Source of the DNA: Bacteroidaceae bacterium
GTDB lineage: Bacteria; Bacillota_I; Bacilli_A; RF39; UBA660
Reading direction: 5' to 3'
Assembly: GCA_963616135.1 (NCBI GenBank)
Contig: CAVEJT010000001.1
Location: forward strand, 76,844-140,843
Length of the DNA: 64,000 nt
Part shown: one piece after another, positions 1 to 64,000 of the stretch
How the letters are laid out: each line of letters starts with the position of its first letter
Position numbering within the stretch: the first letter of the stretch is position 1
Translations under genes and position numbers: made by a program
The notes under the pieces: model-generated
The model's input: only the letters and a program-made list of their open reading frames with translations
Databases searched by the model: none
What the model was told of the DNA's origin: nothing

Positions 1-195
1 CAAGAATTAAATAAATTAGAGGAAAATTACAATAAAACTATTAATGATTTAATGAATTGTAATTCTTTGGTAGTAAAAATGGAGCAATTATTTAATTTAA
101 TTGGTGCTATCGGTACTATTTCAATTGAAGACGAAGATAAACTAGATAAAACATTAGTTAATTTAGAAAATTATGTTAAATCTATAAGGAATTGA
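1..195 (+). CDS. 3' end of an upstream ORF (partial, hypothetical)
   Basis: Open frame entering window, ends ...KSIRN at TGA 193..195, followed by terminator hairpin. Confidence 0.4.
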   Translation, partial: QELNKLEENYNKTINDLMNCNSLVVKMEQLFNLIGAIGTISIEDEDKLDKTLVNLENYVKSIRN

Positions 196-206
196 AATTA
201 GTATCG

Positions 207-238
207 GCTGTATAGAAAAACTATACAGCAATTTATTT
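207..238 (+). terminator. Rho-independent terminator (GCTGTATAG aaaaa CTATACAGC + T-rich tail)
   Basis: Perfect 9-bp inverted repeat 207..229 followed by aatttattt. Confidence 0.65.
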
Positions 239-262
239 GAATGTGATTTTTTTAATAGGGTA

Positions 263-291
263 TTGACTTTTATAAAAATAAAGGTTATTAT
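263..291 (+). promoter_or_regulatory. Sigma-A type promoter: -35 TTGACT (263..268), 17-bp spacer, -10 TATTAT (286..291)
   Basis: Canonical hexamers and spacing; operator copy lies 13 bp downstream. Confidence 0.5.
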
Positions 292-304
292 TTTAATAGA
301 AAGT

Positions 305-320
305 GTTTACTAGTGTAAAC
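305..320. promoter_or_regulatory. Operator copy 1: GTTTAC-TAGT-GTAAAC inverted repeat
   Basis: Identical 16-mer also at 430..445, 39910..39925, 47384..47399 and one-mismatch variant 32634..32649. Confidence 0.6.
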
Positions 321-429
321 GACTTTAGAAGTGGTTTGGAGGTGGTGTGGTGTAATGTTAAAAGTAGTTTGAAGTGTTTTTATGTAGTAAATTTCTAGCA
401 GTATATATTTTATTTTTTTTAATCATATC

Positions 430-445
430 GTTTACTAGTGTAAAC
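430..445. promoter_or_regulatory. Operator copy 2: GTTTACTAGTGTAAAC
   Basis: Second copy 125 bp from copy 1, just upstream of ORF 470..658. Confidence 0.6.
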
Positions 446-469
446 ATTGTATTAAAAAAGTAAAGTGAG

Positions 470-658
470 GTGATAGTGATTTTTAAAGAAAAAGAAAGAT
501 ATCGCATTTATAATGCATTATCTGAAGATCACGGCTATTTTCTTACCATCATTAAGATTTGCAATAATACTATTTATTACTTATTTGATGGTATTGATGA
601 GGTTAAATGTTTTGATCTCCGAAGTGACTTTGCAGTAGATTTAATAAAGGTAGTTTAA
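470..658 (+). CDS. Small hypothetical protein (62 aa), possible alternative GTG start at 476
   Basis: ORF downstream of paired operators; GAGGTG RBS-like motif upstream; no recognisable domain. Confidence 0.3.
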   Translation: MIVIFKEKERYRIYNALSEDHGYFLTIIKICNNTIYYLFDGIDEVKCFDLRSDFAVDLIKVV

Positions 659-693
659 TTTAGTTCATCAGTTTTATGAGAGGAGCAACTGTT

Positions 694-960
694 ATGAGAT
701 TTTCTGATGATAATACTGTCATTCCTAAATGGATTTTGTATCATCTGAGAAAATATGGGAACTGTTGCTGTGGTAGAGAAATAGTAAAAAAATTAGGAAG
801 GGAAAAGATTTTACAATTATTAAGAAAAGAGGGGTATCCTTGTATATTACGAATTGTATATGATGATATGTTTCATAAACCCAGAAGAAAAGTAAAATAT
901 CCTCGTGATGCTTATTATATTTTAGAGATTGAATGTGTAGTTAAGAGTTATTTTATATGA
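694..960 (+). CDS. Putative antitoxin partner of MazF/PemK toxin (start likely ATG 694 after GAGAGGAG RBS; ORF track starts 676)
   Basis: Small ORF immediately upstream of and overlapping (ATGA) the MazF-like gene, typical TA gene arrangement; no fold recognised. Confidence 0.4.
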   Translation: MRFSDDNTVIPKWILYHLRKYGNCCCGREIVKKLGREKILQLLRKEGYPCILRIVYDDMFHKPRRKVKYPRDAYYILEIECVVKSYFI

Positions 961-1307
961 ATGAAATTAGAAGAGGAAAGGTATATGATGTAGAATTAAA
1001 AAATACATCATCACATGTTCAGTTCGGAAGACGTCCATGTTTGGTTGTTCAAAATAATTTAGGAAATACATTTTCTCCTACAATCATTGTTGTCCCATTA
1101 ACAACTAAACTCAAAAAAACACATTTACCTGTTCATGTTATAACTGCTAAAAATCAAATGGCATTATGCGAGTGCGTTTTAACTATTTCAAAGGAGCAAA
1201 TAATTTCTTATATTAAAACTTTAGATGAGAAAACTATGAAACTAATAGACAGAGCTTTATCCATTTCGTTGGAATTAGAAAAGGAGGGAACAGTATTAAA
1301 AAAGTAA
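957..1307 (+). CDS. MazF/PemK-family type II toxin endoribonuclease
   Basis: Motifs GKVYDVEL...RPCLVVQNN...IVVPLTT...HLPVHV characteristic of PemK/MazF (CcdB/MazF fold). Confidence 0.8.
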   Translation: MNEIRRGKVYDVELKNTSSHVQFGRRPCLVVQNNLGNTFSPTIIVVPLTTKLKKTHLPVHVITAKNQMALCECVLTISKEQIISYIKTLDEKTMKLIDRALSISLELEKEGTVLKK

Positions 1308-1324
1308 AACAAATTTATGAAGAT

Positions 1325-1876
1325 TTGTGTAGTAAAAGTTCTGAGAAGTATTGGTGTGACGAAGGAAATAATAAAAGAATGAGAAGTTATTATAAGTTAT
1401 CTAAAATATTAAAAGTAATCAAATACTTATTAATATTAGGGTTAATATTTTATTTTATAATATTAGCAACAAATAGTATCTTCTGCTTATTTGATAAATA
1501 TATCTGTTGTGAAAAAGAACTAACATTGTTAAGCTATGTTGATTTTAAAAAGTTTATTTTAGATATTTATATTGTCACTTTTATTATAACTTTATTTGTA
1601 GTTCTATATTTAAGTAGAAAACAAAGATATTCATTAAATAAAATTTTCTGTATTTTGGTGAGTGGTTTGTTATTTCTACCTGTTAGTGCATTGTTAATTT
1701 ATAACTTTGTAGCGTTAAAAAGTTTAATGAGTAGTTTTTATTTATTAGTAGTATTTAGTGTTTTAATGATTATAATCAATCAATTAACAAACAGAATTGA
1801 TAGATTATATGATATAGCAGTAGGTAGTAATGAAATAAAAGAAAGGAAAGGAAAGAAAATATGCAAGGAAAAGTAA
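1325..1876 (+). CDS. Multi-pass membrane protein, hypothetical
   Basis: Four to five hydrophobic helices in translation; no motif. Confidence 0.4.
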
Positions 1877-2091
1877 AATGGTTTAGTAGTGAGAAAGGAT
1901 ATGGATTCATATCATCAAATGAAAAGGAGCAAGATATATATGTTCATTTTTCAGATATTGTGATGAAAGGATTTAAAACATTGGATGAAAATGATATAGT
2001 AGAATTTGATTATGATGAAGAGATGAATAAAGCAGTAAATGTTCACAAAATCTCAGTTTCTGAAGAAAATGACGAAACAAAGAGTGAATAA
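1861..2091 (+). CDS. csp: Cold-shock protein (CspA family, S1-like OB fold)
   Basis: [15 protein letters not shown] ... VHFSDI ... GFKTL..VEFD - RNP1/RNP2 cold-shock motifs. Confidence 0.9.
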
Positions 2092-2552
2092 TGAAACTAT
2101 TTGATGATATAATAATATCAAAGATAGATTTGGATAGAACATCACAAAACGGAAAGGAAATTTGTGATCTATATCAACCGTTAGTAGAAAAAAGATTAAA
2201 ACAAGCAATGAACACCCCATTTAATTCAGCAAGTTTTGTTATGTTTTCAGAAAATAAGAAAGGTGGCAATTCTTCAGAAGTTAAATTGTTAGATCGTTTA
2301 TCTTGGATTGATGATCAAACAGGAAGTTATATCCGTAATGTATTGAAGATTCAAAAAAAGGATAAAACAATTGGTGAATTTTTAAAGTGGAAATGTTTTT
2401 ATGGATTAAGTGATAGAGAAATATCTAATAAAATCCAAAAAGATGAAAGAACAGTTAGAAGATATAAAGCACGAGCGTATTATTATCTTGCTGTTTATTC
2501 AAATCAGGTTGAGTTTATATATGAGAAAACATATCATTTTCAACTTGATTAA
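2091..2552 (+). CDS. ArpU-like / sigma-70 region-4-like transcriptional regulator
   Basis: C-terminal LSDREISNKIQKDERTVRRYKARAYYYL resembles sigma region 4 HTH as in ArpU/phage late regulators. Confidence 0.45.
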   Translation: MKLFDDIIISKIDLDRTSQNGKEICDLYQPLVEKRLKQAMNTPFNSASFVMFSENKKGGNSSEVKLLDRLSWIDDQTGSYIRNVLKIQKKDKTIGEFLKWKCFYGLSDREISNKIQKDERTVRRYKARAYYYLAVYSNQVEFIYEKTYHFQLD

Positions 2553-2614
2553 ATAGAAGTATTTATTAATGTGGATTCTTCCACATTAAAGACATAAGAA
2601 GTTGGAGGAGTAAA

Positions 2615-3619
2615 ATGAAGAAAAAAGTAGTTTTAGTAATTATTTGTTTAATAGTTGTATTTTTAGTAGGATTATTATTTGTAATACACAAAGAATCTAA
2701 TACAATTATTTTAAAAAAAGAAGAATTTATTTATGAATTAGGAGAGGAAATAAGTGCAGATGTATCTAATTATATTAAAGATGCTGATTCTATTAAGAAT
2801 ATAACAGAATATAAAATTGTGACAGATGATTTTAAAATTGTTGATAAAAAGTTAGTTATCAACAATGATAAACCTACTGTTGGTGATTACAATATTAATA
2901 TTGTGCATAAAAACGTATCTAAAAAAGTGATTATTAAAATAGTTGATACTACTTCTCCAGAGTTCACCACTTTTGAAGAAAATATTAAAATAGAACAAAC
3001 TTCAGAAGAAGTAGACTTACTAAAATATTTTGAAGCAACTGATTTAACTGAAGTTAAAATTACAATAGATGGTGAGTATGATTTGACTCAAGAAGGGGAC
3101 TATGATATTAACGTGATTGCAACTGATGCAAACGGAAATAAGATTAGTAAAAAAGCGACAATAACAGTTTATAAAAAAGAGGTAGCAAAGGAAACACCTG
3201 TTATCAAACAGGATAATAATATATCTAATAATAAATCATCAAACAATACGACAACAACTAAACCTGAAACTCCTTCGGTAAGATATAGAAAAGATGTTTC
3301 TGATTCATATATTGTGCAAATCAATGCTTATAGAAAAGCAAATGGATTGAATGAATTACCAGTCACAGCTGAAGCACAAGCAGAAGCTGATAAAAGATCA
3401 AAAGAATTATCTACTTATTATTCTCATGATGGTGTTGGATATGGCTTTGGCGAGATAATAGGAAATGGTTCAATAGGAGTGGATTTTATAACTGCATGGA
3501 AGAATAGTCCTTCACATAATGCAACAATGTTAAGAGATCATACTGTTGCAATAGCAGCTAGTATATATGAATGCAATAATCATTGGTATGCAGTAGTGTC
3601 ATTTAGAACAGACTATTAA
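2615..3619 (+). CDS. Membrane-anchored CAP/SCP (PR-1-like) domain protein with Ig-like (DUF5011-like) repeats and Thr/Asn-rich linker
   Basis: N-terminal TM; C-terminal ...YYSHDGVGYGFGEIIG...WKNSPSHNATMLRDHTVAIAA...WYAVVSF matches bacterial CAP domain. Confidence 0.6.
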   Translation: MKKKVVLVIICLIVVFLVGLLFVIHKESNTIILKKEEFIYELGEEISADVSNYIKDADSIKNITEYKIVTDDFKIVDKKLVINNDKPTVGDYNINIVHKNVSKKVIIKIVDTTSPEFTTFEENIKIEQTSEEVDLLKYFEATDLTEVKITIDGEYDLTQEGDYDINVIATDANGNKISKKATITVYKKEVAKETPVIKQDNNISNNKSSNNTTTTKPETPSVRYRKDVSDSYIVQINAYRKANGLNELPVTAEAQAEADKRSKELSTYYSHDGVGYGFGEIIGNGSIGVDFITAWKNSPSHNATMLRDHTVAIAASIYECNNHWYAVVSFRTDY

Positions 3620-3702
3620 CAATACAAAAAAGTAATAAAATCGTAAATTAATAATTTATACAAAATAAATTTTGAATATGTAAATTTACAAATAAAACAA
3701 AA

Positions 3703-3729
3703 GGATTAAATAATTAATCTATTTAATCC
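3703..3729. terminator. Bidirectional terminator hairpin between convergent genes (GGATTAAAT ... ATTTAATCC)
   Basis: 9-bp inverted repeat with AT-rich flanks on both sides. Confidence 0.5.
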
Positions 3730-3755
3730 TGAACTAGCGATTGATTAATATATTA

Positions 3756-3947
3756 TTATTTTGAATTATTAGAACTATTGTTATCTAATAATTCTTTTTT
3801 TCCTTTTTTTAAATATGTTGAGTAATTTGGGACATCTTTTTTGTTTTTATAAAAACTACAATTTTTACATTCCTTTGTACTTAGTGCATTACAAACAGAT
3901 TCATTAACTCTTGCAAAGCAATCAAGTTTATCATTTTCTGCATTCAT
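3756..3947 (-). CDS. Small Cys-containing protein (C-x8-C-x7-C-x2-C), hypothetical
   Basis: Four cysteines in first 30 aa (zinc-ribbon-like spacing), Lys/Asn-rich tail. Confidence 0.4.
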   Translation of the reverse strand: MNAENDKLDCFARVNESVCNALSTKECKNCSFYKNKKDVPNYSTYLKKGKKELLDNNSSNNSK

Positions 3948-3962
3948 TATTTCTTCTCCTTC

Positions 3963-4685
3963 CTACTGACGCAAAGCTTTTAAAAAATCTCTAGCTTTAT
4001 CTTGAATTTTTTCAGTTTTTTCAATTAACATTTCTAATTGTATTGTACACATATCTTTCATTCTTGAATCAACATTAAAGTTAAAAATATAATATAAACC
4101 AAATGACGCATAATTACACATACAAATTAAAATTAAAATGTTATATATATTTTCAACATCTTTTTTTCTTTTTAAATTAAAATTGCAAACATCAACATTA
4201 TGGTTTTTAAAAAAATTTATAATCGTATCAGTTTTATAAACAAACTTTAATATATCACAAAATCCATAAATACAAATTTTCTTAATATTAAATTGATAAT
4301 ATGGAATAAAATCATTATTACCTATATATTTTTTTGATAATAAAAGTTTTGAAGATTTGGGGTGTATTAGCATATATTCAATTATTGTGTCTTTTTTTCT
4401 AACCGTCCAAAAGTCTGTATTTATGCAATTTATAACATGGTATAATACTTCAATAAAATGTTCTTCAGTAGTTAAATATCCTTTTTTTACAAGGCATGTA
4501 GTATTTGGGATTATGTTAATATCATCCATTTGTTTTATTACAGAGTCCAATTTATTATTTGTTATCAAAAAATACATTAATGTACAATATTCATTTTGTT
4601 CTTTATTTAATATTTGTTTAAGTTTTTCTTTTCTTTTTTCTAATATTTTGTTTTCCATATAATTCTTCATTGTCCTTGATGGCAA
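3963..4685 (-). CDS. Hypothetical protein (240 aa)
   Basis: Long ORF in only minus-strand block of window; no motif recognised. Confidence 0.45.
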   Translation of the reverse strand: MPSRTMKNYMENKILEKRKEKLKQILNKEQNEYCTLMYFLITNNKLDSVIKQMDDINIIPNTTCLVKKGYLTTEEHFIEVLYHVINCINTDFWTVRKKDTIIEYMLIHPKSSKLLLSKKYIGNNDFIPYYQFNIKKICIYGFCDILKFVYKTDTIINFFKNHNVDVCNFNLKRKKDVENIYNILILICMCNYASFGLYYIFNFNVDSRMKDMCTIQLEMLIEKTEKIQDKARDFLKALRQ

Positions 4686-4938
4686 ATAGAGTCATATCAA
4701 GTTTAAAATTTAAATCTTTGATAGTAATTTGAGTTTTAAAATAAGAATTATTGTATGGTTCTAAGTATAAAAAGTATTTACCTTTGTCTTTAATTATTTT
4801 AAGGTTATAGTTTTTATTTGAGTATTTAATTCTAAAACAATTATAAGAAATATAACTTACTCCATATCCTTTACTGCTAATATCATTATTATTTAAATAC
4901 TTAATTATCATCTTATTATAAATAAACTTTTTGATCAT
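4618..4938 (-). CDS. Hypothetical protein (106 aa)
   Basis: ORF heading the minus-strand operon; overlaps downstream gene. Confidence 0.4.
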   Translation of the reverse strand: MIKKFIYNKMIIKYLNNNDISSKGYGVSYISYNCFRIKYSNKNYNLKIIKDKGKYFLYLEPYNNSYFKTQITIKDLNFKLDMTLFAIKDNEELYGKQNIRKKKRKT

Positions 4939-5048
4939 AATTTACCTCACTAAAATTTATCACCCACACAAGTCGTGAGGGTTAGACCTTTTTCAAGGTG
5001 TATTTAAGGTATAATTAGCACATATTATGTATAGAGTGGGGTGATAAA

Positions 5049-5270
5049 GTGAAATTACAAGCTACTGATTATACAACCGAAGAAATTATTAAGATTTTGA
5101 GAGAGTGAACTGGACTAACTCAAAAGGATTTCGGAAAAACAATTAGCAGATCTGAACGCAGTATTCAATCTTTAGAATCTGGCGATAGACATTGTACCGT
5201 TGACACTTTATTACAAATAGCAAGAACTCATAACATAAAAATAGTAATAACGAAAGATGCTTCTAAGTAG
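5049..5270 (+). pseudogene. XRE-family HTH regulator disrupted by in-frame TGA (5106..5108) where Trp/basic residue expected
   Basis: Translation VKLQATDYTTEEIIKILRE*TGLTQKDFGKTISRSERSIQSLESGDRHCTVDTLLQIARTHNIKIVITKDASK; HTH_3 signature spans the stop; TATAAT at 5010..5015 upstream. Confidence 0.55.
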
Positions 5271-5478
5271 AAGTGTTTTTTTATACCTTTTTATTTTAAC
5301 GAACATTCACCTCCTAACTTAACTATTTAAAATATAGCAAAAAAATACAGCACAAGACAAGAGTTTTAATTCTTTTTTGTACTGCTAAATTTTCTCACTA
5401 TATAAAAAGTTTAACGCATAGCGTCCCAAAAGTCAAGAATTAACTGTATTTAATTTAAAATTATATATAGGTGATACA

Positions 5479-5931
5479 ATGACTTTAAGGTATGAAGAAT
5501 TAAGATTGGATATGGAAAAGAAGCAAGGAGATATAGCCGAAATTCTATCAGTTAAAAGAAATACTTACTCTAAATGGGAAAACCTTATTAATGATATGCC
5601 GTTAGAAAAATGCAATGAACTTGCTAATTACTATAAGACAACGCTAGATTATGTTTTAGGTCTATCAAATGTAAGAAAATATATAGATACACCGTTGTTG
5701 ATAGATTGGAAACTAGTTTCTGAAAGATTAACCGAATTACGTCATTCTAAGAATTTAACAGAAACGGAATTAAGTAGTAGAATAGGTTTTGCTCAAACAA
5801 CATATTCACATTATGAAATTGGAAAAAGAAGACCTACCACAATGAAATTATTATCAATAGCACAATACTATAATGTTTCTATTGATTATATTGTTGGTAG
5901 AACAAATAAAAAAAGTATAATTATTGAATAA
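5479..5931 (+). CDS. Transcriptional regulator with two tandem XRE-type HTH domains
   Basis: Two HTH_3-like segments (…GDIAEILSVKRNTYSKWEN… and …LTETELSSRIGFAQTTYSHYEIGKRRP…). Confidence 0.7.
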   Translation: MTLRYEELRLDMEKKQGDIAEILSVKRNTYSKWENLINDMPLEKCNELANYYKTTLDYVLGLSNVRKYIDTPLLIDWKLVSERLTELRHSKNLTETELSSRIGFAQTTYSHYEIGKRRPTTMKLLSIAQYYNVSIDYIVGRTNKKSIIIE

Positions 5932-5933
5932 AA

Positions 5934-5960
5934 ATAGCACTGAAAAAGGTGCTATTTTTC
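5934..5960 (+). terminator. Rho-independent terminator (TAGCAC tgaaaaag GTGCTA + TTTTT)
   Basis: Hairpin directly after stop of 5479..5931. Confidence 0.7.
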
Positions 5961-6021
5961 AGTGGTGGTGGTTCGTGTTTATTTTTTCGTAAAAAGCATA
6001 AACTAGAAATGGTGATGTTAG

Positions 6022-6279
6022 TTGAATACGAACCACGTCTGTAAAATATTAGGTGTTAATGTTAAATATTATAGATTTAAACTTGGTTATACTCAAGAAA
6101 AGTTAGCAGAATTATGTGATCTCAGTCCGAGATATATTAGCGATATAGAGAATTTCAAAGGAAATATTCCAATGAACACATTAGAAAATTTGGCTTTTGT
6201 TTTGAAAGTAGAACCATACATATTATTAAAAGAACATAAGCATCGTAGTTTACCAAAAAGAGTTAATATGAAAGATTAA
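6022..6279 (+). CDS. XRE-family HTH transcriptional regulator
   Basis: LGYTQEKLAELCDLSPRYISDIEN HTH_3 motif. Confidence 0.65.
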   Translation: MNTNHVCKILGVNVKYYRFKLGYTQEKLAELCDLSPRYISDIENFKGNIPMNTLENLAFVLKVEPYILLKEHKHRSLPKRVNMKD

Positions 6280-6423
6280 TTCTTTTTTTTGCTTTTATTT
6301 ATATAAAAAATAAATATAGAAATGACAGTTCGTGTAAAATTTTGGCTATATAGGCATTATCCAACTAAAATTAAAACTTTTTGTGATATAATTATATCAA
6401 GAGTAGTTTTGCTCATAGATGGG

Positions 6424-7284
6424 ATGATAATTATGGATTTATTGGAAAGAATAAATAATTGTAGTGATGATGAATTAACTTCAATAATAGATACAGCACT
6501 TCAAAGTGCAATAAACAATTCAGATAAAAAAGAAAGGTTAGGTTTTACTGATGGAGGAGCAGCAACAGCAAAAATTCCATCACATAAGGGATTTATACCA
6601 CCTGATTCAAGAATAAAGTATAGTAATTTATCAATGAATATGTATTCGATGAAAACAACTGATTATATTTATGAATTTGCAAATTATGTTAAAAGAAATA
6701 AGATAAGCAATAAAGGTACATTAGTTAAATATATAGAAAATTTTATAAATGGATACTTCGGAATTTCAAATGGTACTGATATGAGAGATGCGTATTTTGA
6801 TCAGATCGCCTTTCAGACTACAACAACAGATGATGAATATTTTGAAAAACTAGACAATTTAGAAATAGGTGATTTAAAAGGTAAAAATATTGCTATGTGT
6901 ACGGAGAGAGCTGCTATTGCTCAAAACTTATTATCGTTATTTGGATTTGATGTTTACTATTGTATGGGCTGTGTTAGTAATAATGGTAGAGAAGAATCAC
7001 ATTGCTTTAATATTGCTCGTGCAAAAGATACTTTTATGTTATTAGATTATAGTTTGCCAGTACCTGTATTTGAAAATGGTCGTGCTATTGATTATGCTCC
7101 ATTTCAAGGAAGTATTGGATTAGATGAATTGGAAGATGTATTAGTAAATGGCTTGAATAAAGATTTCCCATCTTATGAATATATTAGAACTCCACAGGGT
7201 ATTAAAAGGGTGGCTACTGGAGAATTAAGAACATATAATGTTGGAAGTATGACTTTTGAGCAAACACAATCTAAAAGTAGATAG
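6424..7284 (+). CDS. Transglutaminase-like cysteine peptidase-fold protein (ORF track start 6322 likely too far upstream)
   Basis: GKNIAMCTERAAIAQNLLSLFGFDVYYCMG...ESHCFNIA...LLDYS matches Cys/His/Asp core of transglutaminase-like superfamily. Confidence 0.5.
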   Translation: MIIMDLLERINNCSDDELTSIIDTALQSAINNSDKKERLGFTDGGAATAKIPSHKGFIPPDSRIKYSNLSMNMYSMKTTDYIYEFANYVKRNKISNKGTLVKYIENFINGYFGISNGTDMRDAYFDQIAFQTTTTDDEYFEKLDNLEIGDLKGKNIAMCTERAAIAQNLLSLFGFDVYYCMGCVSNNGREESHCFNIARAKDTFMLLDYSLPVPVFENGRAIDYAPFQGSIGLDELEDVLVNGLNKDFPSYEYIRTPQGIKRVATGELRTYNVGSMTFEQTQSKSR

Positions 7285-7292
7285 GAGATGTA

Positions 7293-7934
7293 ATGTGTAT
7301 GACTACTACCATATATTTAATAAGACATTCTGAACCATTTAAAACTCATATAGGTAGTGTTAATACTACGGAATCAATATTATTAGAAAATGAAAAAACA
7401 CCATTGAGTATTGATGGTGAAAAAATGGCAGAAAAGTTTTCACTTCTACCTGAGTTTAAAGATTTAGATGTAATCTACTCCTCTAACTATGCAAGAACAA
7501 TGTCTACTGCAAAATATTTTGCACATAATAACAATTTAAAAGTTAATATAGATGAAAGATTTAACGAAAGAATACATGGTGTAGATACTTGGAATGAATT
7601 GCCTATTAATTTTGAAGTGAATCAATTGCGTAATGAAAATTATAAAATTGGTTATGGAGAATCTAAAAAAGAGGTACAAGTACGAATGTATTCAGCATTA
7701 GTTTCACTAATAAGCAGATATAAAGGAAAAAGAATTGCAATTATATCACACGCAACAGCAATTACATTTTTATTAAGTATGTTTGGTGAAGTTGCATATA
7801 ATGGTGATTATACTTATAAATATAAAGAAATAGAATATTTTAATGGTGATTGGAATTATTTAGAAACTTTTAAATTGGAATTTGATGAAAATAACGTCTT
7901 ACAAAAGATAACTAATATAAAAAATAATAATTAA
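7293..7934 (+). CDS. Histidine phosphatase superfamily protein (phosphoglycerate-mutase-like)
   Basis: N-terminal IYLIRHSEP (RHG-type motif) and C-terminal IAIISHATAI (catalytic His region). Confidence 0.65.
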   Translation: MCMTTTIYLIRHSEPFKTHIGSVNTTESILLENEKTPLSIDGEKMAEKFSLLPEFKDLDVIYSSNYARTMSTAKYFAHNNNLKVNIDERFNERIHGVDTWNELPINFEVNQLRNENYKIGYGESKKEVQVRMYSALVSLISRYKGKRIAIISHATAITFLLSMFGEVAYNGDYTYKYKEIEYFNGDWNYLETFKLEFDENNVLQKITNIKNNN

Positions 7935-7949
7935 ACAAAATTTATAGAG

Positions 7950-7980
7950 GACTTGGAATTTTTTTCAAGTCTTTTAATTT
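7950..7980 (+). terminator. Rho-independent terminator (GACTTG gaattttttt CAAGTC + TTTT)
   Basis: 6-bp stem, T-rich tail after stop of 7293..7934. Confidence 0.65.
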
Positions 7981-8029
7981 ATATATGATTCTTATTTTTT
8001 ATTTGAATTAATTTATAGATTTTTTATAA

Positions 8030-8104
8030 AGAACTGTCAGTTCTACAAAAATAGTGTCAAAACTGTCAAATGCAAGTGTAAAATTGAACTTTATATGGTA
8101 TAAT
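8030..8104 (+). promoter_or_regulatory. Promoter/operator block A: palindrome AGAACTGTCAGTTCT, TGTCAAA direct repeats, -10 TATAAT 8099..8104
   Basis: ~85% identical to block B at 17169..17243; same spacing to downstream ATG. Confidence 0.55.
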
Positions 8105-8109
8105 TATAT

Positions 8110-10005
8110 ATGATAGACAGCGTAGAAAAAATATGTATCAGAAGGAGGTGTGGTATGAATGAAGCAGAATTAAATCAAAAGTTGGAAACAATTGTTAAAC
8201 TTGCTCAATCAAAAATAATAACTTTTTTAAGTGATTATACAAATGAGAATATAATTAATAAAGTTAAAGAAGTATTTGATAAGAATCCAGTTATTCTAGG
8301 AAATATTGAAAAGAAAGTTAGTGAATTTGGCAAAACTACAACAATAGGTGGGTTAGCATCAGAGTCTGATATAGCAATTTCAAAAGATGATGTGATGAGG
8401 TTTAGTTTAGATGAAGAGTATGAAGTTGATAGAATGTTAGGAACAATAATTCATGAATATGCTCATCAGTTTCGTAAAATGAATTCACAATATGGAAATA
8501 TGTTTGAAGAATCATTTGCAACAATTTTTGCAGAAACATGCGTTAACTATTCTAAAATGAAAAACATTGAAACTCATCCTCAAAGTGAAAGATTTCAAAT
8601 ACAAACTTCTGTTGAATACACAAAGGCAGAATCACAAGTTAGAGGATTGATGTTTGTTTTAAGGGAAAGAAACATGGATATTAACTTAATGTTAGAATAT
8701 ATATTAGGAAATGAGAAATATTTTCAACAAGTATGTTCTCAGGTGTTTGGACAAGGTTTTAACGATTATTACAATGAAGCAATCAATTTGCAAGAAAATA
8801 AACAATATTCAAATAAGTCTGAGAAATTATTAGTTGAATTATTAGCAAATTATATTAAAAACAATGATATAAGTGTTAAAAAATATTATCAAGGTACTCA
8901 ATTAGATGCAACAAATTTGTATTCAACTGGTAGTCCTATTTTTGTTGAAAGTGTAGTCAATGCTGGACAATCTTCTTTAAGACCAGAAGAACAAGATTTA
9001 TTTCGTTATTTTGAATACTCTACAAAAGTAAATAGAGAAGAACAACAATTTGTTGTTGACGAAAAAAGAACGAGAATACAAAATATGATAAGTCAAAAGT
9101 ATGGATTAGTAGGAAAAACTCCAGAACAATTACATGAAACATTAATGGATCTTTGTTCTGATTATATCCAATTTAAAAGTCGCACAGATGATGAAAGAAT
9201 GATTTATTTTGATGAAATAAAGAAAATAATTCCTAATATTGAAGAATTTTCTACAACATTTAAACAGTTGAGAATTTCTGGATTAGATAATAAAATAACA
9301 CAAAACTTAGATTTGAATAACATTAGTTATAGTAGTTTATTTACAGCAATGAACGGTTTAATTCCTAAAAAAGAATCAGAAACAACAAATATTCAACAAA
9401 CGCCAAAACCAGATTTGATATTTTATCATGGAGGTGCTGAACCAACATTTTCGATAGATCAATTAGATGTTTTAAGAAAGTCACAAAAACAACAAACACA
9501 AAGTAATTCTTATGCAGGTTTCTATATGTATTCAGAGCAAGATAGAGATGGAGCATTTAATTATGCAGAACAAGAAAATCGTAGAAAAAATACAACTACT
9601 AAAGGTGTTGTGAAAATAGTATTGGATGGCAATGTTAATACTTATCAAGTTCCACCATTTAGTATAACTAGAATAACACAGGATCAGTTAATTCAATTGC
9701 AGCAACAAGGTTATGATTTAATAGCAGGAAAGATGTTGGGCAAAACAGAATATGTATTACTAAATAAGGGCAAAATTAAAGACATGTCTTTTGAAAGTAT
9801 GGATAAGAGATATATTGATGAAAAAGAAATGACTTCATCAATTAATGATAATAATTCAATATCTAGTTTTAGAGAAGAAAGAGCATCAGAAATGGAACGA
9901 AGGAATCAAATAAGACAGCAACAATTAAGTTATGCTCAAGCAATTAAAATGAATCAAGCAGAATTTGAACAGTATTCTCAAAGTGTAGGAGGATTTAAAA
10001 AGTAA
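8110..10005 (+). CDS. Large HExxH zinc-metallopeptidase-motif protein (likely true start ATG 8155 after AGGAGG)
   Basis: HEYAHQF motif with downstream Glu-containing segment; otherwise unrecognised 600-aa protein. Confidence 0.5.
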   Translation: MIDSVEKICIRRRCGMNEAELNQKLETIVKLAQSKIITFLSDYTNENIINKVKEVFDKNPVILGNIEKKVSEFGKTTTIGGLASESDIAISKDDVMRFSLDEEYEVDRMLGTIIHEYAHQFRKMNSQYGNMFEESFATIFAETCVNYSKMKNIETHPQSERFQIQTSVEYTKAESQVRGLMFVLRERNMDINLMLEYILGNEKYFQQVCSQVFGQGFNDYYNEAINLQENKQYSNKSEKLLVELLANYIKNNDISVKKYYQGTQLDATNLYSTGSPIFVESVVNAGQSSLRPEEQDLFRYFEYSTKVNREEQQFVVDEKRTRIQNMISQKYGLVGKTPEQLHETLMDLCSDYIQFKSRTDDERMIYFDEIKKIIPNIEEFSTTFKQLRISGLDNKITQNLDLNNISYSSLFTAMNGLIPKKESETTNIQQTPKPDLIFYHGGAEPTFSIDQLDVLRKSQKQQTQSNSYAGFYMYSEQDRDGAFNYAEQENRRKNTTTKGVVKIVLDGNVNTYQVPPFSITRITQDQLIQLQQQGYDLIAGKMLGKTEYVLLNKGKIKDMSFESMDKRYIDEKEMTSSINDNNSISSFREERASEMERRNQIRQQQLSYAQAIKMNQAEFEQYSQSVGGFKK

Positions 10006-10271
10006 TGGAAGATAATTTTATAACTAAATATGATAAATTAGATATTAATACAAAAAGAAATCAATTGAGTGATGAACTTATTATAATTAATGAGTTAATT
10101 AAAAATGTTGAGGGCAAATATGGAATAACATCAGTGTCTAAAGTAAAAAACTATGATCAAGTTGGTGATGCTCATTTAACTGAAGGAGAAATGTTAACTT
10201 TCTTTTATGAGGATGTATTTAATATTCAGCAAGAGTTAATTACATTGTTAAGTGCAATAGATAAATTATAG
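10005..10271 (+). CDS. Hypothetical protein (88 aa), translationally coupled to upstream gene
   Basis: ATG overlaps stop of 8110..10005 (TAATGG). Confidence 0.4.
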   Translation: MEDNFITKYDKLDINTKRNQLSDELIIINELIKNVEGKYGITSVSKVKNYDQVGDAHLTEGEMLTFFYEDVFNIQQELITLLSAIDKL

Positions 10272-10350
10272 GTATTGACTCTCCACACGACTGAAATGTT
10301 AAACTTTAGATGGGAGGAGGAAATATTAGTAAAATAAAGGAGTAGATAAT

Positions 10351-10764
10351 ATGTACAAGATTGGTGATTTTGCGAAAATTGTAGATATTCCTGTAAGAAC
10401 TTTAAGATTCTATGATCAGTATGGAGTTTTGCAACCTTCAGAAATAGACAATTTTACAGGGTATAGATATTATAGTGATGAAAATATAGTGGAATGTGAA
10501 TTAATAAAATTACTTAAATCTTTGGATTTTACTCTTGAAGAAATCATACTTTATAAAAATTCTCTTGATGAAGAAGTTATAAAAAAGAAAAAGAAAGAAA
10601 TAGAGGAGCGAATCTATTTACTTAAATTAAAATACAAACGATTATCAATTCTTGAAGAAGAATTAAAAAACCAAAAAGAGTTTATAAATAAAACAAAAGA
10701 GTCACCTGAGGAAAAGGTGTTAAGGAGGAAATATGAAAAAAGAAATGTTGGAAAAAGTGTATAA
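10351..10764 (+). CDS. MerR-family transcriptional regulator
   Basis: YKIGDFAKIVDIPVRTLRFYDQYGVLQP...GYRYY N-terminal MerR HTH signature, coiled-coil C-terminus. Confidence 0.75.
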   Translation: MYKIGDFAKIVDIPVRTLRFYDQYGVLQPSEIDNFTGYRYYSDENIVECELIKLLKSLDFTLEEIILYKNSLDEEVIKKKKKEIEERIYLLKLKYKRLSILEEELKNQKEFINKTKESPEEKVLRRKYEKRNVGKSV

Positions 10765-12112
10765 TGCACAAAAAAATATAATTGTTTCAGGAGATATGGC
10801 AACAGGAAAAACTACTAGTGTCTTATTCCCATTAATGGATAAAATGATTGAACAACAAGAAAGTCTAATGATATTAGACTCAAAAGAAGAGTATATAAAT
10901 AAATATTATAAGAATTTAAAAGAAAAGAATTACAATATTGTTGTATTAAATTTAAGAGATTTAGATAAAAGTGATGGATGGAATCCAATTCAAATTGCCT
11001 ATGAATTATATAAAGATGGTAATACAGATAAAGCAATGGATTACTTAGATAAAGTAGCAAAAATAATGTTTTATGAAGAATCATCTGTTGATCCATTTTG
11101 GGCATCAGCTGCATCTGATTTCTTTACAGGAGTAGTTTTGGCATTATTTGAAGATGCAGATAAAGATGAAATTAATTTAAATAGTGTTAGTATGATGTTT
11201 GAAGGAGTTAATGAAAAATTCGGTGCAAGTGATTACTTGACAAATTATTTTAAATTAAAAGATCCAAGTTCACAATCTTATGTTTCAGCATCTACAACAG
11301 TTTTAGCCCCAAAAGAAACAAAAGGAAGTATAGTATCAGTTGCTAAACAAAGATTAAGAACCTATGTTTCAAGAGAAAAATTAAGCATATTGATGAATAA
11401 AACAACATTTAACTATAAAGATATAGCAACCAAACCAACTGCAATTTTCTTTATTGCAAAAGATGAGAGTAAATACTTAAATGCTCTAGCAGCTATGTTT
11501 ATAGAACAATTATTTACTGTTTTATTTGATACGTTTGATTTTAAATCTTCTAACAAATTTAATTTTGTTTTAGATAATTTTGATATTATTGAAAAAGTAA
11601 ATGAATTTACTGATATGCTAAGTTCTGGGTTATCAAAAAGAATTAAATTTACTGTTTCAACTCGTTCCTTAGAAGATCTAACTGCTAAATATGGTAATTA
11701 TATTACAAAATTAAGTAATATAATATATGTTGCTTCTGGATTATTAAAAATAAAAATAGATGATAAAGATGAAACGATTGAGAATAAATTTGAAAAAATA
11801 ATAGACGTTTATAATGAAGTTGATTATCCAAAATTAAACCATGTTTCAATAAAAGTTTTCGATTTAAAAAAGTTTGTAAGAGAAGCAAAGAAACAAGATA
11901 TGGAAAATACTTTTAATGAATTGCCACCATTATCAAATCCATTTCCATCAATGTTAAATGAAGGCAATAAGAATATAGATGATTTATTAAAAAAAATAGA
12001 TGATAAAATTGAGGAATTAGATGCTCAAGAAAAAATGTATAATATTGAACAACAAGAAGAAAAGGTCGAGTCTGAAATTGCTAAGTTTAAAATTGATGAT
12101 GAAACTAAATAA
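10733..12112 (+). CDS. Soluble, probably ATPase-degenerate paralog of the VirD4/TraG coupling protein
   Basis: Walker A GDMATGKTT; VVLNLRDLDKSDGWNPI and DPFWASAAS align with VVLNLVDKSKSDHFNPL and DPFWEKAEM of the bona fide T4CP at 37918..39861; DPKGE replaced by DSKEE and Walker B DEW by DNF; no TM segment. Confidence 0.55.
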   Translation: MKKEMLEKVYNAQKNIIVSGDMATGKTTSVLFPLMDKMIEQQESLMILDSKEEYINKYYKNLKEKNYNIVVLNLRDLDKSDGWNPIQIAYELYKDGNTDKAMDYLDKVAKIMFYEESSVDPFWASAASDFFTGVVLALFEDADKDEINLNSVSMMFEGVNEKFGASDYLTNYFKLKDPSSQSYVSASTTVLAPKETKGSIVSVAKQRLRTYVSREKLSILMNKTTFNYKDIATKPTAIFFIAKDESKYLNALAAMFIEQLFTVLFDTFDFKSSNKFNFVLDNFDIIEKVNEFTDMLSSGLSKRIKFTVSTRSLEDLTAKYGNYITKLSNIIYVASGLLKIKIDDKDETIENKFEKIIDVYNEVDYPKLNHVSIKVFDLKKFVREAKKQDMENTFNELPPLSNPFPSMLNEGNKNIDDLLKKIDDKIEELDAQEKMYNIEQQEEKVESEIAKFKIDDETK

Positions 12113-12126
12113 GTAGGTGTGTAATA

Positions 12127-13233
12127 GTGATAGAAGAATATGTAAAAGATATTAAAATAAAAAATTTAGATAAATTGGCAGAATATAGAACTAAGTTATA
12201 TGAAAAGCCAATATTAAAGGACTTATTTTTAGAAGTGACATTAAGATGCAATGCAAGATGTGAACATTGTGGAAGTAGTTGTGGCGACACGATTCAAAAA
12301 GATGAAATAAGTGCCGAAGATTTAAAAAATACTTTGAAAGAAATAGCAGAAAAGTATAATGCTAATGATATATTGTTGAATGTCACAGGAGGAGAACCTT
12401 TAGTAAGAAAAGATTTATTTGATATTATGAAATATGCTTCTTCACTAGGTTTTAGATGGGGCATGACAACAAATGGAATGCTAATTAATGATGAGATAAT
12501 CAATAAAATGATTGAAACTAATATGGAAACTATATCTATTAGTTTAGATGGTTTAAAAGAAACACACGAAAGGTTTAGACGAGTACCAAATAGTTTTGAT
12601 AAAATTATAGAAAATGTAAAAAAACTACAACAAGTACCATCAATAAAAATTGTTCAAATAACAACCGTAGCAAACAAAAAAAATCTGCATGAATTAGAAG
12701 ATGTTTATAATCTTATGAAAGAATTAAATATTATTTCTTGGAGAGTAATAAATGTTGATCCAATAGGTAGAGCCAAAAATAATAAAGAGATTTTATTGGA
12801 TAAAGAAGAATATAAGTATTTATTTAATTTTATCAAAGAAAAACGTGAAGAAAATATAATGAATGTAGAATATGGATGCAGTCACTACTTAGGATTGAAT
12901 TTAGAAAAAGAATTGAGAGATACATACTTTATTTGTACAGCAGGATTATATGTTGCAAGTATTCTAAGCAATGGAGATATATTTATATGTCCTGATGTTG
13001 AAAGAAAAAAAGAATTTATACAAGGAAATATAAAAACGGATAGTTTTGTTGATGTATGGGAAAATAAATTTAAATTATTTAGAACAGAGAATAGAACCAA
13101 ATGCAGTAAATGTGAAAAATGTTCCAATTGGAAATATTGCTTAGGAGATTCATTTCATACGTTTAATTTTGATGAAGGAAGACCTAATTTTTGTATAAAA
13201 GATATTTTTGGAGATGATAACTGTGATTTATAA
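12127..13233 (+). CDS. Radical SAM enzyme with C-terminal SPASM domain (peptide/protein-modifying maturase class)
   Basis: CNARCEHCGSSC (CxxxCxxC) near N-terminus; Cys-rich C-terminus CSKCEKCSNWKYC...FC typical SPASM auxiliary cluster. Confidence 0.8.
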   Translation: MIEEYVKDIKIKNLDKLAEYRTKLYEKPILKDLFLEVTLRCNARCEHCGSSCGDTIQKDEISAEDLKNTLKEIAEKYNANDILLNVTGGEPLVRKDLFDIMKYASSLGFRWGMTTNGMLINDEIINKMIETNMETISISLDGLKETHERFRRVPNSFDKIIENVKKLQQVPSIKIVQITTVANKKNLHELEDVYNLMKELNIISWRVINVDPIGRAKNNKEILLDKEEYKYLFNFIKEKREENIMNVEYGCSHYLGLNLEKELRDTYFICTAGLYVASILSNGDIFICPDVERKKEFIQGNIKTDSFVDVWENKFKLFRTENRTKCSKCEKCSNWKYCLGDSFHTFNFDEGRPNFCIKDIFGDDNCDL

Positions 13234-16114
13234 TAATAAACTAAAAAGAGCTAAACTTGAAAAAATTACGCAGCAATTTATTGATAATATAAATAAATTT
13301 GAAATATTTAAGATACCTGATAAATTATATTTAGACTATTTTGACCAATTAAAAAAATTATTTAATAATTATAAATTTGATGGTGATAATAGATTTTTTA
13401 CTTATGGTAGATTAGATTTTTTAAGAAAAGAGTTAACTGAAAGATTGAATGATCCAAAATTAGAAAAAGAAAGTCCAAATTGGAAAGATAAATGGGATAA
13501 TAGATTAGGTGCTTTTTGGGATTTATATGATTATATTAGAGGCGATAGGCATTTTACTCCAGGCAATATACCAGATGGAATGAATTTTAGAGATAGGCTA
13601 ATTATGAATGACCAATACTATAAAGATGGATATATTTGTAAACAAGAAAAAGATATATTATTAGAAATGATAAATGAAATTGTTCTATTTATAGAATCTA
13701 AACAAAAGAGAAAAAATGAAACTTCTCCTGATTTAAGAAAACTAATTTTCAAAATAGAAGACCATGATTGGGGAATGAAAACAATTTATAGTTGGAACAC
13801 AAAAGTATGGTATATATATGATGATTTATCAGTTGAGTTTAAAATTAGAAATGGAGAAGATAAAGTAAAATCGTATTCTCATAATATAAGTTCATTTGAT
13901 TTGCAACAAATATTTAAAAATATTGAACTTGCAAAATTGAATAATCATGTTGTTGAAGCTTATGATGGTGAGGCATGGGAATTCACACAATACAAAGATA
14001 ATGTCATAGTATGGGAAAGAAAATTAGAATATATATATGGTATAGAACCATTAGAAAATATATGTGATATATTATTTAATTTAGTAAAACAAGATTCTGA
14101 TATATTTACTGATAATGAAATGGAGGAGAATGATATGGGATTATTTAGTAAAAAAGATAAGTATAATGTTGATGTCGAAAAAAATAGACCTCAAATTGTA
14201 TATGGGATACCAGATGCTTTGAGAAAACAATGGGAGGAAGAAGAAAAGAAAAAGAAAAAGGAAGATAATAAGTATAATATAGATCCATCTGATAATGTTC
14301 CCCAAAAGGTTTATGGTGTTCCTAATTATGATTTTTCACAAGATAAAAATGAAAATAAGGAAAAGTATGATATAAATCCAGAAGATAATGTTCCAAGAGA
14401 AGTATATGGTATTCCGTCACCAATACAAAAAGAATTGGATAAAGCAAAAGATAAATATGAAGTTAAGCCAGAGAAAAATAATCCACAAAGAGTATATGGT
14501 GTTATGAATCCAGAAAAATTTGAATTAGATTTGAATAAGAAAAACAAAGAGAGTATAAGCGTTATTATTGATGATTATTGTCTTTCATTGACAAAATGGG
14601 ATAATACTTGTGATTTATTATTTATGAATAAATCTAAAGTATCATTTATAAAAGATTCAATTGTTTCAATATCATTAGAGAAATATGATAAATTTGTTAG
14701 TAAAATTAATGCTATTGTATCTGATTGGGAAAATGAATATATAGGAGAAAAAAACATTAAATGGCAAATTAAATTTAATACAAAAGAATTAAATAAAATA
14801 ATTGTAGGAAATGGTGAATATCCTTTAAATTGGAATAAGTTTATTGAGTTAATTTCTGAATATGAGACATTATTCAAAAAAACAATTATTTATAATAGTA
14901 AAGAGTCAAAACTAAATCTAAATGCCTCTTTTGATGAAATAGTCAAAGAAAAAGTAAATGATCCATTTTGGGAAAAATTAATATCAGACTATTTGAAACA
15001 AGAAATAGATAAGAATGAAACTGTTTTAAAAATAATATTTAAGGATTTATCAAAATATGATGACATATTTAATGAATTTACAAAGTATGTTGTACAAAAA
15101 AACTATGATATACCAAATGCTATAAGCGTTGAAGGATATACTGCCAAAAAGATTGCTGAATTAAATCCTAATTTTAAACCTACTGGAGTATATACATTCT
15201 TAAAATATTTAAGAGAACAACCTGAAGAAGCAAAAAAAACAATAGCAAAAGGATTTCCAAATAAAGATTCGATACAAAATCATGAAAAAAAATTGAAATC
15301 AATATCTGCTATTGAAAAAATCGGAATTCCTACAAAACAATTCGAAAATACAATATTATTTGTGTCAGAAGATGGTTTGATTGCTACTGTTGATAATCAA
15401 AGAGAATCTATAACTAGTGAAAAGTTTGATAAGATTTGTGATGTCGTTTATCAAAGTCAAAGTAAGCTTAGAGAAATAGCAAAACAACAAACACAAGAAT
15501 TTTTGAGTTCACATGTTATGTATGATGATACTGTAAGAAAATTTATAGTTAAATTAGAAGTAGAAGAATTAAATTTGAGTTATCATACTGGTACAGAATC
15601 AGATCAATATATTTTAAATCTAGTAAATGAGATTATAGGAATTATAAAAGATAATTCTAATAATAAAAAAGACATTAATGGAAAAAAATCACAAGAAGTA
15701 GTCACTAGGGAAGATTGGGCAAAGCCAATGCCAGAGCAAAATATTGTGTTTAAAATGGATAGGGTGCTAACTGAAAGTGAAATTGATATATTGAAAAGAG
15801 GTCATAAACCAGAAGTAATGGAAGATAAATGGTATTGGTATGTTGAAAATAATATCTTAAATATTCACCGTAGTTGGACTGGAAACTGTTTATTCAAAGT
15901 AGAATTAAATACTAGTGGTAAGTTAAAAGTAATAGCTAACCGTGATCCAGAACAATATAAAGAAACAAGCGTTGAAAAAGATAAAGAAAATATAAATAGA
16001 TTATTAGATTATTGGACTAAAGAAGATTATGATTATTATGAGCAGTTTATAAGTGAAACTTATAATAATTTGGTTAATAGTGGTTTAATAAAAGATGAAA
16101 ATATTGACAGTTAG
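13208..16114 (+). CDS. Large hypothetical protein (968 aa) with four ~34-aa repeats carrying N-x-P-Q/R-x-VYG-V/I-P
   Basis: Repeats KYNVDVEKNRPQIVYGIP / KYNIDPSDNVPQKVYGVP / KYDINPEDNVPREVYGIP / KYEVKPEKNNPQRVYGVM at nt ~14155..14520; start overlaps rSAM gene. Confidence 0.5.
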   Translation: MEMITVIYNNKLKRAKLEKITQQFIDNINKFEIFKIPDKLYLDYFDQLKKLFNNYKFDGDNRFFTYGRLDFLRKELTERLNDPKLEKESPNWKDKWDNRLGAFWDLYDYIRGDRHFTPGNIPDGMNFRDRLIMNDQYYKDGYICKQEKDILLEMINEIVLFIESKQKRKNETSPDLRKLIFKIEDHDWGMKTIYSWNTKVWYIYDDLSVEFKIRNGEDKVKSYSHNISSFDLQQIFKNIELAKLNNHVVEAYDGEAWEFTQYKDNVIVWERKLEYIYGIEPLENICDILFNLVKQDSDIFTDNEMEENDMGLFSKKDKYNVDVEKNRPQIVYGIPDALRKQWEEEEKKKKKEDNKYNIDPSDNVPQKVYGVPNYDFSQDKNENKEKYDINPEDNVPREVYGIPSPIQKELDKAKDKYEVKPEKNNPQRVYGVMNPEKFELDLNKKNKESISVIIDDYCLSLTKWDNTCDLLFMNKSKVSFIKDSIVSISLEKYDKFVSKINAIVSDWENEYIGEKNIKWQIKFNTKELNKIIVGNGEYPLNWNKFIELISEYETLFKKTIIYNSKESKLNLNASFDEIVKEKVNDPFWEKLISDYLKQEIDKNETVLKIIFKDLSKYDDIFNEFTKYVVQKNYDIPNAISVEGYTAKKIAELNPNFKPTGVYTFLKYLREQPEEAKKTIAKGFPNKDSIQNHEKKLKSISAIEKIGIPTKQFENTILFVSEDGLIATVDNQRESITSEKFDKICDVVYQSQSKLREIAKQQTQEFLSSHVMYDDTVRKFIVKLEVEELNLSYHTGTESDQYILNLVNEIIGIIKDNSNNKKDINGKKSQEVVTREDWAKPMPEQNIVFKMDRVLTESEIDILKRGHKPEVMEDKWYWYVENNILNIHRSWTGNCLFKVELNTSGKLKVIANRDPEQYKETSVEKDKENINRLLDYWTKEDYDYYEQFISETYNNLVNSGLIKDENIDS

Positions 16115-16159
16115 AATAGAAAAACAAAAATGTTTATTTTCTAATTAAGGATAGATGTT

Positions 16160-17083
16160 ATGGATAATAGTATAATAAATATAGGTTTAATAAAAAAAAT
16201 AAATTCTTTCTTAAAAAGAACAAATAGTCTAAAATATTTAGATCCAAACATATTTGAAAATATAGATGAAAGTAAAGAAGTAAATGATATGCCTTTTACT
16301 GATTATTATTTAGAATATATAAATAGTTTGCCAAGATTAGATTTTGAAAATGTAGTTAAAATTTCAAGAGAAGTATATCAATTATATGGAAAAGAAAAAG
16401 ATTTTGATAATATACTAGAAAAATTAGTAAGTAGTTATAGTATAACTGAAGGATCATTAAATAAAGATGATGATAACTGTATAACAAAGGCATCCGAAAG
16501 TAGAGTGTTATTATCTGGAACTTGTTATGATGTGGTGTTGCTATGTCATGAGATAGGACATAAATTAAGATTTGATAATTCTAAAAGCACTTCTGATATA
16601 ATGGATAGTTTTCTCTTTGAAACTCCATCAATTATACTTGAATTGAGTGCAAATGATTATTTGAGAGATAATTATGGCGTTGATATTAAAGCAGATGAAC
16701 TAAGAAAAGCACATATTTTAAGCACTAAAAGAGAAAATGGTGTGGAAAATAATATATTTCAAATTATAATAAGTTTATTAAAAGAAAGAAAATTAAATGC
16801 TATAAACTTATATAAAGAATTTAATAGAGATATGAATATTGTTGAATATCTTAATAAACAAGGTTCTTCTATTGAGGATTGTATTGATGAAGGAATATCT
16901 GCCTACTCATACGATATAGGTTATATACTAGGTACTTATATAAATAATAGTGACAATAGAATAGAATTTTTAAATATGCTATTAAAATATAAGGACAAAG
17001 GAATTAATATGCCGTTCACTATTGAAGAAGGAATTATTAAGACAACATTAGAAAGTCAGAGCATACGAAGCACTAAAAAATAA
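16160..17083 (+). CDS. HExxH metallopeptidase-motif protein (possible ImmA/IrrE-like)
   Basis: VVLLCHEIGHKLRF motif; size and motif compatible with COG2856-like anti-repressor proteases, assignment uncertain. Confidence 0.4.
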   Translation: MDNSIINIGLIKKINSFLKRTNSLKYLDPNIFENIDESKEVNDMPFTDYYLEYINSLPRLDFENVVKISREVYQLYGKEKDFDNILEKLVSSYSITEGSLNKDDDNCITKASESRVLLSGTCYDVVLLCHEIGHKLRFDNSKSTSDIMDSFLFETPSIILELSANDYLRDNYGVDIKADELRKAHILSTKRENGVENNIFQIIISLLKERKLNAINLYKEFNRDMNIVEYLNKQGSSIEDCIDEGISAYSYDIGYILGTYINNSDNRIEFLNMLLKYKDKGINMPFTIEEGIIKTTLESQSIRSTKK

Positions 17084-17104
17084 TACATTTAGTTTTTATC
17101 AAGA

Positions 17105-17130
17105 AACATCTAAAGATTTAGATGTTTTTT
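17105..17130 (+). terminator. Rho-independent terminator (AACATCTA aagatt TAGATGTT + TTTT)
   Basis: 8-bp stem and T-run after stop of 16160..17083. Confidence 0.65.
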
Positions 17131-17168
17131 GTATCTCTTAAACTTGATTAACCAAAAGATATTTTTCA

Positions 17169-17243
17169 AGAACTGACATTTCTATAAAAAACAAGAGCAA
17201 TGTGTCAAATACGAGTGTAAAATAAAAGAATTTATGATATAAT
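17169..17243 (+). promoter_or_regulatory. Promoter/operator block B (duplicate of block A): palindrome AGAACTGACATTTCT, TGTCAAAT/TGTAAAAT repeats, -10 TATAAT 17238..17243
   Basis: Alignable base-for-base with 8030..8104. Confidence 0.55.
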
Positions 17244-17248
17244 TATAG

Positions 17249-25571: not shown

Positions 25572-28500
25572 GTGAAGAAAAAAATTGGTAGGAAGTTAAA
25601 AAAAGTTTTAAATGTAGTAATGGTAGTAGGAATTTTAATTTCTTCATTTCCAATTACACCATTCATTCCTAAAGTAAATGCTTTAGCACGTGTATCTGGA
25701 GATAAGATAATAGAAACAGCTATGTCTTATAGCGACTGGGGATATTTGGAAGTTGGTACATGCACTGGTTTAGTCACTCGTACATTGAATAAACTAGGTA
25801 TTGGTCAATCAATTGTAGGTATCCATCCATACGATATTGATAAACCTCAACCTGAAGGTACTGGAGCAAGATATGCACCTGATAAGATGTATCAAAATGC
25901 TATAAATCATCCAGAAGATGCTGTGCATATTTGGTCTGGTTATGTGAAAGATGTAAAAGCAAATGCTCATTTATTTAAGAATGGGGATTTAGTTATTCAA
26001 AGACCAGAAGATAAAGCAAATTATACAGGCAGTGGACACGTAGGATTAATTCATATATATAATAATACTATTTCAATGTATGGTGCTAATGGAGAAAGAA
26101 ATGGTGTTGGTGATGCCATATTAGCACGTGATATTATGACTAGAGGCACTAGTATTATTATTAACTCTCTTGATTACATTCATGTATTTAGATTAACTAA
26201 AGCAGAACCAGAGTATGCAACTACTACTTCAGAAAAATCAGCACAAGAAGTTGTGGACGTGTCATTTTATAAAACTGATCATGAATCTGGAAAACCATTA
26301 TCAGGAGTAGAAGTAGAGTTTTATAGAGATGATGTTAAATTTGCAACAGGAATAACAGATGAGAATGGATACGCACTATCAACTTCAACAACAACTTATA
26401 CTGCTACTTCATCACCTAAAACTTATGTCACTAATTGGGACTATTTAGGCGAAGAGGAACAAGCAGAAGTTGATAAAAGAGGTGCTTATCATAATCTAGT
26501 AGATGCTCAAGCAGCTGCTGATTCTGAAGCATTAAAAAGTGCAACGGATAAAGCTTCTCAAACTCATAAATATAGTGTAGTTGAAGTAAAAACTAAAACT
26601 AAATATTGGCTAAATCCAGATAATACTACTGATAGCAATTCAGCAACAGGTAGTGGAAGTATTAGTTTATCTTTATCAAATGAAAGGGTAAAAGGAACGG
26701 CTACATTAATTAAAGAAGATGCAGATGTAGGTTATGCACAGAATGAAGCAGAAATTGATGGAGCATTATATGGATTATATGCTAACGAAAATATATTAGA
26801 TCCTGCTGATGGTTCTATAATATATAATAAAGATGATGAAATAACTAGAGTTCGCATAGAAAACGGACAAGTACAAGTAGAAGATTTATATCTAGGTAGC
26901 TACTACTGGCTTGAATTGACTAGTTCAACTGGATATAAATTAAATAAAAACAAAGAAGTTTTTACTTTAAGTTATTCCTCACAAAATGTGAAGATAGTGA
27001 CTTCTAAATCAGTATCAAAAGAAGAAGTAATTACTGGAGATTTTGAAATAGAAAAAATTATAACTTCTGGTGAAGAATCAGAAATAGTGAAAAAAGAAGA
27101 GGGAGCAGAATTTATTGCTGTTGCTAAAAAGTATGTTGATAAATATGGAGATATTGAAACTGCTTGGGAGCATAGAAATGAATTTACTGATAAAGAATAT
27201 GATAAATTAGTGACAAATAAAAATGGTTATGATAAGTCAAAACAATTAGCTTATGGAACTTATGTTGTAAAACAAATAAAAGGACAAATGGATACAGAAT
27301 TAGTAGAAAATACATTTACTTTTACTGTATCAAAGGAAAATCAAGATACAATTAAATATATTGTTAATAATCGTTTATTTACATCTTATGTTAAACTTGT
27401 AAAAGTGGATGCAGAAACAGGAAAATTAATTACAGCATCAAATACATCATTTAAAATCAAAAATGCTGATACTGGAGAATATTTAACACAAAAAGTTGCT
27501 GATACCACTTATGATACTTGGACAACATCAGATAAAGGAATGATACAATTGCCATTAGAAGTTAAAGCAGGGAATTGGATTTTAGAAGAAGTTGTAAGTC
27601 CAGATAACTACTTAATTAATAAAGATGGTGTAAGTTTCAAAGTGACTAATACAAATATTATTGAAACTGATTCTGATGGTGATCCATTATTAACAGTAGT
27701 GATGGAAGATAAAGCAGTAAAAGGTCAAATAAAATTTAAGAAATATGGTGAAGTATTAACTGGTATTGAAAAAGATGATAATGGTAATATCAAATTTGTA
27801 TATGAAGAAAGACCATTAGAAGGAATGGTTGTTTATGTTCAAGCAGATGAAGACATTTTAGATCCAGCAGATAATTCAGTTATTTATAAAAAAGGTGAAT
27901 TAGTTGATGTTATTACAACTTCATCATCAGGTGAAGCATTATCAAAATTATTACCACTAGGAAAGTATGTAGCATTTGAACATCAAAGTCCAAATGGTAT
28001 GTTGATTGATACAACACAATATAAAGTATCATTAGATTTTGCTGACAACGAAACTGAGGTTGTTATGGAAACTATATCTATAACTAATGAACGTCAAAAA
28101 GTAGAAGCTAATTTAACTAAATTAGATTCAGATACTAATACAGCACTAGAAGGTGTTGTTTTTAATTTGACTGCAATTAAAGATATTTACTCTTATGATG
28201 GTAAATTATTGGTAAAAGCAGGTACTTTGATTGAGCAAGGAATAACTGGATCAGATGGTGGTTATATATTTAAAGCAGATTTACCAATTTCTTTAGATGA
28301 TGAAACTTATTTTTCAATTACTGAAGAAAAACAATTAGAAGGATATTATAAAAATGATGATGCTATTTCTGTTGATACTAAATATAAAGGTCAAAATATA
28401 GAAAAAGTTTCTAATAGTCAGACAGTTTATAATAAAATAATTAAAAACTATATTTTAATTAACAAAGTAGATTCTAGTACATTAGAAAATATAGTTAGTA

Positions 28501-28898
28501 AAGACTTTAAATTTAAGGTATGTGCTGATATAGAATGTTCTAAAGTTATAGGAGAATATAGTGCAGATGTAGAAAAAGGAACGGCTTTAATTGATATAAA
28601 ATATGGAACAACTATTTTTATTAAGGAAAGTTCAGCACCTGAGGGATACCTATTAAGTCCAGAAGTTGTAAAAGTAAGTTTAAATAGTGAAGGACTTTTT
28701 GTTAATGATGAAAAGGTAGAAACTGATGAGGATCTAACTTATAGTATTGCTTATCAAAACACATTATTACCAGTTATACAAGAAGGTGTACAAACTGGTT
28801 ATGATAATAATATGCCTATTTATATAATAATAAGTGGAATATCTTTATCTGGTGTAATAGCAATAGCACTTTCATTACGCAAAAAGAAAAGAAAATAA
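25572..28898 (+). CDS. Cell-surface protein: signal peptide, NlpC/P60-family hydrolase domain, multiple Cna-B/prealbumin-like domains, C-terminal sorting-signal-like motif + TM + KKKRK tail
   Basis: TCTGLVTRTL ... GDLVIQ ... GHVGLIHIY (NlpC/P60 Cys/His); repeated ~90-aa beta-sandwich-like units; C-terminus VQTGYDNNMPIYIIISGISLSGVIAIALSLRKKKRK. Confidence 0.65.
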   Translation: MKKKIGRKLKKVLNVVMVVGILISSFPITPFIPKVNALARVSGDKIIETAMSYSDWGYLEVGTCTGLVTRTLNKLGIGQSIVGIHPYDIDKPQPEGTGARYAPDKMYQNAINHPEDAVHIWSGYVKDVKANAHLFKNGDLVIQRPEDKANYTGSGHVGLIHIYNNTISMYGANGERNGVGDAILARDIMTRGTSIIINSLDYIHVFRLTKAEPEYATTTSEKSAQEVVDVSFYKTDHESGKPLSGVEVEFYRDDVKFATGITDENGYALSTSTTTYTATSSPKTYVTNWDYLGEEEQAEVDKRGAYHNLVDAQAAADSEALKSATDKASQTHKYSVVEVKTKTKYWLNPDNTTDSNSATGSGSISLSLSNERVKGTATLIKEDADVGYAQNEAEIDGALYGLYANENILDPADGSIIYNKDDEITRVRIENGQVQVEDLYLGSYYWLELTSSTGYKLNKNKEVFTLSYSSQNVKIVTSKSVSKEEVITGDFEIEKIITSGEESEIVKKEEGAEFIAVAKKYVDKYGDIETAWEHRNEFTDKEYDKLVTNKNGYDKSKQLAYGTYVVKQIKGQMDTELVENTFTFTVSKENQDTIKYIVNNRLFTSYVKLVKVDAETGKLITASNTSFKIKNADTGEYLTQKVADTTYDTWTTSDKGMIQLPLEVKAGNWILEEVVSPDNYLINKDGVSFKVTNTNIIETDSDGDPLLTVVMEDKAVKGQIKFKKYGEVLTGIEKDDNGNIKFVYEERPLEGMVVYVQADEDILDPADNSVIYKKGELVDVITTSSSGEALSKLLPLGKYVAFEHQSPNGMLIDTTQYKVSLDFADNETEVVMETISITNERQKVEANLTKLDSDTNTALEGVVFNLTAIKDIYSYDGKLLVKAGTLIEQGITGSDGGYIFKADLPISLDDETYFSITEEKQLEGYYKNDDAISVDTKYKGQNIEKVSNSQTVYNKIIKNYILINKVDSSTLENIVSKDFKFKVCADIECSKVIGEYSADVEKGTALIDIKYGTTIFIKESSAPEGYLLSPEVVKVSLNSEGLFVNDEKVETDEDLTYSIAYQNTLLPVIQEGVQTGYDNNMPIYIIISGISLSGVIAIALSLRKKKRK

Positions 28899-28923
28899 TT
28901 CTATTTATTGAAGGGAGCAAACA

Positions 28924-31900
28924 ATGATAAAAAAATATATTGCTATTGAGCATGAAAACTCCAGATATTGTAAAGGTGTTCCTTATATATCAAAAAAAGA
29001 ATTTAAGAAAAATAAAAATAATTTAATTGTTGGAAAGACTAAGTTAAAAAAATATAAATCCAGTTCTGAAAATAAAGATCTGGATTTATTATTATTTAAC
29101 GACAAAGAATTTGAAATAAAAGAAAGATTATTTGGATTTAAAAAAGGATACGTTTTTGTAGGTGATGATAAATATATTGCATTGAAAAGACGTATCCCTT
29201 TTCTTTTTTTACTACTTCTTTTATTAATAGTTTTTATTATGTTTAGATTTTTGATACCTTGTAGTAATCAGGAAGATAAACCTATTGTAGTACCAGTTCA
29301 AAAAGAGGTAATTATTTCTGAAGACAATGAGGATAAAGAAACTATTAAAGAGGAGATTAAGGTTGAAAACCCAAATAAAGTTAAACCATCTTCAAAACAA
29401 GAATTATCAAAAGAATACAAAATTACATTTGATAGTAATGGTGGATATGGTAGCATGGAATCTATTATATGTAAATTAGACAACATTTGTATCTTAAACG
29501 AAAATAAATATACAAAAGAAGGATATAGTTTTCAAGGTTGGTCAACGAAAAATAATGGTGTAGCAGAATTTCAAGATAAAGCAGAATTAAAGAATTTGTC
29601 TTCTAAAAATGGTGATAATATAACTTTATATGCTGTATGGCAAATTAAATTTTATAAAATAACATTTTTGGATTATGATAAATCCATAATTCAACAAGAC
29701 AAGTTAGAATACAATAGTAAAATTATTTTACCTGAAAATCCAATTAGAAAAGGGTACACATTTAAAAATTGGGATAAAGAGTTATCCACAGTAAAAGAAA
29801 ATCTAACTATTAATGCTTTATATGATATTGATAGTTATGATATATCTTATAAATTAAATGGTGGAACGTTAGATGAAGCACCTACTAATTATAATATTGA
29901 AAGTGAAGATATAATAATTCCTTCACCTAAGAAGGTTGGTTATTCATTTATAGGTTGGACAACACCAGATAATAAAGAACCTATAATAGACTATAAAATA
30001 TCAACAGGTTCTGTTGATAATATAGAATTAGAAGCTAATTATGATGCTAATATATATAATTTAATATTCAATTCAAAAGATAATAATGACTCTTTAATAA
30101 AAAGAAAAATTAAATTTGATTCTGAATATGGAATATTACCAGAAGTAGAAAAGGATGGTTATACTTTCAATGGTTGGAAAAATTCGAATGGTGACTTCGT
30201 ATCAAGTGATACATTATATAATGTCCCTGAAGATACTAATTTATATGCTGAATGGAATTTAATAACCTATGATATTAAATATAATCTTAACGGTGGAATG
30301 ATAGATGAAGCACCTACTAACTATAATGTTGAAAGTGAAGATATAATAATCCCTTCACCTAAGAAGGTTGGTTATTCATTCATAGGTTGGACAACACCAG
30401 ATAATAAAGAACCTAAAATAGATTATAAAATATCAACAGGCTCTATTGGTGATAAAGAGTTAACTGCAAATTATGAACCAATAGCTTATTATATTTCTTA
30501 TAATTCATCTGAAGGTCAAGGTGAAATGGAAAAACAAGAATTTGCATATAATCAAACTTCTAAATTAAATAAGAATCAATTTACAAAAGAAGGATATACA
30601 TTTATAGGATGGTCAACATCAATAGATGGAGATGTAATGTTTAATGATGAATCAGAAATATCCAATTTATCATCTAAAGACAAAGATGTGATTACTTTAT
30701 ATGCTAAATGGAAAATTATAAAGTTAAATGTAAAATATTATGATCTGTTTGGAGCATTATTAAAGAGTGAAACAGTTGAATATGGAAATAAATCTGTTGC
30801 ACCTGAAGATATGTTTATTGATGGTTATACTTTTGAGGGTTGGAATCCATCTCTTGGGGTAATAAGAGAGGATACCATATATAAAGCACAATATACCATT
30901 AATGAATATACAATTAAGTATAATTTTAATACTGGTAATAATGATGATGCTCAAGAAATTAAATATAATGTAGAATCTGATATGATTACATTACCAACAC
31001 CTACAAGAACTGGGTACACATTTTTAGGGTGGACTGGAAGCAATGGATTAAAACCTCAATTAGAAGTGATAATTCATAAAGGTTCTATTGGCGATAAAAC
31101 CTATAAAGCAAATTGGGTATCCAATTCATACAAAGTAAGTTTAAATGCAAATGGTGGAGTAGTAAATGAAGATTATATTATGATTTCTTATAATAGTTTA
31201 TATGGAACTATACCGACACCTACAAGAGTTGGTTATACTTTTGAAGGTTGGTATTACAACGACACATTAATAACAGAAGATAGTATACAAGATAAGGAAT
31301 TCGATCACGAATTAGTAGCTAACTGGAAAACTATACAATATGATATAACTTATAATTTGGCTGGTGGGACAGCATCTCCATTACAAACAAGCTACAATAT
31401 TGAAAGTGATTCATTTGTACTTCCAGTACCTACAAGAACAGGATATACGTTTACAGGTTGGACTGGCACCGATTTAAGTTCATTATCTAAAAATGTGACT
31501 ATAAATAAAGGAACAATTGGAAATAGAAGTTATACAGCAAATTGGACTATTAATTATTATACAGTTAATTATTATGTAAATGGTTCTTTATGGGCTACTC
31601 GTTCAGTTGCATATAATACAGCACTTGAAAATTTAGATGCTCAAAGTGCATTAGATATTTATCATAAATTTAATTACTGGGAAGGTTGGGTAGATAAAAT
31701 GCCAACAAATACAGTTAATTTATATGCTAACATTACAGAATCTTATTGTATGCTAATGACTGGACATGGACCTTATAAAAATGCTGAAGGATTGCTAAAT
31801 GTCTTTAAATCAGCAGGTTGGACAGGAAGAATTGAGGAAGCACCATCTGCTCCTGGATTTTACTGGGTAGTCACAGATTACACTTTAACAAGGGCACAAG

Positions 31901-32055
31901 CTGATATTCAGAGAGATTATATAGCAAATCATACTAATTATACCAATTATAATTATCCATACTTATATTGGGTTGCTGTATCATGTACTAATGGTATAGG
32001 AGATACTTGGACTAGAAGTGTAGGAACTAAACAATTTACTAGTCAATATCAGTAA
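28924..32055 (+). CDS. Membrane-anchored surface protein with ~12 Listeria-Bacteroides (Flg_new) repeats
   Basis: Recurrent GY(S/T)F.GW motif every ~70-80 aa; N-terminal TM; two near-identical internal DNA repeats. Confidence 0.7.
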   Translation: MIKKYIAIEHENSRYCKGVPYISKKEFKKNKNNLIVGKTKLKKYKSSSENKDLDLLLFNDKEFEIKERLFGFKKGYVFVGDDKYIALKRRIPFLFLLLLLLIVFIMFRFLIPCSNQEDKPIVVPVQKEVIISEDNEDKETIKEEIKVENPNKVKPSSKQELSKEYKITFDSNGGYGSMESIICKLDNICILNENKYTKEGYSFQGWSTKNNGVAEFQDKAELKNLSSKNGDNITLYAVWQIKFYKITFLDYDKSIIQQDKLEYNSKIILPENPIRKGYTFKNWDKELSTVKENLTINALYDIDSYDISYKLNGGTLDEAPTNYNIESEDIIIPSPKKVGYSFIGWTTPDNKEPIIDYKISTGSVDNIELEANYDANIYNLIFNSKDNNDSLIKRKIKFDSEYGILPEVEKDGYTFNGWKNSNGDFVSSDTLYNVPEDTNLYAEWNLITYDIKYNLNGGMIDEAPTNYNVESEDIIIPSPKKVGYSFIGWTTPDNKEPKIDYKISTGSIGDKELTANYEPIAYYISYNSSEGQGEMEKQEFAYNQTSKLNKNQFTKEGYTFIGWSTSIDGDVMFNDESEISNLSSKDKDVITLYAKWKIIKLNVKYYDLFGALLKSETVEYGNKSVAPEDMFIDGYTFEGWNPSLGVIREDTIYKAQYTINEYTIKYNFNTGNNDDAQEIKYNVESDMITLPTPTRTGYTFLGWTGSNGLKPQLEVIIHKGSIGDKTYKANWVSNSYKVSLNANGGVVNEDYIMISYNSLYGTIPTPTRVGYTFEGWYYNDTLITEDSIQDKEFDHELVANWKTIQYDITYNLAGGTASPLQTSYNIESDSFVLPVPTRTGYTFTGWTGTDLSSLSKNVTINKGTIGNRSYTANWTINYYTVNYYVNGSLWATRSVAYNTALENLDAQSALDIYHKFNYWEGWVDKMPTNTVNLYANITESYCMLMTGHGPYKNAEGLLNVFKSAGWTGRIEEAPSAPGFYWVVTDYTLTRAQADIQRDYIANHTNYTNYNYPYLYWVAVSCTNGIGDTWTRSVGTKQFTSQYQ

Positions 32056-32078
32056 TAATAAGGAGGAACAACTGAAAT

Positions 32079-32210
32079 ATGGTAAATAAAATATTAATTT
32101 GTTTATTATTTTTATGTTTATTATTTCTTTTACTATTCCTATATTCATGTTGCGTTATTTCTGGAAGAATCTCAAGAGAGGAGGAAACTTTTGATGAATT
32201 TCAAAAATGA
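32079..32210 (+). CDS. Possible small hydrophobic peptide (43 aa, MVNKILICLLFLCLLFLLLFLYSCCVIS...) overlapping start of next gene
   Basis: Strong AGGAGG RBS 8 nt upstream of ATG 32079; not in ORF track (below size cut-off). Confidence 0.3.
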   Translation: MVNKILICLLFLCLLFLLLFLYSCCVISGRISREEETFDEFQK

Positions 32211-32616
32211 TTGGATAGAGAAAAATATTCTAAAAACATCTTCAAATAAAAATTACGAAGATTATCCAAATCAAATGAAAAAAGAGTTAGAAAAACAAGC
32301 AAATAAATTTGATTTTGAAATATTTTCATATCAAAAAGATCATTATTTGATGGCAGCAGTTTTAAAAGATAAAAATGAGGATAGATTTATATCTATAATG
32401 ATAAAGGATTTATCTTGTTTCAAAGAACGTACATATAAAGGTGTAGAACTTCGCTATATGAAAAATTCTAAAATGATAAGTAGAACTATTGTCACTCACA
32501 CTTCTTGGAATGAAATAGGCATAACAGCTAGAAGAATACTTGAATGTAGAAAAAACTTAGAGAAACGTAATGAGGAAGATATAAAACAAAAGGAATTAGA
32601 AGAATTTGAAAGATAA
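32191..32616 (+). CDS. Hypothetical protein (likely start ATG 32194 after GAGGAGG)
   Basis: ORF with strong RBS; no motif. Confidence 0.45.
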   Translation: MMNFKNDWIEKNILKTSSNKNYEDYPNQMKKELEKQANKFDFEIFSYQKDHYLMAAVLKDKNEDRFISIMIKDLSCFKERTYKGVELRYMKNSKMISRTIVTHTSWNEIGITARRILECRKNLEKRNEEDIKQKELEEFER

Positions 32617-32633
32617 TTTTTTTTAAAACTAAT

Positions 32634-32649
32634 GTTTACTTGTGTAAAC
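32634..32649. promoter_or_regulatory. Operator variant GTTTACTTGTGTAAAC (one mismatch)
   Basis: 15/16 match to dispersed operator; overlaps start of 32640 ORF. Confidence 0.45.
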
Positions 32650-33533
32650 AAAGAAAGGAATATCAAATGAAAAGCATAAGTTTAGAAAAAAACGGTAAAA
32701 AAATAAGAATATTAGGAAATCAAGCGACTATTGATAGAGCAACTCCTATTATTGATAGACTTAATTTAACAGGTATTGAATCAAAAGATAGATTATTAAT
32801 TCAAAATTGTATTGATGATAATAAGATAGGTGCAACTATTTTATATGATGGTAATACAGTTTATTCTTTCAACAAGATTGTGGATAAATATAAAAGGATT
32901 CAAAAAGACAATATGCTTTTGAATTTATCGGATGATTTATATAAATTCTTTCTAAATGCTTGTGGTGATATTGCTCATTGTGATAAATCTGGATATATTT
33001 ATTATTATGATAATGATTTTAGAAAATTAGAAAATACATTTTTAAAATATTGTAGATGCAATGATAGATTTTCAGATGTAAAAAGAATATTTAAAAAATT
33101 AAAAATAGGGCAATATTACGAAGATCGTGAAAGAATTGATCTTAATAAATTGAGTAAGAATGATGTAAAAAAAATTATTGAACAATGTAATTGGAATGTT
33201 TCAATTACAAATAAAAATGTCTGGGAATTGTCAATAAGAATAAATCCAAATTTCAAATTTTGTTTTGAAATAGATACAACTTATTTAAAAACAGGTGATA
33301 TAATTAAATGCTTGATGGAATATTGTATTAAATTTGATGTAGATGAATATATTGATATTCTTGTAAAGCAAAGAAATGGCAGTGGTTCTCCATCAGTTAG
33401 AACTATTGTCAATAATGCAGATATAATTTATTCAAAAATGCAACAGTTTGCTATGGATTTATTATATTATGGAAGACTTGCAGCACAGAATTTAATCGAG
33501 AAGGAACAGGAAGATATTGAAATAGAAAGGTAG
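32640..33533 (+). CDS. Hypothetical protein (297 aa; real start probably ATG 32667, MKSISLEK)
   Basis: ORF preceding primase; TTG start in ORF track lies inside operator, downstream ATG has GAAAGGAA RBS. Confidence 0.45.
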   Translation: MCKQRKEYQMKSISLEKNGKKIRILGNQATIDRATPIIDRLNLTGIESKDRLLIQNCIDDNKIGATILYDGNTVYSFNKIVDKYKRIQKDNMLLNLSDDLYKFFLNACGDIAHCDKSGYIYYYDNDFRKLENTFLKYCRCNDRFSDVKRIFKKLKIGQYYEDRERIDLNKLSKNDVKKIIEQCNWNVSITNKNVWELSIRINPNFKFCFEIDTTYLKTGDIIKCLMEYCIKFDVDEYIDILVKQRNGSGSPSVRTIVNNADIIYSKMQQFAMDLLYYGRLAAQNLIEKEQEDIEIER

Positions 33534-36500
33534 GTGACAAATATTAGTCTATATAGTGAAGTATTAAAACAAGCAAGTATTGTAGATGTATTGAACTATT
33601 ATGGATTAAATTTAAATCATAATAAATGTTTATGTCCTTTTCATAATGATAACAATCCTAGTTTGGTAGTTAATCCTAAAAAGAACATTGCAACATGTTT
33701 TGCATGTGGGACAGGTGGAAATGCTATTTCATTTGTTCAGAAGTATGAAAAAATTGTTAACAATAATGATATTTCTTTTAATGAGGCAATTACCAAAGTT
33801 GTATCAGAAATTTGTCATTTGAATATAGATGTATCTCATTTAAAAAAGAATAAATATAATAATAAGTATTTTGTATCTTCAAGAAGGTATACAGAAGATG
33901 AGCAAAAACTTTTACAACTAAATGAAAAACTAAATAAATTATTTTCTTATAATTTGAGCGTATCTAAAGAACCTAAAGATTATTTATATAAAAGAAATAT
34001 AACAGATAAGGATATGAAAGAAGTAAGTATGGGATTTGCTCCCAAAGGACAATTACTAAAAATTTCAGAAAAAAATGAAAATTATCCACGCCCTGAATTA
34101 ATAGAACTCGGATATTTACGACACAATGATTATGGTGATTTGTACGAAACTTTTTCGGATAGAATCATGATTCCTATTCATGACGAAAAAGGAAATATAG
34201 TCACCTTTTGTGGTCGTACTATTAAAGATGAAACACCTAAATATTTACACACACATGAAACAAAAATTTTTCAAAAGAAAGAATTGCTATATAATTTTTC
34301 TAATGCTAAACCATTAGCATATAATAATGAATTAATTTTAGTAGAAGGTTATATGGATGTTGTAGGTGCTAAAAAAATAGGGTTTGAGAATGTAGCAGCA
34401 TTAATGGGTACTGCAATTACTCCTGAGCATATAAAGTTGATTAAAAATAATCGTTCATCAATTACTTTGGCATTAGACAATGATTTTGATAAACAGGAAA
34501 ATATAGGTAGAGCAAAAATGCTTCAACACATTCCTGTATTATTAAATGAAGGTTTTAAGGTTGATGTAATAGACTTTTCTAAAATAGGTGACTATAAAGA
34601 CTTTGGTGTTTTAGGAGAAAAAGAAATACCGTTTATGGAAGTCCAGAAAGCTAAAACTTCTGGATTTTCATTTTTACTAGATTATAAATATTTTAATAAT
34701 TTAGAATTAAATGTTGAAAATATTTCTCTTGTATACAAACAATTAAAACAAGATAAAATAATTAATAACACTTATGATGAATCATTATTCAAAGAATATT
34801 TATTAAATCGAACTGAGTACAATAAAAAAGAATTAGATGAAATAATTTATCCAAAAAGAATAGAAGAAAAAGAAAGTGCTTTAAGTAAATTTAATTCAAA
34901 AGCTATGAGTAATTTTCTTTATTCTGAATTAAAATTGCAAATAGATAAAATGGATGATGTAGTATTGTCTTCATATTACTTAAATTTTAAAGGTTCAGTT
35001 GAAAATAAATTAGTGTCTATATTTAATAAAGATCCTGAATTATATTTAGATTATTCTACATCAACTTTGAATACTAAACTTTTATTGAATGAATTCTTAA
35101 AGGATAATAAAGAATATTCTGATTATGAAACTCTTAATCGTTTTAAATATAATTCTGTATTTGATAAAACCTATATTAAAAATTCAAAAGGAAGTGCAAT
35201 GATAAAATTAAAAGATAATCAAAAGCAAATGGTAATAGATCAATATGAGAATAGTTTATCTGATGAATCAAAATTGGCTTTAGAGGAAGTTGAAGAATTA
35301 TATATTATTAATAGTATTGATGACCTTGATGGTATTTTAAATTATGATAATAATACACTTAATATGATAAAAGATAATCTAAAAAACAGAATGTTTTTAA
35401 ATAAAGATAAAATGGAATTTTTTAAATATGGAAATCTTTTTCCTAGTATTAATAAAGAATTTATAGATGATAAGTTTAAAGGTTCAACTGGTAATTTTAA
35501 AACAATATTATTTTATAATAATTTAGATAATAAATTGAATATAGACAAAAGTAATGTTGTATCAGAAAAAGAGTTAAAAAAAACAGAAGAATCTAAATCA
35601 AAAGAAATGGATAAAACTAATGAAAGTATTATTAAAAGCGATTATGAATTTTCAATTAACAAAATGTTATTGGTAGACTCTAAGGAAACTGATACACATT
35701 ATTTTGTAAGAATACCATTTACAAGTGCTAAAGAATATTTTTATATACCTAAAGATGAATGTTTAAAATCGGATAATGGAGATACTATTTTTACAAAGTT
35801 AAAATATGGACAATCCCATTCAATATACAATGTTGATGGTGAGTATATTGGTACAAAAAGTTTTGAAGAGTTAAAAGAAAATTGGGAAGATAAAACTAAA
35901 AAAAACGTAAGAGTTTTAGACAAAAATGAAGATGTGCAATCAGTCCCAAAAGAAGAAGACATTTTATATGACAATAGTTATATTTCAAAATATAAAGAAC
36001 CTATATGTAAAATATATCATTCTAAAATATATTTAGAAACAGAAAAAGGATTTTATATTAAAACTGAAGATCCAAATATCCTACTATTTGCATTAAAGAA
36101 AATATGTAATTGGACAGATAATAAAAGTTATTTAATCATAGCACCACGTAAGGGTATATTTAATAGTGGTATGTCTAAATATAGATTAACAGGATATAAA
36201 AAAGATTATGAAGGGAAATTATCTTTTTCTGAAATCAGTAAATATGTTAAAGTATTTACACCTAGCAATTTGAAAAATAAGGAGATTTTAACTTTAGAGA
36301 TTCCAAAAGTAAAATGTAGTTTTAAATCTAATTTTATAAAAGTACCATTGGTTATAGATAATTTAGAAGGATATATAGAAGTTAATTTAGTAAAGAGTAA
36401 GATTGATAAAGAGAAAGTAGTATTAGAATTTTTAAAGGATGAACAAATTGGATTTCATAATATTAATGATGAATATATTAATCATTATACTAGTTCTAAA

Positions 36501-36599
36501 ATAATAGATAGTTATAATAAAATGATTAATAATAAAATAATTCAATTTCCTAATTCTAAAGAAGTTGTTTATGACGTACCAGAAAAGGAGGCAGCATAA
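33534..36599 (+). CDS. DNA primase (DnaG-type CHC2 zinc finger + TOPRIM) with long C-terminal extension
   Basis: CPFHNDNNPSLVV...CFACGTGGNAISF zinc-binding motif; LILVEGYMDVV TOPRIM acidic motif. Confidence 0.8.
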   Translation: MTNISLYSEVLKQASIVDVLNYYGLNLNHNKCLCPFHNDNNPSLVVNPKKNIATCFACGTGGNAISFVQKYEKIVNNNDISFNEAITKVVSEICHLNIDVSHLKKNKYNNKYFVSSRRYTEDEQKLLQLNEKLNKLFSYNLSVSKEPKDYLYKRNITDKDMKEVSMGFAPKGQLLKISEKNENYPRPELIELGYLRHNDYGDLYETFSDRIMIPIHDEKGNIVTFCGRTIKDETPKYLHTHETKIFQKKELLYNFSNAKPLAYNNELILVEGYMDVVGAKKIGFENVAALMGTAITPEHIKLIKNNRSSITLALDNDFDKQENIGRAKMLQHIPVLLNEGFKVDVIDFSKIGDYKDFGVLGEKEIPFMEVQKAKTSGFSFLLDYKYFNNLELNVENISLVYKQLKQDKIINNTYDESLFKEYLLNRTEYNKKELDEIIYPKRIEEKESALSKFNSKAMSNFLYSELKLQIDKMDDVVLSSYYLNFKGSVENKLVSIFNKDPELYLDYSTSTLNTKLLLNEFLKDNKEYSDYETLNRFKYNSVFDKTYIKNSKGSAMIKLKDNQKQMVIDQYENSLSDESKLALEEVEELYIINSIDDLDGILNYDNNTLNMIKDNLKNRMFLNKDKMEFFKYGNLFPSINKEFIDDKFKGSTGNFKTILFYNNLDNKLNIDKSNVVSEKELKKTEESKSKEMDKTNESIIKSDYEFSINKMLLVDSKETDTHYFVRIPFTSAKEYFYIPKDECLKSDNGDTIFTKLKYGQSHSIYNVDGEYIGTKSFEELKENWEDKTKKNVRVLDKNEDVQSVPKEEDILYDNSYISKYKEPICKIYHSKIYLETEKGFYIKTEDPNILLFALKKICNWTDNKSYLIIAPRKGIFNSGMSKYRLTGYKKDYEGKLSFSEISKYVKVFTPSNLKNKEILTLEIPKVKCSFKSNFIKVPLVIDNLEGYIEVNLVKSKIDKEKVVLEFLKDEQIGFHNINDEYINHYTSSKIIDSYNKMINNKIIQFPNSKEVVYDVPEKEAA

Positions 36600-37928
36600 A
36601 TGGATGGTAATGCTAAACACGATTTAGAGCATACTGCTGAAAAATCAGTATCAATGTCTGCAAAGATTAGTAAAATTTCTACCATTTTATTTGGTAGATT
36701 TTTAATAAAAGCAAATCGTTATTATCAAAAACACTTTTCTTCATCTATGAGGGCTTTAAGAAAAGATGGGGCTACAAAAGAATTATGTGTATCTCCACCA
36801 TTAACAAGGGCAGAAGTTAAACAGATTATAACTTCATGTCATGAGAATAATATTCTTATGGGAATTAAAAAAATGCATCCAGATGGAGAATTAAGTAATA
36901 ATAAATCTTTATATCAACAAGAAAAACTTGCTCATAATGAAATTAAGTATAAGAAATGGGATGAAAGACGTAAGGCAACATCAAAGATAAAAATTTTAAA
37001 TAAAATTTGTAAACATCAAGCAGATAAATATAAAAATATTTCAGCATATAATTTGAAATTATCTAATAGATGGTTGTCCTTTCAAGAGAAGACACGTAAA
37101 ATAAAACCCTTAAATAAATATTGTAAGATGAAAGCAGATAATTATAAAAATATTGCTATTCAAGAAAAAACAAAAGATGAAGAGGAACAATATGTTATTA
37201 TTTTTAATAAAAGTAAATTATCATTTTTTAATGAACAATTAGCTAAAATACCACCTAATAGATTAAAGCAAGAAACAAAAAGTGATTTAGATGGTATAAA
37301 TAATGAAGAAATAATTGATGATAGAAATATAGAACCTATGGTTTCAAGAGGTATGAATTTAAGTGTAAATGATCTTAATAAAATAGGTGAAGATTTTGGA
37401 TCATGTCCTGTTAGAGATTATAGTAAAAATTATTGTATTCAAAAAATAACTAAGGAAGAATATTGTGAAATTAGAGAACAGTTATTTGAACTACCAAGTC
37501 ATGGTGCTTGTGTTCTTAATGAAAAAGAAATGATAATAGCTATTCGTTCTGAGGATTTAGATGAATATAGAGAATATGCTCCAGAAAGACCTATAAAGGA
37601 ATATGGTTCATCTGGTGGTAGAGCAATAGAAAGTGAATCTAATATTCATGATATTATGGAATTAGAAATAAATGATATTAAAAGATACAAAGAATTTAAA
37701 GAAACTTATTCATCTAAAGATTATGTGGCAGAAATTGCTCCGAATGGGAAAACTACTATATTATTAAAAGAAACGGATACAAAGAATCTTTTAGAAGAGA
37801 GTAAAAAAAAATCAAAAACAGAGGATTTAGTAAAAGAGGCAAATGAATTAGCAGAAAAGAGTAAGACTGATAAAGTTATTGAAAATGTTGCACTAGAGCA
37901 GAAAGAAGAACAAGAAATTGATCGTTAA
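36600..37928 (+). CDS. Hypothetical protein with internal KILNKICKHQADKYKNI / KPLNKYCKMKADNYKNI repeat
   Basis: ORF overlapping T4CP start; no catalytic motif recognised. Confidence 0.4.
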   Translation: MDGNAKHDLEHTAEKSVSMSAKISKISTILFGRFLIKANRYYQKHFSSSMRALRKDGATKELCVSPPLTRAEVKQIITSCHENNILMGIKKMHPDGELSNNKSLYQQEKLAHNEIKYKKWDERRKATSKIKILNKICKHQADKYKNISAYNLKLSNRWLSFQEKTRKIKPLNKYCKMKADNYKNIAIQEKTKDEEEQYVIIFNKSKLSFFNEQLAKIPPNRLKQETKSDLDGINNEEIIDDRNIEPMVSRGMNLSVNDLNKIGEDFGSCPVRDYSKNYCIQKITKEEYCEIREQLFELPSHGACVLNEKEMIIAIRSEDLDEYREYAPERPIKEYGSSGGRAIESESNIHDIMELEINDIKRYKEFKETYSSKDYVAEIAPNGKTTILLKETDTKNLLEESKKKSKTEDLVKEANELAEKSKTDKVIENVALEQKEEQEIDR

Positions 37929-39861
37929 ACGCAATAAGAAGAGTAGTATTATAATTGTCTTACTAATAATGTTAGTTGCCTCTTATTACACACTTAGAGT
38001 TTGTAGTCTTACAGAAATGGCTGGTAAGTTTGAATTTTCCCAGTTAACTGAAGCATTAGATAAACTTCATATTATTTCTACACCTGTTATTTTAAATATG
38101 AAGACTATTACTACTTCTTTGTTTGTTGGGATATTTACATGGGGAATTATTCAAACAGTTGCAAATCAAAATAAAAAGAATTTGCAAGAAAATACTTATG
38201 GTAGTGCAGAGTGGGAAGATCCAAAAGTAATAAAACCTTACTGTGAGAAAGAATTAGAAAAGAATCAAATATTTACTGCTACTGAAATGTTTGCTAAAAA
38301 TATGCGAATATCTAAAAGAAATAGACATTTAATTTTAATTGGTAGACCAGGAAGTGGTAAATCAAGATATTATTTTAAAGTTAATTTATTAAATGCAAAT
38401 GGAGAAACATTTGTTGTCACAGATCCGAAAGGCGAATTAGTCAGAGATTGTGGAATGTCTTTGATTAATCTCGGATATGATATTCGTGTTTTAAATCTAG
38501 TTGATAAATCAAAATCAGATCATTTTAATCCACTTATGTATATAAAAAAAATCAATAAAACTATTGATAATAGTAAGGAAACTCAAGAATGGATAGCTGA
38601 AGATGATGTAATGACATTAATTAATACTATAATGTTAAATACAAAATCAGAAACTATTGAATCCAATACTGGTGATCCATTCTGGGAGAAGGCAGAGATG
38701 GTTTTTCTTCAAGCAATTATTTATTATATAATTTTTAATTATGATGATAAAGAAAAGAATTTTAAAACTGTTTTAAAATTAATTAGACTTGCTGAACCTG
38801 ATAAAGAAGGAAATTCAACATTGAGTAGAATGTTTGATGTTTGGGCAGAAAAAGATCCAGAAAATATAGGTGTTAAGCAATGGAAACATTTTAAAGTATC
38901 TGCATCATCACCAAAAATGATGAGTACAATCATAATGACTGCATCTGCACGTTTAGCACCTTTCAATATATCTGAAATAGAGTCTATGACTGTTGACGAT
39001 ACAATGGAATTAAATAGAATTGGTGGTAAGGGTGATGAGGGTAAAATTGCTTATTTCATCATTAATAGTCCAAACGATTCTACTTTCAATTTTATGGCTA
39101 GTATTTTATATACACAAATATTTTCAATAATAGATGCCAATGCTAGTAAAAATAATGGCTCTCTTTCTACTCCTGTTCAAATATACTGTGATGAGTGGGC
39201 ACAACTAGGGGTAATCCCACGCTACTTAGAAAATTTGGCTTATGTTCGTGGATTAAATTGTGGAATTACGACGTGTCTGCAAAGTCTATCTCAGTTGAAG
39301 AAGGTTTATAAGGATAATTGGGAAACGGCTTTGGATTGTTCAGACTACGTATTGTTTTTAGGTTCAAGGTCTAAAGAAACTTTAGAATATATGAGTAGCA
39401 TGTTGGGTAAAAAAAGTTGGTATAAAAAGTCTTCTGGTCGTACATATTCAAAACAAGGTTCATCATCTTATAACTGGGATATAGTTGGACGTGAGTTAGC
39501 ATTTGTAGATGAACTTGCAAGAATGGAGAGTGGATATGGTATTTTATTGGTTGCTGGTATGCGACCTTTTTATTCTAAATTATATGATTTAACTAAGCAT
39601 CCTAGATATAATGAACTATTTGAAAGTTGGAATGAAAAGGAAACAATTCAGAATAAATATGATCATTCGATAGAAAGGGGAAAAGATAAAGAAACAAAAA
39701 GAAAACAGCAGATGTTTAGAGAACTAGGATTAGGGTTTGTAAAAGTAAAACCAGAATTTAAAGCAAGAGATTTAACTCAATATGAAGAACGCAAGTTTAA
39801 TGAAGATGCAATTTTGCTTTCTTCTAAGAGTTTAACGGATGAATTATTGGATAATTTATAA
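37918..39861 (+). CDS. Type IV coupling protein (VirD4/TraG/PcfC family)
   Basis: N-terminal TM helices; Walker A GRPGSGKS; VVTDPKGEL; DPFW; Walker B-like IYCDEWAQLG. Confidence 0.85.
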   Translation: MIVKRNKKSSIIIVLLIMLVASYYTLRVCSLTEMAGKFEFSQLTEALDKLHIISTPVILNMKTITTSLFVGIFTWGIIQTVANQNKKNLQENTYGSAEWEDPKVIKPYCEKELEKNQIFTATEMFAKNMRISKRNRHLILIGRPGSGKSRYYFKVNLLNANGETFVVTDPKGELVRDCGMSLINLGYDIRVLNLVDKSKSDHFNPLMYIKKINKTIDNSKETQEWIAEDDVMTLINTIMLNTKSETIESNTGDPFWEKAEMVFLQAIIYYIIFNYDDKEKNFKTVLKLIRLAEPDKEGNSTLSRMFDVWAEKDPENIGVKQWKHFKVSASSPKMMSTIIMTASARLAPFNISEIESMTVDDTMELNRIGGKGDEGKIAYFIINSPNDSTFNFMASILYTQIFSIIDANASKNNGSLSTPVQIYCDEWAQLGVIPRYLENLAYVRGLNCGITTCLQSLSQLKKVYKDNWETALDCSDYVLFLGSRSKETLEYMSSMLGKKSWYKKSSGRTYSKQGSSSYNWDIVGRELAFVDELARMESGYGILLVAGMRPFYSKLYDLTKHPRYNELFESWNEKETIQNKYDHSIERGKDKETKRKQQMFRELGLGFVKVKPEFKARDLTQYEERKFNEDAILLSSKSLTDELLDNL

Positions 39862-39909
39862 TTATCTTTTTTATGTTGTTTAAGTTGTTAAATTTTTTTT
39901 ATATTAAGT

Positions 39910-39925
39910 GTTTACTAGTGTAAAC
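39910..39925. promoter_or_regulatory. Operator copy 4 GTTTACTAGTGTAAAC immediately downstream of putative -10 (TTGTTT -35 at 39876, TTATAT/TATATT -10 ~39899)
   Basis: Identical 16-mer plus identical flanks (AAGTG...GA) to copy 1. Confidence 0.55.
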
Positions 39926-39952
39926 GAAAAATTAAAGAAAAGGAGAAAAATT

Positions 39953-40279
39953 ATGGAAAAAAAGAATTTGGCAGTTAGAATTAAGCAGTTAAGTAAAAAA
40001 GTAGTTAGTTTGTTTAATGTAGTTTTATGTGGTTTTATTTTAAGTATTAATAGTGTATATGCACAAGGAAGTAATACAAGTAGTATTGATGGATTTATTA
40101 CCTTTGTGTGTGATTGGTTGTTAAAGATTGGTGGTGTAGTTGCATTAATTGGTGCTGTTATGTTTGCTCTTGGATGGCAACGTGATGACGCTGAAGGTAA
40201 AAGTAGAGGATTGATGACTATGATGGCAGGTTTTATGGTTATAGCAATTAGTCAATCAAAAGGTTTATTCGGATTATAA
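39953..40279 (+). CDS. Small secreted/membrane T4SS component (pilin-like/TrbC-VirB2-like or PrgF-like); ORF track start 39908 is a GTG inside the operator
   Basis: Signal-peptide-like N-terminus ending VYAQG, two hydrophobic helices; first gene of T4SS operon; RBS AAAGGAG before ATG 39953. Confidence 0.45.
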   Translation: MEKKNLAVRIKQLSKKVVSLFNVVLCGFILSINSVYAQGSNTSSIDGFITFVCDWLLKIGGVVALIGAVMFALGWQRDDAEGKSRGLMTMMAGFMVIAISQSKGLFGL

Positions 40280-40295
40280 GAAGGAGGATTAATAG

Positions 40296-41114
40296 ATGGC
40301 TGGATTAATTGAAAAAATATTTCAAATATCCTTTAAAATCTTAGGTTTTAAAATTGACATTAGTGATTTTGTTGGAACAATCCGTAATTTATGTAATTGG
40401 AATTCAATTACAAAAACCACTATATGGTCATTAGCTTCTAGTATTCATTCTGTTATTGTACCAATCGGGTTAAGTTTATTAACCTTGTTCTTTTTATTAG
40501 ATGTGACTAAAAAAGTAATGGATTATGAAAGATTTAGTTGGGAACGGATGGTATTTACTTTCATCCGTTTTCTTATCTTTAAAATGTTAATTGAAAATTC
40601 ATTTGAATTACTTTCGTCTATAATGAGCATATCTAATAATATTCTTACTCAGGTCACAAGTTCATTAACTTCATCATCAGCAATACCTAATTTGGCTACA
40701 CAAATGGGGGATTTAGTTAGAAACGCTGGTAATATTGTTGAACGAGGTTTTATGGGAATTATTATCTTAATTCTTTATATACCTTTTATGGGTACATTAA
40801 TTGGTGTTTTAGTGCAAGTATTTTTGCGTATAGGTAAGTTGATACTAAGTTTTGCATTTTCTCCTATACCTATTGCAATCGGAACTTGGGAAGATGGTCA
40901 GAATGTTTGTAAAAGATTCATAATGTCTATTATTGCTTTAGGTTTTGAAGCATCAATGATTGTCGTAGCAACGGCAATATATTCATTGGCTTTATCCACA
41001 TTAACTGATGCTGGTTCGATTAGTTCAATGGTAGCAATAATGTTCTTGAATGGTTTCTTAATGGCAATGATTTCTATGACTAGTACAATGGCAGAAAGGT
41101 GGGTAGGTGCATAA
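40296..41114 (+). CDS. VirB6/TcpH/PrgH-like polytopic membrane protein
   Basis: Five to six TM helices, position between pilin-like gene and VirB3/VirB4 homologues. Confidence 0.5.
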   Translation: MAGLIEKIFQISFKILGFKIDISDFVGTIRNLCNWNSITKTTIWSLASSIHSVIVPIGLSLLTLFFLLDVTKKVMDYERFSWERMVFTFIRFLIFKMLIENSFELLSSIMSISNNILTQVTSSLTSSSAIPNLATQMGDLVRNAGNIVERGFMGIIILILYIPFMGTLIGVLVQVFLRIGKLILSFAFSPIPIAIGTWEDGQNVCKRFIMSIIALGFEASMIVVATAIYSLALSTLTDAGSISSMVAIMFLNGFLMAMISMTSTMAERWVGA

Positions 41115-41728
41115 TGGATAGGATAGAACCAAGAATACATGATGAAATAAAGGATTATAAAGAAAAATTTTATAATTTTACTTTAAGACAATGGTTATTT
41201 GGAATTCTTCTTATTATAACTATCGTACCGTTATATTTATTTTTAACACCTAAAATCGGTAGTAATCTTACAGGGTGGATAGTTATTATTGCTGCTATAC
41301 CAATAGGTTTTTTTGGATTTATTCCTATTCAAGGATTAAACGCAGAACGTATAATTTTTTACTGGAAACGTAATTATATCAATTTTGCTAAACCTATTTT
41401 ATATAAAACTGAAGCAGAATTATTAGAAGAAAAAACTAATAAAAAGAAGACTGGAAAACCTAAAAATAAAAAAGAAGTAAAGAGTAGTAAAAAACAAGAA
41501 AAATTAAAATTAAAAGAATTAAAAAAAGAACGTAATAAGCAAAGAGAATTGGCACGTGCTAAAAAGAAATTTGGAATAAATACATTAGAAAATACTACTA
41601 GCAACTTTTCGTTAAGTCAGCAAGAGGCACAAGTGCTATTAAAACTCGCTAAACAAGTTGTTGGAAAGGATAATAGTGTGATATATGAAACAGAAAAAGA
41701 AAACATTGAAAAAGAAACAAAAGAATAA
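41099..41728 (+). CDS. VirB3/PrgI-like small membrane protein with lysine-rich coiled-coil tail
   Basis: Two N-terminal TM helices immediately upstream of VirB4 gene. Confidence 0.45.
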   Translation: MGRCIMDRIEPRIHDEIKDYKEKFYNFTLRQWLFGILLIITIVPLYLFLTPKIGSNLTGWIVIIAAIPIGFFGFIPIQGLNAERIIFYWKRNYINFAKPILYKTEAELLEEKTNKKKTGKPKNKKEVKSSKKQEKLKLKELKKERNKQRELARAKKKFGINTLENTTSNFSLSQQEAQVLLKLAKQVVGKDNSVIYETEKENIEKETKE

Positions 41729-44099
41729 CGTATTACCAAATAAAGTATTCATTCCTAAAACTAATCAAGAAATTATTTCTTATATGTTTAAGGAAGTTGA
41801 TGAAAGAACAGGGATATTTAGAATAGATGAAGATACATATTCTATTTGTATTGAATATTCTGATGTATCATTTGCAAAAGCTAATGATGAAGAAGCAGAA
41901 AATATTTTCTTTAAGTGGTTAGAATATTTACATTCTTTTAGGGAAGATACACATATACAAGTTATTAATGCAGGTACTCCTATCAAAACGGAAAAATATA
42001 AAGAAAAGTTTATATTCGAAAAAGAGCATTTAAAAAGTGAAAAGCAAATTCAAATTGCTGATGAATTAAATACTCTAATAACTAATTCGCTTGGTACTAA
42101 TGAAGATACATTGCAAACAAAAAGATTTATAGTAATTTCTTTAAAAGCAAAAAACTTTATAGAAGCAAACGCATTATTTTTAAATATCTTTCTGAAAACT
42201 GAGCAGAAGTTTAAAGAATTAAAATCAAAGGTTAATTTAATTTCAGTTAAGGATAGATTAAAATTTATATATAATTTTTTTAATATATTATCAGTAGAAG
42301 ATAATAATATTGAGAATATAATTGAATATGCAAAAAATCAAAACTTAACTATATTTGATGTAATTGCTCCTAAAAAGGTTCTTATGCGTGAGTCTGATCT
42401 TATAGAAATAGATGATAAAAAATTTATCAGAGTTTTATATGTTTCTAAATTACCTAAGAGTCTAACTCCAAGATTTTATAATAGAATTACTACAATGGAT
42501 GATATTAATATAATAACAACATTAAATATTAATCCTACCAATTCTGCTAAGATGATTAAAGTAGTAGATAAAAGTCTGTCTGCTATGGAAACTGAAAGAT
42601 TAGAAAAAATTAAAAGGGCAGGAAAAAGTAATCTTGACTATGAGTATGTGAAAGATAAAAAACTAGAAACAAAAATATCTAATGCAGAACAATTACAATA
42701 TGATTTGCAAAAGAATAATCAAAAGATATTCCAAAATAATTTTTTAGTGTGTATAACTGCTAATAGTTTTGAAGAGTTAGAAGATCAAACAGTTAGAGTT
42801 CAAGAAATTGCTGCTGAAATGTTAGTTGAAATGAAGCCGTTGTTATGGCAACAATTAGAGGGAATACAGAATATTCTTCCTTTAGGTCATAATAGTCTTC
42901 AATTTCAAAGAACTTTAACTAGTGAAGCAACAGCAGTAAATGTACCATTTAATAGTAAAGATTTCAATCATGAGAAATCTTTATTTTATGGTGTTAATCT
43001 TGTTAGTAAAAATGCAATTTTCTGTGATAGGAAAAAATTAATCAATGGTAATGGATGTGTACTTGCTACTTCTGGTGCTGGAAAATCTTTTAATGTTAAA
43101 ACCATTATAGAGCAAATTTTAATTCGTTATCCAGAAGATGAGATATGTATTATAGAGCCACAAAATGAATATGGTGGATTATTAGATGTTTTTGATGGAC
43201 AAAAGATAATTATATCCACTAATTCTGATACACACATTAATCCGTTTGATTTGTCTTTAAATTATGGATGTAGTGATAGTGGAAAGAGCGAACCAGTAAA
43301 AAGCAAAGTTGAATATATTATTGCTTTTTTAGAAAGTATAGTGGGAGCAAATGCTTTATCTGGTGGTCAAAAAACTATTATTGATCGTTGTACTAAGATT
43401 ATTTTTGAGGATTATGAGAAAAGTAATTTTACTGATGATAGTTTATTACCAACATTACCATCTTTTTATGATATGCTTTTGAAACAACCTGAAGAAGAAG
43501 CAAAAGATTTAGCATTAATCATTGAAAGATATGTAAAAGGTTCTATGGATTTATTCTCTAAGAGAACCAATATAGATATTCAAAATAGATTAGTATCGTT
43601 TGATATTAGTCAGTTGTCTGCATCATTACAAACTACTGGATATCTTGTAGTATTGGATCACATTCAGAATAGATTGGCAAAGAATAAAGAGTTGGGAAAA
43701 TATACGTGGATTTTTATAGATGAATTTCACATCTTACTTGCTAATCCTTATTCTGCACAATATGTAGCCAATTTTTATAAAACAGGAAGAAAGTTAAATG
43801 CTTTGAATACAGTAATCTCACAACAAATTTCTCATTTACTGCGATCGGAATCTGGAAAAGATATTTTGTCTAATTCTGAGTTTGCTCTAATATTAAAACA
43901 AAAACCTTTAGATTTACCATCTATTTGTAATATTTTTAATATTAGTGATGAAGAATCAATGTATGTTCAAGGTGATGCTCCTACTGGACAAGGTTTAGTA
44001 GTATTTGGTTCTGATGTTATTCCTTTTACTAATAAAGTACCAAAAGATTATTTAATCTATCAAGTTAATAATACAGATAGTCAAGTACAGGCAAGATAA
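41685..44099 (+). CDS. VirB4-family conjugation ATPase (TcpF/PrgJ/TraE-like)
   Basis: Walker A ATSGAGKSF, Walker B WIFIDEFH, size ~800 aa, T4SS context. Confidence 0.85.
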   Translation: MKQKKKTLKKKQKNNVLPNKVFIPKTNQEIISYMFKEVDERTGIFRIDEDTYSICIEYSDVSFAKANDEEAENIFFKWLEYLHSFREDTHIQVINAGTPIKTEKYKEKFIFEKEHLKSEKQIQIADELNTLITNSLGTNEDTLQTKRFIVISLKAKNFIEANALFLNIFLKTEQKFKELKSKVNLISVKDRLKFIYNFFNILSVEDNNIENIIEYAKNQNLTIFDVIAPKKVLMRESDLIEIDDKKFIRVLYVSKLPKSLTPRFYNRITTMDDINIITTLNINPTNSAKMIKVVDKSLSAMETERLEKIKRAGKSNLDYEYVKDKKLETKISNAEQLQYDLQKNNQKIFQNNFLVCITANSFEELEDQTVRVQEIAAEMLVEMKPLLWQQLEGIQNILPLGHNSLQFQRTLTSEATAVNVPFNSKDFNHEKSLFYGVNLVSKNAIFCDRKKLINGNGCVLATSGAGKSFNVKTIIEQILIRYPEDEICIIEPQNEYGGLLDVFDGQKIIISTNSDTHINPFDLSLNYGCSDSGKSEPVKSKVEYIIAFLESIVGANALSGGQKTIIDRCTKIIFEDYEKSNFTDDSLLPTLPSFYDMLLKQPEEEAKDLALIIERYVKGSMDLFSKRTNIDIQNRLVSFDISQLSASLQTTGYLVVLDHIQNRLAKNKELGKYTWIFIDEFHILLANPYSAQYVANFYKTGRKLNALNTVISQQISHLLRSESGKDILSNSEFALILKQKPLDLPSICNIFNISDEESMYVQGDAPTGQGLVVFGSDVIPFTNKVPKDYLIYQVNNTDSQVQAR

Positions 44100-44101
44100 T
44101 T

Positions 44102-45919
44102 ATGAAAGATAATACTGAAAGAGATGTTAAGAGGTCAATTGATAGATTATCAACATTATCATCAGAAGCATCAAGTCATACATTTAAATCAGTAGATAAA
44201 ATAGCAAAAAAAGCATCTGATTTGATTGAAAACAGATCCATAGAACAAAATCTAGCAGAAAAAGAGAAGGAAGTAGAATCAAGATTAAAAACATCAGAAT
44301 ATGTCCAAGAAAATAATAATGAAACGGATTTATCAACAGAAGGCAATAATGATTCTACAAGTAAGTTGAAAACAAATGTTAATAACGACACATCATCAAC
44401 AACTAACTTTCAGGAAGAAAAAGATGTAGAAGCAAAAGATTCTGATAAGGATATTCCTAAGAAAAGTAAATTAAAAACAGTTGTAGAAAAAACTAATAAA
44501 AAAATATTCAAATTTAATGATAATCAAGGAAAGGTATCAAAGGTAGCAACCACAGTTAGTAAAGGTGGCGAAAAATTATCTAAAGCAGGTAGAAGTATTG
44601 TTAAAACATCAAGAGAACTAAATAAGGCAATGAGTGAAAATGGTAGTGGTGTAGATTATATAAATGAAAAAATAACTCGTAAAATTAAAACTAAGGCATC
44701 TAATAAAATTAAAAAGAAAACAAAAAAAGTCGCAAGTAAAATAGGAAAAAAGTTTAATCAAACTATTGGTAAAAAATTATTTCAAGTTGCAAAAACTATT
44801 GTTATGAAATTAATAAAGATGCTTATATCATTATTAGCTGCATTGGCAGAATTTATTATTCCATTGGCACTTATTCTTATAATAATAATTTCAGTATGTT
44901 CTATATTTGGTTCTACTATGTCTGAAAGTTCTCTCAGTTCATATCAACAATATATGAATTCCATTCAAGAGGAGTATGACAAAAAAGTTGATGAATTCTT
45001 AGAAGAAAATCCAGATGGAGAAGTTTTTGCTGTTGGTGGCAGTTATGGTAGAATTGATTGGAGAATTCCATTATCCATAATGCAAGGTACAGGAGCAGAA
45101 TTAGAATTCGATCAAACTGAAAAAGATTTAATACAAAAATTTAAATCTGAAGGTTTATTGGAAAAACATGAGATATTGGAACAGGTTGTATATGATACAG
45201 ATGAGGCAGGTAATACAACAGAAACTACAAAAAAAGTATTAGTAATTACCAATAGCATGTATGAAGATTATATGGATTGGTGTCGTGATAATTATAGTAA
45301 TATTGCTAACTTTAATAAAGCAAAAAAAGTATCTAATGGAACAGAAACTTATTTTACTAAAGATCAATTAGATATGATAAGTTTATTGTATAATTCAGAT
45401 TTTTTTGCAGATGCTTTAGGTAGTAGTTTTAAAACACGAACTCCTACTTATGGAAAAACAAATATACCATTGAATCTTAATACCGAACATTTTAATGAAA
45501 AAAATGCTTTAACAAATGCTGGTTTTAAGGGACAATGTACTTGGTTTAGTTATGGTCGTGCATTACAAGTATCTGGAAAAAAGATGCCAACAGGAAACGC
45601 ACAAACTTGGATTACTTCTGCAATATCAATGGGATATGAAACTGGTACTCAACCTTCATATAATTCTGTTGTAGTATTGTCTTCCAAGAGATTTGGACAT
45701 GTTGCTTTTGTAGAAGCTTATGATGGAAAAACAATAACTATATCTGAAGGAAATGTTGGTAATGCTTGTAGAAGTGATGATTCATGTAGTCAAGTAGAAT
45801 ATGCTAATAAACATGCAAATGAGTTAGTAAGAACAAAAACTTATAGTTCGTTTGATGAGTATAGAAGAATAAATAAAAATAATGGATACACCATTATAGG
45901 ATTTATATATTTAGATTAA
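44102..45919 (+). CDS. T4SS-associated peptidoglycan hydrolase with C-terminal CHAP domain (PrgK/TcpG-like)
   Basis: TM segment mid-protein; C-terminal GQCTWFSYGR ... GHVAFVEAYDG CHAP Cys/His motifs. Confidence 0.8.
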   Translation: MKDNTERDVKRSIDRLSTLSSEASSHTFKSVDKIAKKASDLIENRSIEQNLAEKEKEVESRLKTSEYVQENNNETDLSTEGNNDSTSKLKTNVNNDTSSTTNFQEEKDVEAKDSDKDIPKKSKLKTVVEKTNKKIFKFNDNQGKVSKVATTVSKGGEKLSKAGRSIVKTSRELNKAMSENGSGVDYINEKITRKIKTKASNKIKKKTKKVASKIGKKFNQTIGKKLFQVAKTIVMKLIKMLISLLAALAEFIIPLALILIIIISVCSIFGSTMSESSLSSYQQYMNSIQEEYDKKVDEFLEENPDGEVFAVGGSYGRIDWRIPLSIMQGTGAELEFDQTEKDLIQKFKSEGLLEKHEILEQVVYDTDEAGNTTETTKKVLVITNSMYEDYMDWCRDNYSNIANFNKAKKVSNGTETYFTKDQLDMISLLYNSDFFADALGSSFKTRTPTYGKTNIPLNLNTEHFNEKNALTNAGFKGQCTWFSYGRALQVSGKKMPTGNAQTWITSAISMGYETGTQPSYNSVVVLSSKRFGHVAFVEAYDGKTITISEGNVGNACRSDDSCSQVEYANKHANELVRTKTYSSFDEYRRINKNNGYTIIGFIYLD

Positions 45920-45930
45920 AAGGAGAAAAA

Positions 45931-46347
45931 ATGAAAAAGAAAAAATTATGGATACTACTTATTGTAGTATTATTTGTTTGTAGTCTTACATCAGTATTGT
46001 TTAATTATAAAAATATAAAAAGGAATATAGAAATTGCTAAAGAAGAACAAGTTGAAAAAGAAAGAAAAGAAGAAATGCTAAAACAGGATTTAATTAGTCC
46101 TGTTTTAATTTTAAAGCAAGATAAATTAATAATGTATCAAGGTGATGAATTAAATTATAAATCATTTATAAAAGAAGCAACTGATAATTTAGAAGGAGAT
46201 TTAACTGATAGAGTTAAATATACAAAAATAGATACTTCTAAAACAGGAGAATTTTATGTTGATTATGAAGTAAGTGATTCAGCATCAAATGTTATTAAGG
46301 CAAGATTATTAGTAATTATTCGTGAAAAGCCAAATTTTAAGGATTAA
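45931..46347 (+). CDS. Membrane-anchored Ig-like (DUF5011-like) domain protein, T4SS-associated
   Basis: N-terminal TM; domain similar to repeats in 2615..3619 and 46373..47116 proteins. Confidence 0.4.
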   Translation: MKKKKLWILLIVVLFVCSLTSVLFNYKNIKRNIEIAKEEQVEKERKEEMLKQDLISPVLILKQDKLIMYQGDELNYKSFIKEATDNLEGDLTDRVKYTKIDTSKTGEFYVDYEVSDSASNVIKARLLVIIREKPNFKD

Positions 46348-46372
46348 TTTAATATAAGTGAGGTGATGAAAT

Positions 46373-47116
46373 ATGACTGATGAACAGTTATTAACAATGT
46401 TTCGTAAGTATAAGAAAAAGAGAAATATAATTATAATTTCAATATTGGTAATTATTATTAGCTCTATATTTATATTTTTATCTATCAGTAATACTTCATC
46501 TAAAAATGATGCAAAAAGCAAAGAAATTACTAATGTATCAAAAGAAAAAGATGAAATAGCTCCAGTTATAAAACTTAATACTAATTATATAGAAATTATT
46601 GAAGGAGGTGATGTGGATTATTTAAAATATATTGAAAGTGTTATAGATGATAAGGATGGAGATCTTTTAGAAAGTATTACTTATAATGAAATAGATACAA
46701 CAAAAATTGGTGAACAGAAAATAATATATACTGTTTCAGATTCTTCTGGTAATACATCACAAGAAGTTGTTGTAGTTAATGTACTAAAAAAAGAAGAACC
46801 AATAGAAGAAACAAAAGAAAATACTTCATCAAATTCTAGTAGTGTTGAGTCTTCAAAAAAAGAAGAACAACAGCCATCAAATAGTGTGTCAAATAATACA
46901 ACTACAAAACCTGAGCCACCATCTAATAATCAAGTAGAAGATACACCTTCTACAAAAAAAATAATAAAATATTTTTTGTTTAAAGATGGATATACTATGC
47001 AAAATGTTTCAGAAGCATGTGCAACTGAATTGAAAAAGACAAACAGAACAGGTATTTGTAGTCCAATTCAAGATGAAAATGGCATCTATTTGGGTATGAA
47101 ATTAGAAACAAATTAA
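46373..47116 (+). CDS. Membrane-anchored Ig-like domain protein (possible VirB8/PrgL-like role)
   Basis: N-terminal TM, Ig-like domain, Ser/Asn-rich linker, C-terminal Cys-containing domain. Confidence 0.4.
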   Translation: MTDEQLLTMFRKYKKKRNIIIISILVIIISSIFIFLSISNTSSKNDAKSKEITNVSKEKDEIAPVIKLNTNYIEIIEGGDVDYLKYIESVIDDKDGDLLESITYNEIDTTKIGEQKIIYTVSDSSGNTSQEVVVVNVLKKEEPIEETKENTSSNSSSVESSKKEEQQPSNSVSNNTTTKPEPPSNNQVEDTPSTKKIIKYFLFKDGYTMQNVSEACATELKKTNRTGICSPIQDENGIYLGMKLETN

Positions 47117-47138
47117 TTTAGAAAAGGGAGATGTATAA

Positions 47139-47366
47139 ATGAATAAAGAATATATAAAAGAATTATTTGAAGAAGAAAAAGAAGTCTTTATCCATCATGG
47201 ATTAGATATAGAAACTCCAGAAGATTTGGAGGATTTTATGGAATCAATTATAATTTCAAATATGCAATTTGAGTTTGATATATCTCCAAATGCAGATAAA
47301 TTATTTAATAGGGATAAAGAAAATACTAAAGAATTATCAAATGAAGATCATGATATAGAAAAATGA
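47139..47366 (+). CDS. Small highly acidic protein (75 aa)
   Basis: Net charge strongly negative (E/D-rich); candidate DNA mimic. Confidence 0.4.
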   Translation: MNKEYIKELFEEEKEVFIHHGLDIETPEDLEDFMESIIISNMQFEFDISPNADKLFNRDKENTKELSNEDHDIEK

Positions 47367-47383
47367 TTTTTTTTACATTGAGT

Positions 47384-47399
47384 GTTTACTAGTGTAAAC
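47384..47399. promoter_or_regulatory. Operator copy 5 GTTTACTAGTGTAAAC upstream of HTH gene
   Basis: Identical 16-mer; followed by AAAGAAAAGGAGAAAAA leader as at copy 4. Confidence 0.55.
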
Positions 47400-47425
47400 A
47401 AAAAGATAAAGAAAAGGAGAAAAAA

Positions 47426-48079
47426 ATGAAAAATAATTATATGATATTAGCAGAAATAATAAAAAATAGAAGAATAGCTTTAGGATATAGTTTAAGGAAT
47501 TTAGCAAATGAAGTTGGTATTAGTCATACAGAACTTGTACGTATTGAAAACGGTAATAGGCAATGTTTAAATACTATTACATTATTAAAAATATGTAAGT
47601 TATTAAATTTAGATTTTTTAACACTTTTAGAAGATGCCAACTTTTATGAAAGAGAAGAGGAAAAATTGTTTTATATTATTGTTAAAAATGCAGAAACAAA
47701 GGTATTTAAAATCCATGCAACTAGTGAACAATCAGCTCTTCCTATTATAATAGATTTTTTATCAGAAAACGATATTATTAAAATAGACGAAAAAATTAAG
47801 AATACATTGATATTTGCCACACCTGATAAAAAAGAAATGCAAACAGTATTGAAAGATTTAAAAGAAAAAAATGAATATGAAATAGCAGAAAAATATAATA
47901 GAATTCCTTGTGAAATTACTGCTGTTTCAGGTGAAGAATTTGAGGATGATTTCGAAGATGATGACTTTGAAAGTGAAGAGTATGAAGACACGGATGATTT
48001 TTTAGGCGATATAAAAATATATTTTGAAATTAATAATTTCAGTGGGAGAAAATCAAATGGACACATTAATAATAAGTAA
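47426..48079 (+). CDS. XRE-family HTH regulator with long acidic C-terminal tail
   Basis: LGYSLRNLANEVGISHTELVRIENGNRQ HTH_3; C-terminus EEFEDDFEDDDFESEEYEDTDDF. Confidence 0.65.
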   Translation: MKNNYMILAEIIKNRRIALGYSLRNLANEVGISHTELVRIENGNRQCLNTITLLKICKLLNLDFLTLLEDANFYEREEEKLFYIIVKNAETKVFKIHATSEQSALPIIIDFLSENDIIKIDEKIKNTLIFATPDKKEMQTVLKDLKEKNEYEIAEKYNRIPCEITAVSGEEFEDDFEDDDFESEEYEDTDDFLGDIKIYFEINNFSGRKSNGHINNK

Positions 48080-48398
48080 TGAAAGTAATATTCTTCATAT
48101 ATCAAATAAAGGTTATACTGTCGATTACACCTTTTATGATTGTAAAGGACACAGTATAGACGGAGGAATATTAGAAAGTGAAAAAGAAAAATTTGATACT
48201 CAAGAAGTTAAAAATGAAATAATAAAGATGTTTGAAGACACAATTGTCTTCTCTCAACCTTATATGATTTTAGAAGGGGATAGAGCAGACAGTCTATTAG
48301 AATTAATTGAAATGGAAGATTATAAAAATACTCAATTAAAAGTAAATGATTTTTTATCTTCCGTTAAAAATAGTTCGTATATTGAACTAGATAAATAA
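48057..48398 (+). CDS. Hypothetical protein (start ATG 48057 after GGGAG; ORF track 48024)
   Basis: Overlaps end of upstream gene; no motif. Confidence 0.4.
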   Translation: MDTLIISNESNILHISNKGYTVDYTFYDCKGHSIDGGILESEKEKFDTQEVKNEIIKMFEDTIVFSQPYMILEGDRADSLLELIEMEDYKNTQLKVNDFLSSVKNSSYIELDK

Positions 48399-48429
48399 AA
48401 AGTAAAAAAAAGAAAAGGAGAAAAAATTT

Positions 48430-48960
48430 ATGAGAAAACAATATGATGATTTTACTCAAATGAAGTTAAAAGAGATGTGCAAATCAATAAGTGATATGAC
48501 TTATACTTATTTAGATCCAGAAACTCATTTGCCTACTAAAGTACCAGCATCACACTATGAAAAAATATTGGATCAAGTTAAAGAACAATACATGGGAGAA
48601 ATAACTAGTAAACAATTTTTAACTATTATGTATAATCAATTAACTGCGTTAAAGAAAGAAGATGACAAATATTTTCAACAAGCATTATTATGTATGGACT
48701 TAGGTATAAATCCAAAAGATATGAGAGTTGATGAACAATTAGCATTGTCTATGACCTATGATTTCATTTATGAAAAACAAAAAAATATGAAAAAGGACTA
48801 CCATTTTTTGGATACAGAAGTTATAAATGCTTATAGAGAAACTAAGGATAATCCTGTAATTCAGGCACAGGCAATAAAAATGTCTACTGATTATGAAGAA
48901 ACTCAAGAGCAAGAAGAATCTATTGATAAAGATGATGATTATGATCTTGATTATAACTAA
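48430..48960 (+). CDS. Hypothetical protein with acidic C-terminus
   Basis: RBS AAAGGAG; tail EETQEQEESIDKDDDYDLDYN. Confidence 0.4.
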   Translation: MRKQYDDFTQMKLKEMCKSISDMTYTYLDPETHLPTKVPASHYEKILDQVKEQYMGEITSKQFLTIMYNQLTALKKEDDKYFQQALLCMDLGINPKDMRVDEQLALSMTYDFIYEKQKNMKKDYHFLDTEVINAYRETKDNPVIQAQAIKMSTDYEETQEQEESIDKDDDYDLDYN

Positions 48961-48983
48961 AATTTTAATAGGAAAAATTCAAA

Positions 48984-49736
48984 ATGACATTAGATAAAAA
49001 CTATATTAAAGATACTTTAAAAAAACTTGGACAAAAATATGGTGTCAGAGAAACTTTTGAAGATTTTGTGTATTGTTGTGCATATTCATTATCTAATTTA
49101 ACAAATTTTAATGATAGCCGTGAAAAAGAATATTTGAATATATCTAAGAAATATGAGAAAGAAGATTTTAATTCATTTGCATCAATGTTATCAGCATTAA
49201 CATTAGAACTTAGCAAAGATGATTGTGAAGATATTTTAGGAAATGTTTTTGAAGAATTAGGTTTGCATGATAAAGGTAGAGGACAATTCTTTACTCCTCT
49301 ACATATCAGCAAATTTATGGCAAAAATTGTATTTGATAAAGAAAATATTCAAAGAGAAATATCAAAAAAGGGTTATATAACAATAGCAGATGAATGCTGT
49401 GGCAGTGGTAGAATGTTATTTGCATATCTTAAATTATTAAAAGAAAACAATGTAAATTTAAATAATGTATATTTTGAAGGGGCAGATATATCAAATCTAT
49501 GTTGCTGTATGACTTATGTCAGTTTATCATTAATGGGAGCTAGTGCAATAATAAATCACCAAAATACATTGTCTTCTGAACGTTTTGGATACTATATAAC
49601 TCCAGGATTAATTTTAAATGAAAATTTAGTTAATAATTTAATTAAAGATGGATATCTTGAATCAACAAAAGAAAATGATTTAAATCAAGAAAATGATATA
49701 AAAAACTTAGAAGAAGAGCAGGAATTAGAAATATAA
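48984..49736 (+). CDS. N6-adenine DNA methyltransferase-like protein lacking motif IV (orphan/possibly inactive MTase fragment)
   Basis: GQFFTP (motif X-like), ADECCGSG (motif I), GADISNLCCCMTYVSLSLMGASAIINHQNTL (pre-motif IV helix) but no NPPY/F; only 250 aa. Confidence 0.45.
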   Translation: MTLDKNYIKDTLKKLGQKYGVRETFEDFVYCCAYSLSNLTNFNDSREKEYLNISKKYEKEDFNSFASMLSALTLELSKDDCEDILGNVFEELGLHDKGRGQFFTPLHISKFMAKIVFDKENIQREISKKGYITIADECCGSGRMLFAYLKLLKENNVNLNNVYFEGADISNLCCCMTYVSLSLMGASAIINHQNTLSSERFGYYITPGLILNENLVNNLIKDGYLESTKENDLNQENDIKNLEEEQELEI

Positions 49737-49763
49737 AATTTTTATGAAAGGAGAAATTATTTT

Positions 49764-50483
49764 ATGCCAAATTGGGTAAAAACTATTGTAAAAACAAAAC
49801 CAGACGTATTAAAAGATATTTTAAAAAAATATTCAAATGAAGATGGTTTTTCATTTGAAAAAGTAATTCCAATGCCTAAGGAATTAGATGTAGAAAGAGG
49901 TAGCAGAGGTCAAGATGGACTTATGTATCTTTTTTTAGAAAATGATAATGGTATTTCTAAGGAAAAAATTAATCAAGTATTTCGTTCATTAAATTCTTTC
50001 TTTTCTGATATTTATAAAGAAAAAAGATTTAAGATGATTGAAGAAAAATATAATGAAAACAAAAATGAAAAAGAATATGTGGAAAGTGTTAAACTTGCCA
50101 AACAATATATTTCTAATTATAACAAATATGGTTATACAGATTGGTATAATTGGCGTTGTGATAACTGGGGAACAAAGTGGGATTTAGCAGAATTAGATTA
50201 TAATAAAGATACTATGATTTTTCAAACAGCTTGGAATTTTGCTGAGAATGTTATATTAGAACTTTCTCGTAGATATCCTGAAGCTGTTTTTGAATGCAAA
50301 TTTGCTGATGAAGGTATACAAGAAAATTCTGGCATATTAAAAATAAAAGATGGAGAAGTATTCGAAGAAAAATACAATTTGGAGATGGAGTCAATTGAAA
50401 AAATTTGGGATTATTATTTAGATGATAGCGAAAAAGAATCATCAAATGAAGAAATAGATAATGAAATTGAAATGGAATATTAG
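49764..50483 (+). CDS. Hypothetical protein with conserved WYNWRCDNWGTKWD motif
   Basis: Trp-rich motif; acidic tail ...EIDNEIEMEY. Confidence 0.35.
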   Translation: MPNWVKTIVKTKPDVLKDILKKYSNEDGFSFEKVIPMPKELDVERGSRGQDGLMYLFLENDNGISKEKINQVFRSLNSFFSDIYKEKRFKMIEEKYNENKNEKEYVESVKLAKQYISNYNKYGYTDWYNWRCDNWGTKWDLAELDYNKDTMIFQTAWNFAENVILELSRRYPEAVFECKFADEGIQENSGILKIKDGEVFEEKYNLEMESIEKIWDYYLDDSEKESSNEEIDNEIEMEY

Positions 50484-50497
50484 AAAGGAGCTAAATA

Positions 50498-51355
50498 ATG
50501 GGACAATATCATAAATTTATGAATTTTGATAAAAAAGAAATTTTAAATCCTCCTGGTCCTTTAAAATTAATGGAATGGAGTTATCAACAAAATGAATATA
50601 TGCTTCAAATAGAAAATCTAATAAAAACATCTTGGAAAGGTGACAGAGTTTTAGTTATTGGAGATTATGCAGATGATTTTTATGAAGGTGCATATTCTAG
50701 TGAACTTTTGAAAACTATACGTGAAGAAAATAAAGAATATGGACTTCATAATATATATGATTACCCATACAAAGAACTTAAAAATACGTCTTTTTACTCA
50801 AATAGATTACCTTCTCGTTATATTTACAATGATTCTATAAAAGAATACATTGATTTAAAAAAGCAACCTATACAATGGGTAGTATATGATGAAAATATTA
50901 ATCTAATAGATGGTGCAAAAATACATCCACTAAGTTTGGTATTATCATGTTGTAATGGTGCAGGTGGAGGAGATTATTACGCACTAAATAATGAAGACGT
51001 TGGTTGTTGGATTACAGATTCAAATAATATTAGTTTTTCAGATGAATTAAAAAAAGGATATACAGATTCTAGATTATTATTTAATGAATTTAGCAAAAAA
51101 GAAAATAACATTGATATAATTATTGATTATATAAAGGAAAATTTTAAAGTTTCAGATATTGGAAAAATAGAAAACATGAAATTTTCACCTTCACTTTTCT
51201 TAGATAAAAATGAAGAAAAATGTATTATAGAAAAATCTATTAGAAAAATAATAAACAAACAAATTGATTTAAAAAACAAGGTTCGAGATAAAGATAAGGA
51301 TGCTCAAGATATTAAGGATTTAGTTGCTAATTATGAAGAAGAATTAGAAAAATAA
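50498..51355 (+). CDS. Hypothetical protein (285 aa)
   Basis: RBS AAAGGAG; no motif. Confidence 0.4.
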   Translation: MGQYHKFMNFDKKEILNPPGPLKLMEWSYQQNEYMLQIENLIKTSWKGDRVLVIGDYADDFYEGAYSSELLKTIREENKEYGLHNIYDYPYKELKNTSFYSNRLPSRYIYNDSIKEYIDLKKQPIQWVVYDENINLIDGAKIHPLSLVLSCCNGAGGGDYYALNNEDVGCWITDSNNISFSDELKKGYTDSRLLFNEFSKKENNIDIIIDYIKENFKVSDIGKIENMKFSPSLFLDKNEEKCIIEKSIRKIINKQIDLKNKVRDKDKDAQDIKDLVANYEEELEK

Positions 51356-51376
51356 CTTTAATGAAAGGGGAATATT

Positions 51377-51574
51377 ATGAATAAACAATTAGATAAAAAA
51401 ATAGAAAGATTAGAAGGGTTAAAGGAAAAAGAAAAAGAAAGAATTAACTCAATAAATCAAGTTATTGCTGAATATGATAAACAATTAAAAGTTTTATATG
51501 ATTTGAGAAAAGAACAAGAAAAAATTTATCAAAGACAACAAGAATTAGATTTAAAAATTAAGGAGCAACAATAA
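51377..51574 (+). CDS. Small coiled-coil protein (65 aa)
   Basis: Heptad-like K/E-rich sequence. Confidence 0.35.
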   Translation: MNKQLDKKIERLEGLKEKEKERINSINQVIAEYDKQLKVLYDLRKEQEKIYQRQQELDLKIKEQQ

Positions 51575-51576
51575 CT

Positions 51577-52521
51577 ATGAGTAGTTATTTCAAGGCAAGA
51601 GATGAATTAGTAAAGATGTATGTTAAAAGTTTAGAAGAAGGAAAAATCCCCTGGGAAAAAATGTGGCAAACAAGTATACCAGAAAATGGAATTACTGGAA
51701 AAAAATATAAAGGAATTAATAATTTAATTTTATCTTACGTAGCACTTCAAAGAGGTTATAAGGATGCAAGATGGTGTACTTATATTCAGATTAAAAAGAA
51801 TAAATGGAAACTTAAAGATGCAAAAGGACAAGGTGTTTGCATTGAATATGTAGGTATGAAAAACAAAAAAGATAATAAACTTTACTCCTTTGAAGAGTAT
51901 AAGAAAATAATTAATGACTTCCCAGAAAAAGAAAATGAATTTTCAATAAGAAGGTATAACTATATAGTATTTAATGCTGATTTAATAGAAGGTATAGAAA
52001 AGAATAATGATGTCATTAAAGAAAAAATAATTAGTAATGATTACATCAGTAATATTATTAAAAATATTGGCGTTAAATATCAAGAAAAAGGAGAACAAGC
52101 ATATTATGATATACTTGCTGATGAAGTAGTTATACCTCCTTCTAATACTTTTAAAAGCACTTATGCTTACTATTCAACACAATTACATGAAATTGCCCAT
52201 TCAACAGGTCATCATACTAGATTAAATAGAGATATGAGTGGTGAATTCAGATCGGAAGCGTATGCAAAGGAAGAACTAAGAGCAGAGATTGGTTCTTCTT
52301 TTCTTATGCAAAAATTAGGATTAGAATATGATGAAAGGCATTTGAATAATCACAAAGCTTATGTAAGAGGTTGGTTGGATATTATAAAAAACAAACCTCA
52401 AGAATTATTTTTAGCAATCTCAGATGCTAATAAAATTGTTTCATATTTAGAAGATAAAAGTTTATCGAAAGAACAAAATATTTCAAAGGAAATAGAAGAA
52501 ATGGAGATGGAATATGCGTAG
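51577..52521 (+). CDS. ardC: ArdC-like antirestriction protein (ssDNA-binding N-domain + HExxH metalloprotease C-domain)
   Basis: KYKGINNLILSYVALQRGY (ArdC-N YxGxNxxxL motif) and QLHEIAHSTGHHTRLNRD zincin motif. Confidence 0.7.
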   Translation: MSSYFKARDELVKMYVKSLEEGKIPWEKMWQTSIPENGITGKKYKGINNLILSYVALQRGYKDARWCTYIQIKKNKWKLKDAKGQGVCIEYVGMKNKKDNKLYSFEEYKKIINDFPEKENEFSIRRYNYIVFNADLIEGIEKNNDVIKEKIISNDYISNIIKNIGVKYQEKGEQAYYDILADEVVIPPSNTFKSTYAYYSTQLHEIAHSTGHHTRLNRDMSGEFRSEAYAKEELRAEIGSSFLMQKLGLEYDERHLNNHKAYVRGWLDIIKNKPQELFLAISDANKIVSYLEDKSLSKEQNISKEIEEMEMEYA

Positions 52522-53782
52522 CATTCATAGTAGACATTATATTTATACACATTGGTTAAGAATTGATATGAATAATGATGAAATAAAGCAATGGGAACAA
52601 TTAAAAAATTATTGGAATAAATATGATTGTTCTATGACTGTATATTATTATGATTATAATCCTTTAACAGAAAAAGCAATTAAATTAGATTGTAATCAAT
52701 CATATCAAGATTTAGATCTTGATGTTAACTCTATGTCCTCTGGTAGTTTAAAAAGAGTAAAAGCAAAACCAACAAATATAACAGTATATAATAAAGGAAT
52801 TGAACATTTTTTTGTTAATAAGTTAGGTCTGGAAGTGTTAGACACACTACGAAAACCTAAGTCTAAAATTAATGTTCCAGAAGATCAACTTATAACAGTA
52901 GATGTTTTAAGTGAATTTGGCAGAATGAAAAATATAGAAAAGTTTAATGAAATAATGAAAGAAGAAGACTGGAAAATTGTTAAGATACCAAGTGATGTAA
53001 GTTATCATTATCAATTGTATTTTGGAAAAGGAAAACAAGTATATAATAGGTACGAATACGCATTTAATGATTTCACATTTAAAAGTAGATTTAAAGATAG
53101 ATTAGAGAGATTTGTAAATAATGTAGTAAAACAAAAAGAATTAAATTTGGATAATTTTATTGGGAAAAAAATAAATATGTTTGAATCAAAACATCAAATA
53201 TCAACAGATAAAAAAATTAATATTGATGTTAAATGTATAGGATTAGTTTTAGGAATAAATAATAATTGTTTTGATATATATGATTTTCAAAGACCATTAG
53301 GTGAACAATTTTATTCACTAAATTTAAAAGACTTTGAGCAAAAATTTAAAGCAGGGATTTATAAACCAAATTTTAATTTGTTAACATCTTATGAAAAGTT
53401 AGAATTAAGAAAATATATGTATAATAAAGCAAAAAAATTTACAAATCTTTGTGCAGATTGGGATTATAGAAATATAGATATGACGGATATACATTTAGAG
53501 TCTTTGAAGATTCAAAAAAACAAAATTTCTCTTTCGTGTGAAAAATATTCAACAAAATTAGATACTTATATTTCTGCCGATATATTTGAAATTGAATCAA
53601 AAGAATTAGTAGATGAATTTAATATGATAGATTTAGAAAATAGAGAACAAGTTCTAAACTTTGCATCTAAATTAGAAAGTTATATTGATTATGATAAAGC
53701 AGAAATATTACTAAATGAAAAAGAACAAAATATGGTTGAAGAAAAGAAAAATTTAGAAGAAATGGAGATAGAATATGACTGA
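52514..53782 (+). CDS. Hypothetical protein (422 aa), start overlaps upstream stop
   Basis: Translationally coupled via conserved GAAATGGAGATGGAATATG junction. Confidence 0.4.
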   Translation: MRSIHSRHYIYTHWLRIDMNNDEIKQWEQLKNYWNKYDCSMTVYYYDYNPLTEKAIKLDCNQSYQDLDLDVNSMSSGSLKRVKAKPTNITVYNKGIEHFFVNKLGLEVLDTLRKPKSKINVPEDQLITVDVLSEFGRMKNIEKFNEIMKEEDWKIVKIPSDVSYHYQLYFGKGKQVYNRYEYAFNDFTFKSRFKDRLERFVNNVVKQKELNLDNFIGKKINMFESKHQISTDKKINIDVKCIGLVLGINNNCFDIYDFQRPLGEQFYSLNLKDFEQKFKAGIYKPNFNLLTSYEKLELRKYMYNKAKKFTNLCADWDYRNIDMTDIHLESLKIQKNKISLSCEKYSTKLDTYISADIFEIESKELVDEFNMIDLENREQVLNFASKLESYIDYDKAEILLNEKEQNMVEEKKNLEEMEIEYD

Positions 53783-54656
53783 TATTTTAGATATTTATGA
53801 AAGTTTGGCAGATTCAATAGAAGAAACAGAGGAATTTAGAATTTATGATTTTATAAATTATTTGGGTATTAATGTTGTTGATAAGGATTTACCAAAGGAA
53901 GAAATAACAAGAATTATAAATATATGTAGAGAATGTACAGATAATTTTATTGATCCATTTAAACTTGCCAAATCTTTAACTTCTGCTATATATGAGGAAG
54001 AATATTTAACATTAGATGAGTTAGAACGTATACCTTCAGAGTCTATAAAATATTTTTATTCTAATGAAAAAATGGATGAATTAGAATATTATTTTGAATC
54101 GTATCAGGAAATTTTAACTTCAACAAAAGAAATATTAGCTGGATATTCTTATACAATTGGTAGAGTGGTTCAGGATGGTTATTGTGTTGAACTCCATTAT
54201 TGTAGTGATAGAGGAGCAACTTTAGAATATGGAACAAAAACATCTCATGATTGTTGGGAAAATGAAGTTGAAGAAGCAGAATGGTTTAATACAAATTTAT
54301 CAGATGACTATATTATAAACAGATTGAATTGTTTATATGATGAAGAATTTTCTAGTAAGGAAATATCAACAGAAAAAACAGAAGAATTAAATTTAATCGA
54401 TCACATTTTATCAAATCATAAGGTAAATGACATCACCTTATATTTAGATGCTGAAGGAAATTTATTTGCATTTGATGATATTAATTGTTGGAAGAACAAT
54501 GAATTTTATGACTTTATGTTTAATGAATTATTTGTATATAATCAAGATGGAAAAGTAGATTTAATAGATGATTCTGATTATAAAAAATTAGAAGAATATA
54601 GAAATAACTATAATGAAAAATCAAATGATTTAGAAATGGAGATGGAACATGAGTAA
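53775..54656 (+). CDS. Hypothetical protein; N-terminal domain paralogous to the two downstream 110-aa proteins
   Basis: YDFINYLGINVVDKDL...ICRECTDNFIDPF...AIYEEE aligns with 54649 and 54981 products. Confidence 0.4.
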   Translation: MTDILDIYESLADSIEETEEFRIYDFINYLGINVVDKDLPKEEITRIINICRECTDNFIDPFKLAKSLTSAIYEEEYLTLDELERIPSESIKYFYSNEKMDELEYYFESYQEILTSTKEILAGYSYTIGRVVQDGYCVELHYCSDRGATLEYGTKTSHDCWENEVEEAEWFNTNLSDDYIINRLNCLYDEEFSSKEISTEKTEELNLIDHILSNHKVNDITLYLDAEGNLFAFDDINCWKNNEFYDFMFNELFVYNQDGKVDLIDDSDYKKLEEYRNNYNEKSNDLEMEMEHE

Positions 54657-54981
54657 GGTAAATGAATTAAAGAAATTAGCAAAAGAATTTTATAAATATA
54701 ATTTTAGTATATATGATTTTTGTTATTATTTAGGATTAACTAATGTTAAAGAAGATATTAATGATAAAGATTTAGAAATTTTGTTAAATAAATGTTCTGA
54801 ATTAAGTGGAGAATATACTGATCCAATTGAAGTAGGACAATCATTAGCAAATTTAATCTATGAAGAAAAAAGTATTACAATAGATAAATTAAAAACACTA
54901 GATGCTGAAAGATTTAATGATTGGTATATTGATGGTAGAGAAGTAGGAAATGAATTAGAAAAAGAACAGGAGATGGAATAA
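54649..54981 (+). CDS. Small protein, member of tandem paralog family
   Basis: YDFCYYLGLTNVKEDINDKDLEILLNKCSELSGEYTDPIEVGQSLANLIYEE. Confidence 0.4.
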   Translation: MSKVNELKKLAKEFYKYNFSIYDFCYYLGLTNVKEDINDKDLEILLNKCSELSGEYTDPIEVGQSLANLIYEEKSITIDKLKTLDAERFNDWYIDGREVGNELEKEQEME

Positions 54982-55313
54982 TGAATATTATTTTTGGATA
55001 TAAAACCATGCCAGAATGGCACAAAGAAAATTTAAAAAACTATTATATTTTAGATGGAATTTATAAAGTTTCGCCAGACATTGATGAAGAGGATGCACAA
55101 TTTATTTTTGATATTTGTAAGAATGTTAAGAATGAAAAAGTGAATCCTTTTTCTATTGCACATTATTTAACTGAACACTATCTTAATGGTGATATTTATA
55201 AAGAAGAATTAAAAAAAGCAGTTTCTGGTGAAATTATTTCTGCTGTTTATTATGATGATTTAAATTATTTACCATTATTAAATGACAGAAATGAAATAGA
55301 AAGAAGTAAATGA
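54981..55313 (+). CDS. Small protein, member of tandem paralog family
   Basis: YYILDGIYKVSPDIDEEDAQFIFDICKNVKNEKVNPFSIAHYLTEHY. Confidence 0.4.
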   Translation: MNIIFGYKTMPEWHKENLKNYYILDGIYKVSPDIDEEDAQFIFDICKNVKNEKVNPFSIAHYLTEHYLNGDIYKEELKKAVSGEIISAVYYDDLNYLPLLNDRNEIERSK

Positions 55314-55339
55314 TATTAAGTAAAAAAAAATAAACCGTC

Positions 55340-55440
55340 GGGGACTATATTTGCAGGTCTTAGGAGTTCGTCCTAACAAGTGATGGGTGTGTCAACACCA
55401 TGCTTGATAGAAAAAATAAGACTATTAAATAACCTCAGTT
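55340..55440. promoter_or_regulatory. Candidate oriT region (GC-richer island with inverted repeat TTAGGA gttcg TCCTAA at 55360..55376)
   Basis: Only sizeable non-coding gap upstream of mobC-like/relaxase genes; local GC spike and hairpin. Confidence 0.3.
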
Positions 55441-55468
55441 ATAAATTTGAATTTAGAAAGGAGCAAAG

Positions 55469-56032
55469 ATGGAATTTAAGTCAATAGAAAAGTGGCGAGT
55501 TCAAAGAGATTTAAATTTAACTGAAGTACAATTAGATGAAATTATAAAAAGAGCAGGAAGACGACATCCAATGGAAGATTGGGTTTATCTTCGTGTGGCA
55601 GGTAATGGTGATGTAATTGAATATTTGAAACTGGAATTTGTTTATTGGTTGAAAGAAGTTTATTTCAATAAAGAAAAGTTTTATCTTGATCTTGAAATAG
55701 AATTTTTTGAAAAACAAATTAAGAGATTAGAGTCAGAATTAAATATATCTCCTTATCAGTTTAAATATAACGACACATCATTGAAAGATTTACGTTTATA
55801 TTTTAATAAAAGTAAAAACGCAATTGGAAGAGCAGTCAATGAAATGCAAAAGCATAATAAGTTTTCATATAAATATATCAAAGATGGAAAGGTTATGATT
55901 AATAAAGATGGTGTTAAATGGTTAGCAGAAAAATATTTTCGTAAAGCATACTTGAAAGATTTAGAACTATATAAACTTGAATTACAAGAAAGAAAGATAA
56001 AACTGGATGAATTCAACAGAAGAAAGATATAG
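55469..56032 (+). CDS. Hypothetical protein (187 aa), possibly antirepressor-like
   Basis: Weak resemblance of C-terminal GKVMINKDGVKWLAEKY to phage antirepressor C-terminal domains; uncertain. Confidence 0.3.
   Translation: MEFKSIEKWRVQRDLNLTEVQLDEIIKRAGRRHPMEDWVYLRVAGNGDVIEYLKLEFVYWLKEVYFNKEKFYLDLEIEFFEKQIKRLESELNISPYQFKYNDTSLKDLRLYFNKSKNAIGRAVNEMQKHNKFSYKYIKDGKVMINKDGVKWLAEKYFRKAYLKDLELYKLELQERKIKLDEFNRRKI

Positions 56033-64000: not shown

Follow-up and report, generated by a model that had tools for sequence, protein, structure and literature searches.

The 16-bp palindrome GTTTACTAGTGTAAAC is supported as a real and selected cis-element that heads gene blocks on two adjacent mobile elements, and it behaves, as far as sequence and placement tell, like a conserved and putatively protein-binding control site. 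In the 64-kb window (i.e., the whole stretch of DNA under study), our motif scan recovered it exactly at positions 305-320, 430-445, 39910-39925 and 47384-47399, while a fifth copy at 32634-32649, GTTTACTTGTGTAAAC, carries a single change in the 4-nt spacer (TTGT) and has both arms intact; all of them are on the + strand and all (5/5) are intergenic. The original prediction of four exact copies and a one-mismatch variant is thus confirmed, positions included, and so are the flanks AAGTG...GA common to sites 305 and 39910 and the AAAGAAAAGGAGAAAAA leader common to sites 39910 and 47384. No further site appeared in the window when up to 3 mismatches were allowed; for up to 2 mismatches, chance predicts 0.06 sites per window against the 5 observed, a number that was reached in 0/100 shuffles. 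The 16-mer comprises two half-sites of 6 bp each, the centres of which are 10 bp apart. Our preferred explanation, held with moderate confidence, is that it is a double-stranded DNA operator for a dimeric helix-turn-helix (HTH) or winged-helix regulator.

Five sites on two mobile elements

Copies 1 and 2 lie on a small integrase-bearing element (E1) that spans the window from position 1 to about 6300, and copies 3-5 on an integrative conjugative element (ICE) of uncultured gut Bacilli/'Tenericutes', whose xis (HTH_17) and tyrosine integrase genes (62458..63963, + strand; Pfam) mark it as integrative. The sites had first been attributed to one element, a view that we abandon: there are two mobile elements, and E1 is separable, adjoining secA in other assemblies and being followed by no ICE genes in the few kilobases of right-hand flank sampled on E1 contigs elsewhere. 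Window positions 1-3625 are 97-98% identical to E1 in L099, L101 and L106, and three further assemblies carry E1 and the ICE on a single contig; a search for att repeats did not succeed in fixing the right boundary of E1.

Copy 1 (305..320, annotated without strand) has no T-run and begins 13 nt past the -10 hexamer of a sigma-70-type promoter, P1 (263..291, + strand; TTGACT-17-TATTAT, score 10/12), so that it corresponds to about +6 to +21 of the P1 transcript. In our alignment, P1 is invariant among E1 relatives with 61-70% protein identity, and the palindrome always follows its -10 by about 12-13 nt; in L230, L233 and L236, this position is occupied by a palindrome of each element's own variant. 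Copy 2 lies 125 bp beyond copy 1 and adjoins a ribosome-binding site, as part of a cassette (413..445, + strand) made of a T8 run (413-420), 9 nt and the palindrome (430-445), then a Shine-Dalgarno sequence and a 60-aa gene (476-658) about 30 nt from the site. This cassette is kept in L099-L106 although its flanks vary. Between the two copies, a possible second promoter was read from the sequence as an extended -10 (348..356, + strand; TGgTGTAAT), the L099 counterpart of which is TGgTATAAT. Past both copies, an operon (476..3619, + strand; Pfam, PHROG, NCBIfam) encodes the 60-aa protein, a 94-aa protein with a CCC motif (676-960), a MazF toxin (957-1307), a 183-aa protein, a cold-shock protein (1861-2091), an ArpU/RinA-like sigma-region-4 protein (2091-2552) and a CAP-domain protein (2615-3619). 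Under the operator reading, a protein bound at copy 1 (about +6 to +21) and copy 2 would block or trap the RNA polymerase.

On the ICE, the cassettes share one layout, i.e., stop codon, T7-9 tract, 9 nt, 16-bp palindrome, Shine-Dalgarno sequence and ATG, and at copies 2-5 alike the T8-9 run ends exactly 9 nt 5' of the palindrome. Cassette 3 (32617..32649, + strand; T8 at 32617-32624, 9 nt, palindrome at 32634-32649) ends 17 nt 5' of an ATG at 32667. The gene at this site had been described as encoding 297 aa; the site stands, and the gene more likely encodes 288 aa (ATG at 32667) than 297 aa (TTG). It opens a block (32667..39861, + strand; Pfam and identity tables) formed by this hypervariable 288-aa protein (p288), a DnaG-type primase (33534-36599; Pfam), a 442-aa protein and the VirD4 coupling protein (37918-39861). 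Cassette 4 (39892..39925, + strand; T9 at 39892-39900, 9 nt, palindrome at 39910-39925) precedes the pilin-like first T4SS gene by 27 nt and heads the T4SS block (39953..47366, + strand; Pfam and gene calls), which includes TrbC/VirB2-like, TrbL_2-like, PrgI and VirB4-like ATPase genes, as well as genes for a CHAP hydrolase, Ig-like proteins and an acidic 75-aa protein. Cassette 5 (47367..47399, + strand; T8 at 47367-47374, 9 nt, palindrome at 47384-47399) lies 26 nt 5' of the gene for a 217-aa XRE-family HTH protein (47426..48079, + strand; Pfam and homologues), whose block runs on to ArdC, a NikA-like protein and the relaxase (56761-58446). The three ICE sites are therefore found at the heads of the p288-primase-coupling protein genes, the T4SS operon and the XRE/anti-restriction/relaxase genes.

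The copies had been said to sit exactly at promoters, which holds only for copy 1 (10/12). In our promoter scan, the best sigma-70-type matches at sites 39910 and 47384 reach 8/12 at inconsistent offsets, sites 430 and 32634 have no such match, and the ICE cassettes show no consistent -35/-10. This, together with a fixed T-run that it leaves unexplained, counts against the operator reading. Two further interpretations of the cassette were ruled out: GTTTAC or GTAAAC cannot serve as a -35 of the TcdR/ECF type, as the required -10 would overlap or follow the Shine-Dalgarno sequence, and the cassette is no intrinsic terminator, since on the + strand the T-run comes before the stem, and on the - strand it is an A-run that comes after it. 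According to the operator reading, each ICE cassette, which separates the stop codon of one block from the start of its successor, would gate transcription into one of three blocks (replication/coupling, T4SS, and XRE/anti-restriction/relaxase), acting as a roadblock or else as an internal promoter that is weak and regulated.

Conservation and compensated changes among relatives

In relatives with 50-80% protein identity, the cassette is found at the same junctions, while the flanking intergenic bases differ; relatives can also gain, lose or tandemly amplify it. Across 1.17 Mb of related ICE loci, GTYYAC-N4-GTRRAC has 34 matches, 33/34 of which have a T-run 8-10 nt upstream, against 0 matches in 113 kb of host flanks. 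The junction of cassette 3 is occupied in class-A relatives and empty in L034, L042, L044, L048, L041 and L040; cassette 4 is present at the junction between virD4 and the pilin-like gene in >30 relatives and missing from L046, L049, L051, L053, L054, L059 and L063; cassette 5 is kept 5' of the xre gene in most relatives. Moreover, arm changes are compensated across relatives (GTYYAC-N4-GTRRAC and others), with double changes that keep the symmetry at positions 2/15, 3/14, 4/13 and 5/12. Altogether, 95.9% of the alignment cells are paired and 19 cells are changed on both sides, values that 0/500 shuffles reached. In L034 and L035, whose backbones are 94-98% identical, the variant at the virD4/pilin-junction site has switched along with the xre and p288 alleles, which counts for the operator reading. 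The variant is usually uniform among the sites of one element, whose T-run-to-palindrome spacers are likewise alike; part of this uniformity could stem from copy-paste or gene conversion, without any specific factor.

At face value, such compensation might equally be expected of an RNA hairpin in a polycistronic transcript, whether a nut-like (boxA-spacer-boxB) site for an antiterminator encoded by the element, a processing or 5'-stabilising element, or a modulator of translation. The changes affect four stem positions and keep the G-C closing pairs, the orientation relative to the downstream gene is the same (sense) in nearly all copies, the distance between the linear element and the hairpin is constant, and transcripts from P1 would carry copy 1 at their 5' end. 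In addition, the U8-9 run folds onto UAAAGAAAA around the hairpin (z-scores -1.3 to -2.7), and, for the translational version, it can pair with the purine tract that immediately precedes the Shine-Dalgarno sequence; at the virD4/pilin junction, distant relatives have a true terminator, which makes a control by read-through plausible there. Both the uniform orientation and the 6-bp stem with its G-C closing pairs, which resembles an RNA hairpin, count against the operator reading; nevertheless, the stem is weak (-4 kcal/mol), and Rfam yielded no match, whether the window was scanned at the gathering threshold or positions 150-700 at E<=1. One-sided changes, nearly all of which are in the right arm, amount to 13 G.U-type vs 9 C.A-type cells, i.e., no excess of G.U on the sense strand, a wobble test that does not discriminate. 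Flipped copies of the palindrome exist in L040 and L041, and, in the divergent, non-transcribed-looking control region beside the CI-like HTH gene of E1, L099 has two sites that are exact reverse complements of each other, as do L233 and L236; based on these flipped copies and reverse-complement pairs, recognition appears to be strand-independent. In L230, a 6-fold tandem amplification has produced repeat units of roughly 54 bp that match overall at only 78%, while the 7 copies of GTTTACAGTTGTGAAC are identical, their T.G non-pair and 4-nt centre included, and these copies indicate a sequence-specific selection, beyond that of a mere stem. The resemblance to the lambda nut site, with its linear element, fixed ~9-nt spacer and 15-16-nt hairpin that differs between related elements, breaks down at the two orientations, the divergent control region and the missing sense-strand wobble bias; nor was any N-like or Q-like protein found on the ICE, E1 having a faint Q-like/ArpU-like match. 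For these reasons, we regard the RNA hairpin as unlikely, yet as a rival to be reckoned with.

The gains and losses of the cassette suggest another possibility, namely a mobile regulatory or recombination unit of roughly 55 nt that copy-pastes itself and serves crossovers of neighbouring genes, its regulatory role being secondary. At a given junction, close relatives either have the whole cassette or lack it entirely; it is duplicated in L041 and amplified in L230, as seen above, and its spacers are alike within elements. Further, it is the genes directly 3' of it (p288 and xre) that are hypervariable and swapped: between L034 and L035, identity is only 39% for p288 and 61% for xre, against 94-98% for the backbone. 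In L212, E1 is joined to the ICE exactly at the 16-mer, although this contig may be an assembly chimera. Comparable units are the PeSLs of T4-type phages, i.e., mobile promoter-stem-loop cassettes of lytic phages with a recognisable early promoter and a terminator-like stem-loop (PMC2839356, PMC4122927). The ICE cassettes are similar in being short, composite, placed before genes, gained or lost as a unit and adjacent to the most variable genes, but they have no consensus promoter, and their stem is a 16-bp operator-like palindrome. Mobility leaves unexplained the palindrome itself and its compensated changes, as well as its occurrence at +6 from a strong promoter and within the divergent region beside the CI-like gene; we thus consider it quite improbable as the main role, while it is compatible with the operator reading and not an alternative to it.

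Finally, the palindrome might form a hairpin in single-stranded DNA during conjugation, e.g., as a priming signal for the DnaG-type primase of the ICE. Firmicute DnaG starts at CTA, and a CTA is always in the loop (invariant at positions 6-8 of the sense copies), the orientation is strand-uniform on the ICE and the ICE encodes a large primase (33534-36599). Yet the sites always stand between a stop codon and a Shine-Dalgarno sequence, the ICE has only three of them in >55 kb, the motif also occurs on E1, where no relaxase or T4SS gene was found, and it takes both orientations in the divergent region beside the CI-like gene, all of which makes such a role extremely unlikely.

The CopY operator and candidate binding proteins

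In support of the operator reading, the palindrome resembles the operator of CopR/CopY, for which a 16-base consensus, RNYKACANNTGTMRNY, with 12 specified positions has been described (PMC7253601). GTTTACTAGTGTAAAC fits 11/12 of them, the exception being position 7, which is T (as in nearly all palindrome copies) instead of A; variant C also fits except at position 7, while B, B', D, E and F depart from the consensus at additional positions. The exact 16-mer is even found inside the copY promoter region of an unrelated lactic-acid bacterium, in the order TTGACA, 6 nt, 16-mer, second box and a Penicillinase_R protein (E 3.6e-37), and in L146 an ORF for a heavy-metal ATPase follows the Penicillinase_R gene. 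This match would be explained if the sites were operators of a CopY/BlaI/MecI-type repressor encoded by the host, the elements answering a host signal such as copper, all the more as our HMM searches found no such repressor on the elements themselves: PF03965 (Penicillinase_R) has no match in the main ORFs of the window or in the left arm of E1, and a search of the window and E1 with a local HMM of four CopY sequences reached no E-value better than 0.26. Set against this are the 0 matches in 113 kb of host flanks, the different variants carried by ICEs from similar hosts and sample sets, and the departures from the consensus (variants B, D, E and F, and T instead of A at position 7). In contrast to the CopR/CopY-BlaI-MecI systems, the genes 3' of the sites are those of the MazF operon, the primase, the T4SS and the XRE protein, and include no cop or bla/mec operon, i.e., transfer genes in place of metal or beta-lactam resistance. 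A host repressor is, in our opinion, very unlikely.

Because the motif has the geometry of a dimer operator, a regulon remains the best reading, and the occupation of the same junctions in relatives agrees with this part of the original prediction; by contrast, the HTH proteins proposed as its single repressor are not established. Among these, HTH 5479 falls within the stretch that we assign to E1, HTH 6022 resembles the right-end HTH of E1 relatives, and XRE-TM 60262 was rejected as a master regulator, as it belongs to a large family and has a 75%-identical homologue among chromosomal, non-ICE genes. The XRE protein 47426 is a possible binder of the motif. Its gene is directly 3' of a site in most relatives, but, since it is physically linked to that site, co-inheritance alone proves little, and its recognition helix tracks the motif variant only loosely and not one-to-one: L044 has the motif of L034 with a different XRE helix, and a helix nearly identical to that of L042 with a different motif. 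The other candidate is the CI-like HTH repressor of E1 (140 aa, encoded at 8348-8770 on the minus strand in L099), the gene of which is expected, by synteny, just upstream of the window. In the search for a common regulator with BLAST and family HMMs, what E1 and the ICE share did not go beyond generic HTH_3 and Ig-like matches. Three more proteins were set aside as binders: the 94-aa protein of E1, whose putative helix region is nearly invariant despite differing palindromes; the acidic 75-aa protein encoded 5' of cassette 5, ruled out as a DNA binder; and p288, which is unsupported, occurring in cassette-less relatives and having no family matches.

Comparison with known regulons

Global operator regulons are known from conjugative plasmids, e.g., KorA/KorB/TrbA of IncP-1 RK2 and ArtA of pSK41. 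As in these systems, a short palindrome is found here at several dispersed control points, including transfer and regulator genes, and the same operator recurs at several transcription-unit heads (three ICE junctions and two E1 sites). Unlike them, the T-tract cassettes abut the ribosome-binding site without a recognisable -35/-10, and the host is an uncultured low-GC gut bacterium; Pfam revealed no KorA, KorB/ParB or ribbon-helix-helix regulator. To our knowledge, hardly any work exists on the conjugative elements of uncultured low-GC gut Bacilli/'Tenericutes', and a short, easily recognised cis-element that marks transcription-unit heads aids the annotation of their operons and the grouping of elements by operator variant, while also helping the search for the master regulator that switches DNA transfer on. 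If the palindrome were an ordinary autoregulated repressor site, it would be a routine addition to a known theme.

A different parallel is offered by AcaCD (IncA/C) and SetCD (SXT/R391), FlhDC-type activators that bind upstream of promoters and whose regulons extend to genomic islands, helper-satellite cross-talk of this kind being known for both in Proteobacteria. Here too, a conjugative element has its cis-motif in common with a small, separate integrative element of the same genome, which implies cross-control, but the only clear promoter is upstream of the motif, and no FlhC/FlhD domain was detected by Pfam in the ORFs of the window. Because the identical operator is on both, we propose that E1 and the ICE beside it would respond to a common regulator. 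More tentatively, and with appreciable doubt, the two elements may use one operator 'code' in which the regulator of one directly controls the operons of the other (satellite-helper eavesdropping), the T-tract-palindrome cassette having been copied between junctions and having diversified into variants. If the operator does couple the ICE to the MazF-carrying E1, helper-satellite cross-talk would extend to Gram-positive-type gut elements. Near-identity searches of plasmid and phage collections returned nothing; the 16-mer itself has five matches in viral contigs, each of them single and isolated.

A palindrome within a repeated cassette

A pattern search of the window retrieved the 16-bp palindrome GTTTACTAGTGTAAAC exactly at 305, 430, 39910 and 47384 and its variant GTTTACTTGTGTAAAC at 32634, all on the + strand, i.e., the sites originally listed, with no additional site at ≤3 mismatches and a chance expectation, from shuffles, of 0.06 sites. 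The flanks and the purine-rich leader said to be shared between copies were both seen on reading the sequence. Overlooked at that stage, a run of 8–9 T adjoins the stop codon of the preceding gene in copies 2–5 and ends exactly 9 nt upstream of the palindrome, while a Shine-Dalgarno sequence and an ATG follow 17–30 nt downstream of it. We call this unit the cassette.

Related loci belong to MAGs of uncultured gut “Tenericutes”, Bacilli and “Clostridium sp. CAG”. The 71 loci fetched via VirD4 yielded 53 distinct cassettes, in nearly all of which the T-run lies 9 nt from the palindrome (10 nt in L024/L025, 8 nt in L048), and a few sites have no T-run. The cassette occupies the same junctions in relatives of the integrative conjugative element (ICE) with XRE proteins 50–77% identical, as well as extra junctions before 65-aa/ArdC genes and before ssb; at a given junction it is either there or missing as a whole unit, and it is duplicated in L041. 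In more distant ICE relatives, a true terminator hairpin replaces it between virD4 and the pilin gene; a strong terminator-like hairpin (AGAGATAAATC...GATTTATCTCTTTTT) is found there in L066–L083, ~90–190 nt beyond where the VirD4 match ends (in most, at about 11990–12090). The degenerate pattern GTYYAC-N4-GTRRAC has 34 matches in ICE loci, 33 of them with a T-run, and none in 113 kb of host flanks.

The window and its close relatives carry variant A (GTTTAC-TAGT-GTAAAC), which is flipped in L040 (GTTTAC-ACTA-GTAAAC). ICE relatives have variants B (GTTCAC-TATT-GTGAAC), B' (GTTTAC-TATC-GTGAAC), C (GTCTAC-TATT/TATC-GTAGAC), D (GTAGAC-AATA-GTCTAC, L041) and E (GTTTCC-TATT-GGAAAC, one relative), while relatives of E1, the small integrase-bearing element at the left of the window, have variant F (GACTAC-TGTT-GTAGTC), GTTTAC-TATT-GTAAAC and, in L230, GTTTAC-AGTT-GTGAAC. 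A variant is usually common to all sites of one element. When 49 distinct sites were aligned, 95.9% of cells paired, and in three of the pairs both sides had changed (19 cells), a level reached by none of 500 shuffles; E1 relatives bring the compensated pairs to four with positions 2/15. The 16-mer is a real, conserved and selected feature, and most likely an operator in a copy-pasted regulatory cassette common to two mobile elements. Systems of this kind have precedents in dispersed operator regulons and in motifs that satellite islands share, and what is new is the cassette form, its variants and the lineage.

Two mobile elements

Pfam scans of the window (GC ~25%) identified VirD4 (37918), a TrbC/VirB2-like gene (39953), PrgI, a VirB4-like ATPase, a CHAP hydrolase, a DnaG-type primase (33534), ArdC, a NikA-like protein, a relaxase (56761), a sortase, and xis with a tyrosine integrase (62458–63963). 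Together they show a conjugation system of the Gram-positive type, and the window therefore holds an ICE. A cargo-like block (6322–25340) encodes a MerR regulator (10351), a second, truncated VirD4-like ATPase (10733), a radical SAM/SPASM enzyme (12127), a DUF4272 protein of 1138 aa, a metallophosphatase and two ADP-ribosylglycohydrolases (23359 and 24510).

Copies 1–2 belong elsewhere. A lookup of the 94-aa protein at 676–960 showed that window 1–3625 recurs at 97–98% identity in other contigs, where its counterpart is part of a ~10-kb element, E1, adjoining secA. There, the E1 genes come in this order: those for an integrase and an HTH_36/DnaD_N-like protein; a CI-like HTH gene, oppositely oriented, and then small genes; the promoter region carrying both palindromes; genes for a 60-aa protein, the 94-aa protein, MazF, a cold-shock protein, an ArpU/RinA-like protein and a CAP-domain protein; and finally reverse-strand genes and HTH genes. 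Each of these contigs keeps both palindromes intact, while adjacent bases vary. The right flanks of E1 differ from contig to contig, and no ICE genes occur in the few kb fetched on that side. The idea of a regulon confined to one element was therefore not borne out: since E1 recurs separately beside secA, the “regulon” covers two mobile elements, whose sites also share a contig in three further assemblies.

The ICE integrase (62689–63963) and that of E1 (L099 6114–7433) share 49% identity in protein and 69% in DNA; E1 and the ICE may use related attachment sites, which could have brought them side by side. In L212, a metagenome contig, window 1–322 is joined to 39892–40228 exactly at the common AAGTGTTTACTAGTGTAAACGA, placing the E1 promoter region directly onto the ICE pilin-like gene; this contig is either a true E1/ICE recombinant or a chimera produced when the repeat was assembled. 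The 94-aa protein overlaps the start of mazF (957–1307), and its GNCCCGR motif and a fourth Cys are invariant in 23 of 23 aligned sequences (the window protein and 22 homologues); it is probably an unusual antitoxin, possibly metal-binding. The operon headed by copies 1–2 also encodes a 153-aa protein (2091–2552) resembling ArpU/RinA-type sigma-region-4 transcriptional activators (phrog_248, E 2.5e-4; TIGR01637, E 0.042; Sigma70_r4_2, E 0.042). The gene upstream of the E1 promoter P1 ends at an intrinsic terminator (207–229; GCTGTATAG...CTATACAGC, then a T-rich tail) that is invariant in E1 relatives.

DNA or RNA recognition

The copies had been described as sitting exactly at promoters, but the only good sigma-70 promoter is P1 (263–291). 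In a relaxed scan, 39910 and 47384 each had an 8/12 match whose end is 5 nt short of the palindrome, whereas 430 and 32634 had none, and the offset was not consistent among relatives. The ICE cassettes may act as weak promoters under regulation, as roadblocks or as RNA elements. Action as an RNA element would agree with the almost constant sense orientation, the conserved G-C closing pairs of the stem and a U-run able to pair with the purine tract adjoining the Shine-Dalgarno sequence. Rfam gave no match to the window. Several observations point instead to a sequence-specific factor that reads the palindrome as double-stranded DNA. In L230, seven 16-mers are identical down to a T.G non-pair and the central 4 nt, although the repeat units holding them otherwise match at only 78%. 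Six are tandem ~54-bp units (9472–9783) in the leader of the MazF operon, each a T-run plus GTTTACAGTTGTGAAC, and the seventh comes right after the promoter. Moreover, flipped copies occur; E1 relatives carry two palindromes in the divergent region adjoining the CI-like HTH gene, and in L099 these two are exact reverse complements separated by 28 bp; among one-sided changes, G.U is not preferred on the sense strand (13 vs. 9 cells); and the strong E1 promoter always has a palindrome ~12–13 nt downstream of its invariant -10.

A metagenome scan for the 16-mer mostly returned E1 and the ICE, plus scattered matches in unrelated higher-GC contigs, which look like chance. In five contigs of a 34–40% GC organism, TTGACA is followed after 6 nt by the identical 16-mer and then by a second GTTTAC-N4-GTAAAC box. 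At the two loci examined (L114 10700–11229; L146 4985–7982), a 151-aa gene comes directly after the boxes; its product in L114 is a Penicillinase_R/CopY protein (E 3.6e-37), and a heavy-metal P-type ATPase ORF lies downstream in L146. Here, the exact 16-mer falls within a copY-copA promoter region. The published CopR/CopY operator is RNYKACANNTGTMRNY (PMC7253601), with which the window 16-mer agrees at 11 of 12 specified positions. This location and this match show that exactly this sequence can be used by a winged-helix dimer. Neither the window nor E1 encodes a CopY-type winged-helix protein.

Candidate binding proteins

One of the element's own HTH proteins had been proposed as the repressor. 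The XRE gene at 47426 lies downstream of a cassette in most relatives, and the helix of its product tracks the palindrome variant only loosely: SHTEL[V/A]RIENGNR pairs with variant A in 7/7 cases and SDTE[I/V]SRIEHGER with variant C in 5/5, but variant B' is found in both L044 and L034, whose helices differ, whereas L044 and L042 have near-identical helices and different variants. The xre gene is, besides, physically linked to its own site. Between L034 and L035 (backbones 94–98% identical), the distant site at the virD4/pilin junction switched variant along with the xre and p288 alleles, which suggests that the factor is probably encoded in a swapped xre/p288 segment or beyond the 20 kb seen.

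The HTH gene at 60262 was discarded, as it belongs to a large family with a 75%-identical homologue in a chromosomal, non-ICE context. The 94-aa protein varies too little to determine the palindrome variant, and p288, the 288-aa protein ahead of the primase (32667–33533), is present in relatives without the cassette. p288 has no match in Pfam, NCBIfam or PHROG and is hypervariable (32–96% identity in relatives, vs. 50–98% for their primase and VirD4; 39% between L034 and L035, against 96% for their primases). The 75-aa protein just 5' of cassette 5 (47139–47366), dismissed as a binder for being strongly acidic, is unusually variable between near-identical ICEs (79% in L030, neighbouring genes 96–100%). 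HTH 5479 falls within the stretch attributed to E1, and HTH 6022 resembles the right-end HTH of E1 relatives. For E1 itself, the best candidate would be its CI-like HTH protein, whose helix differs between variants and whose gene, in E1 relatives, precedes the sequence that corresponds to window position 1.

Follow-up and report, generated by a model that had tools for sequence, protein, structure and literature searches.

In the window (the whole stretch of DNA analysed, 64,000 nucleotides), the gene of a radical SAM (rSAM)/SPASM enzyme runs into the gene of a large protein with Tyr-Gly repeats, which raises the question of what this enzyme acts on. The two genes belong to a five-gene operon (10351-17131) that codes, in this order, for a MerR regulator, a VirD4-like protein, the rSAM/SPASM enzyme, a modular protein of 963-968 aa and an HExxH protein. 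The operon is carried by a conjugative element with its own type IV secretion system (T4SS), in a human-gut MAG of 25% GC. The coordinates are listed in Table 1. The MerR regulator was already placed upstream of the rSAM gene in the preliminary description, and it is indeed present; the end of its gene overlaps the VirD4-like gene by 32 nt. The cassette of MerR, VirD4-like, rSAM and substrate genes is repeated at L001, L002/3, L005, L006, L009, L046, L055, L056 and on the P0115 contig; a MerR gene lies 5' of the VirD4-like gene at all of these and at L053 and L054, and the L057 cassette consists of the VirD4-like, rSAM and substrate genes, without MerR.

Table 1. Features of the operon, with residue ranges for parts of the modular protein and nucleotide positions in the window.
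Feature	Residues (aa)	Position (nt)	Strand	Remarks
MerR-family regulator		10351..10764	+	Pfam MerR_1 1.2e-16; first operon gene
Soluble VirD4/T4CP-like P-loop protein		10733..12112	+	PF02534 (T4SS-DNA_transf) 1.2e-19
Radical SAM/SPASM maturase	368 in all	12127..13233	+	Pfam Radical_SAM 1.6e-23, SPASM 9.3e-10
Modular protein, putative substrate	963-968 in all	13208..16114	+	115 homologues with shuffled modules
N-terminal helical module	9-171	13232..13720	+	Candidate recognition/activator element
Linker with four repeats	301-444	14108..14539	+	Predicted disordered; pLDDT <50 over 301-336 and 362-444
Repeat 1, KYNVDVEKNRPQIVYGIP	318-335	14159..14212	+	Putative site V331-Y332-G333
Repeat 2, KYNIDPSDNVPQKVYGVP	355-372	14270..14323	+	Putative site V368-Y369-G370
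Repeat 3, KYDINPEDNVPREVYGIP	386-403	14363..14416	+	Putative site V399-Y400-G401
Repeat 4, KYEVKPEKNNPQRVYGVM	416-433	14453..14506	+	Putative site V429-Y430-G431
Central module	448-681	14549..15250	+	Conserved; in nearly all homologues
Variable C-terminal modules	718-957	15359..16078	+	Exchanged among homologues
HExxH zincin-like protein, accessory	307 in all	16160..17083	+	HEIGH motif; last operon gene
Terminator-like hairpin		17100..17131	+	14-bp stem, then T run; closes operon

The mechanical ORF of the large protein begins with TTG and is 968 aa in length. Inside it, a GGAG (SD) sequence at 13210-13213 is followed after 9 nt by GTG at 13223, which gives a protein of 963 aa; homologue P0001, which is 98% identical, is also 963 aa long. 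Judged from the sequence, GTG is the likelier start. The rSAM gene, as described before, overlaps the start of the large ORF; counted to the rSAM stop codon (13231-13233), the overlap is 11 nt from the GTG and 26 nt from the TTG. As the SD sequence and GTG suggest by their overlap with this stop codon, the rSAM and the large gene are translationally coupled.

The CxxxCxxC motif and the Cys-rich SPASM tail that were first read from the rSAM sequence are both confirmed: the enzyme contains the cluster motif CNARCEHC (CX3CX2C; aa 41-48, nt 12247-12270; PF04055), a SPASM domain (PF13186) spanning aa 270-332 and eight cysteines past residue 250 (270, 288, 326, 329, 332, 338, 356 and 366). Its top family is TIGR04133, with 321.6 bits over near full length against a cutoff of 425; four sampled Firmicute relatives score 274-322 bits on the same model. 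TIGR04133 is a widespread NCBIfam 'hypothetical equivalog', known from Bacteroidota and Treponema; no published function of it was found in the literature searched. Because the score lies under the cutoff and the identity to the family is 32-35%, we regard the enzyme as a member of a sister clade of TIGR04133. The next-scoring family is AhbD (160 bits); NirJ2 (143), MftC (137), WgkB (135) and DynA (92) score lower, and the nearest solved structures are the peptide maturases CteB (closest, 1.4e-24), SkfB, SuiB and PqqE. Homologues of the enzyme are 62-90% identical, a conservation far above that of the partner protein.

These scores also bear on whether the enzyme is an anaerobic sulfatase-maturating enzyme (anSME) or another housekeeping SPASM protein that stands beside the large gene by chance. 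Such an identity has in its favour only generic SPASM similarity, besides one relative (L017) that scores 79.6 bits on TIGR03942 (cutoff 349). It is contradicted by the family scores of the window's own rSAM, whose 25 best families do not include TIGR03942, by its PDB matches, which contain no anSME at E <= 1e-5, by the window proteins scanned, among which no sulfatase, the anSME substrate with its C/S-x-P-x-R motif, was seen, and by the conserved adjacency of enzyme and partner. We rejected it as scarcely credible. The HMM classification, on which the preliminary description had made its peptide-maturase reading depend, points to TIGR04133 and to neither an anSME nor a cofactor enzyme.

The large protein has no Pfam, NCBIfam, PADLOC or PDB match, and it contains no signal or lipobox sequence. 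In its AF2 model (pLDDT 70), folded modules are predicted at aa 9-171, 179-300, 448-565, 575-681, 718-815 and 845-957. The linker is predicted to be disordered and therefore would be accessible to an enzyme; it carries four copies of an 18-aa motif with the consensus KY[DN][VI]xPxxNxP[QR]xVYG[VI]P. Four tandem repeats of ~34 aa, each ending in Pro, had been proposed; the number of copies stands, whereas the motif is 18 aa long, successive copies start 37, 31 and 30 aa apart, and the last residue of repeat 4 is Met. With the composition of this protein, N.P[QR].VYG should occur 1.6e-5 times per protein, against the four copies observed. TRF detected no tandem repeat at the DNA level; the copies are thus ancient and are maintained as protein sequence.

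No part of the large protein is better conserved among its homologues than this 18-aa motif. In alignments A1 and A2, the near-invariant linker columns (Y387, P391, N394, P396, V399, Y400 and G401) cluster in repeat 3, which is the best-conserved copy in both. At least one xYGx[PM] motif is present in 113 of the 115 homologues. Among 166 unique motif instances, Gly occupies position +1 in 94% and Val position -1 in 94%; the instances (368 in 115 proteins) had been preselected for the N-x-P-x-x-x-Y frame. The commonest residue after Y-G is V, I or P, often followed by Pro, and a second conserved Tyr (K-Y-D/N) sits 13 residues upstream of Y-G.

The pairing of enzyme and motif extends well beyond this locus. 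The conserved co-occurrence of rSAM and repeat protein, to which the preliminary description had also tied its reading, was found in six of six large-protein homologues retrieved independently, each with an rSAM gene no more than 1.3 kb upstream. We also compared 40 loci retrieved through the rSAM alone with a background of 990 ORFs. First downstream ORFs contain YG[VIP] at a density of 6.8 per 1000 aa, compared to 0.61 in the background, and two or more motifs occur in 19 of the 40 first downstream ORFs versus 11 of the 990 background ORFs. The rSAM relatives with YG-bearing neighbours belong to Firmicutes, Bacteroidota, Spirochaetota and Gracilibacteria. These neighbours are mutually unrelated; they include signal-peptide/TM proteins of ~105 aa, WXG100-like proteins (TIGR03930, 4e-6) with KYGVVPP, a lipoprotein with YNINVPQTEYGPP, dockerin-like proteins with VYGPPP (a class judged by eye from GDLN/GDFN repeats) and a Gracilibacteria membrane protein. 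Common to all of them is only the Y-G core, x-Y-G-x-(P); the residue before Tyr varies between partner families (V, K, A, D, L, M, E, T or F), and Y-G is constant. At L023 and L028 the sequence is MYAVDP instead of YG, and ~8 of the 40 rSAM loci have no obvious YG neighbour.

In Parabacteroides, Phocaeicola and Treponema, genes annotated as TIGR04133 adjoin a 'radical SAM-associated putative lipoprotein' of 130-281 aa, with CEYGSP, CEYGTP or CYGMP right behind the lipobox. Like the window's system, this one pairs an enzyme of the best-scoring family with an adjacent partner that contains x-Y-G-x-P. Different from the canonical small lipoprotein, with its single site after the lipobox Cys, the window's partner is 963-968 aa in length, has four putative sites and lacks a signal peptide. 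Because relatives in four phyla also adjoin Tyr-Gly proteins, the window's rSAM probably targets Tyr-Gly; we infer that it very probably edits this motif in the large protein. The suggestion that the repeats are modification sites of the co-operonic SPASM maturase gains support from the co-occurrence and from the shared Y-G core.

Alternatively, the YG repeats could be passive or docking linkers, recognised for example by the HExxH or the VirD4-like protein, or polyprotein cleavage sites, and the target of the rSAM could be a different protein, a cofactor or a small molecule. The position of the motifs, precisely between folded modules, is the one that junctions of a polyprotein would have, and the second-best rSAM families, AhbD and NirJ2, are tetrapyrrole enzymes. 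Two zincin-like genes are found in the island (16160-17083 and 8110-10005), and polyvalent proteins of conjugative elements have been proposed to be cut by associated metallopeptidases (PMC5512222). The HEIGH metallopeptidase motif seen downstream in the preliminary description is present (aa 130-134, nt 16547-16561). Its context, HEIGHKLRFDN, is a bare HExxH, with neither the Gly nor the third His of HExxHxxGxxH; the best peptidase match is Peptidase_M10 (19.8 bits, under the gathering score of 24), and no PDB match was found for the protein. As it falls below every peptidase family threshold, and as only four (L001, L004, L005 and L007) of the ~17 related loci examined have an HExxH gene behind the large gene, the idea that it releases or processes a modified segment found no support. 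Docking or cleavage also leaves unexplained why rSAM relatives in four phyla have YG neighbours in differing contexts, and why the YG neighbour is kept even at some loci that lack both the VirD4-like and the HExxH gene. No tetrapyrrole or cofactor genes lie near the rSAM locus. We consider this alternative quite improbable.

The reading that we favour, and regard as plausible, is that the rSAM is the maturase of the co-translated modular protein at its Tyr-Gly core, most likely by tyramine splicing. In this reaction, the enzyme would excise the tyramine part of Tyr at X-Y-G and then rejoin the backbone. Spliceases act on X-Y-G sites (motif definition in PMC11414181 and PMC10849128), and because the element shared by all partners is such a site, backbone splicing to a ketoamide is favoured. 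The validated PlpA splice tags PIRP[L/G]YGLPI and AVAAGYGVVFP (PMC10533398) resemble P[QR]xVYG[VI]P of the repeats and KYGVVPP of the WXG100-like partners. The enzyme itself scores 108.9 bits on the PlpX family TIGR04103 (cutoff 725), under the generic SPASM relatives AhbD, NirJ2 and MftC, and is not a member; it is therefore the motif of the substrate, rather than the phylogeny of the enzyme, that speaks for a splicease. Scott 2022 (Chem) reportedly counts 27 validated and 939 predicted splicease systems. An artificial single chain of substrate aa 1-440 plus rSAM gave AF2 models with pLDDT 30-58 and no confident docking of YG.

Like the known tyramine spliceases (PlpX/PlpY/PlpA, PcpX and RhaX/RhaA; Morinaka 2018 Science), the window's enzyme is encoded next to its putative substrate, which contains X-Y-G with variable X; in both the site may be repeated, and the flanks are similar to the validated tags (YG[LVI]P and YGVV..P). 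A separate RRE is absent from most splicease systems, which are binary; the helical leader or activator may belong either to the substrate or to the enzyme, and whole proteins are among the known targets (PMC11414181, PMC10533398, PMC11626197). There are also clear differences. The window's enzyme stands outside the PlpX family (TIGR04103/IPR026482), and its putative substrate is an intracellular multi-domain protein of ~965 aa rather than a leader-core peptide, with the putative sites in an inter-domain linker and a module of ~165 aa as the candidate recognition element. The system is furthermore tied to a MerR regulator and a VirD4-like protein on a conjugative element.

The main rival keeps the same enzyme-substrate pair and changes the chemistry. 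Like the triceptide enzymes, the rSAM could close a three-residue cyclophane over Y-G-[V/I/P], or it could join Tyr to an upstream residue by a C-C or C-O link; epimerisation, beta-hydroxylation or some other change at a single site is also conceivable. The outcome would be rigid linker knots and not ketoamides. Tyr or other aromatic crosslinks are formed by the SPASM maturases PqqE and MftC, the triceptide enzymes and RrrB. The scores of MftC, WgkB and DynA are near that of the splicease family, the V, I or P after Y-G, commonly followed by Pro, fits an aromatic-x-x cyclophane register, and the second conserved Tyr could serve as the crosslink partner. In triceptide motifs, however, the middle residue is variable and the third residue bears the bond, whereas the Y-G pair is invariant here; invariant Y-G behind a varying residue is the signature of X-Y-G splice sites. 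The upstream KY is missing from the small membrane, WXG100-like and Bacteroidota partners and is therefore no universal crosslink partner. We regard such a crosslink or single-site change as possible but doubtful. For tyramine splicing, the reaction type that we infer, the expected mass change is -135 Da per site (C8H9NO, -135.07), which is more likely than the -2 Da of a crosslink.

How the enzyme might recognise so large a protein is suggested by domain fusions. In P0132 and related proteins of 514 aa, the rSAM begins with a homologue of the N-terminal module (BLASTP 3e-9), and in these P0132-type loci the partner, P0100, is without this module. Since spliceases are activated by a leader or Y-protein helix, which works also when fused to the enzyme (PMC11414181), the substrate's N-terminal helical module is probably the recognition or activator element for the rSAM. 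The same module is found at the C-terminus of the VirD4-like proteins P0327 (3.5e-31) and P0058. Another VirD4-like protein, P0282, carries the helical half of the central module (aa 574-689; 4e-43), and residues 827-939 are fused to the VirD4-like proteins P0244 (3e-25) and P0248 (8e-47); in all, at least four distinct substrate modules occur at the C-terminus of VirD4-like homologues. Because modules of the large protein are fused to both the rSAM and the VirD4-like protein, we propose a three-protein complex, for which these sequences argue.

The upstream gene had been described as a soluble, Walker-B-degenerate and orphan VirD4 paralog. The first two attributes are confirmed. No 19-aa hydrophobic window of the protein reaches 1.6, thus it has no TM-like segment, and its Walker B reads FVLDNF (nt 11564-11581), with Asn in place of the catalytic Glu. 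Among 120 VirD4-like homologues, this position pair is D-N in 107, D-G in 9 and D-S in 1, with 3 unmatched and no Glu. The Walker B Asp-Glu pair is required for hydrolysis by type IV coupling proteins (T4CPs). The term orphan does not hold, as the protein is a conserved cassette member and is fused elsewhere to modules of the repeat protein. Like the T4CPs (VirD4/TraG/TrwB; CD1115-family, NF045973), it has the P-loop T4CP fold, in which Walker A is intact (GDMATGKT, nt 10790-10813), and it is also located on a conjugative element with its own T4SS. Different from them, it lacks the N-terminal TM anchor (the element's own T4CP, 37918-39861, 647 aa, has a TM-like window at aa 8-32) and the Walker B Glu, it scores under the NF045973 cutoff (161 versus 250 bits), its gene sits with the rSAM cassette and not with transfer genes, and its clade is sometimes fused to substrate modules. 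Judged from these motifs, the protein would bind nucleotide, although the catalytic Glu is missing. Those fused modules probably bring it into a complex with the modular protein, and it possibly hands the modular protein to the T4SS of the element.

In its size, its shuffled modules and its place in the accessory region of a conjugative element, the large protein resembles the polyvalent proteins (Iyer et al. 2017, PMC5512222), with which zincin-like genes are likewise associated. ADP_ribosyl_GH (ADP-ribosylglycohydrolase), SUKH_5 (SUKH-5) and DUF6508 modules are present in some of its homologues; neither signature polyvalent-protein domains nor recognised anti-host effector domains were detected in the window's large protein. 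The 2017 survey mentions neither radical SAM nor VirD4 partners (PMC5512222), and a conserved, putatively modified linker motif is not among the features described for polyvalent proteins.

For the downstream and biological roles of the modified protein, we can offer conjecture. A spliced linker would be protease-resistant and electrophilic, and it could trap proteases. In the broadest form, which we hold to be improbable, TIGR04133-like rSAMs would be a cross-phylum family of backbone editors of proteins, as opposed to peptides, that convert Tyr-Gly to ketoamide beta-residues and that were recruited on conjugative elements into a new delivery cassette, where a hydrolysis-dead, membrane-less VirD4 paralog hands a polyvalent protein to the T4SS. 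If they are such editors, their substrates would be lipoproteins, membrane-anchored surface proteins, WXG100-type secretion substrates and dockerin proteins. If the delivery cassette exists, the VirD4 paralog would bind a polyvalent protein with protease-proof or protease-trapping inter-domain linkers, and the protein would be moved into recipients, blunting protease-based or other host defences. That x-Y-G-x-P is common to all TIGR04133 partner types yields a concrete prediction, testable by mass spectrometry. Should the reaction be tyramine splicing, natural backbone ketoamides would not be confined to small RiPPs but would occur also in large proteins of gut bacteria, both intracellular and secreted, and protein engineering could make use of the natural multi-site splice tags and of the enzyme-activator fusion. 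The tight association with a degenerate coupling-protein paralog is a hint that conjugative elements have an undescribed way of preparing, and perhaps of exporting, accessory proteins.

The preliminary description had placed a MerR regulator, a VirD4-like protein, a radical SAM (rSAM)/SPASM enzyme, a large repeat-bearing protein and a HExxH (HEIGH) protein within 10351-17083, and all of these elements are present in the window. Owing to the terminator-like hairpin that follows the HExxH gene, this interval is a single operon, running from MerR through HExxH. The rSAM gene encodes the expected cysteine motif and SPASM domain, and the next open reading frame (ORF) does overlap its stop codon. 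The likeliest start of this large gene lies 9 nt past a GGAG and yields a protein of 963 residues, which is the length of its 98%-identical homologue P0001. For all sampled rSAMs the best family is TIGR04133, with 274-322 bits, under the cutoff of 425; no paper mentioning TIGR04133 was found in the literature searched. Within the SPASM superfamily the enzyme belongs with the peptide-modifying members, and the solved structures nearest to it are CteB, SkfB, SuiB and PqqE; family scores and PDB matches ruled out an anaerobic sulfatase-maturating enzyme. In PADLOC, it matched pVip (viperin) models with 92-98 bits, which was judged to be generic rSAM similarity, and a viperin identity was rejected. 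Some rSAM homologues (P0225, P0227 and P0228, 410-441 aa) carry a Lys/Thr-rich low-complexity C-terminal tail of 50-80 residues.

The large protein matched no Pfam, NCBIfam, PADLOC or PDB family; its repeat segment and both halves gave no NCBIfam match, even at E = 10. In its AlphaFold2 model (pLDDT 70), folded modules are split by a 140-residue low-confidence stretch bearing the repeats. Four repeats of ~34 residues had been described; four copies of an 18-residue motif, KY[NDE][VI]xxxxNxP[QR]xVYG[VI][PM], are indeed present. By composition, ~1.6e-5 such copies per protein would be expected. There is no DNA-level tandem repeat across the copies, which argues that they are ancient and have been maintained by selection at the peptide level. 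The 115 detectable homologues are mosaic in build: they gain, lose or swap the N-terminal helical module (N-module, residues 9-171), the module after it (179-300), the zone of repeats, a conserved module in the centre (448-681) and those of the C-terminus, and some contain DUF6508, SUKH-5 or ADP-ribosylglycohydrolase modules, the last fused into P0113 and P0114. The motif is also found at other module junctions and, in P0100, at the extreme N-terminus. In two alignments, only the block Y387-P391-N394-P396-V399-Y400-G401(-P403) is near-invariant; of the 166 unique instances of the motif, chosen for the N-x-P-x-x-x-Y frame, 94% have Gly after the Tyr and 94% have Val before it. Due to these features, the linker motif, not a folded domain, is the most constrained part of the family. 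With the linker as query, phmmer found only 65 hits among 1.84 billion representatives, mostly short fragments, without informative Pfam domains.

The motif was tied to the enzyme from two independent starting points. Starting from six diverged large-protein homologues, we found an rSAM/SPASM gene upstream on all six contigs; it is directly upstream in four contigs, a single small ORF intervenes in P0002 and P0034, and in P0113 the distance is 1.3 kb. Starting from the rSAM alone, we gathered 41 genome loci (36-99% identity); the first downstream ORF contains 6.8 YG[VIP] per 1000 aa, compared to 0.61 in 990 background ORFs, and at least two motifs are present in 19 of 40 first downstream ORFs versus 11 of the 990. 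Six loci without a downstream YG protein have one immediately upstream instead. The observation made on the operon is real and far above chance. The small ORF between the rSAM and large genes in loci L001 and L002 (71-106 aa, conserved, M..K.DI.Y.I.GLG.YEET...) was rejected as the true substrate, having no conserved YG and being absent from the window.

The YG-bearing neighbours are not mutually homologous. Besides large modular proteins, they include ~105-aa proteins with a signal peptide, YG repeats (QTDYGIQTAYGIE; PKYGVFEP) and a C-terminal TM helix, WXG100-like proteins (TIGR03930, 4e-6) with three to eight QP[KA]YGV repeats, a lipoprotein with YNINVPQTEYGPP and YDPSNDVPQDVYGPP, dockerin-like proteins with VYGPPP, called by eye from GDLN/GDFN repeats, and a Gracilibacteria membrane protein, translated with code 25. 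Annotated TIGR04133 genes of Parabacteroides, Phocaeicola and Treponema adjoin a 'radical SAM-associated putative lipoprotein', whose mature N-terminus is CEYGSP, CEYGTP or CYGMP. All partners have just one element in common, x-Y-G-x-(P), in which the position ahead of Tyr can be V, K, A, D, L, M, E, F or C. We consider it highly probable that the enzyme acts on the Y-G motif. The repeats had been interpreted as plausible rSAM modification sites, a reading to be refuted by a non-peptide class of the enzyme or by a lack of conserved co-occurrence with the repeat protein; it withstands both tests, as the enzyme classifies on the peptide side and the co-occurrence is conserved.

Several partners deserve separate description. 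In L017, L018, L024, L041 and L043, WXG100/ESAT-6-like proteins with three to eight N-terminal QP[KA]YGV or VVYGPP repeats are encoded after the rSAM relatives; they may be substrates of type VII secretion and share the putative modification. The small signal-peptide/TM partners of L023 and L028 read MYAVDPGP where their homologues have xYG; either Ala is tolerated after Tyr or the site has decayed. The dockerin-like proteins of L035 and L037 (Ruminococcus MAGs), called by eye as such from their GDLN/GDFN repeats, are secreted, bear VYGPP motifs and are encoded directly before an rSAM relative; therefore, a cellulosome-type protein may be a substrate.

Tyramine spliceases are defined by a site in which Tyr-Gly is invariant and any residue may come before it. 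The P[QR]xVYG[VI]P motif and the KYGVVPP of WXG100-like partners are also alike the validated PlpA splice tags, PIRP[L/G]YGLPI and AVAAGYGVVFP (PMC10533398). Spliceases require an activating helix, from the Y protein or the substrate leader, which still functions when fused to the enzyme (PMC11414181); likewise, in P0132-type loci the substrate N-module is naturally joined to the rSAM N-terminus (BLASTP 3e-9), and the partner there is without N-module. Owing to these parallels in site, tag and fused helix, tyramine splicing would be the best-supported chemistry, to which we give about an even chance. However, the enzyme does not fall near the PlpX splicease family (TIGR04103, 108.9 bits, a score that MftC and WgkB at least equal), and in an AlphaFold2 surrogate for docking, an artificial single chain of substrate residues 1-440 and rSAM whose substrate half rested on a thin alignment, the YG motifs stayed at pLDDT 30-58, too low to judge whether one docks. 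Because of these cautions, a Tyr-centred crosslink is a serious rival to splicing.

The VirD4-like protein has no TM segment; its Walker A is intact, and its Walker B reads D-N. Walker B was matched in 117 of 120 VirD4-like homologues, as D-N, D-G or D-S and never D-E, which points to a protein that binds nucleotide but hydrolyses it poorly or not at all. The MerR, VirD4-like, rSAM and modular protein cassette recurs amid differing flanks, in L057 minus MerR, and several copies adjoin serS (full cassettes at such sites include L003 and L055). Some VirD4-like homologues carry C-terminal fusions to substrate modules; due to these and the N-module-rSAM fusion, rSAM, large protein and VirD4-like protein probably act as a complex, on Rosetta-stone evidence. 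One possibility is that the modified large protein would be handed to the element's type IV secretion system, as proposed for polyvalent proteins (PMC5512222), although rSAM and VirD4 partners are not mentioned in that survey. L053 and L054 hold only MerR and a VirD4-like fusion of 563 aa, with neither rSAM nor YG protein, so the pair can exist without rSAM; on at least 24 contigs it lies between serS and housekeeping genes (DacA-like, RluB, RlmN, PP2C/PASTA kinase).

The HExxH protein fell below every peptidase threshold and is without a relative in the PDB, and its gene follows the large gene in four related loci only (L001, L004, L005, L007). It is accessory, and its suggested release or processing of a modified segment is left without support. 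The 631-aa HEYAH protein is kept in related islands (L001, 69%; L002, 63%; L009, 51%) and shows weak likeness to the HEIGH protein around HExxH (BLASTP 0.007).

The window is 25% GC, with nearly all genes on the + strand, and its modules mark it as an integrative conjugative element from a low-GC Firmicute; the genome scan found a 99%-identical locus (L005) in the human-gut MAG 'Clostridia bacterium HGM13690'. The operon sits in the accessory part, neighboured by two ADP-ribosylglycohydrolases, a calcineurin-like phosphoesterase, a 1138-aa TPR/DUF4272 protein and a second zincin-like protein. The genes downstream accompany the cassette in other loci too, with shuffled order, which points to a conserved island of larger extent. 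The region had no megablast match among plasmids or phages. No real relative of the rSAM was found among phages (tblastn) or in IMG/VR; therefore, a phage system was ruled out.

Coordinates of features in the window and, where named, in compared loci and proteins
Feature	Position	Detail
PemK/MazF-type toxin gene	957-1307	near left end; 5e-21
HTH_3 genes	5479-5931, 6022-6279	
631-aa protein	8110-10005	HEYAH zincin motif; no family match
rSAM/SPASM gene	12127-13233	CX3CX2C at aa 41-48; eight SPASM Cys
Large gene, likeliest start	13223	GTG
Motif copies, large protein	aa 318-335, 355-372, 386-403, 416-433	
Terminator-like hairpin	17100-17131	
Genes downstream of operon	17249-25340	1138-aa TPR/DUF4272, calcineurin-like phosphoesterase (PADLOC candidate PDC-S10, 1.6e-9), two unknown genes, two tandem ADP-ribosylglycohydrolases
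Two unknown genes	21346-22296, 22286-23077	
SpaA-repeat adhesin	25572-28898	
Flg_new-repeat surface protein	28924-32055	
DnaG-type primase fusion	33534-36599	
Coupling protein (T4CP)	37918-39861	full-length; TM anchor
TrbC/VirB2-like pilin	39908-40279	
VirB4-like ATPase	41685-44099	
CHAP hydrolase	44102-45919	
MobA/VirD2 relaxase	56761-58446	
Tyrosine integrase	62689-63963	
MerR gene and VirD4-like fusion gene, L053/L054	6622-8692	
Small ORF, L001	9664-9879	
Small ORF, L002	9671-9991	
WXG100/ESAT-6-like ORFs	~9100-9970	where rSAM starts at 8001
WXG100/ESAT-6-like ORF, L041	5992-6474	
Signal-peptide/TM partner, L023	9043-9363	
Signal-peptide/TM partner, L028	9082-9390	
Dockerin-like protein, L035	7290-7970	
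Dockerin-like protein, L037	1737-2270	
VirD4-like C-terminal fusion, P0327		N-module + 'FEGGY' module
VirD4-like C-terminal fusion, P0282	large-protein aa 574-689	
VirD4-like C-terminal fusion, P0244, P0248	large-protein aa 827-939	
VirD4-like C-terminal fusion, P0058	large-protein aa 11-302	

Taken together, the system is best classed with the rSAM/SPASM maturases whose substrates bear repeated motifs, and it most resembles a spliceotide system. Different from spliceotide systems, the substrate is large and modular, with its sites within an inter-domain linker; the candidate recognition module moves among substrate, enzyme and a degenerate coupling-protein paralog; and the cassette is carried by conjugative islands of gut Firmicutes.

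Follow-up and report, generated by a model that had tools for sequence, protein, structure and literature searches.

A repeated gene junction in an integrative conjugative element of gut Bacilli probably encodes both an acidic C-terminal tail and the start of the next gene

The window analysed here (64,000 nt) is an integrative conjugative element of an uncultured gut Bacilli bacterium in which a 19-nt sequence recurs almost unchanged at successive gene boundaries, and this repeated junction is probably a dual-coding gene boundary under two superimposed constraints. At the peptide level, most proteins of the surrounding gene block end in an alternating acidic/hydrophobic tail, [DE]-h-[DE]-h-[DE]-[Y/H/K/R], placed behind a variable linker. 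At the RNA level, wherever the next gene begins inside this tail, the tail codons supply GGAG and ATG, with a stop overlap of 8 or 11 nt, and a terminating ribosome could re-initiate on the next gene. The two layers can be separated and are conserved, and one deletion has taken place at the repeats. The junctions link ArdC, three or four genes without an assigned role, and a putative oriT, in the following arrangement (tails are written to their last residue before the stop):

37918-39861, coupling protein
47139..55313, forward strand, establishment/anti-defence block of 13 small genes with mostly acidic products, between the T4SS genes and the putative oriT
50463..50483, forward strand, tail-only copy, GAAATTGAAATGGAATATTAG, encoding the EIEMEY end of a DUF1281_C protein
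51577..52521, forward strand, ArdC-type anti-restriction gene (ArdcN + MPTase-PolyVal, HEIAH)
52493..52521, forward strand, junction J1 from ArdC to the 422-aa gene, TAGAAGAAATGGAGATGGAATATGCGTAG, ArdC tail (I)EEMEMEYA
52514..53782, forward strand, gene of the 422-aa protein, with J1 and J2 at its ends
53754..53782, forward strand, junction J2 from the 422-aa to the 293-aa gene, TAGAAGAAATGGAGATAGAATATGACTGA, tail EEMEIEYD
53775..55313, forward strand, 293-, 110- and 110-aa genes with paralogous N-termini
54628..54656, forward strand, junction J3 from the 293-aa to the first 110-aa gene, ATTTAGAAATGGAGATGGAACATGAGTAA, tail LEMEMEHE
54962..54983, forward strand, junction J4 from the first to the second 110-aa gene, AAGAACAGGAGATGGAATAATG, tail EKEQEME, TAATG with a 1-nt overlap at 54981
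55325..55410, unstranded, putative oriT, conserved and non-coding, right after the block and ahead of NikA-like and relaxase genes
62689-63963, integrase, the only one in the window

Members of the block include an N6_Mtase fragment, DUF1281_C and ArdC. By its sequence the last of these is an ArdC, combining an ArdC-N ssDNA-binding domain (Pfam ArdcN, 2.1e-17) with a zincin-like metallopeptidase (MPTase-PolyVal, 2.2e-37) in which the HExxH motif reads HEIAH, and it matches the R388 ArdC structures 6i89/6sna (E = 1e-26). The R388 protein aligns to residues 13-297 only and itself ends at the fold boundary, so that the last 17 residues of the window ArdC (linker plus EEMEMEYA) form an appendage beyond the solved fold. 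Searches of Pfam, PHROG and PDB folds returned no match for the 422-aa protein, the AlphaFold2 model of which is confident overall, with mean pLDDT falling to ~67 for residues 411-420 and ~50 for the last two. The 293-, 110- and 110-aa proteins, for which a family search gave no match, are paralogous over their N-terminal ~90 residues (29-31% identity). Within the putative oriT, a hairpin reading TTAGGA...TCCTAA covaries, appearing as TTAGGG...CCCTAA in relatives, and is followed on its 3' side by a near-invariant stretch, GGGTGTGT[C/A]AACACCATGCTTGATA, with a single variable position (A in locus L009).

An earlier note on this DNA had described a near-identical junction at four consecutive boundaries, and this observation is confirmed, J1-J3 having 0-1 mismatch to GAAATGGAGATGGAATATG and J4 being a degenerate copy. 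The exact 19-mer GAAATGGAGATGGAATATG lies at 52498-52516, and copies with one mismatch lie at 53759-53777 (ATA for ATG) and 54633-54651 (CAT for TAT); allowing up to three mismatches adds a fourth site at 50463-50481. Four matches compare with 0.07 expected, a number reached in none of 100 dinucleotide shuffles. A repeat search returned the degenerate fourth junction at 54962-54980 as AAGAACAGGAGATGGAATA and a 24-nt version common to J1 and J2, TAGAAGAAATGGAGATRGAATATG. J1 is kept in L001-L007, L009, L012 and L015, and J3 has TAT in the close relatives L027 and L030, making the 19-mer there the same as at J1. The stop-start overlap proposed for all four boundaries is borne out, with the next ATG 8 nt inside the upstream gene in three cases and 1 nt in the fourth. 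So is the double use of the sequence, since the 19-mer both places GGAG 7 nt before the next ATG and encodes an E-M-E-(M/I)-E-(Y/H) tail. At J1, where GGAG is formed with the rare GAG codon, the ATG is at 52514 and the TAG stop at 52519-52521; the corresponding positions are ATG 53775 and TGA 53780-53782 at J2, and ATG 54649 and TAA 54654-54656 at J3. The same-strand overlaps 52514-52521, 53775-53782 and 54649-54656, each with an SD well placed in the upstream coding sequence, have the features of overlapping genes.

Likeness of this kind might mean no more than that coding sequence rich in A/T and in Glu and Lys codons contains generic GGAG ribosome-binding sites, and a stricter null was obtained by comparing all 1953 pairs of 22-nt upstream regions from the 63 genes of the window, which average 8.0 +/- 2.4 identities. 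J4 is no more similar to the other junctions in this comparison than generic ribosome-binding sites are to one another. The sites at 49738 and 51355, listed as related junctions in the earlier note, turn out to be unremarkable ribosome-binding sites of the AAAGGRG type within short spacers; a search with ATGAAAGGRGAA at up to one mismatch gives 6 matches vs 2.6 expected. In addition, the 19-mer matches a viral collection eight times, at about chance frequency, and most of these hits are plain ribosome-binding sites of unrelated phages. J1 and J2, however, share 20 of 22 positions, the top score of all 1953 pairs and about five standard deviations above the mean, and J1-J3 (16) and J2-J3 (15) stand within the top seven.

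The tail provides independent grounds for setting the generic explanation aside. Starts of [DE]h[DE]h[DE] within the last 8 residues (43/788 positions) are enriched 52-fold over internal starts (53/50,879), and tails occur at similar frequency whether the next gene overlaps (20%), follows after 6-35 nt (20%) or lies more than 35 nt away (14%), which makes the tail independent of next-gene overlap. In the window, [DE]-hydrophobic-[DE] is found in the last 5 residues of 10 of the 13 block proteins compared to 4 of 50 elsewhere (Fisher p = 1.8e-6), although the p-values here and below are inflated because orthologues in different loci are not independent. An AT-rich Fusobacterium plasmid (31% GC) with tightly packed genes around its ArdC-domain gene has such tails on 0 of 13 proteins, whereas they are present in L032 at 52% GC, on an ArdC fusion (DEEYELEL), a 204-aa protein (SDYEFEL) and the MobL relaxase (SSFELE). 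Together with the shuffles and the pair ranking, these observations already refute the generic reading for J1-J3, and we regard it as a highly improbable account of the repeats.

The tail is also conserved. When columns are scored by residue class in the 422-aa family, conservation reaches 95-97% in the tail, apart from one hydrophobic column at 55%; over the 14 columns before it, where indels are frequent, it is 34-63%, with a single column at 97%. The J2 tail is kept in 60+ homologues down to 42% identity. In homologues down to that identity E/D and M/L/I/Y swap freely, the tails compared including those of 120 homologues of ArdC. Besides ArdC (DEIEMEM in L033), tails of this type end DUF1281, SSB and relaxase proteins and methylases, one of which (DIEMEFM, L033) is followed by a 370-nt spacer. 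Moreover, tails follow a style within each element: EMEhEY in the window, ELEMEY in L012, EELEH in L026, YEhEL in L032 and IEME(F)M in L033. Among 150 distant representatives of ArdC the tail is present on only 7, indicating that it is specific to certain element lineages and is not a general feature of ArdC. The tail behaves, by sequence, like a short linear motif common to unrelated proteins, and from these conservation statistics we infer that it has a function.

The tail-only copy at 50463, which does not appear in the earlier note, encodes EIEMEY with GAA for every Glu codon and without GGAG, the next gene having its own AAAGGAG 3' of the stop. The peptide motif therefore exists apart from a ribosome-binding-site function.

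The start signal, for its part, goes with a following start. GAG makes up 13% of the Glu codons in the window but is used at the GGAG position in 4 of 4 cases, and its share of Glu codons is 35% in tails overlapping or directly adjoining the start of the next gene compared to 7% in spaced tails (p = 3e-9). GGAG built from GAG, with an ATG overlapping the stop by 8 nt, is confined to tails within which the next gene begins, 8-nt overlaps being the commonest type in this element family. The codon that gives the AT of the overlapping ATG specifies Y in 22 and H in 3 tail-type junctions, with no case of N or D; at other 8- and 11-nt overlaps it specifies N (6), D (2) or Y (3). A hydrophobic codon ending in G followed by Glu GAG yields ATG-GAG or TTG-GAG, and an aromatic codon ending in AT followed by G yields TAT-G or CAT-G; because Met is encoded by ATG alone, peptide and ribosome-binding site are inseparable at that position in ATG-GAG. 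Predicted SD pairing at the junctions (-7.9 to -8.6 kcal/mol) is only average for the window (median -7.9), so that selection for strong initiation is not evident, and the junction RNA is unstructured (MFE -1.8 to -5.3 kcal/mol, z -1.4 to +0.1). The junction probably also starts translation of the next gene, and the overlaps suggest translational coupling by re-initiation.

Recombination at the repeats does occur. In most of about 20 related elements (42-99% protein identity) the order ArdC-422-293-110-110-oriT is kept; the exceptions are L001, without the 293-aa gene, L026, with one gene more, and the most divergent loci, in which different genes follow the 422-aa gene. In one lineage, represented by four independent assemblies (L001, L028, L029 and L031), an 874-bp deletion removes the 293-aa gene exactly between the J2 copy at its left end and the J3 copy at its right end, with the crossover inside the repeat. 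This is the single deletion event of its kind among the relatives examined, and no shift in divergence is seen across its breakpoint.

The deletion is what would be expected if the junction were a recombination linker and genes were gained, lost and shuffled between copies of one site. Several further observations favour such a cassette model. A search of related elements for the junction between different gene pairs, as the earlier note proposed, gave such a case in L025, where GATATGGAGATGGAATATGAATAA links an NT5C-like gene to ArdC; in L026 an additional 336-aa gene stands between ArdC and the 422-aa gene, flanked by look-alike junctions; and a second indel, of a 177-aa gene (L001, 16672-17137), has both ends in SD regions. 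J1 and J2 are also more alike within elements than between them (permutation p = 0.006; 0.03 on seven lineages), and establishment genes of pLS20-family plasmids are reported to be mosaic and variable (PMC8708921). Nevertheless, we consider this model unlikely. Gene order is largely maintained, deletion is confined to one lineage, the common identity spans merely 12-21 nt with no dedicated recombinase or hairpin site present, the peptide motif occurs without the junction and, at 52% GC, on different DNA, and no spread of the 19-mer to other element types was seen in the viral collection. Of the cassette-like assembly or recombination proposed earlier, the recombination is partly supported, and assembly of cassettes is not the likeliest cause of the similarity; conserved synteny argues that recombination is a consequence of the repeats and not their origin. 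Integron cassettes (attC) were also considered and rejected, there being no inverted-repeat hairpin at the unstructured junctions, no adjacent IntI-type integrase and a largely conserved order; the sole integrase of the window lies at the element end, as expected for element integration. In mosaic phage genomes, conserved boundary or linker sequences mark gene junctions and deletions arise between short direct repeats. The window resembles these in that short repeats at gene ends coincide with a precise gene-sized deletion, and differs in that one event only is seen and that other constraints account for its repeats, which are part of coding sequence.

A tandem duplication of paralogous genes, in which each gene start took its junction with it and the junction then persisted, would fit the N-terminal domain shared by the 293-, 110- and 110-aa proteins, all three of which are preceded by the motif. 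As a full account this is quite unlikely and is already insufficient on its own. No DNA similarity can any longer be detected in the coding sequence on either side, yet the junction remains 17-19/19 identical, which requires strong selection in any case. Furthermore, J1 precedes a gene without evident similarity to the paralogues, the repeats lie in the 3' ends of the ArdC, 422- and 293-aa genes, which show no evident mutual similarity, and the tail is shared with DUF1281, methylase, SSB and relaxase proteins.

Under the dual-coding interpretation, near-identical 19-mers arise and persist at several boundaries because few sequences satisfy both layers, and we think that this small sequence space explains most of the near-identity. 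An old duplication of the downstream genes and some within-element homogenisation may contribute; the excess likeness of J1 and J2 within elements requires gene conversion or co-variation besides simple convergence. As a side effect, entire genes can be lost precisely and in frame between the repeats, leaving both GGAG and the stop-start overlap undamaged.

Translational coupling through overlapping stop and start codons, with the SD in the upstream gene, is classical in the trp operon and in phage operons, where overlaps are usually 4 or 1 nt. The junctions described here likewise lie on one strand, with ATG 8, 11 or 1 nt inside the upstream gene and a GGAG 7 nt upstream that is encoded by codons of that gene, the rare GAG being used where a start follows. 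They depart from the classical cases in that 8- and 11-nt overlaps dominate, 19-24 nt are reused at consecutive boundaries, and the upstream peptide is itself conserved and present also without a downstream start.

For the peptide, acidic C-terminal docking tips offer one comparison, as in SSB (DDDIPF), the tails of phage T7 gp2.5 and gp4, and the tail of F TraD that binds TraM; several proteins use one type of tip to reach a single partner. The window tails similarly consist of a variable linker and a conserved tip in which acidic residues are combined with hydrophobic or aromatic ones, and in the related element L025 the SSB has IDLDEEIDR as its end, in that element's own tail style. Unlike the SSB tip ([DE]3-[IL]-P-F), the window tails have no Pro-Phe, and 1-2 further residues usually come after the aromatic one. 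As a short, extreme C-terminal motif on several unrelated proteins encoded with a T4SS, the tail also has the form of a type IV secretion signal. Effectors of the Legionella Dot/Icm system carry a Glu-rich C-terminal 'E-block' bound by DotM of the coupling complex (PMC5802825), and in both cases a Glu-rich motif sits at the extreme C-terminus of many unrelated proteins encoded beside a type IV secretion system. Dot/Icm, however, belongs to a Gram-negative pathogen and is of type IVB, strict acid-hydrophobic alternation is not described for it, and no DotM homologue was identified in the window element. VirB/D4 and F-type signals have a net positive or hydrophobic C-terminus (PMC11288057), whereas the window tails are strongly acidic. 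Polyvalent proteins of phages and conjugative elements join 2-15 conflict-related domains in one polypeptide, and ArdC and TraC1 are reported to be transferred with DNA (Iyer et al. 2017, PMC5512222). The elements examined here share with them ArdC-N, MPTase-PolyVal, N6/N4 methylases, LPD1, LPD16, DUF3846 and primase, but as separate overlapping genes, each with its own tail; in some polyvalent fusions, E-F-D-L-[DE] falls exactly at the end of the ArdC module.

The locus is a clear example of dual coding, in which one 19-mer is constrained both as peptide and as translation-initiation region, and this double constraint lets near-identical DNA recur at gene boundaries without recent copying. 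Whole genes can be lost without disturbing the GGAG or the stop-start overlap of the operon, which bears on the rapid turnover for which establishment genes are known. The more interesting part is perhaps the tail itself, given its presence on many anti-defence proteins of unrelated elements. Little is understood of the way in which Gram-positive-type conjugative elements provide their DNA with anti-defence proteins on entry, and we know of no sequence signal for protein delivery in such systems. Our leading guess is that the tail serves as a shared docking or transfer tag for a common partner such as the coupling protein. As a tentative possibility, it could be an address by which anti-defence and establishment proteins from separate genes are brought to a single receptor in the conjugation machinery, the coupling protein being the most plausible one. 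ArdC, methylases, SSB, DUF1281 and unassigned proteins would be candidates, together with the relaxase in some elements, and they would be delivered or positioned alongside the single strand as it enters. An alternative partner would be the MPTase peptidase of ArdC, because the motif marks the ArdC module end in some fusions. If the address reading is true, the tagged proteins would be a split-gene counterpart of polyvalent proteins, the within-element likeness of tails on unrelated proteins would reflect co-evolution with the receptor, and the signal would, to our knowledge, be the first described for conjugation systems of Firmicutes-type elements. A C-terminal tag on most proteins of the oriT-proximal block, recurring across base compositions, makes this a concrete hypothesis that can be tested by mutation.

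The window is an integrative conjugative element with a GC content of 25%, and its predicted genes lie nearly all on the plus strand.

Landmarks of the element (window position, feature)
33534: DnaG-type primase
37918-39861: VirD4-type coupling protein
41685: VirB4-like ATPase
44102: CHAP hydrolase
47139-55313: block made up of 13 small genes, lying after the T4SS genes and before the relaxase; among them are an Xre-type regulator, an N6_Mtase fragment, a DUF1281_C protein and ArdC (ArdcN plus MPTase-PolyVal)
56007: NikA-like protein
56761: MobA/VirD2-type relaxase
Element end: sortase and tyrosine integrase

Within the block, ArdC is followed by four genes outside any family, the last three of which (293, 110 and 110 aa; 53775-55313) are N-terminal paralogues that share a domain of ~90 residues with 29-31% identity. 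The last of this trio evolves fastest, with DNA identities of 89-92% compared to 97-98% for its neighbours. Searches of Pfam and PHROGs yield no family assignment for the 422-, 293- or 110-aa proteins, a megablast comparison of 49700-55400 with a plasmid collection gives no matches, and an Rfam scan of the window finds no RNA families. Scanning for promoters and terminators is uninformative at 25% GC, with 73 promoter-like sites where 84 would be expected. The 422-aa protein (52514-53782) has 68 homologues, all from the present element family, and AlphaFold2 models it with confidence (pLDDT 85, pTM 0.71), but the model has no match to PDB folds better than E = 0.02; it looks like a conserved, uncharacterised establishment protein. 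Within 47372-47397, a perfect palindrome, GTTTAC-TAGT-GTAAAC, follows a gene ending in DIEK and a T-run and lies shortly before the Xre-type HTH gene (47426). The T-run and GTTTACT also occur in relatives, behind two different tail-bearing genes (for example at ~5782 and ~8804 in locus L004), and the palindrome may be an operator or promoter of establishment operons. The block ends in a conserved non-coding stretch (55325-55410), bounded by the second 110-aa gene on one side and the accessory and relaxase genes on the other, which is likely the oriT, including the nick region. It contains a hairpin, TTAGGA-GTTCG-TCCTAA, that shows a compensatory change to TTAGGG-ATAT-TCCCTAA in two related loci (L012 and L024), and 3' of the hairpin lies the near-invariant GGGTGTGT[C/A]AACACCATGCTTGATA, in which the single variable position is A in L009.

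An earlier note had claimed that the same junction is reused at four consecutive gene boundaries, which correspond to ArdC/422-aa (J1), 422-aa/293-aa (J2), 293-aa/first 110-aa (J3) and first/second 110-aa gene (J4). The sequence GAAATGGAGATGGAATATG is present at 52498-52516, with copies carrying one mismatch at 53759 and 54633 and three at 50463, and 0.07 matches would be expected in shuffled sequence. A repeat search also picks up a degenerate copy, at 54962, and extends the match between the first two junctions to 24 nt. Among the 1953 possible pairings of the window's 22-nt upstream regions (mean 8.0 +/- 2.4 identities), J1-J2 is the highest of all with 20, and J1-J3 (16) and J2-J3 (15) fall within the top seven. 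The repeat is therefore real and exceeds chance for three of the junctions; J4, a TAATG overlap, is ordinary in this comparison, and the supposed related junctions at 49738 and 51355 are just plain AAAGGRG ribosome-binding sites. The proposed dual use of the bases is borne out at J1-J3, where the upstream gene reads GAA ATG GAG AT(G/A) GAA (T/C)AT Gnn Txx, encoding E-M-E-(M/I)-E-(Y/H)-x-stop, and the same bases supply the GGAG and the next ATG, the latter made up of the final two bases of the Tyr or His codon plus the G after them (8-nt overlap). Programmed frameshifting was rejected on reading the sequence, since there is no slippery site and the GGAG lies at least 12 nt from the stop.

Related loci comprise 15 from gut metagenome-assembled genomes (labelled as uncultured Bacilli, Tenericutes, Mollicutes or Clostridia) together with further metagenome loci. 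Most of these elements retain the order ArdC-422-293-110-110-oriT and the overlapping junctions, over a range of 422-aa protein identity from 99% to 42%; the order differs in L001, where the 293-aa gene is missing, in L026, where an additional gene separates ArdC from the 422-aa gene, and in the most divergent loci, where different genes follow the 422-aa one. The predominant overlap lengths are 8 nt (47 cases) and 11 nt (13 cases). The encoding of GGAG varies (ATG-GAG, TTG-GAG, GAG-GAG, AAG-GAG, AGG-GAG, GAG-GTG-GA), and one orthologous J3 lacks GGAG altogether. As a separate observation, L026 carries after its relaxase (14269-16191) a 640-aa EF-G-like gene with GTP_EFTU, EFG_III, EFG_IV and EFG_C domains, which looks like a cargo tetracycline ribosomal-protection gene.

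The encoded tail is more widely distributed than the repeat. Members of the 422-aa family end, for example, in EEMEIEYE, ELEMEYD, EEELEYE, EEELDYEK, DEMEMDF or IEMDIDAY, and ArdC homologues of 54-89% identity in EMEMEYA, LEMEMV, EMEMDI or EIDYEK. Other block proteins in the window end in DIEK, ELDK, DYDLDYN, QELEI, EIEMEY and EELEK, and other proteins in the relatives in DMDYDY, FDLER, EIDIER, LEIEI and EEIDR, the last being an SSB. Conservation by residue class in the 422-aa alignment is 95-97% in the tail columns, except for one hydrophobic column (55%), whereas the preceding linker is variable in length and only 34-63% conserved (one column, 97%). The 5-mer [DE]h[DE]h[DE], where h is hydrophobic, is enriched 52-fold in the last eight residues, and its frequency is the same for an overlapping next gene, one within 35 nt or one further off. 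In the window, 10 of the 13 block proteins have [DE]-h-[DE] within their last five residues, compared to 4 of 50 others. AlphaFold2 places the tail of the 422-aa protein at the low-confidence end of the terminal helix, and that of ArdC lies beyond the end of its solved fold. Long ArdC fusions (P0248, P0250, P0261, P0277, P0298, P0330) have E-[FI]-[DE]-[LI]-[DE], mostly E-F-D-L-[DE], at residues ~300-306, immediately where the ArdC/MPTase module ends, which is the tail position of stand-alone ArdC in this element family. The SSB of L025 (3374-3727) terminates in NINIDLDEEIDR*, in the acidic-hydrophobic style of the element rather than the canonical SSB tip D-D-D-[IL]-P-F.

Codon usage separates the peptide from the RNA signal. 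GAG accounts for 13% of the window's Glu codons but fills all four GGAG positions; across nine lineages, its share of tail Glu codons is 35% where the tail overlaps or abuts the next start and 7% where a spacer follows. In the 50463 copy (EIEMEY*), which has its own ribosome-binding site behind it, every Glu codon is GAA. Although Tyr, His, Asn or Asp codons could each supply the AT of an overlapping ATG, tail-type junctions employ only Tyr (22) or His (3) and other overlaps mostly Asn or Asp, which places the choice of an aromatic residue at the level of the protein. AT-richness as the origin of the tails is ruled out by a 31%-GC Fusobacterium plasmid, whose tightly packed genes around an ArdC-domain gene have no such tails, and by an element of 52% GC (L032) with DEEYELEL* on an ArdC fusion, SDYEFEL* on a protein of no known function and SSFELE* on a MobL relaxase. 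L033 has DEIEMEM* on ArdC and DIEMEFM* on a methylase. Given the codon usage, the tail-free plasmid and the tails at 52% GC, we conclude from these sequence comparisons that the tail is a feature of the peptide. Met is probably frequent within it because GGAG needs a codon with G in last place, and ATG offers this for a hydrophobic residue while being AT-rich.

Recombination at the junctions, also proposed in the earlier note, holds in part. Locus L001 is 97% identical to the window but has no 293-aa gene; J2 and J3 both align to its bases 11245-11265, and a three-way alignment shows J2 markers (ATA, TAT) left of the ATG and J3 sequence (AGTAAGG) right of it. Three more human-gut contigs have this structure and two have an intact 293-aa gene, which is present in most more distant relatives, thereby indicating a single, precise deletion lineage. 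Import of foreign DNA at the breakpoint was rejected, given that the flanks to either side are each 97% identical and that lower identity is confined to the fast-evolving last gene. Gene conversion of J3 is likewise unsupported, its 2-3 differences per 19 nt from the orthologous J3 matching the overall divergence of ~20%. Ribosome-binding-site regions are found at the ends of other indels that distinguish the window from L001, too. The gene-sized differences between the two are truncation of the N6_Mtase gene in L001 (window 48985-49342), a 910-bp insert in L001 with a 204-aa ORF adjoining the oriT (55302-55320), the absence from L001 of 2.3 kb with paralogous gene starts at both bounds (58507-60855), and a 177-aa gene missing from the window, with breakpoints in two SD regions (61572-61581). 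In L025, the junction GATATGGAGATGGAATATGAATAA stands between an NT5C-like gene and ArdC. J1-J2 likeness is slightly greater within than between elements (p = 0.006; 0.03 for seven lineages), as would be expected from some homogenisation, or from co-variation with a shared partner. As a sequence, the 19-mer is not mobile; it is present in eight viral contigs, about the number estimated for chance, and there mostly as a simple ribosome-binding site. The reading in the earlier note is half right.

We adopt a dual constraint as the probable explanation, in which a conserved C-terminal peptide motif is overlaid with the initiation region for coupled translation. Tail codons would double as the initiation region of the next gene, and occasional precise gene loss would be a side effect of the resulting repeats. 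Leading regions have been reported as tuned for translation (PMC13478746), which would fit the coupling layer although it is no test of coupling. As to the tail itself, E-F-D-L-[DE] marks the ArdC module end in several fusions, so one of two candidate readings, the second in rank, connects it with the MPTase peptidase. The most attractive reading, based on analogy, is that the tail would be a shared docking or delivery tag, because transport of ArdC and TraC1 along with the DNA has been reported (PMC5512222), leading-region proteins of the F plasmid pass through the T4SS (PMC8406263, PMC11288057), and the Legionella coupling complex binds Glu-rich C-terminal signals (PMC5802825). Polyvalent proteins have the same domain repertoire, which is here split into genes with a tail on each. 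We found no earlier description of the shared tail in the literature searched, and we regard it as a more valuable result than the junction repeat itself.
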